Positions 1 to 39,583 of a stretch of 39,583 nt of DNA are shown here, one piece after another. A program made the position numbers and the translations under genes. Below the pieces are notes generated by a model. That model had not been told where the DNA came from, searched no databases, and saw only the letters and a list, made by a program, of their open reading frames with translations. The stretch comes from a virus (taxonomy: Duplodnaviria; Caudoviricetes): the IMG/VR virus record IMGVR_UViG_3300022895_000230, positions 1 to 39,583 of that record; one strand, given 5' to 3'. Position 1 is the stretch's first letter; each line of letters begins with the position of its first letter.

Positions 1-240
1 TCAAGCTGCTTTCGGCAGGTCCTCCGAACTCCCGTCCCGGGCAGCCAATTTGGCCTCAATCCAGGCGTCGATTTCGTCCTCCGACCAGGCGACGCAGTTG
101 CCCCCGAGGTCGATTTGCGCAGGAAACTCCTTCCGGCGGATCCGGTCGTAGATGGTGTTCTTGGCCAGGCCCGTCCGGGCGGTGACCTCTTTGAGGCGCA
201 GCAGGTTGGGCACGCGGCGCGGTGCGGTGGTGGTATTCAT
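1..240 (-). CDS. AlpA-family DNA-binding protein / excisionase-like
   Basis: LLRLKEVTARTGLAKNTIYDRIRRKEFP..VAWSEDEIDAWI is the AlpA HTH pattern; AAGGAG RBS; last gene of leftward operon. Confidence 0.9.
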   Translation of the reverse strand: MNTTTAPRRVPNLLRLKEVTARTGLAKNTIYDRIRRKEFPAQIDLGGNCVAWSEDEIDAWIEAKLAARDGSSEDLPKAA

Positions 241-499
241 CGGGTCTCCTTCGCCGCGTCTCGCGGCTGATTGGTGTTCTGATTTCGGTGCGCCGGCAGC
301 TGTACCGGGCGGCTGCCATGACCTTCAGCGCTTCGTCCATGTCGCCGGCGGCGAGGCGGTGGAGGGCCAGGCCCCGGGCCTCCCAGAGGCGGACAGTGGC
401 AGGGCCTTCCTGGGCCAGGTCCACGCCCGACATGCCGGCCAGGTCGTGCGCCGTGCGTTCTACTGCGTTGCCGAAGTCGAGGTGGGTCAGGCTATTCAA
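237..499 (-). pseudogene. Small hypothetical gene, probably frameshifted
   Basis: TTG at 499 opens NSLTHLDFGNAVERTAHDL...; that frame runs through alpA to 56, while another frame gives VQLPAHRNQNTNQPRDAAKETR* ending in an ATGA overlap with the alpA start. Confidence 0.45.
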
Positions 500-1235
500 G
501 GTCTTGGTCCGTGGCAGAATGCGCCGAGATCCACACCCGGAGCATGGAATGAGCTGGTGGAACGCTGTTAGTACGTGCTGGCCGCCGGGCGAGGCCGGGT
601 GTGTTGTGTGGTGGGATGCTTGGGCCGCTCTGGGGACTATAGGCGCCGCCATGGCGGCGGTAACCCTTGGGCTCGCACCGATGCTCGCGCGCCGACACCA
701 CGCCAGGGCGGTCGCCCGCATTGCCAATATCCGACTCGGGATCCAACTTCTCCATCTCGGGGGAAGCTGCGTGTTGGCAAGGAATATCCGGACCGCCAGT
801 GACTACAACGTGGCGCGCATTAATGCTGAGCATTGCGACTCCAAGCCGTTTTCCGAGCTGATCCCATACTTCGATGTCATGCCTACGGCCCTGACCAAGG
901 CCGTCGGATACTGCATCGCTGATATCGAGACCATGCACTCGCTCTTCGCCAAAGTGAGCTTCCGAGCTCCCGGATCGGGCGCACCAAACGCCAGCTTGTC
1001 CGACCTTCTGGACCAAGTGGATGGGACCTTGTGGAAGGCGAGGCGAGCACTGAACGCCTACCTGGGGGAAAAAGAGAAGGACGTGACAAGGGAAATTGCG
1101 GCAATGGGCACCAGTCTGCTGCATCTGGCGCAGGCGGCGGAGGCCACTCCAGGCTGGGATGAGGACTTCGTGCGGATGAAGGTACTTGGCCGCCGCCCAT
1201 GAGGCAGGGTTGAACGCGTCGGACTGGTTAAGCAT
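492..1235 (-). other. Operon-strand bridging ORF 1 (247 aa), antisense to 549-1202
   Basis: ATG overlaps upstream stop (ATGCTTAA) with AGGAG RBS; TAG overlaps downstream TTG start (TTGAATAG); no recognisable protein. Confidence 0.5.
549..1202 (+). CDS. Counter-oriented membrane-anchored accessory protein (217 aa)
   Basis: MSWWNAVSTCW...WDAWAALGTIGAAMAAVTLGL hydrophobic helix then helical soluble domain; opposite to operon. Confidence 0.75.
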   Translation: MSWWNAVSTCWPPGEAGCVVWWDAWAALGTIGAAMAAVTLGLAPMLARRHHARAVARIANIRLGIQLLHLGGSCVLARNIRTASDYNVARINAEHCDSKPFSELIPYFDVMPTALTKAVGYCIADIETMHSLFAKVSFRAPGSGAPNASLSDLLDQVDGTLWKARRALNAYLGEKEKDVTREIAAMGTSLLHLAQAAEATPGWDEDFVRMKVLGRRP

Positions 1236-1677
1236 TCTGGAGCTCCTGCGGCAGCAGCTTCTGCTGCTGGGCGTACTCGATCACCGTCTGGCCGCTCGGC
1301 AGCAGGATGTGGGAGAGGAAGGCGGCCTCGAAGGTCAGCATGCCGATCTCGATCGCGGTCACCTGGGCCTTCACCCAGTCACGCAGGACTGAGTAGACGG
1401 CCACGCCGCTGATCTTCATGGCCTTGGCCTCATGCTCGGCGCGGGTAGCGCGGATGCGCGAGCCGTAGGGATGCTCCCGCAGCCAAGCGGCGGCGTAACC
1501 CCGGGCGCTTGCCTTGAGCTGGACCTGCCGGCCGCGGTGCTCGAACTGGATGAAAAGCTCTCCGGTCCCGTAGTCCTCACCGGTTGCAAACCGCTGGCAG
1601 CCGAACGCCCGCAGCATCTTCTGGATGTCGTTGATCGCGTTGTTGCCGCTGGTGGCGTTCTCGTAGGGAAGGCTCAC
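1228..1677 (-). CDS. Phage hypothetical protein
   Basis: 149 aa, protein-like, start overlaps upstream stop. Confidence 0.8.
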   Translation of the reverse strand: MSLPYENATSGNNAINDIQKMLRAFGCQRFATGEDYGTGELFIQFEHRGRQVQLKASARGYAAAWLREHPYGSRIRATRAEHEAKAMKISGVAVYSVLRDWVKAQVTAIEIGMLTFEAAFLSHILLPSGQTVIEYAQQQKLLPQELQNA

Positions 1678-1952
1678 GGCGACACCTCGGGATTCGCGCG
1701 GCGGTGGGCGTCGATCAGGTCCTGCACCTGGCCTTGCAGTCCTGCGGCCATGTCGCAGAAGTTCGGCACCACGGTGGTGGCCATGACGTGCAGCTGGTTG
1801 CGGATGTCCACCAGATCCACCACGGGGAATGGGGCTTGGCCGGCACGGATGGCTTCCACCACCGCGATCTGCAGCTGCGCGCGGCGTTTCGGCTCGTCGT
1901 CCTGGGTGAAGCGGCGTGCCACGTCGAGGGCGATCTGGTCGATGTCAGCCAA
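1674..1952 (-). CDS. Hypothetical protein
   Basis: 92 aa, overlapping neighbours in operon. Confidence 0.7.
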   Translation of the reverse strand: MADIDQIALDVARRFTQDDEPKRRAQLQIAVVEAIRAGQAPFPVVDLVDIRNQLHVMATTVVPNFCDMAAGLQGQVQDLIDAHRRANPEVSP

Positions 1953-2694
1953 GGAGCACCCCCGTACCCTGCAGCGCGGCGCGCGTTTCTTCCCAGTTGC
2001 CCTCGTGCTTGATGGCCACTCCGCCGGCGTCGGCCCAGGCCGCGCAGTTCTTCCCCCAATCGTCGATCAGGATGTCGCCGGGCTGGTGCATGAAGAGCGG
2101 CTTGTGTCTGCCGCCCAGTACGGGCAGGACCTGGCACGTCTGTGAGAGGTGCTGCCGGACCCATGCACGCTTCTGCGAAGCCACATGCGCGTAGTTCGAC
2201 TTCGGACACGCGGTGAGGATGACCGGCTGGAGGTGCTCCACGGACCGGAAGAAGTCGATCGCGCCAGTCATTGGTGGCAGGTCGCGGAAGAAGGATGCGT
2301 GGCTGTTGATGTGCCCCCACATTTCTTCGTCAGCCAAAGAGCGGTGGTCGAGCCCGAAAACAGCTGGAAACGCGCCGTCGAAGTCGGCCATTACGCCGTC
2401 CAGGTCGATGTAGAGCGTGCGCGCCGGCCTCACCTGCACCTGGCCACCGGGCTTGACGGTCGCCAGCGTCATAGGGCGGAAATGATCCACGGCCGCCCAG
2501 AAGGCACGCGCGGCGTCGTCGACCTGGGTACCTTCGGCCAGCAGCACACTGCCGTCCGGCTGGATCCGGAAGATCTCCTCGCCGGGGCCGAAGATCAGCG
2601 CCGGCGCGGACGTCGACGCTACGCCCTGCAGCCCGGTCCAGGGGAGGTTCGGCGCGTGACTGGAGCTCTTCTCGGGTTGCTGCGTATGGCTCAT
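1945..2694 (-). CDS. HAD-family 5'(3')-deoxyribonucleotidase (NT5C-like) with N-terminal extension
   Basis: YIDLDGVMADF motif I, ILTA motif II, K..ILIDD motifs III/IV; ATG at 2694 in ATGA overlap. Confidence 0.85.
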   Translation of the reverse strand: MSHTQQPEKSSSHAPNLPWTGLQGVASTSAPALIFGPGEEIFRIQPDGSVLLAEGTQVDDAARAFWAAVDHFRPMTLATVKPGGQVQVRPARTLYIDLDGVMADFDGAFPAVFGLDHRSLADEEMWGHINSHASFFRDLPPMTGAIDFFRSVEHLQPVILTACPKSNYAHVASQKRAWVRQHLSQTCQVLPVLGGRHKPLFMHQPGDILIDDWGKNCAAWADAGGVAIKHEGNWEETRAALQGTGVLLG

Positions 2695-2933
2695 CGCTGT
2701 TGCTCCTTCTGCTGCTGGGGCGCGCGTGCGGACTGCAGCGACGCCCAGGTGAGGGGAAACGGGCCGCGCTTGGCCCGGGTGGATGCGGTTTCGACGCTGG
2801 TGCCGATGGCTTCGGCGATCTCGCGGCTGGTGAGCAGCTTCCCTTCGACCACGTGGGCGAAGAGCCGGGCTCGGGCCAGGCCCTCGCGGCGGCGGTGGTG
2901 GCATCGGGGACGCGCTGGCTGGCTGGCCATCAC
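2691..2933 (-). CDS. Small putative HTH protein
   Basis: LTSREIAEAIGTSVETASTR HTH-like segment; coupled both sides. Confidence 0.65.
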   Translation of the reverse strand: MMASQPARPRCHHRRREGLARARLFAHVVEGKLLTSREIAEAIGTSVETASTRAKRGPFPLTWASLQSARAPQQQKEQQR

Positions 2934-3184
2934 GGGCGCCCCTGAGTCAGCGCCGGCGCCTGCTGCGGTGCGCCGACAGCGGTGGCCAGCTTGCCTGTCT
3001 CGTCCATCAGCCGGATCGCGTCCAGCTCGACCTTCACCGCACCGATGTAGGTTGTGGCCACCATCGTCGTGGTCTTGGCGCGCTCGATTACTAGGTTCAT
3101 TTCGTCGGCGCTGAGGTTGTCGTCGCCGAGGCGCTCCAGCATGGCCACCAGGTGGTCGCGGACGTCACTGACCTTGTTCTTCAT
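2930..3184 (-). CDS. Phage hypothetical protein
   Basis: MKNKVSDVRDHLVAMLERL, GGAG RBS, follows HNH-like gene. Confidence 0.8.
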   Translation of the reverse strand: MKNKVSDVRDHLVAMLERLGDDNLSADEMNLVIERAKTTTMVATTYIGAVKVELDAIRLMDETGKLATAVGAPQQAPALTQGRP

Positions 3185-3866
3185 GCTGCTGCTCCTTCGT
3201 GCGTTTGTTGATCCGGCGAGTAATGCGCGCCTTGAGGTAGATGAGTTCTTTCACTTCGGCGGGATAGCGGTTGTGCAGCGTGTTGCGGCGCATGTTCTCG
3301 GCGAGAGTCACTACTTCCAGCCGGTCGGCAGTGATGTCGGCTGCGGCGAAGGTCTTCATGCCCGGCCGGAAAATCACGATGTGGCCTGCCGGTACCTGTC
3401 CCTTGGCTTCCTCCCACACCATCACGTGTACCGGGCGCCAGCGTTGGGCAGGGAATATGGATGGGTCGTCAGTGATCTTTCGCATCAGCACATTCCGCTT
3501 CCGGTCGATCTTTTCCGTCCCGATCGGGACGTAGTTGCGGGATTCGCTCGCGGGACGGCCCTTCTTGAATTGCGTAGTCGCCATGCGCCCGGATGACCAG
3601 CCAGGACGCCGAAGGCCCTTGTTCGGCGGCACCTGCCCGGGCTTGAAGCGCGCCGCGATGGAGGCCGGATCCTCCGTGCCGTTCCACAGCTTGGCCAGCG
3701 GCTGCGTTTCGAAGTCATCGGCCTTCTTGAGGCCAAGCTGGCTGGCACGGCGGTAGACAGACGCGCGGCCCCGTTTCAGCACGTGAGCGATCAGGAACGC
3801 GGGGAAGCGCGGCCAGTTGATCCGCAAGGTCTCGTCCTCGTCAGCAGTCCAAATGCGGCCGTTCAT
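3165..3866 (-). CDS. HNH-like protein with N-terminal HTH-like region
   Basis: WTADEDETL..LGLKK N-terminus, RFKPGQVPPNKG / TQFKKG repeats, HVMVWEEAKG..LEVVTLAENMRRN. Confidence 0.8.
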   Translation of the reverse strand: MNGRIWTADEDETLRINWPRFPAFLIAHVLKRGRASVYRRASQLGLKKADDFETQPLAKLWNGTEDPASIAARFKPGQVPPNKGLRRPGWSSGRMATTQFKKGRPASESRNYVPIGTEKIDRKRNVLMRKITDDPSIFPAQRWRPVHVMVWEEAKGQVPAGHIVIFRPGMKTFAAADITADRLEVVTLAENMRRNTLHNRYPAEVKELIYLKARITRRINKRTKEQQHEEQGQ

Positions 3867-4177
3867 CAGCGCCCTCCGATCAGGGCGGCGCGCAGCGTTT
3901 CGACCCTCGCACGCCAGTAGTCGATGGTTTCGTCACTGCTGCTGCGCAGCGTTTCGTGGTGCCCGAGGCTGGCGGACGCCTCGATCAGCTCGGCCAGCAG
4001 CTGCTCGCGCTCGGTGCTGGTAATGGCCCCTTGGACGCGCAGCTCGGCGAGCTCCGCCTGAAACTGCTCGGTCCGCTCGGCGGCCAGCACCAGCCAGTGG
4101 CGCAGGGCCGCCTTGGTGGGTTGCTTCATCCGGCCCGGGGTAGGGCAGGTGGCCGGGGCCAGCACCAAGGCGCTCAT
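3866..4177 (-). CDS. Hypothetical coiled-coil protein
   Basis: 103 aa, TGATG coupling on both sides. Confidence 0.7.
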   Translation of the reverse strand: MSALVLAPATCPTPGRMKQPTKAALRHWLVLAAERTEQFQAELAELRVQGAITSTEREQLLAELIEASASLGHHETLRSSSDETIDYWRARVETLRAALIGGR

Positions 4178-4314
4178 CAGCGGGCGTCCCGCCGCGCTTC
4201 GGCCAGGATCTCGCGGAGGTCTTCCAGCACCTTGCGGTCCTCGCCTTGGGCGGTGGCTGCGGCCACGGCGCGCTCGAGGGCGTAGGCGCGGTCATTGGGG
4301 TGGATGCAGTTCAT
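4177..4314 (-). CDS. Small hypothetical protein (45 aa, MNCIHPNDRAYALERAVAAA...)
   Basis: Read directly from sequence (below track cutoff); stop coupled TGATG to 4177 start; start in ATGA overlap with bridging ORF 2. Confidence 0.65.
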   Translation of the reverse strand: MNCIHPNDRAYALERAVAAATAQGEDRKVLEDLREILAEARRDAR

Positions 4315-5108
4315 GGCAGAATCGGCTTCAACAGGGAGGGGTTATGGCGCTTGAGTTCTGTCTGCCGGAAGTCGGCACTGGAAGCGTTGCGGATTGGGCG
4401 GCGGTGCTCGTGGCCGCCTGGGCTGCAGCGATCGCCGCGCTTGCTGCGGTGATCGGTATCGCGGGCGCTTCTGCGACGGTTTGGGTTGGGCTTCTCGCTC
4501 ATCGAACGTCCAAGCGGGCGACTGAAATTGCGGACCGTGCGGCGCAGATTGCGCAGCAGCAGCACGGCGAGGCCGTCAAGTTGAGGGAGGAAACGGCGAG
4601 AATCATCGGCCGGCTCCTTCTCGCGGAGGTTGGTTCGGTTCCAGCCAGAGCCGCGCGAATCGTCAGGAACATGCGTCGTGTAGTTGAGCCTGGAGCGGAC
4701 TACTCCACGCTGACCGGTGTTGAAAACTTCGACCGCGCCATGTTTGAGGCGGGGCAGGATCTTCTGCCAACCGCACAGCACGTACTGGACAAGATCCACA
4801 ACCTTCCAGATGCTCTCGGCGCCGACCTGGCTACGTTCATCGCCGCATGTATGTCGCTGAGAACAATGGGGGACAGGGTAGAGGCCAAGGTGGTGAGGAT
4901 CAGCCTTGACACGCTGGCCGGTGAGCAAACAATCATCAAGCTGAAAGATGGTCCCGGCGACTTTTTGATAATGCTCGGGCAGGCACTTTGGATCGTGAGG
5001 CACGGAGCGCTGTTTGCGAACGAGTTCCAAGCGTTTGTCGGAGTCAGCCCCAATGACTACTCGGGGTACATCAGCGAGTTCGAGGGCATGTAGGTCCCGG
5101 GTGCTCAC
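4311..5108 (-). other. Operon-strand bridging ORF 2 (265 aa), antisense to 4344-5093
   Basis: GTG start in GTGA overlap with stop of 5105-5362; TGA in ATGA overlap with start of 4177-4314. Confidence 0.55.
4344..5093 (+). CDS. Counter-oriented membrane-anchored accessory protein (249 aa)
   Basis: GGGAGG RBS; DWAAVLVAAWAAAIAALAAVIGIAGASATVWVGLL hydrophobic segment, then helical domain. Confidence 0.8.
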   Translation: MALEFCLPEVGTGSVADWAAVLVAAWAAAIAALAAVIGIAGASATVWVGLLAHRTSKRATEIADRAAQIAQQQHGEAVKLREETARIIGRLLLAEVGSVPARAARIVRNMRRVVEPGADYSTLTGVENFDRAMFEAGQDLLPTAQHVLDKIHNLPDALGADLATFIAACMSLRTMGDRVEAKVVRISLDTLAGEQTIIKLKDGPGDFLIMLGQALWIVRHGALFANEFQAFVGVSPNDYSGYISEFEGM

Positions 5109-5362
5109 GCCGCGACCCCCAGCGCCCGCAGGTCCAGCTCGTCTACGCGATCGCGCAGCCGATGGCAGGCTGCGCGCAGCGCGAGCGCCACATCGCGGCG
5201 CTTGTCCTGCGGGTAGAAGTCCAGCCCCTCGAAGTGCACGGCGCCGGTAAGGTCGCGGCGGAACAGCCGGTAAGCAATGACGCCGCTGTCACCCATCGGG
5301 TACCGGCCCCAGGAGAAGCCGCCGTTCCGCTTCGGCGCGCGGCGGGGGATAGGCCGGGTCAT
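5105..5362 (-). CDS. Hypothetical protein
   Basis: 85 aa, ATGA coupling, AAGGAG RBS. Confidence 0.75.
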   Translation of the reverse strand: MTRPIPRRAPKRNGGFSWGRYPMGDSGVIAYRLFRRDLTGAVHFEGLDFYPQDKRRDVALALRAACHRLRDRVDELDLRALGVAA

Positions 5363-5574
5363 GCCGCCTGCTCCTTCCCTGCCGACGCGGGCAGTCGACC
5401 CTCGATCACCTGGCGGCGGGTCTTCGCCTTCTTCGGCGGCGTGTTGCCCAGAACCTGGACACGGCCGCCGGCCTTACGGAATGCCGCGATGTCGGCCTCC
5501 AGCTGCTGCTGTTCGTTTTCCTTCTGGCGCCGCGTGGGACTGTCGTAGAAGGGGCGGGCATGGATGTCGGTCAT
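5359..5574 (-). CDS. Small protein with SutA-like RNAP-binding motif
   Basis: QQLEADIAAFRKAGGRVQVL resembles SutA (A..EFL.RGGKVQEI); ATGA coupling. Confidence 0.6.
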   Translation of the reverse strand: MTDIHARPFYDSPTRRQKENEQQQLEADIAAFRKAGGRVQVLGNTPPKKAKTRRQVIEGRLPASAGKEQAA

Positions 5575-5801
5575 GCTGCGATCCTCAGCGGCGCGCGGCT
5601 CACCGGCCCGTGCCACAGGTTGAAGGTGTTGTTGATGCGGACCTGCACCGGATCGATCCGCGCCGGGGCCAGCGGGTTGCGCAGGCGGCGCTCGTCGGTG
5701 GCGCAGGGGACGCAGATGGATTTCGGCCCGCGCTTACCGTCGCTGGCCATCTGGCACAGCGGCAGGCGGCGCTGGCATCCGGTGCAAGTCCGGCGCTCCA
5801 T
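5571..5801 (-). CDS. Small zinc-finger protein (76 aa)
   Basis: CTGC and CVPC pairs; TGATG coupling to exonuclease. Confidence 0.7.
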   Translation of the reverse strand: MERRTCTGCQRRLPLCQMASDGKRGPKSICVPCATDERRLRNPLAPARIDPVQVRINNTFNLWHGPVSRAPLRIAA

Positions 5802-7549
5802 CAGGCAGCCCTCTTCAGCCAGTCGTTGCCGGCCTGCAGCGCAGCAGCGGAAAGGGCATTGCAGATGTCGATGAACTGCGCCTGGTCGTACAGGTTGGCC
5901 GCGCCCTTCTCGGGCAGGGCGTTGAACCCGAGCTTGGCCAGGCCGTCGGCGGAGATCGTCAGGGGCGCGATGCGGGCATTGATGTCGCCCAGCTTCATCT
6001 TGACCACCTCGCGCGGGGCGGTGCTCGCCGGTGCAGCTGCAGGTGAGCGAACCAGTACCGGGGCAGGGCGCGCAGCAGGTGCCGGCGCCGGCTCTTCCAC
6101 CAAGACGGGCGCAGGGGAAGCGGCGGCCGCAGCGGCAGCGTCGCGAGTCTGCTGCTCTTCCAGTGCCTTGCGGGCCTTTTCGGCCTCTTCCTCCCGCATC
6201 TTCACGCGCTCTCGCTCGCGGCGATCTTCCTCGGCCTTCTCGTGATCGCTGATCCGCGCTGCCACCAGGTTGCGCAGGTCTTCCGGCGCCTTGCTGGCGC
6301 ACAGCTGCACGCGGTCGGCGAACAGGGTGGAGTACTCGGGCCGTTCGGCCAGGATCGCCATGTTGGCGCGGATCCGGTCGGCGGCCTGGCTGGCAGTGAT
6401 CTTGGCGTTCGTGGCCACCGTGTCGACCGCGTCCTGCATGCTGGCGAAGGAGCGCTTGCCCTTCATAGCCGCCTGCAGTTCAGCGACCAGCGTGGCCGGC
6501 ATCGGCAGGCCGTGCTCGCCCAGCGTCTCGTTGATGGCTCGGACGTGGTCCTGCACCGCGCGGCGGGCGTTGGTACCAATCTCCGTACGGCGTTCCTCCT
6601 TCCGCTTCGTAACCAGCTTGTCCAGCGCAAGGCGCGTAGCCCGGGCCTGCTCGCTGATGTCGTCGATCGTGCGGAACAGCAGGTCGATGCTCTCGGTCTG
6701 GCTGAGGGCATGCTGCTTGGCGCCGGCCAGTTGGCTCTCGATATCGCTGCACCACTTCACGGTCTTCTCGGCATCGGCGAAGTCCTGGTCGGTGACCAGG
6801 TCCTTGCTGATGCCCTGGAACACAGCGATTGCCTGCTCCTTCCAGTCGGCGAGGTTCGAGGCGGTAACCATGCCGGTCACTTCGATGCGGAGCGCGGGCA
6901 TCTGGTCCGGCGCGCGCCCGGCGGCGACCGGCGCTGTAGGTGCCTCCGGCTCGTAGCCAGCCACGTCGGCCTCCAGCTGGGCCCAGCCGGCGATGATGCG
7001 TGCGCGCAGCTCCGGGTTCGGCGTGTACCAGCAGTGGCGCTCTTCGAGCAGCTCCCACTGGCCCCCGGCGCGCTTCCACTCGGAAGCCATGAAGAACACG
7101 CGCTCGCACCCGGATACCATCGCCTGGTGCTCCATCTGCACCTGATACATAAGCGGCAGGTCGGTACCGGTGCAGCCGTCGAACATGGCATCGCGCAGGG
7201 CTTGGTTGAGGCGCTTGTGCTCCCACGCAGTGTCTTCCAGCAGCGTGAGGCCGTCGAAGCTGGCGGAGTACTTGCCCTGGGCGCCGGTGACCGGATACAA
7301 GTCTTCACCGACGTAGCCCTCGGCGATTACTCGCGCCAAGGCTTCGAACTCATGGCCCGGGTCGATCACGCGCTCCTGCACGAAGTCGCTGAACTCGCGC
7401 GGGACGCCAGCCGCCAGCTCGCGCATCAGGTCGGCGCGGGAGAAGTTGGTGGAGACGCCCAGCATGGCCGGCGCGTCGCTGGCGTTGAGGTGCTGTGCCC
7501 GGTGCTGGTGCCATTCGGGGCTGCCCTGCAACAATTCGACGGTCTTCAT
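5801..7549 (-). CDS. exo: YqaJ/lambda Exo-like exonuclease with long coiled-coil C-terminus
   Basis: QGSPEWHQHR..LNASD, GHEFE, ASFDG, EHK, YQVQMEHQ motifs; adjacent to Bet. Confidence 0.9.
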   Translation of the reverse strand: MKTVELLQGSPEWHQHRAQHLNASDAPAMLGVSTNFSRADLMRELAAGVPREFSDFVQERVIDPGHEFEALARVIAEGYVGEDLYPVTGAQGKYSASFDGLTLLEDTAWEHKRLNQALRDAMFDGCTGTDLPLMYQVQMEHQAMVSGCERVFFMASEWKRAGGQWELLEERHCWYTPNPELRARIIAGWAQLEADVAGYEPEAPTAPVAAGRAPDQMPALRIEVTGMVTASNLADWKEQAIAVFQGISKDLVTDQDFADAEKTVKWCSDIESQLAGAKQHALSQTESIDLLFRTIDDISEQARATRLALDKLVTKRKEERRTEIGTNARRAVQDHVRAINETLGEHGLPMPATLVAELQAAMKGKRSFASMQDAVDTVATNAKITASQAADRIRANMAILAERPEYSTLFADRVQLCASKAPEDLRNLVAARISDHEKAEEDRRERERVKMREEEAEKARKALEEQQTRDAAAAAAASPAPVLVEEPAPAPAARPAPVLVRSPAAAPASTAPREVVKMKLGDINARIAPLTISADGLAKLGFNALPEKGAANLYDQAQFIDICNALSAAALQAGNDWLKRAA

Positions 7550-8481
7550 GCGCGATCTCCTTCGCCCGGGGCGTCCCAATCGATGGGGCCGGTGTCATCG
7601 CTGGTGCTGGTGGTGGCCGAGGCGGAATCGGTGGCAACGTCGTCCACCTGCTCGTAGTCCTCGATGGCGATCATCTGCTCCTCGGTCAGGGAGCCTTTCG
7701 TCTTGACCATGTTGATGATCTGGCTGGCGGTCTTCTTGCCAGCAGCGATCAGTGCGCCCCAGGCCGGCAGGTTTTCCTTGAACTTGTCGGCTGGGTAGGG
7801 CGGCAGTTCACGCGGCAGCTGCTGATGCGCCTCCTGCCGGATCGGAGTGGATTCCCCGTCGATGACGCGACCTTCCATTTCCTCGGCGGTCGGCTGCGCG
7901 CCTACCGCTTCCGGGAACGCCTTGCGCAGCGCCAGAGCCTCGGCGCACTTCTCCAGCTGCCCGAAGGGACGCTTCTTCCACATGGCGTTCGGCGCATCGC
8001 TGTCGCGCTTCTGCGTGGCGTAGCTCTCCAGCCAGTAGGCCTTGGCCGAGTAGCGCACCGGGCTTCCGTTGACCAGGCGATAGACCGCGACGCTGCACCA
8101 TTCCGGGTAGCGCACGTTGACCCCACCCAGGTTCTCTTCGATGGTCGGCCCGAAGCTGGCCTCATCCTGCCCGGCGTACTCCCCGGTGCGGTGGGCCTTC
8201 GTGCGGTACAGCTCGATGCCCGGCATGATCACATCGCGCATGCCGGCAGGACTGATGACACGGTTGCCCTGCTTCTTCTCCGGTACCCACATCGGCACGA
8301 TATGCACCGGCTTGGTCATCGGGTCCAAGGCGCCGGCGCGGCAATAGGCCAGCACCATGTCGACCGATTCGTCGGTGGCGCCCGGGTACAGGCTGGTCTT
8401 CAGCGCGGTGCGGATGGCCTCCGCCTGCTCGGCGGTCACAAGTTCGCCGCCGCGCTGCTTGAGGGGTGCGATGTTGCTCAT
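7546..8481 (-). CDS. bet: Bet/RecT-family single-strand annealing protein
   Basis: YCRAGALDPMTKPVHIVP, GIELYR..A, W.KRP.GQL.KCAEALALRKAFP; GGAG RBS. Confidence 0.92.
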   Translation of the reverse strand: MSNIAPLKQRGGELVTAEQAEAIRTALKTSLYPGATDESVDMVLAYCRAGALDPMTKPVHIVPMWVPEKKQGNRVISPAGMRDVIMPGIELYRTKAHRTGEYAGQDEASFGPTIEENLGGVNVRYPEWCSVAVYRLVNGSPVRYSAKAYWLESYATQKRDSDAPNAMWKKRPFGQLEKCAEALALRKAFPEAVGAQPTAEEMEGRVIDGESTPIRQEAHQQLPRELPPYPADKFKENLPAWGALIAAGKKTASQIINMVKTKGSLTEEQMIAIEDYEQVDDVATDSASATTSTSDDTGPIDWDAPGEGDRA

Positions 8482-8530
8482 TGATTGCTCCGGCCGGCAT
8501 CGCCGGCATGGTGGGTGGGTGTCACTGCGA

Positions 8531-8656
8531 TCCATCCGGCTGCGGCCTCCCCGAGTGGATTACGGGGTTTTTGCCCTGGACCGGGAGGGCAATCCCGGCA
8601 GGCCGCATGCGGATGGATGCCGGTCTTTCCCGACTGTCAGCGGCGTTGCATCCGCA
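8531..8656 (-). ncRNA. Putative structured RNA element in KTSC-bet intergenic region
   Basis: Nested complementary pairs 8531-8538/8610-8617 and 8541-8548/8600-8607; inner hairpins 8549-8567 and 8571-8592. Confidence 0.5.
8618..8642 (-). repeat. 25-nt hairpin repeat, copy B (CGCTGACAGTCGGGAAAGACCGGCA)
   Basis: Matches copy A with pairing-preserving stem changes. Confidence 0.8.
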
Positions 8657-8771
8657 CCGCTCGTTGACCCAAGAGCTTTCGCTGGGGGCATGCTGTGAGG
8701 GCGTGCCAGCACTGACGGTTCACTCCGCATTTGATTCCGCTGCAGGAACCGACAACCCGCCAGGAATGCGA

Positions 8772-9062
8772 TCAGGCGGCCTGCTGCTCGGTGACGTTGC
8801 GGTAGGGGTACTTCAGCGGGAACGGCTTGATGTAGCCGCCGAAGTGCTTGCCAATGGAGTCGGCGTTCTTGAACGCCTCGAACTCGGCCGCGCTGAAGTT
8901 CTCGTAGTGGTAGACCGAGCCCGGGCCACGGGCAGCGCCAGTGCCGCGCTTGAAGCAGATGGCCAGGGTGTTGGTGTCGGCGTCGTGGCCGATGCTGTGG
9001 ATCTGCGAGGAATCGACGTCGATCAGCTGGATGCGGCGCGGGGCCGGCGAGGTGTCGGACAT
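8772..9062 (-). CDS. KTSC domain protein
   Basis: VDSSQIHSIGHD....LAICF...VYHY.N....F..F..ADSIGKHF...IK; AGGAG RBS. Confidence 0.9.
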   Translation of the reverse strand: MSDTSPAPRRIQLIDVDSSQIHSIGHDADTNTLAICFKRGTGAARGPGSVYHYENFSAAEFEAFKNADSIGKHFGGYIKPFPLKYPYRNVTEQQAA

Positions 9063-9086
9063 GTTGTGCTCCTGGGCGGAAAGAGG

Positions 9087-9111
9087 TGCCCGTCTTTCCG
9101 GGCTGTCAGCG
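9087..9111 (-). repeat. 25-nt hairpin repeat, copy A (CGCTGACAGCCCGGAAAGACGGGCA)
   Basis: GCCCG-GAAAGA-CGGGC hairpin; paired with copy B. Confidence 0.8.
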
Positions 9112-9144
9112 CTGCGCTACAGGGGAGCGCGCAGGGCAGGGGTA

Positions 9145-9672
9145 TCAGGCAGCAGCCAGGTCTTCTTGCTGCTGGGATTCTTCGTCGGCCTTGCCGGGCT
9201 GGAGGGTCAGGACCACCGACTCGCGGATCAGCGCCTCGGTGAGCTCGGCGACCTCGTCGGGGTCGACATTGGCCGAGGCCTTGAACGTCAGCTCGACGCT
9301 GCCGCCTTCCTTCGGAGCGATCACGAACTTCCTGAGCTTCACGTCGACCAGGAAGATCGGCTGGGTGCCTTCGAGCTCGCCGTCGATCTGGAGCTCGAAG
9401 CCCTTGAATTCATGGCCGACCTTGAGCGGTTCCAAGCTGGGAATCTTGATCTCGGTCAGGTGCTCACCGATGGTCGGCAGCGACTGCTGCTCGCCCGCCT
9501 TGGGCTTGCGGAACAGCGCCTTGCGCAGCTCCTTGTCGAAGTGGTCCAGGACTGTGTTGCCGGTGCTGGTGACGAAGGTGACGTCGACCGCAAGAGAACG
9601 CTCGTCACCGTGCCGCTCGATGCGCACGTTGACGTTTCCGATCACGGCGGGGTTTTTGTCCAGATGGAACAT
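9145..9672 (-). CDS. Phage hypothetical protein
   Basis: MFHLDKNPAV start with GAGG RBS; 175 aa. Confidence 0.8.
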   Translation of the reverse strand: MFHLDKNPAVIGNVNVRIERHGDERSLAVDVTFVTSTGNTVLDHFDKELRKALFRKPKAGEQQSLPTIGEHLTEIKIPSLEPLKVGHEFKGFELQIDGELEGTQPIFLVDVKLRKFVIAPKEGGSVELTFKASANVDPDEVAELTEALIRESVVLTLQPGKADEESQQQEDLAAA

Positions 9673-9710
9673 GGGAACCTCGTAGGTTGGGCCGGCCGCG
9701 CCGGCAGTGG

Positions 9711-9956
9711 TTACTGCAGATCGCAGGGGACGGCCGGAACCGGATCCGCGGCGGTGGCGGTGGAGCGCAGGGCGTGCTCGGCGCGGATCCACTCCAAAGT
9801 CGTGAGGTAGACCAGCCCGGCCAGGACGGCGCGTGCCAGGAACATGCCGGCGTAGCTGTCGGCCATGAAGGCCAGGGCGGCGCCGGCGGCGGCAACGCCG
9901 CAGCAGGTGGCGGCGATGAGGAGAGGCAGAAGGATCAGCGGGCGTTCGCGGCTCAC
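9711..9956 (-). CDS. Small membrane protein
   Basis: GTG start in GTGA overlap; two hydrophobic segments. Confidence 0.6.
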   Translation of the reverse strand: MSRERPLILLPLLIAATCCGVAAAGAALAFMADSYAGMFLARAVLAGLVYLTTLEWIRAEHALRSTATAADPVPAVPCDLQ

Positions 9957-10081
9957 GAGAACACCGCCTGTGCCATCAGCGTCCCTACGATGCCCAACAC
10001 CAGGCCCACAACCGCGCCGTAGAAGGCGAACTCGCGAGACATGCCGGCGGTTTCTGCGGCGATGATTTCTTCGAACTTCAT
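9953..10081 (-). CDS. Small single-TM protein (42 aa, MKFEEIIAAE...)
   Basis: Read from sequence; GGAGG RBS; coupled at both ends; FAFYGAVVGLVLGIVGTLMA. Confidence 0.65.
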   Translation of the reverse strand: MKFEEIIAAETAGMSREFAFYGAVVGLVLGIVGTLMAQAVFS

Positions 10082-10287
10082 GCCGCCTCCGGACCGGTCG
10101 GGGTGGTGAACTCGTCCCTGAACTGCCGGCGCAGGCGCAGCGCGTTGTTGAGGACGGACAGACCCCGATTACCCTCGCGCTGCTCCGCATTGAGGCGGCG
10201 GAACAACGGGGCGGGGCTCAGCCCGGTGTTGGCGATGGCGTCCCGGACAGCGCGGAACTCGCCGATGTGGCGGACGTTTGTGCTCAT
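10078..10287 (-). CDS. Hypothetical protein
   Basis: AAGGAG RBS, ATGA coupling. Confidence 0.75.
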   Translation of the reverse strand: MSTNVRHIGEFRAVRDAIANTGLSPAPLFRRLNAEQREGNRGLSVLNNALRLRRQFRDEFTTPTGPEAA

Positions 10288-10487
10288 GACAGCTCCTTGG
10301 AGGTCGTGATCTGGATGCGACGCAGGCCGGCCAGCAGCTCGTCGCTGACGGTTTCGTCGTTAGTGGAGAAGCGGCAATCGCCCAGTTCCAACTGCTGCAG
10401 GTAGCGACCGGCATTGGTCATCGGCTCCGGCCGTGCAGAGAGCAGGCCGCCGAAGATCGAAAGGAAGGGGTTGAAGTGCGGGGTCAT
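10284..10487 (-). CDS. Hypothetical protein
   Basis: GGAG RBS, ATGA coupling. Confidence 0.7.
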   Translation of the reverse strand: MTPHFNPFLSIFGGLLSARPEPMTNAGRYLQQLELGDCRFSTNDETVSDELLAGLRRIQITTSKELS

Positions 10488-10906
10488 GCCGCGCGCTCCA
10501 GGTCTGCGTTGCCCAGAAGCAGCTCGCTATCGGCATGCGGGTGCTGCGCCCCGAAGGGGTTGACCAAGGCGCGGACGCGGTCGATCTCTTCCTGCCGGGC
10601 GGCGCGGCGCTTCTGCAGCGTGTCCGTGGTCATGCCAGAGCGGTCGCTGCGCGCATCCCGTCCGGTCGGGACGATGTCGACGGCATCCCCGAGCAGCTGT
10701 AACTGGTGCCGGCGGGCAGCTTCCCAAGCCAGCTCGCAGTTGCCGCTGCTGGCCCAGTGAGCGCCGAGGTACGCAACCTCGCAGCCCGGCATGGTCAGGC
10801 CGTGGCTCAGCAGCTGGGCGGCGAGAATGGATGCGAGTTGGCGCTGGAAGCGGATCTCATCGGCTGGGTGGGCCGAGGGGTGGGATTTGGGGGCGGGCTG
10901 GTCCAT
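10484..10906 (-). CDS. Hypothetical protein, first gene of leftward operon
   Basis: GGAG RBS, downstream of pL-like promoter. Confidence 0.7.
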   Translation of the reverse strand: MDQPAPKSHPSAHPADEIRFQRQLASILAAQLLSHGLTMPGCEVAYLGAHWASSGNCELAWEAARRHQLQLLGDAVDIVPTGRDARSDRSGMTTDTLQKRRAARQEEIDRVRALVNPFGAQHPHADSELLLGNADLERAA

Positions 10907-10956
10907 GACGGTCTCCGTCGCCCTCCCTCGGAGTGAGGTTGCTGGGGCGTTGGCGC

Positions 10957-10998
10957 ATTAAACACCCCGTTTAATCCAGAAGTCAACACCATGTTTAA
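10957..10998 (-). promoter_or_regulatory. pL-like promoter with two 17-bp operators
   Basis: TTGACT-18-TTTAAT on minus strand; operators TTAAAC-acccc-GTTTAA (10958-10974) and GTCAAC-accat-GTTTAA (10982-10998). Confidence 0.8.
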
Positions 10999-11007
10999 AC
11001 ATCAGAG

Positions 11008-11043
11008 AAAAAAAACCCCGAGGCCATGTGGGGCGCTCGGGGC
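11008..11043 (-). terminator. Intrinsic terminator of repressor operon
   Basis: CCCCGAG/CTCGGGG stem followed by an 8-T run on minus strand. Confidence 0.85.
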
Positions 11044-11051
11044 TCGTAGAC

Positions 11052-11531
11052 CTAGAAAGTCGGCTCGATGACCGGTGGTGTCTCCACGGAGGTGTAGGAC
11101 AGCCGGTATCTACGAGTGACGCCCGGATCCACATAGATTTCGGTGGAGCGACGACGAGCCAGGTTGGACTTCGTGACGCCGAGCGCGCAGAGACCGCGAC
11201 CGTCAATGCCCGTCACGGTAAGCAGATGACGTCCTGGACGAAGCTGAAAAGAAACAGACTCGGCTGAGTTGAGATGCGCTGCCATCTGCTCATCGACCAT
11301 GACGCCTAGCGCACACCCACTTCCGACCGCACCGACGTCTCTGGTCACGACTACCGTGCCCGTCTCGGTTCCTTGATCTCGGAGCACAAAAACCTGGTCT
11401 GCCGGTGCGGGACGAACTTGGCTCGCGTCCGGTTGCTTCGTAGGCATGAAGCAACCGGCCAATGCAACGGACAGCACACCGGTGGCCGTCCAACGGGTCG
11501 TCCAGCGCGTCAGGTTGTGAATCATCCCCAT
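11052..11531 (-). CDS. Lipoprotein in repressor operon (candidate superinfection exclusion)
   Basis: Signal peptide with lipobox LAGC; GGAGG RBS; exact start (11531 or 11525) uncertain. Confidence 0.8.
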
Positions 11532-11905
11532 TCCTCCTGTTCCATTCCTACGTCAATCGATCCTCGGACCAGGCCCGCATCATCGAAGGCAATGCCCTCG
11601 ACCCTGCATTCTCGCCCACGTTCCATCTTGAACAGCAAGGCATCGAGCTCGGCGTCGGTCAGGCATTCGACGATGCCGTGCACGTGGGCCGTCTCCTGCC
11701 TCACCAGCCACATCAGCCAGTACATGCGGCCGAGATCTCTGATCCGTGCGTAGAGCACGTCGCGCTGTAGCGCGTTAAGACCTACTGGCTCGGAGCTGTC
11801 GGGCGTGACGACGGTCAACCTTCTCGGCCGCTTCCCTGTCCGTGCCCCCAAAGCCGAGGCAACGGCTGCCGCCATATCCTTCATCTCACGCTCGCTTACC
11901 GACAT
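11522..11905 (-). CDS. Hypothetical protein in repressor operon
   Basis: AGGAGG RBS, directly after repressor. Confidence 0.8.
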
Positions 11906-11908
11906 CGT

Positions 11909-12385
11909 TCATCCTCCTGATCGGAACTTGGCGATGACGTTGCGTCCAGCTGCAGCCAGGTCCTTGTCCCCTTCGATCCCCTGCGCCCAGCGCTCCATGA
12001 CCTCCGCCGTGGCGACGTCGATCAGCCTTTCGCGATCTTCATCGGGGATGGGATCAAGGACCATGTCGTTCACATAGTCGATCAACCTCACCGTGGTGGC
12101 GATGATCGTTCGCTGCAGTCCCGCAGGCTGAGACTGACTAGGGCGCTCCCCGCCCACGTACATCGGCAGCGACCCTTCCAAGATCCAAGTGGCGCTGATC
12201 CCCAAGGACTGCTGAGCTTTCGAGGCACCGGCGGCGCTCACGCCGGTCGCCCGGCTCTCCCAGTTCTTCACGGTCTGCGGGGACTGGCCCAGCGAGCGAG
12301 CCAGCTCTGATTGACCGCGAATAGGTGGGTCAAGCCGTTGGGCAGCTTCGTAGAGCCGCTTCATGGAGGGGTGCATGGATGCCAT
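11909..12385 (-). CDS. CI-like HTH repressor without S24 autocleavage domain
   Basis: QSELARSLGQSPQTVKNWE..LGISATWILEG HTH; divergent from cro; start 12385 or 12376. Confidence 0.85.
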   Translation of the reverse strand: MASMHPSMKRLYEAAQRLDPPIRGQSELARSLGQSPQTVKNWESRATGVSAAGASKAQQSLGISATWILEGSLPMYVGGERPSQSQPAGLQRTIIATTVRLIDYVNDMVLDPIPDEDRERLIDVATAEVMERWAQGIEGDKDLAAAGRNVIAKFRSGG

Positions 12386-12390
12386 GCGCC

Positions 12391-12458
12391 ATTGTCCTGC
12401 GACTAAACAGGGTGTTGTTACACGCGGTGTTGACTGGGTATTAAACATGGCGTGTAAT
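12391..12458. promoter_or_regulatory. pR/pRM-like region with three 17-bp operators
   Basis: Operators 12403-12419, 12418-12434, 12441-12457 match the pL sites; pR TTGACT(12430)-17-TGTAAT(12453); pRM-like -10 GACAAT at 12396-12391 (minus). Confidence 0.8.
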
Positions 12459-12464
12459 GCCGCC

Positions 12465-12692
12465 ATGAACGCCAAACCCCCGATCGAAGTGCACCCCGAC
12501 GCCCAGCTGATCGAACAGCTGGGTGGACCGGCCGTTGTGGCTCGCGCGCTCGGCTTCGAAATGCCTGGCGGAGTCCAGCGGGTCCACAACTGGAAGTCGC
12601 GGGGCATTCCCCCTTTGACCCGGATCACCCGGACCGATGTCTTCGGGCCGATGCCAGCGAACGACGTCGGCCACACCGACGCTGCCGCATGA
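12465..12692 (+). CDS. cro: Cro-like regulator
   Basis: LIEQLGGPAVVARALG....VHNWKSRGIP; first gene after pR. Confidence 0.85.
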   Translation: MNAKPPIEVHPDAQLIEQLGGPAVVARALGFEMPGGVQRVHNWKSRGIPPLTRITRTDVFGPMPANDVGHTDAAA

Positions 12693-12845
12693 ACCCAGGT
12701 TCTGCCCCAGCCCAGCCTGCCCGTGCGTGTGGTGACCGCGGGCATTTGGCTGGGGCGGGGCTCCCGTCTTCCCTGACTTGATCTTCTCCATGGCGCACAT
12801 CCTGCGCCGCCGTCGCCACGACGTCTCCAATCGAGAGCTCCGCCC

Positions 12846-13289
12846 ATGAATGTCACCGATGCCGCCTACGACACCGTCCACCAGTACCGAGGTGGCAGTG
12901 AGGCTCTGGCGCCCAGGATGGGCATGTCCGCCGCGACCCTTCGCGGCAAGGTAAATCCCAACACGGACCGCAACCTGCTCAGCCTTCAAGAGGCGGACAC
13001 GCTGATGGGACGCACCGGCGACTTCCGGATCCTGCACGCCCTCTGCGCAGAGCATGGTTTCGTAGCCCAGCGGGTCGACGCACCTGCGAGCGGCACCCTG
13101 ATCACCGCGCTACTCTCTGCGGCTGCCGCCAAGGGCGACCTCGCTGAGCTGATCTCCGAGGCAATGTCCGATAACCGGATCTCGCCGAACGAGGCAGACG
13201 CCATCTCTCGTGCTTGTGCCCAGGTCATGGCGGCCATCGTGCAGGTGAGCCAGCACGCTGAGGCAGCAGCGGAGCGGGGCGGGGTATGA
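12846..13289 (+). CDS. Phage regulatory CII-family protein
   Basis: GGSEALAPRMGMS...LRGKVNP....LSLQEA pattern; position after cro. Confidence 0.8.
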   Translation: MNVTDAAYDTVHQYRGGSEALAPRMGMSAATLRGKVNPNTDRNLLSLQEADTLMGRTGDFRILHALCAEHGFVAQRVDAPASGTLITALLSAAAAKGDLAELISEAMSDNRISPNEADAISRACAQVMAAIVQVSQHAEAAAERGGV

Positions 13290-13570
13290 GCCCAAGTGCC
13301 TTCCACAAGGCCCCGGTTACGGTCCGCTATCCGCGCGGCCGTGCTACAGGATTGGGGTCCCTTCAACGATGGGGACGACCCATGAATGCACGACCTGACA
13401 CCCTCCGGCAGCTGCAGTGCTGCCTGGACGTCATCGCCCGCAGCGAGCCCATGACCGATGCTGACCGCACCGAGCACCAGTGCCGCTGTGCCGACGAGCA
13501 GGCCAGGGCCGAGGCGCGCCGGGCTGGCCGCACGCCTGACTTGCTGGACAGAGCAACGGGGGCAGCATGA
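13286..13570 (+). CDS. Hypothetical protein (start uncertain, possibly 13382)
   Basis: ATGA coupling on both sides. Confidence 0.6.
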   Translation: MSPSAFHKAPVTVRYPRGRATGLGSLQRWGRPMNARPDTLRQLQCCLDVIARSEPMTDADRTEHQCRCADEQARAEARRAGRTPDLLDRATGAA

Positions 13571-14532
13571 GCACCGACGCGCGGCTCAGCACCGGTCTGC
13601 CGGGCCACCCGAAAACAAAGAAGCTGGTGCGCCGACTTGGGCCTGCCGCTGGCTGGTCGCTGGTGTGCCTGATCTTGTGGGCAAGGTCTAGCCGACCCGA
13701 TGGCGACCTCAGCGGCATGACGGCCGAGGACATTGAACTCGCCGCAGACTGGGCGGGCGACAACGATGCGCTCGTGCGCGAATTGGCGTCCGTCGGGTTC
13801 CTCGATGGCACCGAGGGGGCATACCAGCTGCATGACTGGGCCGACCATCAACCGTGGTCGGCCGGTGCTGAGGCGCGGTCAGAGAAGGCGAAGTGGGCGG
13901 CACTGTGCCGTCGCCACGGCCGGCAGGAAGCGGCGCAGCTCATGCCGGAGTACGCGGCAAAGCTGCTACTGGCACAGCCCGAGCACGACAATCGCCTGCC
14001 AGTAGCAGGGGAAAATCTGCCAGTAGCAGGATCTAGCTCTGCCCCGTCTCCGAATCCGTCTCCGTTTCCGTCTCCGAATCCGTCTCCAAAAGAACAAACC
14101 CCCCATACCCCCCCGGCTGCCGCCGGAGCGGTTCCCCCTGGGAAGGACAATGGCACCAGGGCCAGCAGGACGAAGCGCGACAAAATCAGCTTCCCGGCAT
14201 TCATCGATGCCTGCCGGAATGCGGGGGAGCGTGCGATCCGCAACGATGACCCGATCTTCGACTTCGCCGAGGACGCGGGCATTCCCCGTGAGTTCATCGC
14301 GTTGGCATGGCGCGAGTTCGCCATCCGGCACCGAGACAGCGGCAAGCTGCAAAAGGACTGGCGTGCCCATTTCCGCGACGCGGTTCGCCGGAACTGGTTC
14401 AAGCTCTGGTGGTGTCCGAACGAGGGCGGTTGCGAGCTGACCACCAGCGGCGTGCAGGTGAAGCGGGAGCGGGATGCCGAACGCGAGCGCGAGCGCCATG
14501 AACAGCAGGCGCAGCAGGAGCAGGCCGCATGA
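13567..14532 (+). CDS. Replication initiator (lambda O-like role)
   Basis: HPKTKKLVRRLG..LW..DGDL..HDW.DHQP N-terminus, internal iteron-like repeats, directly upstream of DnaB. Confidence 0.85.
   Translation: MSTDARLSTGLPGHPKTKKLVRRLGPAAGWSLVCLILWARSSRPDGDLSGMTAEDIELAADWAGDNDALVRELASVGFLDGTEGAYQLHDWADHQPWSAGAEARSEKAKWAALCRRHGRQEAAQLMPEYAAKLLLAQPEHDNRLPVAGENLPVAGSSSAPSPNPSPFPSPNPSPKEQTPHTPPAAAGAVPPGKDNGTRASRTKRDKISFPAFIDACRNAGERAIRNDDPIFDFAEDAGIPREFIALAWREFAIRHRDSGKLQKDWRAHFRDAVRRNWFKLWWCPNEGGCELTTSGVQVKRERDAERERERHEQQAQQEQAA
13963..14087 (+). repeat. Probable replication origin: iterons plus 12-bp tandem repeat
   Basis: CTGCCAGTAGCAGG at 13996-14009 and 14017-14030, inverted copy 13963-13974; CCGTCTCCGWWT tandem 14044-14087 encoding PSPNPSPFPSPNPSP. 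Confidence 0.7.
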
Positions 14533-16004
14533 GCGCCGATTTCGATTACGCCGACAGCTTCGCCAACGCGCGCCGGCTCCCGCACTCCGTCGACGCCGAG
14601 CAGGCCGTGCTGGGCGGCCTGATGCTGATGCCGACGGCTTGGCCTGACGTCCAGGACCTGTTGGAGGCGGATCAGTTCTACCGCCGCGATCACCAGCTGA
14701 TCTGGATGGCGATTCAGGCCGTGAAGGAGAAGGGCCGTGAACCGGATCCGGTGACCATGGGCGAGTGGTTCGAATCGCAGGGCAAGCTCGACCTGGTGGG
14801 CGACGGCGCGTACCTCGTCGAGCTGGCCACCACCACGCCGTCGGCAGCCAACATCCGGGCCTATGCGGAGATCGTCCGGAACAAGGCGCTGCTGCGGCAG
14901 CTGGTGGAGACGAGCACCGAGATCGCCGACAGCGCCTACGCCGCCAGCGATGACGAAGCGGAAGAGGTCGTAGCCGCTTCGGCAACGAAGTTGGCCGGCC
15001 TCACCGTGAAGTCCAGCGGCAGCGGCGGCCTGATCTACGTGCGCAGCTCCGCGCAGAAGGCCTGGGACGAGATGGAGGCCCGGTTCCATGGTGACGGCAC
15101 GCTCGGCCTGGCACCGAAGTGGAGCAGCGTGCGGCGCAAAATTCCCGGTCTGGAGCCAACGGACCTGATCGTGCTGGCAGCACGCCCCTCGATGGGGAAG
15201 ACGGCGCATGCCCTGAACTGGGCTGCGGACGCTGCCGAGGGTGGCCGCAACGTGGCTGCCTTCAGCCTGGAGATGTCCGCCGCGCAGTGGAGCATGCGCC
15301 TGATGGCGGCACATGCCGGCGTGGACCTGAGTCGCATGCGCGAGAAAGGCGCTCTGACCGATGACGAGTGGGCGCGGCTGTCCAATGCACGGAACTACCT
15401 CCAAACCCTGCCGCTGGCGATCGACGACTGCGGTTCGTTGTCGGTCGACGCGCTGTCGGCCCGCGCCGCGCGCATGCACGCCAAGGTGCCCGGCGGCCTG
15501 GGCCTGATCGTGGTGGACTACCTGCAGCTGCTGTCGGGTAAGGCCAAGTCGGAGAACCGAACGGCGGAGGTGTCCTACATCTCGCGCCAGCTGAAGCGAC
15601 TGGCCAAGGACCTTAACTGCCCGGTGATGGCGTTGTCGCAGCTCAACCGCGGGCTGGAAGCCAGGACGGATAAGCGGCCTGGCATGGCCGACCTGCGCGA
15701 GTCCGGTGCCATCGAGCAGGACGCCGACGTGATCATGTTCCTGTACCGCGACGACTACTACTCGAAGGATGCCTGCGGTGCGCCGGGGATCTCGGAGCTG
15801 ATTGTGGCGAAGAACCGTCAGGGGCAGACCGGCACCTGCTACCTGAGGCACGAGCTGGAATGCAGCAGCTTCCACGACTACACCGGCCCGAAGCCGAACT
15901 ACAGCCTAAAAGGGGCGGCGGCCAACAGCGATGACGACGATTTCGGTGATCCGCTGCCGCGTAGGCGAAGCCGGAAGGATCGCGCCGCAGGAGACGACGC
16001 ATGA
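14529..16004 (+). CDS. dnaB: Replicative DNA helicase
   Basis: AEQAVLGGL, AARPSMGKT, FSLEM, VVDYLQL, LSQLNR, DLRESGAIEQDAD. Confidence 0.97.
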   Translation: MSADFDYADSFANARRLPHSVDAEQAVLGGLMLMPTAWPDVQDLLEADQFYRRDHQLIWMAIQAVKEKGREPDPVTMGEWFESQGKLDLVGDGAYLVELATTTPSAANIRAYAEIVRNKALLRQLVETSTEIADSAYAASDDEAEEVVAASATKLAGLTVKSSGSGGLIYVRSSAQKAWDEMEARFHGDGTLGLAPKWSSVRRKIPGLEPTDLIVLAARPSMGKTAHALNWAADAAEGGRNVAAFSLEMSAAQWSMRLMAAHAGVDLSRMREKGALTDDEWARLSNARNYLQTLPLAIDDCGSLSVDALSARAARMHAKVPGGLGLIVVDYLQLLSGKAKSENRTAEVSYISRQLKRLAKDLNCPVMALSQLNRGLEARTDKRPGMADLRESGAIEQDADVIMFLYRDDYYSKDACGAPGISELIVAKNRQGQTGTCYLRHELECSSFHDYTGPKPNYSLKGAAANSDDDDFGDPLPRRRSRKDRAAGDDA

Positions 16005-16540
16005 CCCTCACCGCTGCAGCGAAGAAGATCCGGGCGAAGCGCGCCCGGCGCCCGATCTACCTGACGGTCAAGAAGCTGGTCGACCCGGACACGGGCGAGA
16101 TGGTCGGCGCGCTGGTGCCGGCGCACGACGTCGACGCGCGCCTGCTGCGCGAGCGGAAGTACCACACGGGGCGCGAGGTCCGCGCGGAGCTGAAGCAGCC
16201 TCGGGAGGGCTGGCAGCACCGGCTGATCCATAAGATCGGTCACCTGGTGGTGGACAACGTAGAGGGGTGGGAGCAGCTGGACGCGCACGACGCGGTGAAA
16301 CGCCTGCAGCGCGAGTCCGGCGTCTGCTGCGAGGAGATCGAGATCGATGTGCCGGGCGTCGGCCGGCTGATGGTCAAGCAGGCCGAGAGCCTGTCGTTCG
16401 ACGAAATGGAGCAGGACCGGTTCCAGGTGCTGTTCGACGGCATCACCCAGCACATCGGCAACCGCTACGCGCATGTCCTGCTGGACGACGTGCGCGCGGA
16501 GTTCTGGCAGATGGCGGGGCACAACAGGAGGGCGGCCTAA
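16001..16540 (+). CDS. DUF1367/NinB-like protein
   Basis: SLSFDEMEQDRF motif; nin-region position. Confidence 0.65.
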   Translation: MTLTAAAKKIRAKRARRPIYLTVKKLVDPDTGEMVGALVPAHDVDARLLRERKYHTGREVRAELKQPREGWQHRLIHKIGHLVVDNVEGWEQLDAHDAVKRLQRESGVCCEEIEIDVPGVGRLMVKQAESLSFDEMEQDRFQVLFDGITQHIGNRYAHVLLDDVRAEFWQMAGHNRRAA

Positions 16541-17190
16541 TGTCTCAACTACCTCCGAGGTTTTGGTGGGCGGGTGCTATGTGGGAACAGTGCTTCGATC
16601 TTGGCTTGCGAATCTGCAATGCCGAGGAGCGCGTCCCACATCAGATCGTAGAACCTCGCTTTATCGGTGATGACGAACGTGGAAAAAGGAGTCAAGTCAC
16701 CATAATCGTCCAGCCGCGGTATGTCTTCGACGGCGAGCAGTTCTTTCGCAGAAAGGACATTAAAAACTGCACGCTGCAGTCCGTTGGACGCATTCCCCAG
16801 GTCATGCAATTCATCGATTCTCGCGGATATCTCTTCTGGGATCACCAGCGCTGCCCTGGTGATCTTCCCAGCTATGCACACGTTATCGCGCACGTCCTCA
16901 ACATCGTCATCGGGATGTTCGTGGTCCCAAATCTCGTTATTGCGATCCCCGAAGGTTCGAATGTATGGGAGCAAAAGCAAGCCGAGGCTGCGCGCCCTGT
17001 CCGCGCGTTCAGATGCCCTGACGTTCGCGGCGAGAAGATGTTGCACGGCCGGTATAGCCACTGCCATCAATATCGCCACAATGCTGCCGACAGCCTGCAC
17101 CCATGCGGCCTGAACCTCAGGTCTCATTTCGCACCAGCCGATCCAGCCGCAATCCATGCTCTTCCCCTTGGTAAATGGAGGCAAGCATGA
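16540..17190 (+). other. Operon-strand bridging ORF 3 (216 aa), antisense to 16549-17157
   Basis: TAATG overlap with AGGAGG RBS at start; ATGA overlap with Ref-like start at end. Confidence 0.55.
16549..17157 (-). CDS. Counter-oriented membrane-anchored accessory protein (202 aa)
   Basis: AAGGGG RBS; AAWVQAVGSIVAILMAVAIP hydrophobic helix; visibly lower GC than flanks. Confidence 0.8.
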   Translation of the reverse strand: MDCGWIGWCEMRPEVQAAWVQAVGSIVAILMAVAIPAVQHLLAANVRASERADRARSLGLLLLPYIRTFGDRNNEIWDHEHPDDDVEDVRDNVCIAGKITRAALVIPEEISARIDELHDLGNASNGLQRAVFNVLSAKELLAVEDIPRLDDYGDLTPFSTFVITDKARFYDLMWDALLGIADSQAKIEALFPHSTRPPKPRR

Positions 17191-17570
17191 GGCGCGGTCG
17201 TTCTACCGGCAAGCCCACCGCCGCCCAGCAGGCGCGGATGGACGCCATCACCGATGTCGGCTGCATCGTCTGCGCCGCGCTCGGCCACGGTTACATGCCC
17301 TGCCAGGTCCACCACCTCCTGGTCGGCGGCAAGCACGGCCAGAAGCGCCGGGGCCACGACTTCACCATCGGCCTGTGCCCCTGGCACCACGTCGGCGAGC
17401 CCATGGCCGGACTGAGCCATTCGGCCTGCGCCGACCGATACGGCCCCAGCTACGCCCGCGAGCCGCGCCGGTTCCGCGAGGAGATCGGCCGAGACGACTA
17501 CCTGCTGGACCTGCAGAACACCCTGATTGAACAGCACCTGGAGAAGACCTCATGGCGACCAGCCGCCTGA
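17187..17570 (+). CDS. Ref-family (HNH/Zn) recombination enhancement nuclease
   Basis: CIVC..HH..TIGLCPWHH; GGAGG RBS. Confidence 0.8.
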   Translation: MRRGRSTGKPTAAQQARMDAITDVGCIVCAALGHGYMPCQVHHLLVGGKHGQKRRGHDFTIGLCPWHHVGEPMAGLSHSACADRYGPSYAREPRRFREEIGRDDYLLDLQNTLIEQHLEKTSWRPAA

Positions 17571-18070
17571 TATTTGCAGTTGACCCCGGCCTTCGCGGCG
17601 CGGTGGCGGCACTGGCGGATGGGTTCCCGTGCGCCGTGTTGGACATGCCCACCATGGAGGTCGACGGGCGAACCGAGATCGATGCCCGCGCCATCGCGGT
17701 GTTCATCCGGGAGCAGCGCGCCGCGCATCCGGGCGCCGAGGTGCTTGCCTGCATTGAGCGAGTCCGGGCCATGCCGGCGCAGGGCCGGAAGCAGGGTGCC
17801 CAGTCATCCATGAACTTCGGCGACAACTACGGCAAGGCCAAGGCGGTGCTGGAGCTGCTGGGCATCCGCACGATCCGCGCGGAGCCGCTGAGCTGGAAGC
17901 GCCGCTTCGGGCTGGTCGGCCAGGACAAGGACGCATGCCGCCTGCTGGCCATCCAGCGATTCCCGGCAGCTGCTCACTACCTGACCCGAAAGAAGGACGA
18001 CGGGCGCGCCGACGCCCTGATGATTGGCCTCTGGGCCGCACACCAGGTTGCGATGGGAAAGGCCGCATGA
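17552..18070 (+). CDS. RuvC-like Holliday junction resolvase
   Basis: AVDPGLRGA, IERV, SSMNFG, WK, DGRADALMI. Confidence 0.8.
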   Translation: MATSRLIFAVDPGLRGAVAALADGFPCAVLDMPTMEVDGRTEIDARAIAVFIREQRAAHPGAEVLACIERVRAMPAQGRKQGAQSSMNFGDNYGKAKAVLELLGIRTIRAEPLSWKRRFGLVGQDKDACRLLAIQRFPAAAHYLTRKKDDGRADALMIGLWAAHQVAMGKAA

Positions 18071-18276
18071 CGGTGGCCGAGCTGCGGCTGCGGAAGCGGT
18101 ACGCCCTGTACCTGAGGAAGAACGGCCGCTGCGCAGTGTGTCTGTTCCGGGCCCAGGGCGAGGCTGGTTTCCACTGCAAGGGCTGGCCTGACCGGATGGC
18201 CACTTGCGACACCGACGGCAAGCTGCCGGCGTTTCGATTCGATGACCATGTACTGGAGCAACTTCGCGATGCGTAG
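18067..18276 (+). CDS. Small Cys-rich hypothetical protein
   Basis: CAVC...C...C; ATGA coupling. Confidence 0.7.
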   Translation: MTVAELRLRKRYALYLRKNGRCAVCLFRAQGEAGFHCKGWPDRMATCDTDGKLPAFRFDDHVLEQLRDA

Positions 18277-18802
18277 CAATGACCCCCTGACCGAAGATCT
18301 ACGCCGCTGGGGCCATGCCCAGGTGAACCGCTACGCCTTCAGCCATGCCGAGCGCGGCGTGCACGTGCTGCAGCATGCCCGGGATCTGGCGCCGGGAACT
18401 CGGGAGCGGGCACTGCAGGAGCTGGTTGGCCGGGATGGCGGCGACCGCCGGCGCTTCATGGGCGCACGCTCTGGCGTGGTCGGCATGCACACGCTGCCGA
18501 TGTGGGCGGTGGATCCTGTCCGATCCTCCAATGACGCCAGCAAGCCGCACGACAACCCCGAGATTGCCGTCGACCTAGGCACCCCCGACGAGCTTCGGTG
18601 GGTCGATAGGGCGCTCGCGTCCATGCAGCGGCAGTTCCCCCTGCGGGCCTTGATCGTGCGCACTGAGTTCACCGTCTCGGCGAGCCAGGCTGTGAAGGCT
18701 CGCATGGTGGCCGAGCAGTACGGCGGCGCCCTGTCGATCTGGCAGTACCGCCGCGAGCTCCAGCGCGGGGTAGACTTCATGGGCGGCAGGATCGCCGCGT
18801 AA
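18269..18802 (+). CDS. Probable late antiterminator (Q-like)
   Basis: L.RWG N-terminus, C-terminal HTH-like region, position upstream of pR'/tR'. Confidence 0.65.
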   Translation: MRSNDPLTEDLRRWGHAQVNRYAFSHAERGVHVLQHARDLAPGTRERALQELVGRDGGDRRRFMGARSGVVGMHTLPMWAVDPVRSSNDASKPHDNPEIAVDLGTPDELRWVDRALASMQRQFPLRALIVRTEFTVSASQAVKARMVAEQYGGALSIWQYRRELQRGVDFMGGRIAA

Positions 18803-18818
18803 CAGCAAAGGCCGGGCA

Positions 18819-19055
18819 ATGGCTAAGATTCGACTCGAAGTGTTTCCGGAAGGCGGAGCGTGGTGCTACCGTGCAAAGAATCGGATGGGTGTGGTGGGAT
18901 ATCCAGGTACGTGGGAGAACCGCGCTGGCGCCCTCGCAGCTGCAGTGCGCCATGCACAAGATGGCTGGCGCGATCGCCAAGAGAGCTTTGATATCTACTA
19001 TGAGTCGGACGGTGCTTTTATCTTGCATCCGCATGCATTTGGCCATATAGCTTGA
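18819..19055 (+). CDS. Small accessory protein
   Basis: 78 aa, lower GC, stop overlaps the -35 of pR'. Confidence 0.6.
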   Translation: MAKIRLEVFPEGGAWCYRAKNRMGVVGYPGTWENRAGALAAAVRHAQDGWRDRQESFDIYYESDGAFILHPHAFGHIA

Positions 19056-19080
19056 CAAGTTGCACACGCAGACATAGCCT
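19052..19080 (+). promoter_or_regulatory. Late promoter pR'-like
   Basis: TTGACA-17-TAGCCT followed by a terminator. Confidence 0.8.
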
Positions 19081-19106
19081 TTCTACGACTGTCAAGAACT
19101 GCCTCT

Positions 19107-19139
19107 GAAGCCCCGGCCAAAAGCCGGGGCTTCTGCGTT
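19107..19139 (+). terminator. tR'-like terminator
   Basis: GAAGCCCCGGC-caaaa-GCCGGGGCTTC hairpin, short T-rich tail. Confidence 0.75.
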
Positions 19140-19357
19140 CCTGATCCCGAACACCGATTGACCACCGAGCGACCAGGCCTGAACACCTCGCCGCGAGGCG
19201 ACACGGGCCGGCACCAAGACCTCCGGGCGGAGGGTAGCTGGGTCCATGACCCCGGCGGTGCCTATCCAGCGGTGGTGATCGGCCCCCTTTGCCCGGCTCC
19301 TTGCCAGACCGACCTCAGTTCAGCAGCAGCTGGATCGCGGGCCGGGCAGAACAACAC

Positions 19358-19433
19358 GACCCGGTAGCTCAACTGGCAGAGCTGCGGCCTCCAAAGCCGC
19401 CGGTTGCAGGTTCGAGTCCTGCCCGCGTCGCCA
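19358..19433 (+). tRNA. tRNA-Trp (CCA)
   Basis: Cloverleaf: GCGGC-CT CCA AA-GCCGC, GGTTCGAGTCC T-arm, encoded CCA; one C:C mismatch in acceptor stem. Confidence 0.93.
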
Positions 19434-19447
19434 GAGCAGTGCCCTCC

Positions 19448-19523
19448 GGGGAGATGGAAAAGGCAGGGGGCGCTCCGGCGTTGACCCCATGCGCCGAGGG
19501 ATGCAAAGCGAGTCTCCCCACTA
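19448..19523 (+). pseudogene. tRNA-sized degenerate or tRNA-like element
   Basis: GGGGAGA/TCTCCCC stem closing 72 nt, then A-CTA; no T-loop consensus. Confidence 0.35.
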
Positions 19524-19526
19524 AAC

Positions 19527-19603
19527 AGCAGCGTAGAGAAGTCCGGCATCTCGTCGGCCTCATAAGCCGAAGGTCGCCCGTTCGAATCGGGCCGCTGCTA
19601 CCA
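19527..19603 (+). tRNA. tRNA-Met (CAT), initiator-like
   Basis: AGCAGCG/CGCTGCT acceptor, TCGGC-CT CAT AA-GCCGA, GTTCGAATC, encoded CCA. Confidence 0.93.
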
Positions 19604-19617
19604 CTACAGAGGCATCC

Positions 19618-20247
19618 ATGGTGAGTACCGAAACAGTCGCGGCCGCCATGGGCGCCGGCAAATACGCACAGGCTCTGGAAGACGTCTGCATTCGCTTCGG
19701 CATCGTGCCAGCGCTGGAGAAGTGCCACTTCCTGGCGCATATGGCGGTCGAGTCGCAGGGCTTCACCCGCGTACGGGAGAACCTTTCGTACAGCGCGCCG
19801 CGCCTGCTGGAGGTATTCCCTGGCCGGAATGGCCTTACGACGCTGGCCCAGGCAAAGGCCATCGTCGCCGGCGGACGCAATGCGATCGCGGAGGCCATCT
19901 ACGGCGGCGCCTGGGGCGCTGCCAACCTCGGCAACACGCAGCCCGGCGACGGAGCGCGGTTCTCTGGCCTGAGCCTCATCCATCTGACGGGCCGAGCCAA
20001 CGTGACGGCGTACTCGCAGGCGATGTACGGCGACGACCGGGTGGTGCGCGACCCCAGCATGCTGGAGAGGCTGCCTGACGCGGCGCTGGCTGCCGGCTGG
20101 TACTGGGTCTGGCGCGGTTGCGGTGAGCCGGCACGGCGGGACGACCTGCGTGGCAGCACCCGCAAGGTAAACGGCGGCCTCAACGGGCTGGCCGACCGGG
20201 CGATCAAACTGGCCCAGGCCAAAAAGCTGTTCGGCATCAGGGAATGA
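19618..20247 (+). CDS. GH19-family endolysin
   Basis: HFLA..ES.GF...ENLSYS..RL..FP, LGNTQPGDG, LTGRAN, VNGGLNGLADR. Confidence 0.9.
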   Translation: MVSTETVAAAMGAGKYAQALEDVCIRFGIVPALEKCHFLAHMAVESQGFTRVRENLSYSAPRLLEVFPGRNGLTTLAQAKAIVAGGRNAIAEAIYGGAWGAANLGNTQPGDGARFSGLSLIHLTGRANVTAYSQAMYGDDRVVRDPSMLERLPDAALAAGWYWVWRGCGEPARRDDLRGSTRKVNGGLNGLADRAIKLAQAKKLFGIRE

Positions 20248-20750
20248 TGGGTATGCCAGATCTGGACGACGCATCGCTCCTTCAGGCCGAGCAAGAATCC
20301 CTGGGAGAGGCGGTCGTCCTGCTGAAGGAGGTTTGGGGTTGGACGCCACGGCCGCGGCGCGATGCCCGCAACGTTCTGCGGTTGGGCTTCGGTCGTCCGA
20401 TCGAGCTGCGCACCCAGAGTGAACAGGCTGCGACGCTTGAGCTGACGGAGGACCTGATGCAGGCGCAGGAGGTTCTGCGAGGCAGAATCTTCGAACTGCT
20501 GGCGCTCCATCCGGAGATGCGCCGCTCCATGCCGTACATCATCGCCATCGCGGACATTATGGGCGCGGAGCTGGTTCGAGACAGCAACGAGCTGTGGGCT
20601 GCTGCGCGCATGGGCAACTGGCTTGAGTTCGGAGCGGTGATTCAGGACTTCCGTTGGGATCATTTCAGCACCGCAACGATACGGGACAAGCGCGCCGTCA
20701 GCCGGTTGGTAATGCGCCTTGTGATGGGTGCATCTGGGAGTGCCGTATGA
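20244..20750 (+). CDS. T4-lysozyme (GH24)-fold-like protein, likely inactive
   Basis: By-eye colinear similarity to T4 lysozyme with catalytic positions replaced; coupled both sides. Confidence 0.6.
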   Translation: MMGMPDLDDASLLQAEQESLGEAVVLLKEVWGWTPRPRRDARNVLRLGFGRPIELRTQSEQAATLELTEDLMQAQEVLRGRIFELLALHPEMRRSMPYIIAIADIMGAELVRDSNELWAAARMGNWLEFGAVIQDFRWDHFSTATIRDKRAVSRLVMRLVMGASGSAV

Positions 20751-20962
20751 CCTTCGCAACTCGGAACATCGGCGCGGCCAGGTTCGGCATCGCCATAGTC
20801 ATCCTGCTGCTGTACGGGGCGGCGCTCTTCGTTGCCATCTACACCCCCGTGCCTGCATCCAACCGAGAGATCTTCGCCGGGCTCGTCGGTGGTCTGAACA
20901 TGGCCCTCGGCGGCGTGGTCTCTCACTACCTGACAGCCACGCGGCGCTCCGCAGGAGCTTGA
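20747..20962 (+). CDS. Putative holin (2 TM)
   Basis: Two hydrophobic helices, basic C-terminus, lysis cassette. Confidence 0.7.
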   Translation: MTFATRNIGAARFGIAIVILLLYGAALFVAIYTPVPASNREIFAGLVGGLNMALGGVVSHYLTATRRSAGA

Positions 20963-20963
20963 T

Positions 20964-21440
20964 ATGAACCGACTGATCGTCGCTGCTATCGGCTTCGCCA
21001 TCTGGACCGGCCTGGTGTTCTGGGCAGGCTCCACCTTCACTGGCCGGGGCGCTGACCTCAATGCGTCCAAGAAGGAGACGGCCCAGGCCACCGCGGTGGT
21101 GGACCAGGTGAACCAGACCCGCGCCACCGAGCACACCCAGGCCGCCACCATGGCCACCATCGGAGCGAAGCATGAAGAAGACCGCGCTGCGGCCCCGGCC
21201 GTCGCTGATGCTGTTGTGGCTGGGGTGCGCGATGGCACTCTCCAGCTGCGGAACGACCTCGCGACTTGCCATACCGACGTCCTGTCCCAAGCCGTCGCCG
21301 GCACCATCGAACGTGATGCGAGCGCCCAACTACGAGCAGAGGTCGCGGCAGACCTTGTTCGAATCGGCCGTGACGCCGACGACCAAGTCCGAGCCCTCCA
21401 AGCCGTCGTCGCTGCCGATCGAGTCGAGGTGATGCCGTGA
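20964..21440 (+). CDS. Rz: i-spanin (Rz-like)
   Basis: N-terminal TM, coiled coil, GRDADDQVRALQ end, embedded lipoprotein gene. Confidence 0.88.
   Translation: MNRLIVAAIGFAIWTGLVFWAGSTFTGRGADLNASKKETAQATAVVDQVNQTRATEHTQAATMATIGAKHEEDRAAAPAVADAVVAGVRDGTLQLRNDLATCHTDVLSQAVAGTIERDASAQLRAEVAADLVRIGRDADDQVRALQAVVAADRVEVMP
21172..21432 (+). CDS. Rz1: o-spanin lipoprotein embedded in Rz
   Basis: Lipobox LSSC, Pro-rich mature region, alternate frame within Rz. Confidence 0.85.
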   Translation: MKKTALRPRPSLMLLWLGCAMALSSCGTTSRLAIPTSCPKPSPAPSNVMRAPNYEQRSRQTLFESAVTPTTKSEPSKPSSLPIESR

Positions 21441-21640
21441 AGCCGCTGGGTTGGTTGGTGGCTGTGCTGTTGATCGTGGCCGGCCTTCACGCGGTTGATT
21501 GGAGTCTGCCGGCTGCTATCGCGCTCATCGGCGTGGCCGTGTTGCTGCTGGCTTGGATCGCTTGCCGGCCGGTGAGGGGACAGGGCGCAAGGATCGCGCC
21601 TTCACCCAGAGGTCTATCAGTGCGCCCAACAGGCGGGTGA
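21437..21640 (+). CDS. Small 2-TM membrane protein
   Basis: GTGA coupling, GAGG RBS, two hydrophobic helices. Confidence 0.65.
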   Translation: MKPLGWLVAVLLIVAGLHAVDWSLPAAIALIGVAVLLLAWIACRPVRGQGARIAPSPRGLSVRPTGG

Positions 21641-21884
21641 CATTGAGCCAAAAGCAGGCCGCTACGACGTGGTCATAACTTAGAAGCATGGGGATGGATC
21701 TCCTTAATGGTTGTACGGGTACCGAATCGAACTCGAGCAGGCCTTCCTGCTGTATGTGTACCGAATCTCCGGGTGCAGCCTCTGCGGGTGACCGCCGGCT
21801 CCACCAGCGCATCGTCTGGTGGCTGCCTCTGGCGTTCCACTTGCAGGATTTCCGGACTGCCGCGTATGTGGCAGGGAGCAACGA

Positions 21885-22064
21885 ATGAACATCGACCAAT
21901 GGAACCGTGATGACTCGGCCCGCCTGAAGCGGGTGGAGGAGAAGCTGGATGCCCTGCTGGGCGCACTGGCTGATGACGGTGGGGAGGAGCAGGAAGCCCC
22001 GGCCACCAACCTCGATGGCCGACTGGTGCCTGGAGAGCGGGACCAGTCACAGAGCCTGAGCTGA
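21885..22064 (+). CDS. Small hypothetical protein (MNIDQWNRDD...)
   Basis: GGGAG RBS; TGATG coupling to HNH. Confidence 0.7.
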   Translation: MNIDQWNRDDSARLKRVEEKLDALLGALADDGGEEQEAPATNLDGRLVPGERDQSQSLS

Positions 22065-22396
22065 TGGCCCGCATCATCACGCTGGCCCCGCGCATCGCCT
22101 GCGCTCCCAGCAGGCTGAAGCCCACCGCACCGGTGGTGCCCACGTACGGACAGGGCAGAGGTGGCCGCCCCTGGCGGCGGGTGAGGGATGCAGTACTCCT
22201 GAGGGACAAGTACCTCTGCCAGTGCGAGCAGTGCCAGGCCGGTGGCCGGCTCCCGCTGCTGGCTGACGAGGTAGACCACATCGTGCCCGTCGCAGAGGGC
22301 GGCACGGATCACCCGTCGAACCTGCGCGGCATGAACCGTGACTGCCACAAGGCGAAGACGCAGGAAGAGGCAAGGCGCGGTGCGGCGCGACGCTGA
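22064..22396 (+). CDS. Terminase-associated HNH endonuclease
   Basis: W...R..VL.RD.YLCQC..C, VDHIVP..GG....NL....CH..KT. Confidence 0.92.
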   Translation: MARIITLAPRIACAPSRLKPTAPVVPTYGQGRGGRPWRRVRDAVLLRDKYLCQCEQCQAGGRLPLLADEVDHIVPVAEGGTDHPSNLRGMNRDCHKAKTQEEARRGAARR

Positions 22397-22556
22397 ACGC
22401 GGGTCGTGGAACGCAGCGCACCGGCATCGAAAGGTTTCACAGGGGCGGACACCCCGGGGGGGAGGGCGGACATTTCCGGACCTTTGCCACGGACACCCGC
22501 CGCCCACTCATTCAGAGGTTTTTTTCTCGGCCGGAATTTCGGGCTGAAGGCCATTT
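22397..22556. other. Probable cos/packaging region
   Basis: Gap between HNH and terS, where HK97-like phages have cos; C/G run near 22452-22468; cut site not identifiable. Confidence 0.4.
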
Positions 22557-22970
22557 ATGCGCAAAAACACGAAACCCGGTCGGCCCGCGTTCAAGGCGAC
22601 CGCTGTGCAGCGCCGGATGGTCACCAACGCCGCCGCCAGCGGCATGTCGCACCAGGAGATTTCCATCGCCCTGGGCATCTCGCGCAACACGCTGGAGAAG
22701 TACTTCGAAAAGGAGATTTCGACCGCTGCGCTGCGCCGGCGCATGGAGGTGATGGACGCGATGGCGAGGACGGCACTTAAGGGCAACGTGGCAGCCCAGA
22801 AGGCGTTCCTTGCCCAGACGCCCACGCTGGCTGCGCCCCCGGAGGTACCCGAGAAGCCGCTGGGTAAGAAGGACCAGGCCAACGCTGATGCCGTCGGCGC
22901 GGAGGCTGGGACCGAGTGGGCCGACCTGCTGGACAAGAAGGTCACCCCGATTCGGCGCGCGGCGAAGTAA
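22557..22970 (+). CDS. terS: Terminase small subunit
   Basis: GRP..HTH (EISIALGISRNTLEKYF), GNVAAQ; upstream of terL. Confidence 0.85.
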   Translation: MRKNTKPGRPAFKATAVQRRMVTNAAASGMSHQEISIALGISRNTLEKYFEKEISTAALRRRMEVMDAMARTALKGNVAAQKAFLAQTPTLAAPPEVPEKPLGKKDQANADAVGAEAGTEWADLLDKKVTPIRRAAK

Positions 22971-24659
22971 GTGGCCTGGGACCTGTCCTGCCGCGACTGG
23001 TGGGAGAAGTTGCAGGCCGGCAAACTGCCGGTCGCCCACCTGCCGCTGTGGACCCCCCAGGCTGAGCGGGCTGCAGCGATTCTCGGCCGCCTGCGACTGG
23101 CTGACGTGCCGGGCACGCCCACCGTGGCAGAGGCCGGCGGCGAGTGGTTTCAAGACGTAACGCGCAACATGTTCGGGTCGGTAAACCCGGAGAGCGGCGA
23201 CCGCGAGATCCGCGACCTGTTCGCCCTGGTGCCGAAGAAGAACGCCAAGACCACCTTCGGCGCGCTGGGCATGGTCACGGCGACGTTGATCAACGAGCGC
23301 CCGCGTGCGACGTTCCTGATGACCGCGCCGGTCCAGGACACGGCGCAGCTGGCGTTCGACGCCGCCGCCGGCGCGATCGAGCTGGATCCGGTGCTGGCGG
23401 CCAAGTTCCATATCCGGCACCACCTCAAAACGATCATCCACCGGGAGACGAAGGCCTCCCTGGAGATCATGACGTTTGACCCGTCGGTGCTGACCGGCGT
23501 GAAGGTATCTGGCGGCGCGCTGATCGACGAGCTGCATGTCTGCGCCAAGAAGGCGAAGGCGGCGCAGGCGCTGCGCCAGATCCGCGGCGGCATGGTTCCG
23601 TACCCGGAAGCGTTCCTCTGGTTCATCACCACGCAGAGCGACGAGCAGCCGGTTGGGGTTTTCGCCGACGAGCTGCAGAAGGCGCGGGATATCCGCGACG
23701 GCAAGCGCGTCGGCAAGATGCTGCCGGTGCTGTTCGAGTTCCCGCAGGAGATCCAAGAATCGAAGGACCAGCAGTGGAAGGATCCGCGGCTGTGGCCACT
23801 GCTGAACCCGAACATCGGTCGTGCCATGACGCTGGAGCGCATGGTCGAAGAGTTCGACGACGCCGTTGGCACCAGCGAGGCCGAGCTTCGCAGCTGGGCA
23901 TCGCAGCACCTCAACGTGCAGATCGGCGTGGCGCTGCACCAAGGCAGCTGGGCCGGCGCTGAGTTCTGGGAAACGCAGGCGGACAAGCGGCTGACGCTGG
24001 AAGCGTTGATCCGGCGCTGCGACGCCATCACGGTGGGGATCGACGGTGGCGGCTTGGACGACCTCCTGGGCCTGTCCTTCTGCGGCCGAGACAAACACAC
24101 GAAACGCAAGCTGCTGGTGAGCCGGGCATTCGCCCATCCCAAGGCGCTGAAGCGTCGGAAGAGCCAGGAGACGCGCTACGAAGATTTCATCGCCGACGGG
24201 CACCTGGTTGTCGGCAGCGAGTCCGACGAGGGCGCCACGGACTTGAGCGACATGGCCGCCATGGTGAAGCAGGTGGCCAAGGCCAGGCTGCTGGCCGGCA
24301 TTGGCGTGGATCCATCAGGCCTCGGCACCGTCCTGGACGTGCTGGCAGCAGAGAAGATCGACGCGGAGCTGATCACCGGCATCCGCCAGGGCTGGCAGCT
24401 GACCGGCACGTGCAAGGTCTTCGAGCGCTGGCTGGCCGATGGCCTGCTGACGCATGACGGCTCGCGGCTGATGGACTGGTGCGTGGGCAATGCCAAGGTC
24501 GAGGCGTCCAAGAACGCTCTGTACGTGACCAAGGCGGCCAGTGGGGTCGGGAAGATCGATCCCCTGATGGCGGCAATGAATGCCGTCGAGCTGATGTCTC
24601 GGAACCCCGAGCCGCAGAACAAGAAACTCGTCCTCATGACAGTGGGTGGAGCCCGATGA
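22971..24659 (+). CDS. terL: Terminase large subunit
   Basis: PKKNAKTT Walker A, LIDELH Walker B, ITTQSD, GIDGGGLDDL, KIDPLMA. Confidence 0.95.
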   Translation: MAWDLSCRDWWEKLQAGKLPVAHLPLWTPQAERAAAILGRLRLADVPGTPTVAEAGGEWFQDVTRNMFGSVNPESGDREIRDLFALVPKKNAKTTFGALGMVTATLINERPRATFLMTAPVQDTAQLAFDAAAGAIELDPVLAAKFHIRHHLKTIIHRETKASLEIMTFDPSVLTGVKVSGGALIDELHVCAKKAKAAQALRQIRGGMVPYPEAFLWFITTQSDEQPVGVFADELQKARDIRDGKRVGKMLPVLFEFPQEIQESKDQQWKDPRLWPLLNPNIGRAMTLERMVEEFDDAVGTSEAELRSWASQHLNVQIGVALHQGSWAGAEFWETQADKRLTLEALIRRCDAITVGIDGGGLDDLLGLSFCGRDKHTKRKLLVSRAFAHPKALKRRKSQETRYEDFIADGHLVVGSESDEGATDLSDMAAMVKQVAKARLLAGIGVDPSGLGTVLDVLAAEKIDAELITGIRQGWQLTGTCKVFERWLADGLLTHDGSRLMDWCVGNAKVEASKNALYVTKAASGVGKIDPLMAAMNAVELMSRNPEPQNKKLVLMTVGGAR

Positions 24660-25228
24660 ATACCGAGAACCGCGCCTACAGCTTGCTGGAGGTGAAGAAC
24701 TACGACGACGACCAGCAGGTGATTACCGGCTGGGCTACCACTCCGGAGCCAGACCGCTACGGGGACGTGGTAGAGCCGCTGGGTGCGAAGTTCGCCGCCG
24801 AGTTGCCGCTGCTCTGGCAGCACCGCCACGACAGCCCGGTGGGCATCGTCAGGTTCGGCAAGCCGACCAAGGACGGCATCCCGTTCACTGCCAGCGTAGC
24901 CAAGATCGCCACCGCCGGTGCGCTCAAAGATCTGTGCGACCTGGCCTGGCAGTCGGTCAAGGAGAAGTTGGTGCGTGGCGTCTCCATCGGCTTCCGCGCG
25001 CTGGAGTACAGCTACATGGACGGCGGTGGCATCCGCTTCACCGAGTCCGAGATCTTCGAGCTTTCCCTGGTCACCATTCCGGCCAACGCCGCGGCGACCA
25101 TCCAGACCATCAAGGCCATGGACACCGCCGGCGGACACCGCTCGGCGAACTACGGCGTCCCCCTCATCCAGCGCCAGACAGTACCGGTCGACCGACCGTC
25201 CGGCGGCGCGGTGAAGTTGCTGCACTGA
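24656..25228 (+). CDS. HK97-family prohead protease
   Basis: DRYGDVVEP.G, LLWQH, GVSIGF, ELSLVTIPAN. Confidence 0.95.
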   Translation: MNTENRAYSLLEVKNYDDDQQVITGWATTPEPDRYGDVVEPLGAKFAAELPLLWQHRHDSPVGIVRFGKPTKDGIPFTASVAKIATAGALKDLCDLAWQSVKEKLVRGVSIGFRALEYSYMDGGGIRFTESEIFELSLVTIPANAAATIQTIKAMDTAGGHRSANYGVPLIQRQTVPVDRPSGGAVKLLH

Positions 25229-25251
25229 AGCACCGGGCCACGCGGCCCCGC

Positions 25252-25302
25252 GGGGTGGAACCCGCTTCCCAATATTGCAGGCACCGCCTGGGGTGGAACC
25301 CG
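25252..25302 (+). repeat. Two GGGGTGGAACCCG hairpin repeats in capsid leader
   Basis: Identical 13-mers at 25252-25264 and 25290-25302. Confidence 0.75.
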
Positions 25303-25338
25303 GGCCGAACGGCTGCGCCTACGAGAGAGCACTGAAAA

Positions 25339-26787
25339 ATGAACACCGCAGAACAACTGGAAAAGCTCCGCGCCACCCGTGCCGAGCTGGAGCGCAAGCT
25401 CAACACCGTCGTCGAGAAGTCCATGGGCGAGGGCCGTTCGATGAACACCGCCGAGCAGGAAGAGTTCGACTCGGTCAAGGACCAGATCAAGACCTTGGAC
25501 GGCGACATCGAGCGCTTCGAGCAGTTGCAGGCCATCCAGGCGCGCTCGGCCGTCCCGGTAGCGCCGATTGCTGCCGACAATGCGCAGCAGCCCGCCGGCG
25601 CCGTCGCGCACCAGCGCGGCGCCATCCAGGTTCGTTCGACCGAGAAGCTGGAGCCCGGCATCCTGTTTGCTCGTCACGCGATGTGCGTCTTCGCGGCGCG
25701 CGGCAACATGCGCGAGGCGTCGTACATCGCCAAGGAACGCTTCGGCGCCGAGAACCCGATTGCCAAGGCGCTCGCCTTCTGCGGCTCGCAGAAGATGGAG
25801 TCGATCCTGCAGGCGAACGTCACCAAGGCGGCCGTGGATGCCGCCACCACCACCGACGCGACCTGGGCCGCCCCGCTGGTTGCCTACAACCAGTACACCG
25901 CCGACTTTGTCGAGTTCCTGCGGCCGCGTACCATCGTTGGCCGTTTCGGCCAGGGCGGTATCCCGTCCCTGCGCCGCATTCCGTTCAACGTGCACATCCG
26001 CGGCGCGACCTCGGGCGGTACCGGCTACTGGGTCGGCCAGGGCAAGCCGAAGCCGGTGACCGCGTTCGGCTTCAACGACGTCTACCACGGCTGGTTCAAG
26101 GTGGCGGGCATCACCGTCGCTACCGACGAGCTGATCCGTTTCAGCGACCCGGCGGCCGAGACCCTGTTCCGCGACATGCTGGTGGACGCCCTGGTGGAGC
26201 GCATGGACACCGACTTCATCGATCCGGACTTCGCAGGTGTCGCGAACGTGGCCCCGGCGTCCATCACCAACGGGGTGACCGCCATCCCCTCGTCGGGCAA
26301 CACGGCGGCAGATATCCGCGCGGATCTGAACGCCCTTTGGGCGGCGTCCGATGAAGCGAACCACGTCTTCACCACGCCGGTCTACATCATGCGCGCGTCG
26401 ACTGCCCGTGCGGCTTCCTCGCTGGTCAACCCGCTGGGCCAGAAGGAGTTCCCCGATCTGACCCCGCAGGGAGGCGCGATCGATGGCGTACCGGTGATCG
26501 TGTCGAACTACGTGCCGGCGGACTCGGACGGCAGCTACGTGGTGCTGGTGGATGCCACCAACATCTACCTGTCCGATGACGGCCAGGCCACCGTGGACTT
26601 CAGCAACGAGGCGTCCATCCAGATGATGGATAACCCGACCAACGCGAGTGATCCGGCCACGGCCACCTCGCTGGTGTCGATGTTCCAGACCGACAGCACC
26701 GCAATCCGCGCCCACCGCTTCATCAACTGGTCGCGTCGCCGCCAGACGGCGGTCGCTGTCCTGTCGGGCGTGAACTGGGGCAACTGA
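25339..26787 (+). CDS. HK97-fold major capsid protein
   Basis: N-terminal coiled-coil delta domain, YWVGQGKPKP, KVAGI, G.PVIVS. Confidence 0.95.
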   Translation: MNTAEQLEKLRATRAELERKLNTVVEKSMGEGRSMNTAEQEEFDSVKDQIKTLDGDIERFEQLQAIQARSAVPVAPIAADNAQQPAGAVAHQRGAIQVRSTEKLEPGILFARHAMCVFAARGNMREASYIAKERFGAENPIAKALAFCGSQKMESILQANVTKAAVDAATTTDATWAAPLVAYNQYTADFVEFLRPRTIVGRFGQGGIPSLRRIPFNVHIRGATSGGTGYWVGQGKPKPVTAFGFNDVYHGWFKVAGITVATDELIRFSDPAAETLFRDMLVDALVERMDTDFIDPDFAGVANVAPASITNGVTAIPSSGNTAADIRADLNALWAASDEANHVFTTPVYIMRASTARAASSLVNPLGQKEFPDLTPQGGAIDGVPVIVSNYVPADSDGSYVVLVDATNIYLSDDGQATVDFSNEASIQMMDNPTNASDPATATSLVSMFQTDSTAIRAHRFINWSRRRQTAVAVLSGVNWGN

Positions 26788-26795
26788 CCGGAGCA

Positions 26796-26826
26796 GGGGA
26801 GGGCCAATCGGCCCTTCCCGATTTCA
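26796..26826 (+). terminator. Hairpin after capsid gene (weak terminator or stabiliser)
   Basis: GGGGAGGGCC-aatc-GGCCCTTCCC, short T tail. Confidence 0.5.
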
Positions 26827-26838
26827 GGAGATCAAACC

Positions 26839-27141
26839 ATGAAGACGACCGTCATTTATCGGGGTGAACCGATAGAGGTTCCCTCCTTCCATGCTGAACG
26901 GCTCATCCGGGCCGACAAGGCGAAGTTGCCCAAGGTAAGGGGTTCCGGCAACGCGCAGCCATCCGACGCGGTTCCGGCCATCGAGCCGCCTACCACTCAG
27001 ACCGTCGCGGACCCGCAGACCCGGGCGAAGCAGGAAGCGCCGGCGGATCAAGGTGCCCCGAAACAGGATGCTGCCCCCGTTCCCGAGGACGGTACGGCTC
27101 GCCGCCGCTACACCCGCCGGGACATGAAGGCACAGGACTGA
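26839..27141 (+). CDS. Hypothetical head-region protein
   Basis: AGGAG RBS; low-complexity middle; RRRYTRRDMKA end. Confidence 0.75.
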   Translation: MKTTVIYRGEPIEVPSFHAERLIRADKAKLPKVRGSGNAQPSDAVPAIEPPTTQTVADPQTRAKQEAPADQGAPKQDAAPVPEDGTARRRYTRRDMKAQD

Positions 27142-27142
27142 C

Positions 27143-28525
27143 ATGCGCATTTTAGGACTGGAAGTTACGCTGGCGAAGAAGGCACTGACTCCAGTCCCGC
27201 AGCGGAGGGGCTGGCGCGCGTTGGTGCGTGAGCCCTTCGCTGGTGCGTGGCAGCGGGACTTGGAAGAGGACAGGGGCACTGTCCTCACCTATCCGACGCT
27301 TTACGCGTGCCTCAATCGAATCTCCACGGACATCGGCAAGCTGCCGTTTGTGCTGAAGGCAGAAGGCGACGACGGTATCTGGCGGCCGGCTTCGAGCAAC
27401 ACAGCCTATTGGCCGGTGCTCAGGAAGCCCAACGGATACCAGACGGCACAGCAGTTCCGGGAGGCCTGGATGCTGTCCAAGCTGACGCAGGGGAACACTT
27501 ACGCGCTGAAGGGGCGCGATGAACGCAGGGTCGTGAATCGGCTCTGGATCATGGATCCCTTCTCGGTGCAGCCGCTGGTCTCTGAAAGCGGCGAGGTCTT
27601 CTACCAGCTCAACTACGGCACGGCATCGAATCTGTTGCCAGAAAACTACCCGGGCGACCAGCTGATCGTGCCATCCAGCGAAATCATCCACGACCGGATG
27701 AACTGCTTCCACCACCAGCTGATTGGTGTGCCGCCCTTGTGCGCCGCGCACTGGCCGGCGGTGAAGAACCTCAAGATTCTGAAGGACTCGACCAGCTTCT
27801 TCTCCAATGGTGCGAACCCAGGCGGCATCTTGACCGCCCCTGCTGGCATGTCGGATGAAGACGCGCAACTGGTCAAGGACTATTGGAACACGGAGTTCCA
27901 AGGCGCCAAGGCCGGCAATGTTGCAGTTGTCGGCGCGGACATGAAGTTCACCCCGTTCGCGTTCAAGTCTGCCGACAATCAGATGGTCGAGCAGATGCGC
28001 TACTCCGATGAACAGATCTGTCAGCCGTTCGGCATTCCTCCGTTCAAGGTCGGCATCGGCAGCATTCCTGCCGGGACCAAGCCGGACGAGGTGAACCAGA
28101 TGTACTACGGGGATGCGCTGCAGACCCACATTGAGGCGATGGAGAACCTGCTGGACGATGGTCTGGGCATCTCCCGCCCGATGGGCGTGGAACTGGATCT
28201 GGGACCGCTCCTGCGAATGGACGTGGGTAAGCAGGCCGAGGTCGAAACGAAGCTGGTCAGCGGGAACGTAAAGACCCCCAACGAAGGGCGGCTTGCCTTC
28301 AACCTTGCGCCGCTGGAGGGTGGAGACACCGTCTACATGCAGCAGCAGGATTTCCCGATGGACCAGGTGCGGAAGAACAAGATCGACCCCGCGCCGGCGG
28401 CGGCCGAGCCGACTGTGCCTGACGACGACCCTGACGACAGCGACGAACTGAAGGCGCTGCAGCAGGAGAACTTTATGTTGAAGGCCCTCGAGGCCGCGCG
28501 AGCCGAGGTGTTCCGCAATGAGTGA
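27143..28525 (+). CDS. HK97-family portal protein
   Basis: YAC.NRIS.DIGKLP, KPN.YQT..QF, GN.YA, FFSNGA.PGGIL, TPNE.R..NL.PLEGGD. Confidence 0.95.
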   Translation: MRILGLEVTLAKKALTPVPQRRGWRALVREPFAGAWQRDLEEDRGTVLTYPTLYACLNRISTDIGKLPFVLKAEGDDGIWRPASSNTAYWPVLRKPNGYQTAQQFREAWMLSKLTQGNTYALKGRDERRVVNRLWIMDPFSVQPLVSESGEVFYQLNYGTASNLLPENYPGDQLIVPSSEIIHDRMNCFHHQLIGVPPLCAAHWPAVKNLKILKDSTSFFSNGANPGGILTAPAGMSDEDAQLVKDYWNTEFQGAKAGNVAVVGADMKFTPFAFKSADNQMVEQMRYSDEQICQPFGIPPFKVGIGSIPAGTKPDEVNQMYYGDALQTHIEAMENLLDDGLGISRPMGVELDLGPLLRMDVGKQAEVETKLVSGNVKTPNEGRLAFNLAPLEGGDTVYMQQQDFPMDQVRKNKIDPAPAAAEPTVPDDDPDDSDELKALQQENFMLKALEAARAEVFRNE

Positions 28526-29540
28526 CCCCATCGACTTCGGCAAGATGCTGGGCGGCCTGGTCCGTGATGCTCTGGCCCCATTGCTCCAGCGCCTCACGAA
28601 GCTGGAAGAGCGGGAGGTGCCTGAAGGCCGCCCGGGCCGCGATGCCGACCCAGAGATGGTCGCAGAGCAGATTCGAGCCGCGCTGGAGGGGCTGCCGGCC
28701 CCGCGAGCCGGCAAGGATGCTGATCCGGTCACCGACGACCAGATCGCCCTGCAGGTCGCGCGCCACCTCGAGGAAAATCCGGTGCCCGCGGGCCGTGACG
28801 CGGATCAGGTCGACGTCGAAGCGCTGGCCGATCTGGTGGTGGCGAAGCTGCTGGATTCAGACAGGCTGGCCACGCTGGTGGACCTGGCGACCGGTTCTGC
28901 TGTGGCGAAGCACCTCGAGGAAAACCCAGTTCGTGACGGCCGCGACGCAGACCCGGCGGTGATCGAACGGGCGGTGAAGGCGGCTGTCGATGCGCTGCCG
29001 GCGCCGAAGGATGGCCGTGACGCCGATCCGGTCACCGAACAGCAGCTGGCCGCGCAGGTCGCCAGGCACCTGGCCGTGAACCCGCCGCAGCCCGGTGCCG
29101 ACGGTGTGGGCCTGGCCGGCGCAATGATCGATCGCGCTGGCGAGCTGGTGATCACCACCACCAAAGGTGAGGCGGTCAGGCTGGGCAAGGTCGTGGGCGA
29201 GGATGGCCGAGACGGCATCAGCTTCGAAACAGCGACTGGCGAGTACGATGCGGAGCGCGGATTCGTCATCAAGCTCGGCGCCGGCGAGCGCCGCACCGAA
29301 TTGGTCCTGCCGTACATGGTCCACCGCGGCTTCTGGCGCGAGGGACTGAGTACGAAGGCCGGGCAGTCGATCACCCACGATGGGGCGCTGTGGATCGCGA
29401 AGCGCGACAACGCATCGAAGCCTTGCCTGGAGAATGAGCAGGATTGGGCGCTGGCTGCGCGCAAGGGCCGTGACGGAAAGGACGGCAAGAGCGTCCGCGT
29501 GCCGGCCGAGCCGGTGAAGCTGGGAGCCGGCAATGCGTGA
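28518..29540 (+). CDS. Repeat-containing head-associated protein
   Basis: Repeated G[RK]DAD[PQ] and RHLEENPV units; C-terminal THDGALW..W.LAARKGRDGKDG. Confidence 0.8.
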   Translation: MSDPIDFGKMLGGLVRDALAPLLQRLTKLEEREVPEGRPGRDADPEMVAEQIRAALEGLPAPRAGKDADPVTDDQIALQVARHLEENPVPAGRDADQVDVEALADLVVAKLLDSDRLATLVDLATGSAVAKHLEENPVRDGRDADPAVIERAVKAAVDALPAPKDGRDADPVTEQQLAAQVARHLAVNPPQPGADGVGLAGAMIDRAGELVITTTKGEAVRLGKVVGEDGRDGISFETATGEYDAERGFVIKLGAGERRTELVLPYMVHRGFWREGLSTKAGQSITHDGALWIAKRDNASKPCLENEQDWALAARKGRDGKDGKSVRVPAEPVKLGAGNA

Positions 29541-29928
29541 ATTCGTCACCCCGGAAGATGTGCGAGAGCAGCTGCGCATCGACAGCGAGGCTGATGACCG
29601 CTGGCTGGCCATCTGGATCCCCGCCGTCTCGGCCTCAGTGGCGGCGTGGCTGAAGCAGGAGTGGCGGCTGTACGTGTTGCAGCGCGATTCCAACGGGGAC
29701 GTGGTGACGGACAGCTCGGGCGTGCCGCTGCCCGTGCTGGACAGCGACGACTTGCCGGTGCTGCAGCCGACGGTGATCGCCGCCACGCTCCTGGAGCTGG
29801 CGTCGCAGTACCGCTATCGGGAAGGTGAGGGCGACAACGCGGTGCCTGCGGATGCCGGGCACGGGTACGTGCTGTCCCGGGCGGCGACGGCTCAGCTGGC
29901 GCCCCTGCGCCGCACCACGGTGGCCTGA
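29533..29928 (+). CDS. Head-tail connector (gp6-like)
   Basis: VT.E.VREQLRID...DD, ATLL..A..Y.YREG, L.PLR. Confidence 0.85.
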   Translation: MREFVTPEDVREQLRIDSEADDRWLAIWIPAVSASVAAWLKQEWRLYVLQRDSNGDVVTDSSGVPLPVLDSDDLPVLQPTVIAATLLELASQYRYREGEGDNAVPADAGHGYVLSRAATAQLAPLRRTTVA

Positions 29929-30269
29929 TGAGCAACGTGGCGGCGGGCGAACTGCGACACCGGGTGCTGATCCAGCAGCAGATCACGACCAGGGACAGCG
30001 ACGGGATCAAGCAGGTGAGCTGGGTGGACGTGGCGACGGTGTGGGCATCGGTCGAGCCGCTGTCGGCTCGCGAGTTCATCCAGTCCGGCCAGACGCAGGC
30101 AGCGGTTACCGCGCGCATCACGATCCGTTACCGCGCCGGCCTGCTGCCGTCGATGCGCCTGCTGCACCGTGGCCAGGTCTTCAACATCGCCGGCCTGCTT
30201 CCGGACAAGGCGTCTGGGCTGGAGTACATCACCATTCCGGTCTCGGCCGGGGTCAACGACGGCCAATGA
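29928..30269 (+). CDS. Head closure/stopper protein
   Basis: AGELRHRV.IQ, W..VA.VWA.VEPLS.RE, ITIRYR. Confidence 0.92.
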   Translation: MSNVAAGELRHRVLIQQQITTRDSDGIKQVSWVDVATVWASVEPLSAREFIQSGQTQAAVTARITIRYRAGLLPSMRLLHRGQVFNIAGLLPDKASGLEYITIPVSAGVNDGQ

Positions 30270-30769
30270 TCGAGATCGACCTTCTGGGACCAGGCCCGAG
30301 CGCATCGCTGGACTTGGCCGAACGGCTGCGCGGGCGACGGGTCGGGGTTGTCGGCAACGCCTTCGAACTGGCGCCGTGGGCTGAGTTCCTCGCTGCCAGC
30401 GACGTCCAGTGGTGGGACAAGCACCCGGCGGCCATGGCGTTCTGCGGTGCCAGGTATGCGCCGCACCGCAAGGCGGGACTGCAGCAGCTGCCCGGCGCGA
30501 GGACGAACTGGAACAGTGGCGTGCTTGGCCTGGCCGTTGCGGTATCGCTGGGCGCCACGCTGGTGCGGCTGCACGGGTTCGACCTGCGCGGCTCGCACTT
30601 CTTCGGCCCGTATACGAACGGCCTGCGCAACACCGCGCCGGCCCGTCGAGAGATCCATCAGCAGCAGTTCGCCCAGTGGGCACGCCAGAACCCCCATGTC
30701 CGGGTCGTGAACTGCACCCCCGGCTCAGCTCTCAGGTGCTTCGAATTCGATGAACAGATTGCCGCTTAA
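30266..30769 (+). CDS. Sialyltransferase-like / Maf (DUF115)-like protein
   Basis: GPGPS, NSG..GL..A..LGA..V.L.GFD, HFFG, VVNCTPGSAL.CF; ATGA coupled to head closure gene. Confidence 0.7.
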   Translation: MIEIDLLGPGPSASLDLAERLRGRRVGVVGNAFELAPWAEFLAASDVQWWDKHPAAMAFCGARYAPHRKAGLQQLPGARTNWNSGVLGLAVAVSLGATLVRLHGFDLRGSHFFGPYTNGLRNTAPARREIHQQQFAQWARQNPHVRVVNCTPGSALRCFEFDEQIAA

Positions 30770-31307
30770 CTCCGTGCGCGGCCGCATCCGCGCGCACATC
30801 GAGCGCTACGCCGGCGCCCTGGGCGACGACGTGCTCGAGGTCGGCAGCCGGATCCACGATCCTGCCGCATGGTGGTGCACCAACCGGGATCTCGCAGCTG
30901 GCCAGTGGACCGGAATCGACATGCAGGCGGGCGAGGGCGTTGACCAGGTGGCCGACATCCACGACCTGCCGGCCGAATGGTCCGGCCGCTTCACCGGAAT
31001 CGTCTGCTCCGAGGTCCTGGAACACGTAGCCCGACCGTGGCTGGCCCTCCCGGAGCTGCGCCGCGTGCTGCAGCCGGGCGGCCTGCTGGTGGTCACCACG
31101 CTTTTCGCATTCCCCGAGCACGGCTACCCGGATGACTACTACCGCTACAGCCAGAGCGGGCTGCAGCTGCTGCTCGCCGACGCCAGGTTCAGCGAAATCG
31201 CCACCGAGTACGCCGGCGAGGTGCCGCTTGAACTGAATGACCACGGCGAACGCGGCGTTGCGCGCCGCCGGCTGCCGATGCACACGTTCGCGGTGGCGCG
31301 GTGCTGA
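30750..31307 (+). CDS. Class I SAM-dependent methyltransferase
   Basis: VLEVGS, GID, C.EVLEHV..P, RVLQPGG, H.YPDDYYRY. Confidence 0.9.
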   Translation: MNRLPLNSVRGRIRAHIERYAGALGDDVLEVGSRIHDPAAWWCTNRDLAAGQWTGIDMQAGEGVDQVADIHDLPAEWSGRFTGIVCSEVLEHVARPWLALPELRRVLQPGGLLVVTTLFAFPEHGYPDDYYRYSQSGLQLLLADARFSEIATEYAGEVPLELNDHGERGVARRRLPMHTFAVARC

Positions 31308-31981
31308 CCCTCCTCACGGCCACTGGTGCCAGGCCTGCCGCCTGGGCGCTGTGCGAGCGCTGGATGGCCCGGCAAGACTACGCCGGCCCCGTGCGCTGGG
31401 TCATCGTGGACGACGGCCCTGAGCCGCAGCCGATGGCCTTCCGCCGGGATGGCTGGCAGCTGGTGCTGGTCCGCCCGTCGCCGCACTGGGCGCCCGGCCA
31501 GAACACCCAGGCGCGGAACCTGATGAAGGGGCTGGCCGCCGTCGGCGCTGATGAGCGCCTGGCCATCATCGAGGACGACGACTGGTACGCGCCGGATTGG
31601 CTGACGACCGTTGATCGCGAATTGGACCGTGCGGAACTGGTCGGCGAACACCGGGCGCGCTACTACAACGTGCAGCAGCGCCGGGGCAGGCAGCTGGCCA
31701 ACACCAGCCACGCCAGCCTGTGCAGCACTGCGATGCGCGGCAGCGCGCTGCAGGACTTCGCCGAAGCCTGCCGGGCACGTCCTAAGTACATCGACCTGGA
31801 GCTCTGGCGCCGCGCGCGGGGCCGCCATCTGTTCGGCGGCAACCGCGTCGTGGGCATGAAAGGGCTGCCCGGCCGCGGCGGCATCGGCATGGGCCACGAC
31901 GCAGCATTCAACGGTCAAACCGATTCTGATGGTGCGCTGCTGCGCTCCTGGGTGGGTCTGGATGCAGAGGTGTACCGGTGA
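31301..31981 (+). CDS. GT-A fold glycosyltransferase (GT2-like)
   Basis: T.TG.RP, Q.Y, WVIVDDG, IIEDDDWY.PDWL DxD motif. Confidence 0.85.
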   Translation: MLTLLTATGARPAAWALCERWMARQDYAGPVRWVIVDDGPEPQPMAFRRDGWQLVLVRPSPHWAPGQNTQARNLMKGLAAVGADERLAIIEDDDWYAPDWLTTVDRELDRAELVGEHRARYYNVQQRRGRQLANTSHASLCSTAMRGSALQDFAEACRARPKYIDLELWRRARGRHLFGGNRVVGMKGLPGRGGIGMGHDAAFNGQTDSDGALLRSWVGLDAEVYR

Positions 31982-32469
31982 AGGTGGAATTCAATATTGT
32001 CGGCATTCCGGGCATCATCCGCACGCTCAACAGCCTGCCGGCCGAGATCGTCAGCAAGAAGGGCGGTCCGGTAAAGCTGGCGCTGGCCAAGGCAGCGCGC
32101 CTGGTGCGGGATGAGGCGAAGAGCAACCTGCAGCGCTCCATCGAGTTGCGCGGCGCCGACAGCACCGGGACTACGGTCCGGTCCGTCATTGCCAGCCGGG
32201 GCAAGGCACCGAATGATGGCAATGGCGAACGCTACCTGGTGCGGGTGAAGAAGCGCTCCTTCGTCAACGCCCGCGGGCAGAAGACGTCCACGCTCATGAC
32301 CGCCAACCTGCTGGAGTGGGGGTCTGGGCACCAGCCCGCTACCCCGTGGCTGCGCCCGGCGGTGACAAGCAAGGGGCAGGAGGCCATTGACGTGATGGTG
32401 ACCGACCTGAGCCGTCGCATCGACCTGATAGTTCGGCAGCTAGCCGCCAAGAACGGGAGCGCGGGCTGA
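31978..32469 (+). CDS. HK97 gp10-family tail component
   Basis: LLEWGS.HQPA.PWLRPA. Confidence 0.88.
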   Translation: MKVEFNIVGIPGIIRTLNSLPAEIVSKKGGPVKLALAKAARLVRDEAKSNLQRSIELRGADSTGTTVRSVIASRGKAPNDGNGERYLVRVKKRSFVNARGQKTSTLMTANLLEWGSGHQPATPWLRPAVTSKGQEAIDVMVTDLSRRIDLIVRQLAAKNGSAG

Positions 32470-32822
32470 TGTTTCCGAAGGTCTACCGCACGATCCGCAC
32501 CGCGGCGGTTGAAGCCATCGTCGACACGCGAATCGGCCGGCACGGCGAAGTGTCCCAGACGGAGCAGCGCCCCTACATCACCTGGCAGATCGTGACCGGG
32601 ATGCCGTACGACAACCTCAGCGCGGCACCGGGGGGCGACTTCACCACGGTACAGCTGGACTGCTATCACCCGACCGACGCCGGCGCGGAACAGCTGGCGC
32701 TCGCGGTGCGTGCTGCCCTGGACGCGGCCCTGATCTGCAATCGCGTCGTGCTCGACAACCGAGATCCGGACACGAAGCTCTACCGGGTCGGTATGGAAGC
32801 CGACTTCATCGACCAGCGGTGA
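32469..32822 (+). CDS. Tail terminator (DUF3168-like)
   Basis: PYITWQ, VQLDCY, LA.AVRAAL, D.DTKLYR. Confidence 0.85.
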   Translation: MFPKVYRTIRTAAVEAIVDTRIGRHGEVSQTEQRPYITWQIVTGMPYDNLSAAPGGDFTTVQLDCYHPTDAGAEQLALAVRAALDAALICNRVVLDNRDPDTKLYRVGMEADFIDQR

Positions 32823-32846
32823 GCCGCTGGCACCACCCCCAACCCG

Positions 32847-32870
32847 ACCGCCGCAAGGCGGTTTTTCTTT
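32847..32870 (+). terminator. Intrinsic terminator-like hairpin
   Basis: ACCGCC-GCAA-GGCGGT-TTTTCTTT. Confidence 0.75.
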
Positions 32871-32887
32871 GACCAGAGGACTTTGCA

Positions 32888-33391
32888 ATGACCGAGGGCG
32901 TCATCAAAACCCAGGGGTCCGAGCTCTTCACCGTGGACAAGCTGAGTTCCAGCGTCGCCTCGGTCCTGAAGTTCGAGTGCCCGACTGGCATCACCGGCCT
33001 GGGCGGCGCGGCCGACCAGATTGAATCGACCTGTCTCGACACCAAGGGAGATAAGGAATACGAGGGCGGACTGGGCAACCCGGGGCAGCTGAGCGTGCCC
33101 TTCAACTTCATCCCGCGAAGCGGTTCCCACCAGATCCTCTTCGACCTCAAGGAATCCCGTGAAGTTCTGCCGTGGCTGATCGGGTTCAGCGATGGTGTCA
33201 CGCCGCCGACTCTCGATAGCGAGGACGAGTTGGTCGCGCCGGCATCGCCACTTCGCACCTCCATCGGGTTCCGGGGCTACGTGTCGGATCTGAACATCGA
33301 CATCGCAACCAACGAGATCGTGCGCGGGACCCTCACGATCCAGCGCAGCGGCAGCGTCATCCCCTATTGGAACGGGCCTTATTCGGCCTAA
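32888..33391 (+). CDS. Major tail tube protein
   Basis: KTQGS.L, GG.ADQIE.TCL, GL..PG, F.GYV; GAGGA RBS. Confidence 0.9.
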   Translation: MTEGVIKTQGSELFTVDKLSSSVASVLKFECPTGITGLGGAADQIESTCLDTKGDKEYEGGLGNPGQLSVPFNFIPRSGSHQILFDLKESREVLPWLIGFSDGVTPPTLDSEDELVAPASPLRTSIGFRGYVSDLNIDIATNEIVRGTLTIQRSGSVIPYWNGPYSA

Positions 33392-33475
33392 CGGCTTTCG
33401 CAGCACCCTTTCGGGGTGCCGGCTCTGCGCGCCCAGCCGTCGCGTATCCGGCACCCCACCTACAGAGAACGGCTG

Positions 33476-33796
33476 ATGGACAAGAGCAAGATCCTGACGA
33501 GCAATGCGCCCGTGCCGCGCGAAGTGAAGTTCAGCGATGGCACCATCGAGAAGGTCCACTTCAGGCAGGTGAGCGCGGGGCACATGCGGCGCTGGCGCGC
33601 GGCGGAAGCATCGGACAACGGCGAGGTGAAGTACTTCGCAATGCAAAAATTGGTCGCGGCGAGCCTGTGCGACGCTGACGGCAACCTGGTGCTGACGGAG
33701 GCAGAGTCGGAGAACCTGACACCTACCGGTCTGACCGACCTGTTCGAGCACGTGATTGCAGTTGCAGGCATCGGTGACGACGCAAAAAAGTTCTAG
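33476..33796 (+). CDS. Tail assembly chaperone (G-like)
   Basis: Between tail tube and tape measure; ends at slippery A AAA AAG. Confidence 0.85.
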   Translation: MDKSKILTSNAPVPREVKFSDGTIEKVHFRQVSAGHMRRWRAAEASDNGEVKYFAMQKLVAASLCDADGNLVLTEAESENLTPTGLTDLFEHVIAVAGIGDDAKKF

Positions 33797-34092
33797 CCGA
33801 GCGTGGACGCGAGTACTTCAGCTGCATCCTAGGCCTCGCGCTCGGCAAGACCCTTGGGGAGATCGACGATCTTCCCGAGCCTGAGTTCCAACGCTGGCTG
33901 GCGTTCTACCAGCTGTACCCGTTCGACGACCTCCATCGCTACCACCGGCCCGCGGCCTTGGTTGGCGCGAGCTTCGGCGGGTCGATCCAGAAGAACCTCG
34001 ACTATCTGCAGCCGGTTCCGGTTGTCCACGAATTCCCCGATGCCGATCTGCGCACCCTCGCAGCGTTCGGCCTGAAACCACCGAGAGGCTGA
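33784..34092 (+). CDS. -1 frameshift extension of tail chaperone (T-like; G-T fusion 33476-34092)
   Basis: A AAA AAG at 33784-33790; -1 frame reads ..LALGKTLGEI..EFQRWLAFYQLYPF..* to TGA 34090-34092. Confidence 0.85.
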   Translation, partial: KKVLAERGREYFSCILGLALGKTLGEIDDLPEPEFQRWLAFYQLYPFDDLHRYHRPAALVGASFGGSIQKNLDYLQPVPVVHEFPDADLRTLAAFGLKPPRG

Positions 34093-34096
34093 TCTG

Positions 34097-36238
34097 ATGG
34101 CAACTGCCGGCTCCATCGTCGTCGACCTGCTGATGAAGACCGGGTCGTTCGTGACGGACACTCAGCGCGCAGAGAGGTCCATGAAGGGGCTTGAGCGCAC
34201 TGCGGCCGGCGTCAGCAAGGGAATCGTAGCGGGCTTCACCGCGGTGGGCAGCGTCGTGGGCGGCGCGATCGCGGCTATTGCCAGCGTCGACGCCGCGATC
34301 GCCGGGCTCACCAACGCGATCAACGCCGCAGACCGCATTGACGAGCTGTCGGCCCGGTTCAGCATTTCGACGGAGACTCTTTCGGGCTGGGGCTACGCGG
34401 CCAAGATGACAGGCTCCGATCTGGAGTCGTTGGTCGGCATCATCCCGAAGTTCTCCAAGAACATCGCCGATGCTTCGAAGGCGGGCAGCGAGGCCGACAA
34501 GACCTTCAAGGCCCTCGGCATCTCGGTCAAGGACCAGGCCGGCAACCTGCGCAGCTTCGAAGACCTGCTGCCCGAAGTGCAGAACCGATTCGCGGGCATC
34601 AGCAACGAGACGACGAAGACGGCGCTGGCCATGCAGCTGTTCGGCAAGTCCGGCGCCGAGTTCCTGGAGTTCCTGAGCCTGGGCGCGGACGGACTGCGCA
34701 CCATGGAGGAACGTGCCCGGTCCCTCGGCATCGTGATCGACGCCGATACGGCTGGAGCAGCGGCCGAGTTCAACGACCGCGTAGACGACCTTCGAGCCGC
34801 GACGCAGGGCTGGTTCACCCAGCTGGCGGCGGAGTTGTTGCCGACGCTGACCGACCTCACCACGCAGCTGGTGGACATCGCCAGGGAGGGCGGTGGCGTC
34901 CGCGACATCGCCGCGTCCATCGCCAGCGCATTCCAGGAGATTGGCAAGGCGGCAGAGGTCTTCGGGGTTGTGGAGGGCTGGCTTGACCGTCTGCGAGGCG
35001 GCTTGGTGGGGGTCGAGAAGCAGGGCAACGCGGTGATCAAGCTGTTCACCGGGCAGTACAGCGGCGTGCTCGGCTCGCAAGGTGGTGGCTGGGAAGGCTT
35101 TGTGCGCGACTACCAAGCCGGCACCGAGTTCGCGGACAAGGGTTGGAAGGCGATGCAGGTCGGTCACGCCGGCATCCCCGAGGGCGCCCGCAGCGGGCCG
35201 CGCGGCCGCCGCACGCAGGCAACGGCTGACGAGATCCAGGCGACCAAAGACCAGACGGAACAGTTGCGGAAGGCTGCCGAGTGGGAGGGCAAGCTCCAGT
35301 CGCTGTGGGGCGAGAGCGCCGAGAAGTCCAAGCGGGCCTCCAGGGCGAAGAAGGAGGGGATGACCGAGGAGCAGAAGGCCGCGGAGGCGCTGGCCAAGTC
35401 CTACGACTCCCTCAACACCAGCATGGACCGTCGGCTCTACCTGCTTGAGCACGGCGACAGCCAGGCAGCCGCCGTGCAGTACGACATCGAGCGCGGCGAG
35501 CTGCAGACGCTGAGCGAAGAGCAGAAGGCCAACCTGCAGAACATGGCTCAGGTGATCGACGCCATGGAGGACTACAAGGCGATCTACGGCGACGGCATCG
35601 ACTCCATGGCGGGGAAGACCAAGGAAGCGACCGACTCGATGTCGGTGTTCGCCGACCAGGCGGCGCGCAACATGCAGAGTTCCTTCGCCGACTTCCTGTT
35701 CGACCCGTTCGAGGACGGGGTCGGTGGGCTGGTAGAAGGGTTCGCTGATGCCCTGAAGCGGATGGCAGCTGAAGCCGCATCCGCCGAGATCTTCAAAATG
35801 ATCGGCAACTGGGCGTCCAACTATCAGGGCACCGGCTCAAGCTGGATCAACACGGTCGGACAGGTGATCGGCAACTACTCCGGCGGCCGCGCCGGCGGTG
35901 GCCCGGTGGCCGGAGACAACGTGTATCGGGTCGGTGAGGGCGGCCGGCCGGAACTGTTCCAGCAGGGCGGCAAGTCGTACCTGATCCCGGGCGACGCCGG
36001 CTCCATCGTTCCGGTCACGGCCGGCATGAGTGCGTCCAGCGCAGCCGGCCCAGGCGGTGCGCCGGTCACCGTCATCACCAACGTCACCGTCACCGACGGC
36101 GGCACGCAGAGTACAACCAGCGGGAGCAGCGACCGCCTGGGGCAGCAGCTCGGCACGCTTGTCAGCAATCTGGTGAAAAAGGAAATGGTGCAGCAGATGA
36201 AGCCCGGCGGCCTGCTGTCGGCAGCGGGGGCGCGCTGA
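34097..36238 (+). CDS. Tape measure protein
   Basis: 713 aa Ala-rich helical; AMQLFGKSG; RAGGGPV..VGE.GRPELF. Confidence 0.93.
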   Translation: MATAGSIVVDLLMKTGSFVTDTQRAERSMKGLERTAAGVSKGIVAGFTAVGSVVGGAIAAIASVDAAIAGLTNAINAADRIDELSARFSISTETLSGWGYAAKMTGSDLESLVGIIPKFSKNIADASKAGSEADKTFKALGISVKDQAGNLRSFEDLLPEVQNRFAGISNETTKTALAMQLFGKSGAEFLEFLSLGADGLRTMEERARSLGIVIDADTAGAAAEFNDRVDDLRAATQGWFTQLAAELLPTLTDLTTQLVDIAREGGGVRDIAASIASAFQEIGKAAEVFGVVEGWLDRLRGGLVGVEKQGNAVIKLFTGQYSGVLGSQGGGWEGFVRDYQAGTEFADKGWKAMQVGHAGIPEGARSGPRGRRTQATADEIQATKDQTEQLRKAAEWEGKLQSLWGESAEKSKRASRAKKEGMTEEQKAAEALAKSYDSLNTSMDRRLYLLEHGDSQAAAVQYDIERGELQTLSEEQKANLQNMAQVIDAMEDYKAIYGDGIDSMAGKTKEATDSMSVFADQAARNMQSSFADFLFDPFEDGVGGLVEGFADALKRMAAEAASAEIFKMIGNWASNYQGTGSSWINTVGQVIGNYSGGRAGGGPVAGDNVYRVGEGGRPELFQQGGKSYLIPGDAGSIVPVTAGMSASSAAGPGGAPVTVITNVTVTDGGTQSTTSGSSDRLGQQLGTLVSNLVKKEMVQQMKPGGLLSAAGAR

Positions 36239-36239
36239 C

Positions 36240-36575
36240 ATGGCGGAGGTCTTCACCTGGTGCGTCCGCACCGATACCACCGGGACCGGCACCTTCGACG
36301 TGGCGGAAGCCCGTTTCGGCGATGGCTACCGCCAGACCGTATCGCAGGGACTCAACAACGAAAGCCAGCAGTGGCCGGTATCGATCGTGGGTCGCGCGGC
36401 CAAGATCGCCCCCGCTCGCGACTTCCTGCGGGCCCGAAAAGGTGGCGTGTCCTTCCTCTGGACGCCCCCACTCGGCGAGCAGGGCCTCTACCTCTGCAAG
36501 TCCTACAACCTCACCGCGCACGGCAATGGCGTCTACACGCTGAGTGCCACGTTCGAACAGACATTCCAGCCGTAA
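36240..36575 (+). CDS. Minor tail protein M-like
   Basis: FGDGY.Q....GLN, FLWTPP, LSATFEQ.F. Confidence 0.92.
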   Translation: MAEVFTWCVRTDTTGTGTFDVAEARFGDGYRQTVSQGLNNESQQWPVSIVGRAAKIAPARDFLRARKGGVSFLWTPPLGEQGLYLCKSYNLTAHGNGVYTLSATFEQTFQP

Positions 36576-36584
36576 GGAAACTTC

Positions 36585-37040
36585 ATGGCACGTCAGATAA
36601 TCGACACCACAACCCCGAACGGGGCCTACATCGGGGATCCAGCAAAGGTCGCATTCAACAAGACGAACGCGAACTTTCTTGAGCTCTACGACACCACGGC
36701 CGGAAAGGTTTCGAAAGGCGCCAATGGCACATGGCCGGACGTCATCCCGACGGCCTGGAACCTGTGGGAAGGCTCCCGGGTCATCCAAGCCTTTGGTAGC
36801 GGTGTGGCCAACGCGCCCGTCACGTTCGGGGTGGCCATCGCGTGGGCCAACACTGCGCCGGACGCCGCCGGCCAGTTCACCAAGGCGAACGGCCGGTGGA
36901 TCAATCAGATCGCTTTCGGCACGAACAACGACGTCTACTTCAGCCAATCGATCAACGGGAACCAGTTTGGAACGTGGCGCCAGTTCTGGCATTCGGGCAA
37001 CACCACCGTTGACGCCAACAACTTCATCAAGCGAGCCTGA
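36585..37040 (+). CDS. Short tail-fibre-like protein
   Basis: GD..K.AF.K.N.NF.ELY N-terminus; WRQFWHSGNTTVDANNFIK C-terminus. Confidence 0.65.
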   Translation: MARQIIDTTTPNGAYIGDPAKVAFNKTNANFLELYDTTAGKVSKGANGTWPDVIPTAWNLWEGSRVIQAFGSGVANAPVTFGVAIAWANTAPDAAGQFTKANGRWINQIAFGTNNDVYFSQSINGNQFGTWRQFWHSGNTTVDANNFIKRA

Positions 37041-37041
37041 A

Positions 37042-37479
37042 ATGCAGCAGACGATCAGCGTTGCACTGAACATCCGGTCGGATGGAACCACGGTCTTGGA
37101 AGGTGAACACTCACCAGGCACCAGCACTGGCATCGGCTTTGAACATATCGGTATCGCGAGTGAGCGAGTGGAATTGGGCACCTACCGCGTCTACGGGCCC
37201 GGCATTGCTGTGCCCGATGGCTGGCGCGCTAGCGTGTTCCGCGATGAGAACGACCAGCCGACTGTGTTTCTGGCGATCTCGGCCGGTAATGGGTACGTGG
37301 AGTATCGTTGCACCCAGCCCGGCTCGGCCACGCCCAAGGACATCGTGAACCTGCTGACAGTCCGCGTGACTGTCACCATCGAAGTGCCTGAAATGCCGGA
37401 GATGCCCCCAGCGCAGGAAGGCCAGTCAACTGGCGCCGATGACCAAGCATCAGGTCCGCAGGTTGAACTAGCGGTATGA
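37042..37479 (+). CDS. Tail-fibre-associated protein
   Basis: R...GTY.V.G, D.NDQP, P.DI...L.VRV pattern; directly after fibre-like gene. Confidence 0.6.
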   Translation: MQQTISVALNIRSDGTTVLEGEHSPGTSTGIGFEHIGIASERVELGTYRVYGPGIAVPDGWRASVFRDENDQPTVFLAISAGNGYVEYRCTQPGSATPKDIVNLLTVRVTVTIEVPEMPEMPPAQEGQSTGADDQASGPQVELAV

Positions 37480-38168
37480 TTACTGCCGATGCCCAGCAGC
37501 TTGAGCCTGGTGGCAGGGTCACGGTGTATGAGCTGGACTGCACCAGCTTCGGGGCAGACCAGCTGTACTTCCACCAGCACCTGCAAACCGGGGTGATCTG
37601 GTGGCAGGGGCAGGAGTACGGCGCTTGGCCGATAGAGGCCACTGGGTTCGAACGGACCAGCGACCAGCCGCCGAACCCGCGGCTGCGCGTGAGCAACATC
37701 GACGGCCGTATCGGCGCCCTGTGCCTGCTGTTCGATGACCTGGCGGGCGCGCGCCTCATCCGCCGGCAAACGCTGGTGAAGTACCTGGATGCGGCGAACT
37801 TCCCAGGCGGGAACCCGACGGCTGACCCGGGCGAGCACTTTCCCGACGAGATCTGGTTCATTGAGCGCAAGGTCTCCGAGGACTTCGAGACCATCGAGTT
37901 CGAGCTGACCACCGCGATCGATCTGAATGGCGAGCAGCTGCCGGGCCGGCAGTGCCTTCCGTTCTGCAGCTGGATCCTCCGCGGCGGATATCGCGGGCCG
38001 TACTGCACCTACAACGGCCCGCCGGTGGCGGACATCAACGATCAGCCCACGGACGATCCAGCCAAGGACGACTGCAGCGGCTTGGTCCGCGCCTGCAAGA
38101 TGAGGTTTGGCGAGAACAACCCGCTGCCGCATGGCGGAACCCCCGCTGCCGGCCTGCTGCGCACCTGA
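37476..38168 (+). CDS. Minor tail protein L
   Basis: WQGQEY..WPI...GF, R..TL.KYLDA.NF, C.W....YRG..C.Y.G, D.C....AC..RF. Confidence 0.95.
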   Translation: MITADAQQLEPGGRVTVYELDCTSFGADQLYFHQHLQTGVIWWQGQEYGAWPIEATGFERTSDQPPNPRLRVSNIDGRIGALCLLFDDLAGARLIRRQTLVKYLDAANFPGGNPTADPGEHFPDEIWFIERKVSEDFETIEFELTTAIDLNGEQLPGRQCLPFCSWILRGGYRGPYCTYNGPPVADINDQPTDDPAKDDCSGLVRACKMRFGENNPLPHGGTPAAGLLRT

Positions 38169-38210
38169 CCGCCTGCACCCCCCTACAAATTCCCGCTGCA
38201 CCTGCAGCCC

Positions 38211-38234
38211 CAGCCCGCCTCGCGCGGGCTTTCT
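38211..38234 (+). terminator. Hairpin between L and K
   Basis: AGCCCGC-ctcgc-GCGGGCT-TTCT. Confidence 0.5.
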
Positions 38235-38247
38235 GATGGGCGAGACC

Positions 38248-38988
38248 ATGCAACAGAGCACCCTGCAGGCCATCCAGACACATGCCGTGGCCGAGTATCC
38301 CCGCGAGTGCTGCGGGCTGGTGGTGGCCACCGCCGAGGGCGAGCGCTACATCCCCTGCCAGAACACCGCCGTGACGCCCAGCGAGCACTTTCGCCTGCCT
38401 GCCGCGGACTATGCAGCAGCTGAGGACCTGGGCGAGCTCCTTGCGGTGGTGCACAGCCACCCGAACGCCGCCGCGCACCCATCGGACGCAGACCGCGTCA
38501 TGTGTGAGGAGAGCGGCTTGGTGTGGCACATCGTGAGCGTCGGCCAGGTTGCCGGCGAGGCGCCGGAGTGCGCTGACCTCCAGACCATCCAGCCTTGCGG
38601 ATTCCGAGCGCCTCTGGTCGGCCGGCAGTTCGCGCACGGGGTGCTCGACTGCTACACGCTGGTGCGGGACTTCTACGCCACGAAGCTCGGCGTGCGCCTG
38701 TCGCAGTACGAGCGCGAGGACGACTGGTGGGAAAAGGGCCAGGACCTCTACAGCATGGACCGCTTGCTGGCAGAAGGCTTCGAGCCCGCTACCGGTGAGC
38801 TGCAGCGCGGCGACATGATCCTGATGCAGATCCGGTCGACGGTTACCAACCATGCCGGCGTCTACGTCGGCGACGGGCAGATGCTGCACCATCTCCACGG
38901 CAGGCTTTCGGAGCGTGTGCCGTATGGCGGCATGTGGGCCGAGCGCACCCGCTGCATTGTCCGCCACCGCGAGGTGTGCCATGACTGA
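38248..38988 (+). CDS. Tail tip protein K (JAB + NlpC/P60)
   Basis: PRECCG, VHSHP..PSDAD, DCYTLVRD.Y, NHAGVY.G...LHH. Confidence 0.95.
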   Translation: MQQSTLQAIQTHAVAEYPRECCGLVVATAEGERYIPCQNTAVTPSEHFRLPAADYAAAEDLGELLAVVHSHPNAAAHPSDADRVMCEESGLVWHIVSVGQVAGEAPECADLQTIQPCGFRAPLVGRQFAHGVLDCYTLVRDFYATKLGVRLSQYEREDDWWEKGQDLYSMDRLLAEGFEPATGELQRGDMILMQIRSTVTNHAGVYVGDGQMLHHLHGRLSERVPYGGMWAERTRCIVRHREVCHD

Positions 38989-39583
38989 GCGCGTACGGAC
39001 CGTGATCCTCTCGGGACCGCTGGGCAGAGAATTCGGCCGCGAGTTCCGGCTGGCGGTGAACAGCCCAGCGGAGGCCGTACGCGCGCTGTGCATCCTGGTG
39101 CCAGGCTTTCAGCAGTTCCTGGCCAAAGCTAAGGCGCGGGGTCTGGAGTTCGCGGTCTTCATTGGCCGCCAGAATCTCAGCGTCCAGCAGCTCAACGATC
39201 CGCCGGGCAGGGACGTGATTCGCATCGCGCCCGTGCTGGTGGGGGCGAAGCGGGGTGGTGTTCTGCAGACCATCGTTGGCGTGGTGCTGATCGTCGTCGG
39301 CGTCGTGCTGAATGCCTACACCGGAGTCAGCGGCACCCCCTTCATCAACCTCGGCGTCAGCATGGTGGTTGGTGGCGTTGTTCAGATGCTCTCGCCCCAG
39401 CCGAAGGGGCTTGGGGCCAAGGACAGCGCCGAGAACGCGCCGAGCTACAGCATGAACGGGACGGTCAATACGCAGGCTCAAGGCAACCCGGTGCCGCTCG
39501 CCTACGGCGGCCATGACACCAAGGGCATGCTGGTCGGCTCAGCCGTCATCAGCGGCGGCATCCTGGCGGAGGATCAACAGTGA
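38981..39583 (+). CDS. Tail assembly protein I
   Basis: L.G.LG..FG, AEAVRAL, GAK.GG.LQTI.G, NT.AQG.PVP..YG...VGSAVIS. Confidence 0.95.
   Translation: MTERVRTVILSGPLGREFGREFRLAVNSPAEAVRALCILVPGFQQFLAKAKARGLEFAVFIGRQNLSVQQLNDPPGRDVIRIAPVLVGAKRGGVLQTIVGVVLIVVGVVLNAYTGVSGTPFINLGVSMVVGGVVQMLSPQPKGLGAKDSAENAPSYSMNGTVNTQAQGNPVPLAYGGHDTKGMLVGSAVISGGILAEDQQ

Follow-up and report, generated by a model that had tools for sequence, protein, structure and literature searches.

The window, as we call the whole 39,583-nt stretch of DNA from a temperate phage (Caudoviricetes) that was analysed, contains three genes which point against the early operon in which they lie. We refer to these as cassettes A, B, and C. 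Opposite each cassette the operon strand carries one long frame without stops, the bridge, which reaches from the preceding operon gene to the following one (Table 1). The ORF list, the translations and an inspection of the junctions bore out a sequence-only reading: the three antisense genes, the three operon-strand frames and the six junctions are present as it had described them. In the window as well as in most homologous loci each cassette has operon-strand genes on both sides, i.e., the layout of a noncontiguous operon.

Table 1. Cassettes, bridges, flanking operon genes and promoter-like motifs in the window.
Feature	Position	Strand	Basis or remarks
Coding stretch downstream of bridge A, operon strand	242..499	-	Start is an inferred TTG at 499; high third-position GC
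Bridge A, 247-codon operon-strand frame without stops, codon-aligned with cassette A	492..1235	-	ORF list, junctions
TGGCAGAAT motif, candidate promoter element	512..520	+	37 nt upstream of cassette A start
Cassette A, antisense gene, 217-aa protein	549..1202	+	N-terminal transmembrane helix, motif CVVWWDAWAA; translation
Upstream operon gene of bridge A	1228..1677	-	phrog_17260, function unassigned
Small downstream operon gene of bridge B, 45 aa, MNCIHPND...	4177..4314	-	Start within conserved ATTCTGCCATGA
Bridge B, 265-codon operon-strand frame without stops	4311..5108	-	ORF list, junctions
TGGCAGAAT motif, candidate promoter element	4314..4322	+	30 nt upstream of cassette B start
Cassette B, antisense gene, 249-aa membrane protein	4344..5093	+	Motifs TSKRA..IA.QQH.EA and IHNLP..LGADLAT
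Upstream operon gene of bridge B, 85 aa	5105..5362	-	
NinB/Orf-like gene upstream of bridge C	16001..16540	+	phrog_319, E 7e-27
Bridge C, 216-codon operon-strand frame without stops	16540..17190	+	ORF list, junctions
Cassette C, antisense gene, 202-aa membrane protein	16549..17157	-	Motif AAWVQAVGS
RecA-dependent nuclease gene downstream of bridge C	17187..17570	+	PF16786, E 1e-16

The frame of the coding stretch downstream of bridge A continues to position 56 and there overlaps an AlpA-like gene (1-240), i.e., its 3' limit is uncertain; a family search with this stretch gave no match. The ATG of bridge C at 16540 is in frame with a + frame that the ORF list shows open across 16267..17190.

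The translation of each cassette has an N-terminal hydrophobic helix. Database searches returned 17 homologues for cassette A, 28 for B, and 16 for C; the family of cassette C comprises 64 viral loci and 79 loci in bacterial genomes. For cassette A the codon model favours the + strand by 35 nats, and the gene has not a single TTA, CTA or TCA codon. An AlphaFold model of cassette B reaches a pLDDT of 88.3; a fold search with this model found no match. The sense third positions of the cassettes diverge 3-8 times faster than the first and second positions. These comparisons indicate that the cassettes are real genes, each with a conserved single-pass membrane-protein family, and that they diverge fast and occupy fixed positions flanked by conserved early genes.

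At all six junctions of the window stop and start codons overlap or abut as in coupled gene pairs (ATGA, TAATG or ATGnnTGA). The upstream junction of bridge A is CAGGAGCTCCAGAATGCTTAA; its ATG precedes the TAA of the upstream gene by 5 nt and has AGGAG upstream of it, and the start (ATGCTTAA) overlaps this stop. At the downstream junction, CTTGAATAG, the bridge stop in TTGAATAG overlaps the inferred TTG start. This -5/-7 geometry recurs in 12 and 21 A-family loci. Bridge B is joined to its upstream gene by a GTGA overlap (GCGGCGTGA) and to its downstream gene by ATGA (GCCATGAAC), bridge C to the NinB gene by TAATG (CAGGAGGGCGGCCTAATG) and to the nuclease gene by ATGA (AGCATGAGG). Among relatives, the bridge start overlaps the upstream stop in 71/78 loci (offsets -1, +2, -5 or -8), and the bridge stop overlaps the downstream start in 80/85 (offsets -3, -7, 0 or -10). 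Bridge start codons are provided with Shine-Dalgarno-like sequences. Many downstream genes have such a sequence of their own (e.g., AGGAAAGCATGA), hence coupling may be dispensable for initiation.

The same junctions are found when the insertion sites are compared between phages. At site C, 16 of 68 relatives are empty, and here the flanking genes are directly coupled by ATGA or TGATG. Another 41 relatives have cassettes from 30 clusters, every one bridged onto the same ATG; in 64/68 an operon-strand ORF ends on the nuclease start codon. At site B, 13 relatives of the upstream gene were available: six have bridged cassettes and seven a co-oriented gene instead, and in all 13 a GTGA or ATGA overlap couples the upstream gene to the ORF that follows. 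Both expectations of the sequence-only reading were thus borne out, direct stop/start overlaps where no cassette is present (16/68 at site C, 7/13 at site B) and an open, coupled frame kept by diverse cassettes (41 in 30 clusters at site C, 6 at site B).

Of the 116 cassette homologues from viral contigs, 100 lack any stop in the codon-aligned antisense frame, whereas the remaining two antisense frames contain 1-16 stops. Grouped at 50% identity these cassettes form 73 clusters, of which 59 are entirely open; among the loci homologous to that of bridge B, 22 of 25 keep the frame open. Stops in the aligned frame occur in 16/116 homologues, mid-gene in 14 of these, i.e., a bridge is not obligatory. 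Stops or missing junction overlaps in homologues had been named as the outcome that would speak against the proposal; they are confined to this minority, mainly loosely embedded genes, and most homologues conform.

Tightly embedded antisense genes are open in 64 cases and have stops in 2, compared to 43 and 32 in other contexts (Fisher 7.5e-9), and within bacterial genomes alone the open/stop counts are 7/1 and 6/20 (p 0.002); the neighbours were assigned by a codon model of our own making, and some of these context classes are probably mis-assigned. The same family has 7-15 stops in the aligned frame in Acinetobacter and 3-6 in several genomes of 60-68% GC. Openness follows how tightly the gene is embedded antisense; it does not follow protein family or GC.

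The reading we favour, with a probability of about 0.68, is that selection keeps the codon-aligned frame stop-free and joined stop-to-start to both neighbours, the bridge likely being a translated spacer with the sole job of carrying ribosomes across. Selection retains the open frame, but not its product, in roughly a hundred related phages; this likely keeps the downstream genes expressed. After induction the early-operon transcript would read antisense through the cassette, and 600-750 untranslated nucleotides would be exposed to Rho-dependent termination and would lose translational coupling. Ribosomes that reach the upstream stop would enter the bridge by termination-reinitiation and, at the bridge stop, move on to the next gene; a spacer ORF which ferries ribosomes over the insert would thereby avoid Rho polarity. 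Of the antisense frames, only the aligned one can be cleared of stops by synonymous changes alone, and it would be the cheapest to maintain. The cassettes, probably coding for exclusion or defence proteins, would be expressed from a promoter of their own in the lysogen and switched off by converging operon transcription on induction.

Translation-dependent protection from Rho is familiar from polarity, leader ORFs and the immI operon of phages P1/P7, in which translating an upstream ORF, not its product, sustains downstream transcription. The proposed bridges share with these systems that the act of translation matters and the product does not. They differ in that the former are short leader ORFs or ordinary genes, not frames of 200-300 codons antisense to another gene.

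Could the bridges be true antisense overlapping genes with a function of their own in the lytic cycle, e.g., with a product that is disordered or that neutralises the protein made from the opposite strand? At 216-265 codons the frames are long; they start at Shine-Dalgarno-like sequences and are open in most homologues. There is a phage precedent: in Pseudomonas phage Fc02, olg1/olg2 lie opposite gene 10, one strand lysogenic and the other in an early lytic operon, and both olg1 and gene 10 have a phenotype (PMC9936078). The reports on Fc02 and on cases in P. aeruginosa and E. coli make the case that both proteins are functional; the likeness to our loci is in long ORFs on both strands, the difference in a bridge frame without amino-acid constraint. 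The first codon position of the bridge is the fastest-evolving site class. Sense and bridge identities are 0.90/0.65, 0.77/0.42, and 0.54/0.27. Where bridges at the same site cover unrelated cassette C-termini, they have no sequence in common, and none of the three bridge products has a significant match in Pfam or PHROG searches. The comparison of divergence on the two strands, which the sequence-only reading had proposed, came out in favour of that reading: purifying selection is seen on the membrane-protein frame only, and the bridge amino-acid sequence drifts freely. An antisense pair with both proteins under purifying selection was rejected on this ground, and we regard overlapping genes as improbable.

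Equally doubtful is the notion that the frame is kept open mainly for regulating the cassette and not for the downstream genes. Ribosomes would then shield a long antisense transcript from Rho and RNases, and convergent transcription together with an RNA duplex would silence the cassette in the lytic phase. This explanation draws on the same sequence evidence; moreover, mutual antisense repression is reported for noncontiguous operons (PMC11034616), and lytic growth of the phage itself could suffer from a membrane protein that acts in exclusion or abortive infection. However, it leaves unexplained why the bridge stop sits on the next start codon in nearly all of the loci compared and why the same direct coupling prevails at empty sites.

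TTA, CTA and TCA, which read as stops in the aligned frame, are rare in GC-rich bacteria and amount to 0.26% of the codons in the window's ordinary genes. They might be avoided for the cassette's own translation or regulation, with the junction overlaps due to genome compaction. We consider this very unlikely. The cassettes contain 58 such codons where 576 are expected (family A 1 vs 160, B 9 vs 138, C 48 vs 278), yet codon usage is otherwise nearly flat, and the same genes make free use of other rare A-ending codons (GTA 12%, ATA 13%, AGA 12%). In 813 neighbouring genes the observed/expected ratio is 0.62-1.02, and control genes of equal third-position GC from the same loci lack the depletion; same-family homologues in other genomes of similar GC have 3-6 of these codons. 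Compaction alone would not place both junctions in the single open frame. The avoidance for which the sequence-only reading proposed a test is real; relative to a calibrated null the depletion is some ten-fold or stronger.

The same reading had cautioned that aligned frames are often open by chance in GC-rich DNA, and rightly so: in this phage 153/302 control genes with a third-position GC of 0.8-0.9 have an open aligned antisense frame. The examples given with this caution, the frames opposite 20244-20750 and dnaB, are such ordinary shadows. The ORF opposite 20244-20750 has no match in a family search; only the gene itself matches a family (phrog_31488, 1.6e-71). The third-position GC of the 116 homologous cassettes is only 0.47-0.74, yet the aligned frame is open in most, compared to 24/145 control genes at 0.5-0.7 (Fisher 2e-31). 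In the window alone a context-matched codon model predicts, for the three genes, 3.5, 3.9 and 3.8 codons that read as antisense stops, and the probability of finding all three frames open is about 2e-4 (codon-model expectation scaled by the control ratio). The aligned reverse frame is thus stop-free beyond the prediction from codon usage and is conserved in relatives, as is characteristic of ambigrammatic sequences. Given the openness, the codon depletion, the junction overlaps and the dependence on tight embedding, chance shadow ORFs are untenable as an explanation.

The sequence-only reading considered the architecture undescribed. Within the literature that could be searched we did not find it described either, and the claim holds to this extent; its two elements are known separately and provide the closest analogues, noncontiguous operons for antisense genes inside operons and ambigrammatic narnaviruses for reverse frames that are codon-aligned and stop-free. 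The former, also termed excludons, comprise the men operon of Staphylococcus aureus and four cases in prophage 80alpha (PMC11034616). There the antisense stretch is untranslated, which is named as an unsolved problem for coupled transcription-translation, and its tolerance is ascribed to uncoupled 'runaway' transcription in Gram-positive bacteria. As in our loci, an opposite gene lies within an operon whose transcript must cross it and antagonistic expression of the strands is expected. Unlike there, the stretch described here carries a coupled ORF maintained by selection, in phages of Proteobacteria, and co-transcription is presumed. In narnaviruses, according to PMC6884476 and PMC8316113, a reverse frame is kept stop-free by synonymous choice, its product is not conserved, and translation itself is proposed to matter. 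Common to both is a codon-aligned reverse frame synonymously cleared of stops with an unconserved product. Narnaviruses, however, are RNA viruses of eukaryotes with a reverse ORF along the whole genome and no operon, whereas the bridges belong to single DNA cassettes, are joined stop-to-start to flanking genes and lie on the operon strand, not on that of the conserved gene.

We lean towards a wider proposal, that the translational bridge is a general device in temperate phages of bacteria with coupled transcription-translation: a long ORF selected only for translatability, codon-aligned antisense to a backward accessory gene and joined stop-to-start to its neighbours. If true, a lytic operon can accommodate lysogeny genes with no need for promoters or terminators and with no polarity, a DNA-phage counterpart of ambigrammatic RNA viruses would exist, and hundreds of 'junk' ORFs, now mis-annotated as proteins or dropped by gene callers, would form a class of such bridges.

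Morons are accessory genes inserted between conserved phage genes; in the classical case the spacers on either side supply the gene with a promoter and a terminator of its own. The cassettes resemble morons in that they are present or absent between conserved neighbours and have an atypical composition, a third-position GC of 0.63-0.72 compared to about 0.8-0.9. For this low third-position GC the bridge model offers no explanation. The cassettes differ in having no room for such elements: neighbouring genes are 2-11 nt apart where they converge and about 30 nt apart where they diverge, and no terminator-like site was found in 1-5700 where 3.7 are expected. A classical moron was rejected on these grounds. 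The short gaps and the lack of terminators suggest that the flanking genes are co-transcribed through the cassettes.

No consensus promoter was found upstream of cassettes A or B. Both are preceded by a TGGCAGAAT motif, a candidate extended -10 promoter element which occurs only these two times in the window. It is present at -37 in 18/28 A-family loci and was seen in 19/25 B-family loci. The motif sits within the start region of the neighbouring gene; ahead of cassette B it overlaps, on the other strand, the start codon of the downstream gene and the stop codon of bridge B. In RNA libraries the phage is present only as short, unstranded metatranscriptome contigs.

Family searches show the gene layout of a lambdoid-type temperate siphovirus in the window, which has a GC content of about 65%. 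Three membrane-protein genes (cassettes A, B and C) lie backward in its early operons, and opposite each of them the operon strand holds a stop-free, codon-aligned frame, here called the bridge. All three genes and all three frames were found where the sequence-only reading had placed them. Megablast against phage records did not find a close relative; the matches were DnaB and tRNA fragments only. The source names of homologues of the A, B and C cassette proteins include Stenotrophomonas and Xanthomonas. In the late operon, the composition gaps at 30270-30749 and 37041-37475 were considered as further cassettes and rejected; they are ordinary co-oriented genes. The frame which begins with the inferred TTG start following bridge A, 56-499 (-), has a high third-position GC over about 85 codons; it meets no stop until position 56 and thus overlaps the AlpA-like gene 1-240 (-), in another frame, by about 185 nt.

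Coordinates of the cassettes, their bridges and the surrounding phage genes
Feature	Position	Strand	Content or context
Left early operon	~11,900 down to 1	-	RecE-like, RecT-like, HNH endonuclease, nucleotidase, AlpA-like genes (family searches)
Bridge A	492-1235	-	operon strand
Cassette A	549-1202	+	antisense membrane-protein gene
Bridge B	4311-5108	-	operon strand
Cassette B	4344-5093	+	antisense membrane-protein gene
Repressor/Cro/CII region	~11,900-13,300		family searches
Right early operon		+	replication initiator, DnaB, NinB, RecA-dependent nuclease, resolvase (family searches)
DnaB	14529-16004	+	right early operon
NinB	16001-16540	+	right early operon
Bridge C	16540-17190	+	operon strand
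Cassette C	16549-17157	-	antisense membrane-protein gene
RecA-dependent nuclease	17175/17187-17570	+	right early operon, after cassette C
tRNA-Trp (CCA)	19358-19433	+	between right early operon and lysis genes
tRNA-Met (CAT)	19527-19603	+	between right early operon and lysis genes
Lysis, packaging, head, tail genes			after the tRNA genes

A codon model trained on the clear genes of this phage favours the membrane-protein strand at all three loci, by 35, 13 and 2.5 nats. Both orientations score poorly because the codon usage of the cassettes is atypical; their third-position GC (GC3) is 0.63-0.72 compared to about 0.8-0.9 elsewhere in the phage. Database relatives number 17 for cassette A, 28 for cassette B, with conserved motifs at identities down to 37%, and 16 for cassette C. 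When B-family members are compared pairwise, divergence at sense positions 1/2/3 is, e.g., 0.099/0.040/0.336 and 0.171/0.133/0.529, and this excess at the third position indicates that the membrane-protein frame is under purifying selection. Neither Pfam nor PHROG gave a significant match for the bridge translations, and their identity decays much faster than that of the sense proteins: it is 65% at a sense identity of 90%, 42% at 77% and 27% at 54%. Homology, positional divergence and this decay together identify the cassettes as the real genes and show that the bridge products are not conserved. The comparison of divergence per strand, which had been proposed as a check, thus places the constraint on the membrane-protein frame.

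The three cassette proteins show no significant BLASTP match among each other, and their kinship rests only on N-terminal motifs common to their homologues. The N-terminal anchor motif AAWVQAVGS and its variants mark a very broad superfamily, found in many Proteobacteria within prophage-like regions, whose C-terminal domains are unrelated. Searches for a function in Pfam, PHROGs, PADLOC and a protein atlas found nothing. The predicted structure of cassette B (pLDDT 88.3) consists of one very long helix, residues 15-111, followed by a domain of helices and a beta-hairpin; Foldseek against the PDB gave no match reaching E 0.001. The backward orientation in early operons, a conserved N-terminal membrane anchor joined to highly variable C-terminal domains and the many variants per site suggest that the cassettes are putative exclusion or defence proteins expressed in the lysogen.

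Codon-aligned antisense frames are often open by chance in GC-rich DNA, and the sequence-only reading had itself entered this caveat. It applies opposite the phrog_31488 gene 20244-20750, where a 286-codon ORF, 19899-20759 (-), has no family match and is an ordinary shadow ORF. For the cassettes it does not hold. Viral-contig loci containing relatives of the cassettes were fetched (A 29, B 25, C 64), and 116 genes were counted, leaving out a 9-codon stub and a gene cut by a contig end. The aligned frame is free of stops in 100 of the 116 (A 27/28, B 22/25, C 51/63), and the two other antisense frames of the same genes carry 1-16 stops each. At 50% identity the genes form 73 clusters, 59 of them open throughout, 10 without any open member and 4 mixed. 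Among 145 flanking control genes of similar GC3 the aligned frame is open in 24 (1/32 at GC3 0.5-0.6, 23/113 at 0.6-0.7; Fisher p 2e-31 against the cassettes), and the chance that all three cassettes of the window are open is about 2e-4.

The openness is reflected in the codons. TTA, CTA and TCA are the sense codons whose complements are stops, and their expected number was taken from the A-ending share in codon families which match them in the second base (GTN, GTR, G/C/A-CN). Observed and expected numbers are 1 versus 160 in family A, 9 versus 138 in family B and 48 versus 278 in family C. Across all GC3 bins of the 813 flanking genes of the same loci the ratio is 0.62-1.02. The avoidance which the sequence-only reading had proposed to test is therefore present in all three families. 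Family B illustrates how selective it is: CTA accounts for 6 and TTA for 2 of 634 leucine codons and TCA for 1 of 343 serine codons, the other leucine codons are used almost evenly (CTT 29%, CTC 23%, CTG 24%, TTG 23%), and codons which are otherwise rare are in regular use (GTA 12%, ATA 13%, AGA 12%, GCA 21%).

Stops in the aligned frame occur in only 16 of the 116 homologues, so the frequent stops which would have spoken against the bridges did not appear. In two of the 16 (L019 and L064) the stops are confined to the first 26 cassette codons, and the bridge therefore still spans most of the cassette. The other 14 have stops in mid-gene, two of them from loci of about 48% GC with 10-11 stops. 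Because of these 14 the bridge is to be regarded as common, not as obligatory.

The six start/stop overlaps which were claimed for the window all read as described. Upstream they are ATGCTTAA after AGGAG (A), GTGA (B) and TAATG after AGGAGG (C), downstream TTGAATAG (A), ATGA (B) and ATGA (C). In the relatives, junctions were counted for stop-free cassettes only, with neighbours taken from codon-model gene calls. An upstream operon gene was predicted for 78, and in 71 of these its stop is overlapped by the nearest bridge-frame start, with offsets of -1 (ATGA, GTGA or TTGA) in 47, +2 (TAATG or TGATG) in 9, -5 (ATGnnTGA) in 12 and -8 in 3. The same situation prevails at the other end: of 85 cassettes with a downstream operon gene, 80 have a bridge stop which overlaps the start of that gene (ATGA 42, ATGnnTGA 25, TGATG 9, an 11-nt overlap 4). 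Among stop-carrying cassettes with a predicted upstream gene the overlap is kept in 1 of 6.

A comparison of the insertion sites shows that the coupling is present with and without a cassette. Site C was represented by 68 loci, each carrying a relative of the nuclease gene downstream of cassette C. In 64 the nuclease start codon is also where an operon-strand ORF stops (60 ATGA or GTGA, 4 TGATG); in two the ORF stops 14 nt before it and in two no such ORF was found. The site is empty in 16/68, and the upstream ORF is then an ordinary, directly coupled gene (sense model best, GC3 0.74-0.86). Antisense membrane-protein cassettes of at least 165 aa are present in 41/68 and fall into 30 clusters at 50% identity; all 41 are bridged, and every bridge ends on the same nuclease ATG. 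Nine of the 68 loci were assigned neither as empty nor as cassette-bearing. Site B was represented by relatives of the 85-aa gene which precedes cassette B, and all 13 are coupled through GTGA or ATGA to the ORF that follows. Six hold an antisense cassette with an A-like or B-like N-terminus and a bridge, five of these six ending in the conserved ATTCTGCCATGA, and seven hold an ordinary co-oriented gene in its place. Empty sites are thus direct start/stop overlaps at site C, co-oriented genes at site B are coupled, and diverse cassettes keep a coupled open frame at both. The cassettes are thus interchangeable modules which occupy fixed junctions of the operons, and the coupling is kept whatever fills the two sites. 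In nine site C loci (L123, L133, L136, L137, L150-L152, L155, L163) the frame which terminates at the nuclease start stays open over 276-488 codons; it reaches far past the cassette into the preceding gene, which it overlaps in another frame.

Openness follows the operon context. Scanning bacterial genomes with the C-family alignment yielded 79 loci, 74 of them analysable, and the aligned frame is stop-free in 16/74, chiefly from Stenotrophomonas, Xanthomonas and Luteimonas and including two Janthinobacterium prophages with an ATGA overlap at each bridge end. Fifteen Acinetobacter loci carry 7-15 stops and several genomes of 60-68% GC carry 3-6. Context was called tight when the gene has operon-strand neighbours on both sides and no more than 30 nt separate it from the one at its convergent end, using loci of at least 58% GC and codon-model gene calls. 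Tight loci are open in 64 cases and have stops in 2, other contexts 43 and 32 (Fisher p 7.5e-9), part of the latter class probably being mis-called because the codon model misses small neighbours. The difference persists in the bacterial set alone (open/stops 7/1 versus 6/20, p 0.002) and in the viral set alone (57/1 versus 37/12, p 5e-4). A heuristic for neighbour orientation from GC1 versus GC3 mis-classified known embedded loci and was replaced by the codon-model calls. In Acinetobacter the gene seemingly lies between opposite-strand genes and has no open antisense frame; the spacers are about 50-200 nt by this crude heuristic.

Termination of untranslated RNA by Rho is well established and is stated in PMC12548453. 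The early-operon transcript would have to traverse an antisense cassette of 600-750 nt before the next gene, and such a stretch, if untranslated, would exert a polar effect where Rho ends untranslated RNA. At the upstream stop, termination-reinitiation could pass ribosomes onto the bridge; they would leave it at the downstream start and keep the RNA covered. The sequence-only reading, according to which bridge frames let operon-strand ribosomes cross backward genes and avoid Rho polarity, passes every sequence test it had proposed; its physiological steps are those which we infer. The benefit of the bridge may be anti-polarity, reinitiation or mRNA protection, and the sequences do not discriminate among the three. 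Why the aligned frame is used is explained by the fact that, of the antisense frames, only this one can be freed of every stop by synonymous sense changes, as noted for narnaviruses (PMC6884476).

The surroundings of the cassettes are compact. The cassette stop lies 2-11 nt from the stop of the upstream operon gene, and the divergent start codons of cassette and operon gene are about 30 nt apart. Intrinsic-terminator-like sites were not found on either strand of window positions 1-5700 (shuffled-sequence mean 3.7), nor did a scan upstream of cassettes A and B find a consensus promoter. A ribosome-carrying bridge fits this lack of terminators and promoters. Beyond its stop the cassette's own transcript would be untranslated antisense RNA, which Rho could end without an intrinsic terminator. 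The sole two copies of TGGCAGAAT in the 39.6-kb window, at 512-520 (+) and 4314-4322 (+), are positioned 37 nt and 30 nt before the start codons of cassettes A and B, respectively. The same spacing is found in 18-21 of 28 A-family, 19 of 25 B-family and 0 of 63 C-family loci. The motif looks like a candidate extended -10 element; on the opposite strand it includes the bridge stop and the codon at which the downstream operon gene starts.

Backward genes inside operons, as for the cassettes, are known from noncontiguous operons, four of which an S. aureus atlas reports in prophage 80alpha (PMC11034616). There, transcription must continue through the untranslated region, which the atlas attributes to uncoupled transcription in Gram-positive bacteria. 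Ambigrammatic narnaviruses possess codon-aligned, stop-free reverse frames with products which are not conserved, like the bridges, and the act of translation itself has been proposed to matter (PMC6884476, PMC8316113). Antisense overlapping genes have been described from bacteria and from Pseudomonas phage Fc02 (PMC9936078) and are interpreted there as two functional proteins, whereas the bridge products are not conserved. Full-text searches, with subscription journals mostly outside their coverage, found no account, for phage or bacterial operons, of an antisense gene crossed by a coupled bridge frame which selection maintains. Neither 'antisense' nor 'opposite' occurs in a 2025 review of translational coupling, and the listed full-text matches for 'ambigrammatic' with 'phage' concern RNA viruses or bacterial overlapping genes. 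Within this literature the impression that the architecture is undescribed stands, and the known systems nearest to the bridges are the noncontiguous operon and ambigrammatic coding.

If true, this would answer a question of the noncontiguous-operon literature, i.e., how an operon transcript outlasts a long untranslated antisense stretch despite Rho. It would be a clean case of selection on translatability alone across hundreds of codons, which bears on the debate about the functionality of long antisense ORFs in GC-rich bacteria. For annotation, the longer, coupled bridge ORF can displace the real gene in gene calls. Purged TTA/CTA/TCA codons together with the double stop/start overlaps would constitute a search signature for lysogeny-expressed accessory genes, likely of defence or exclusion, in prophages.

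The GC3 of the cassettes is low and almost flat (0.47-0.74) over relatives which have diverged strongly, in phages whose GC content is about 65%; this composition (L001-L118) is left unexplained by the bridge model. Four soil metatranscriptome runs contain scattered, short contigs identical to the phage, which include cassettes A and B and do not cover 16201-16800; they are unstranded, give no levels and possibly reflect DNA carry-over. In two RNA-library runs contigs join 15529/15530 to 15688/15689 and omit 157-159 nt within DnaB; their source may be the helicase gene of a relative or of the host.
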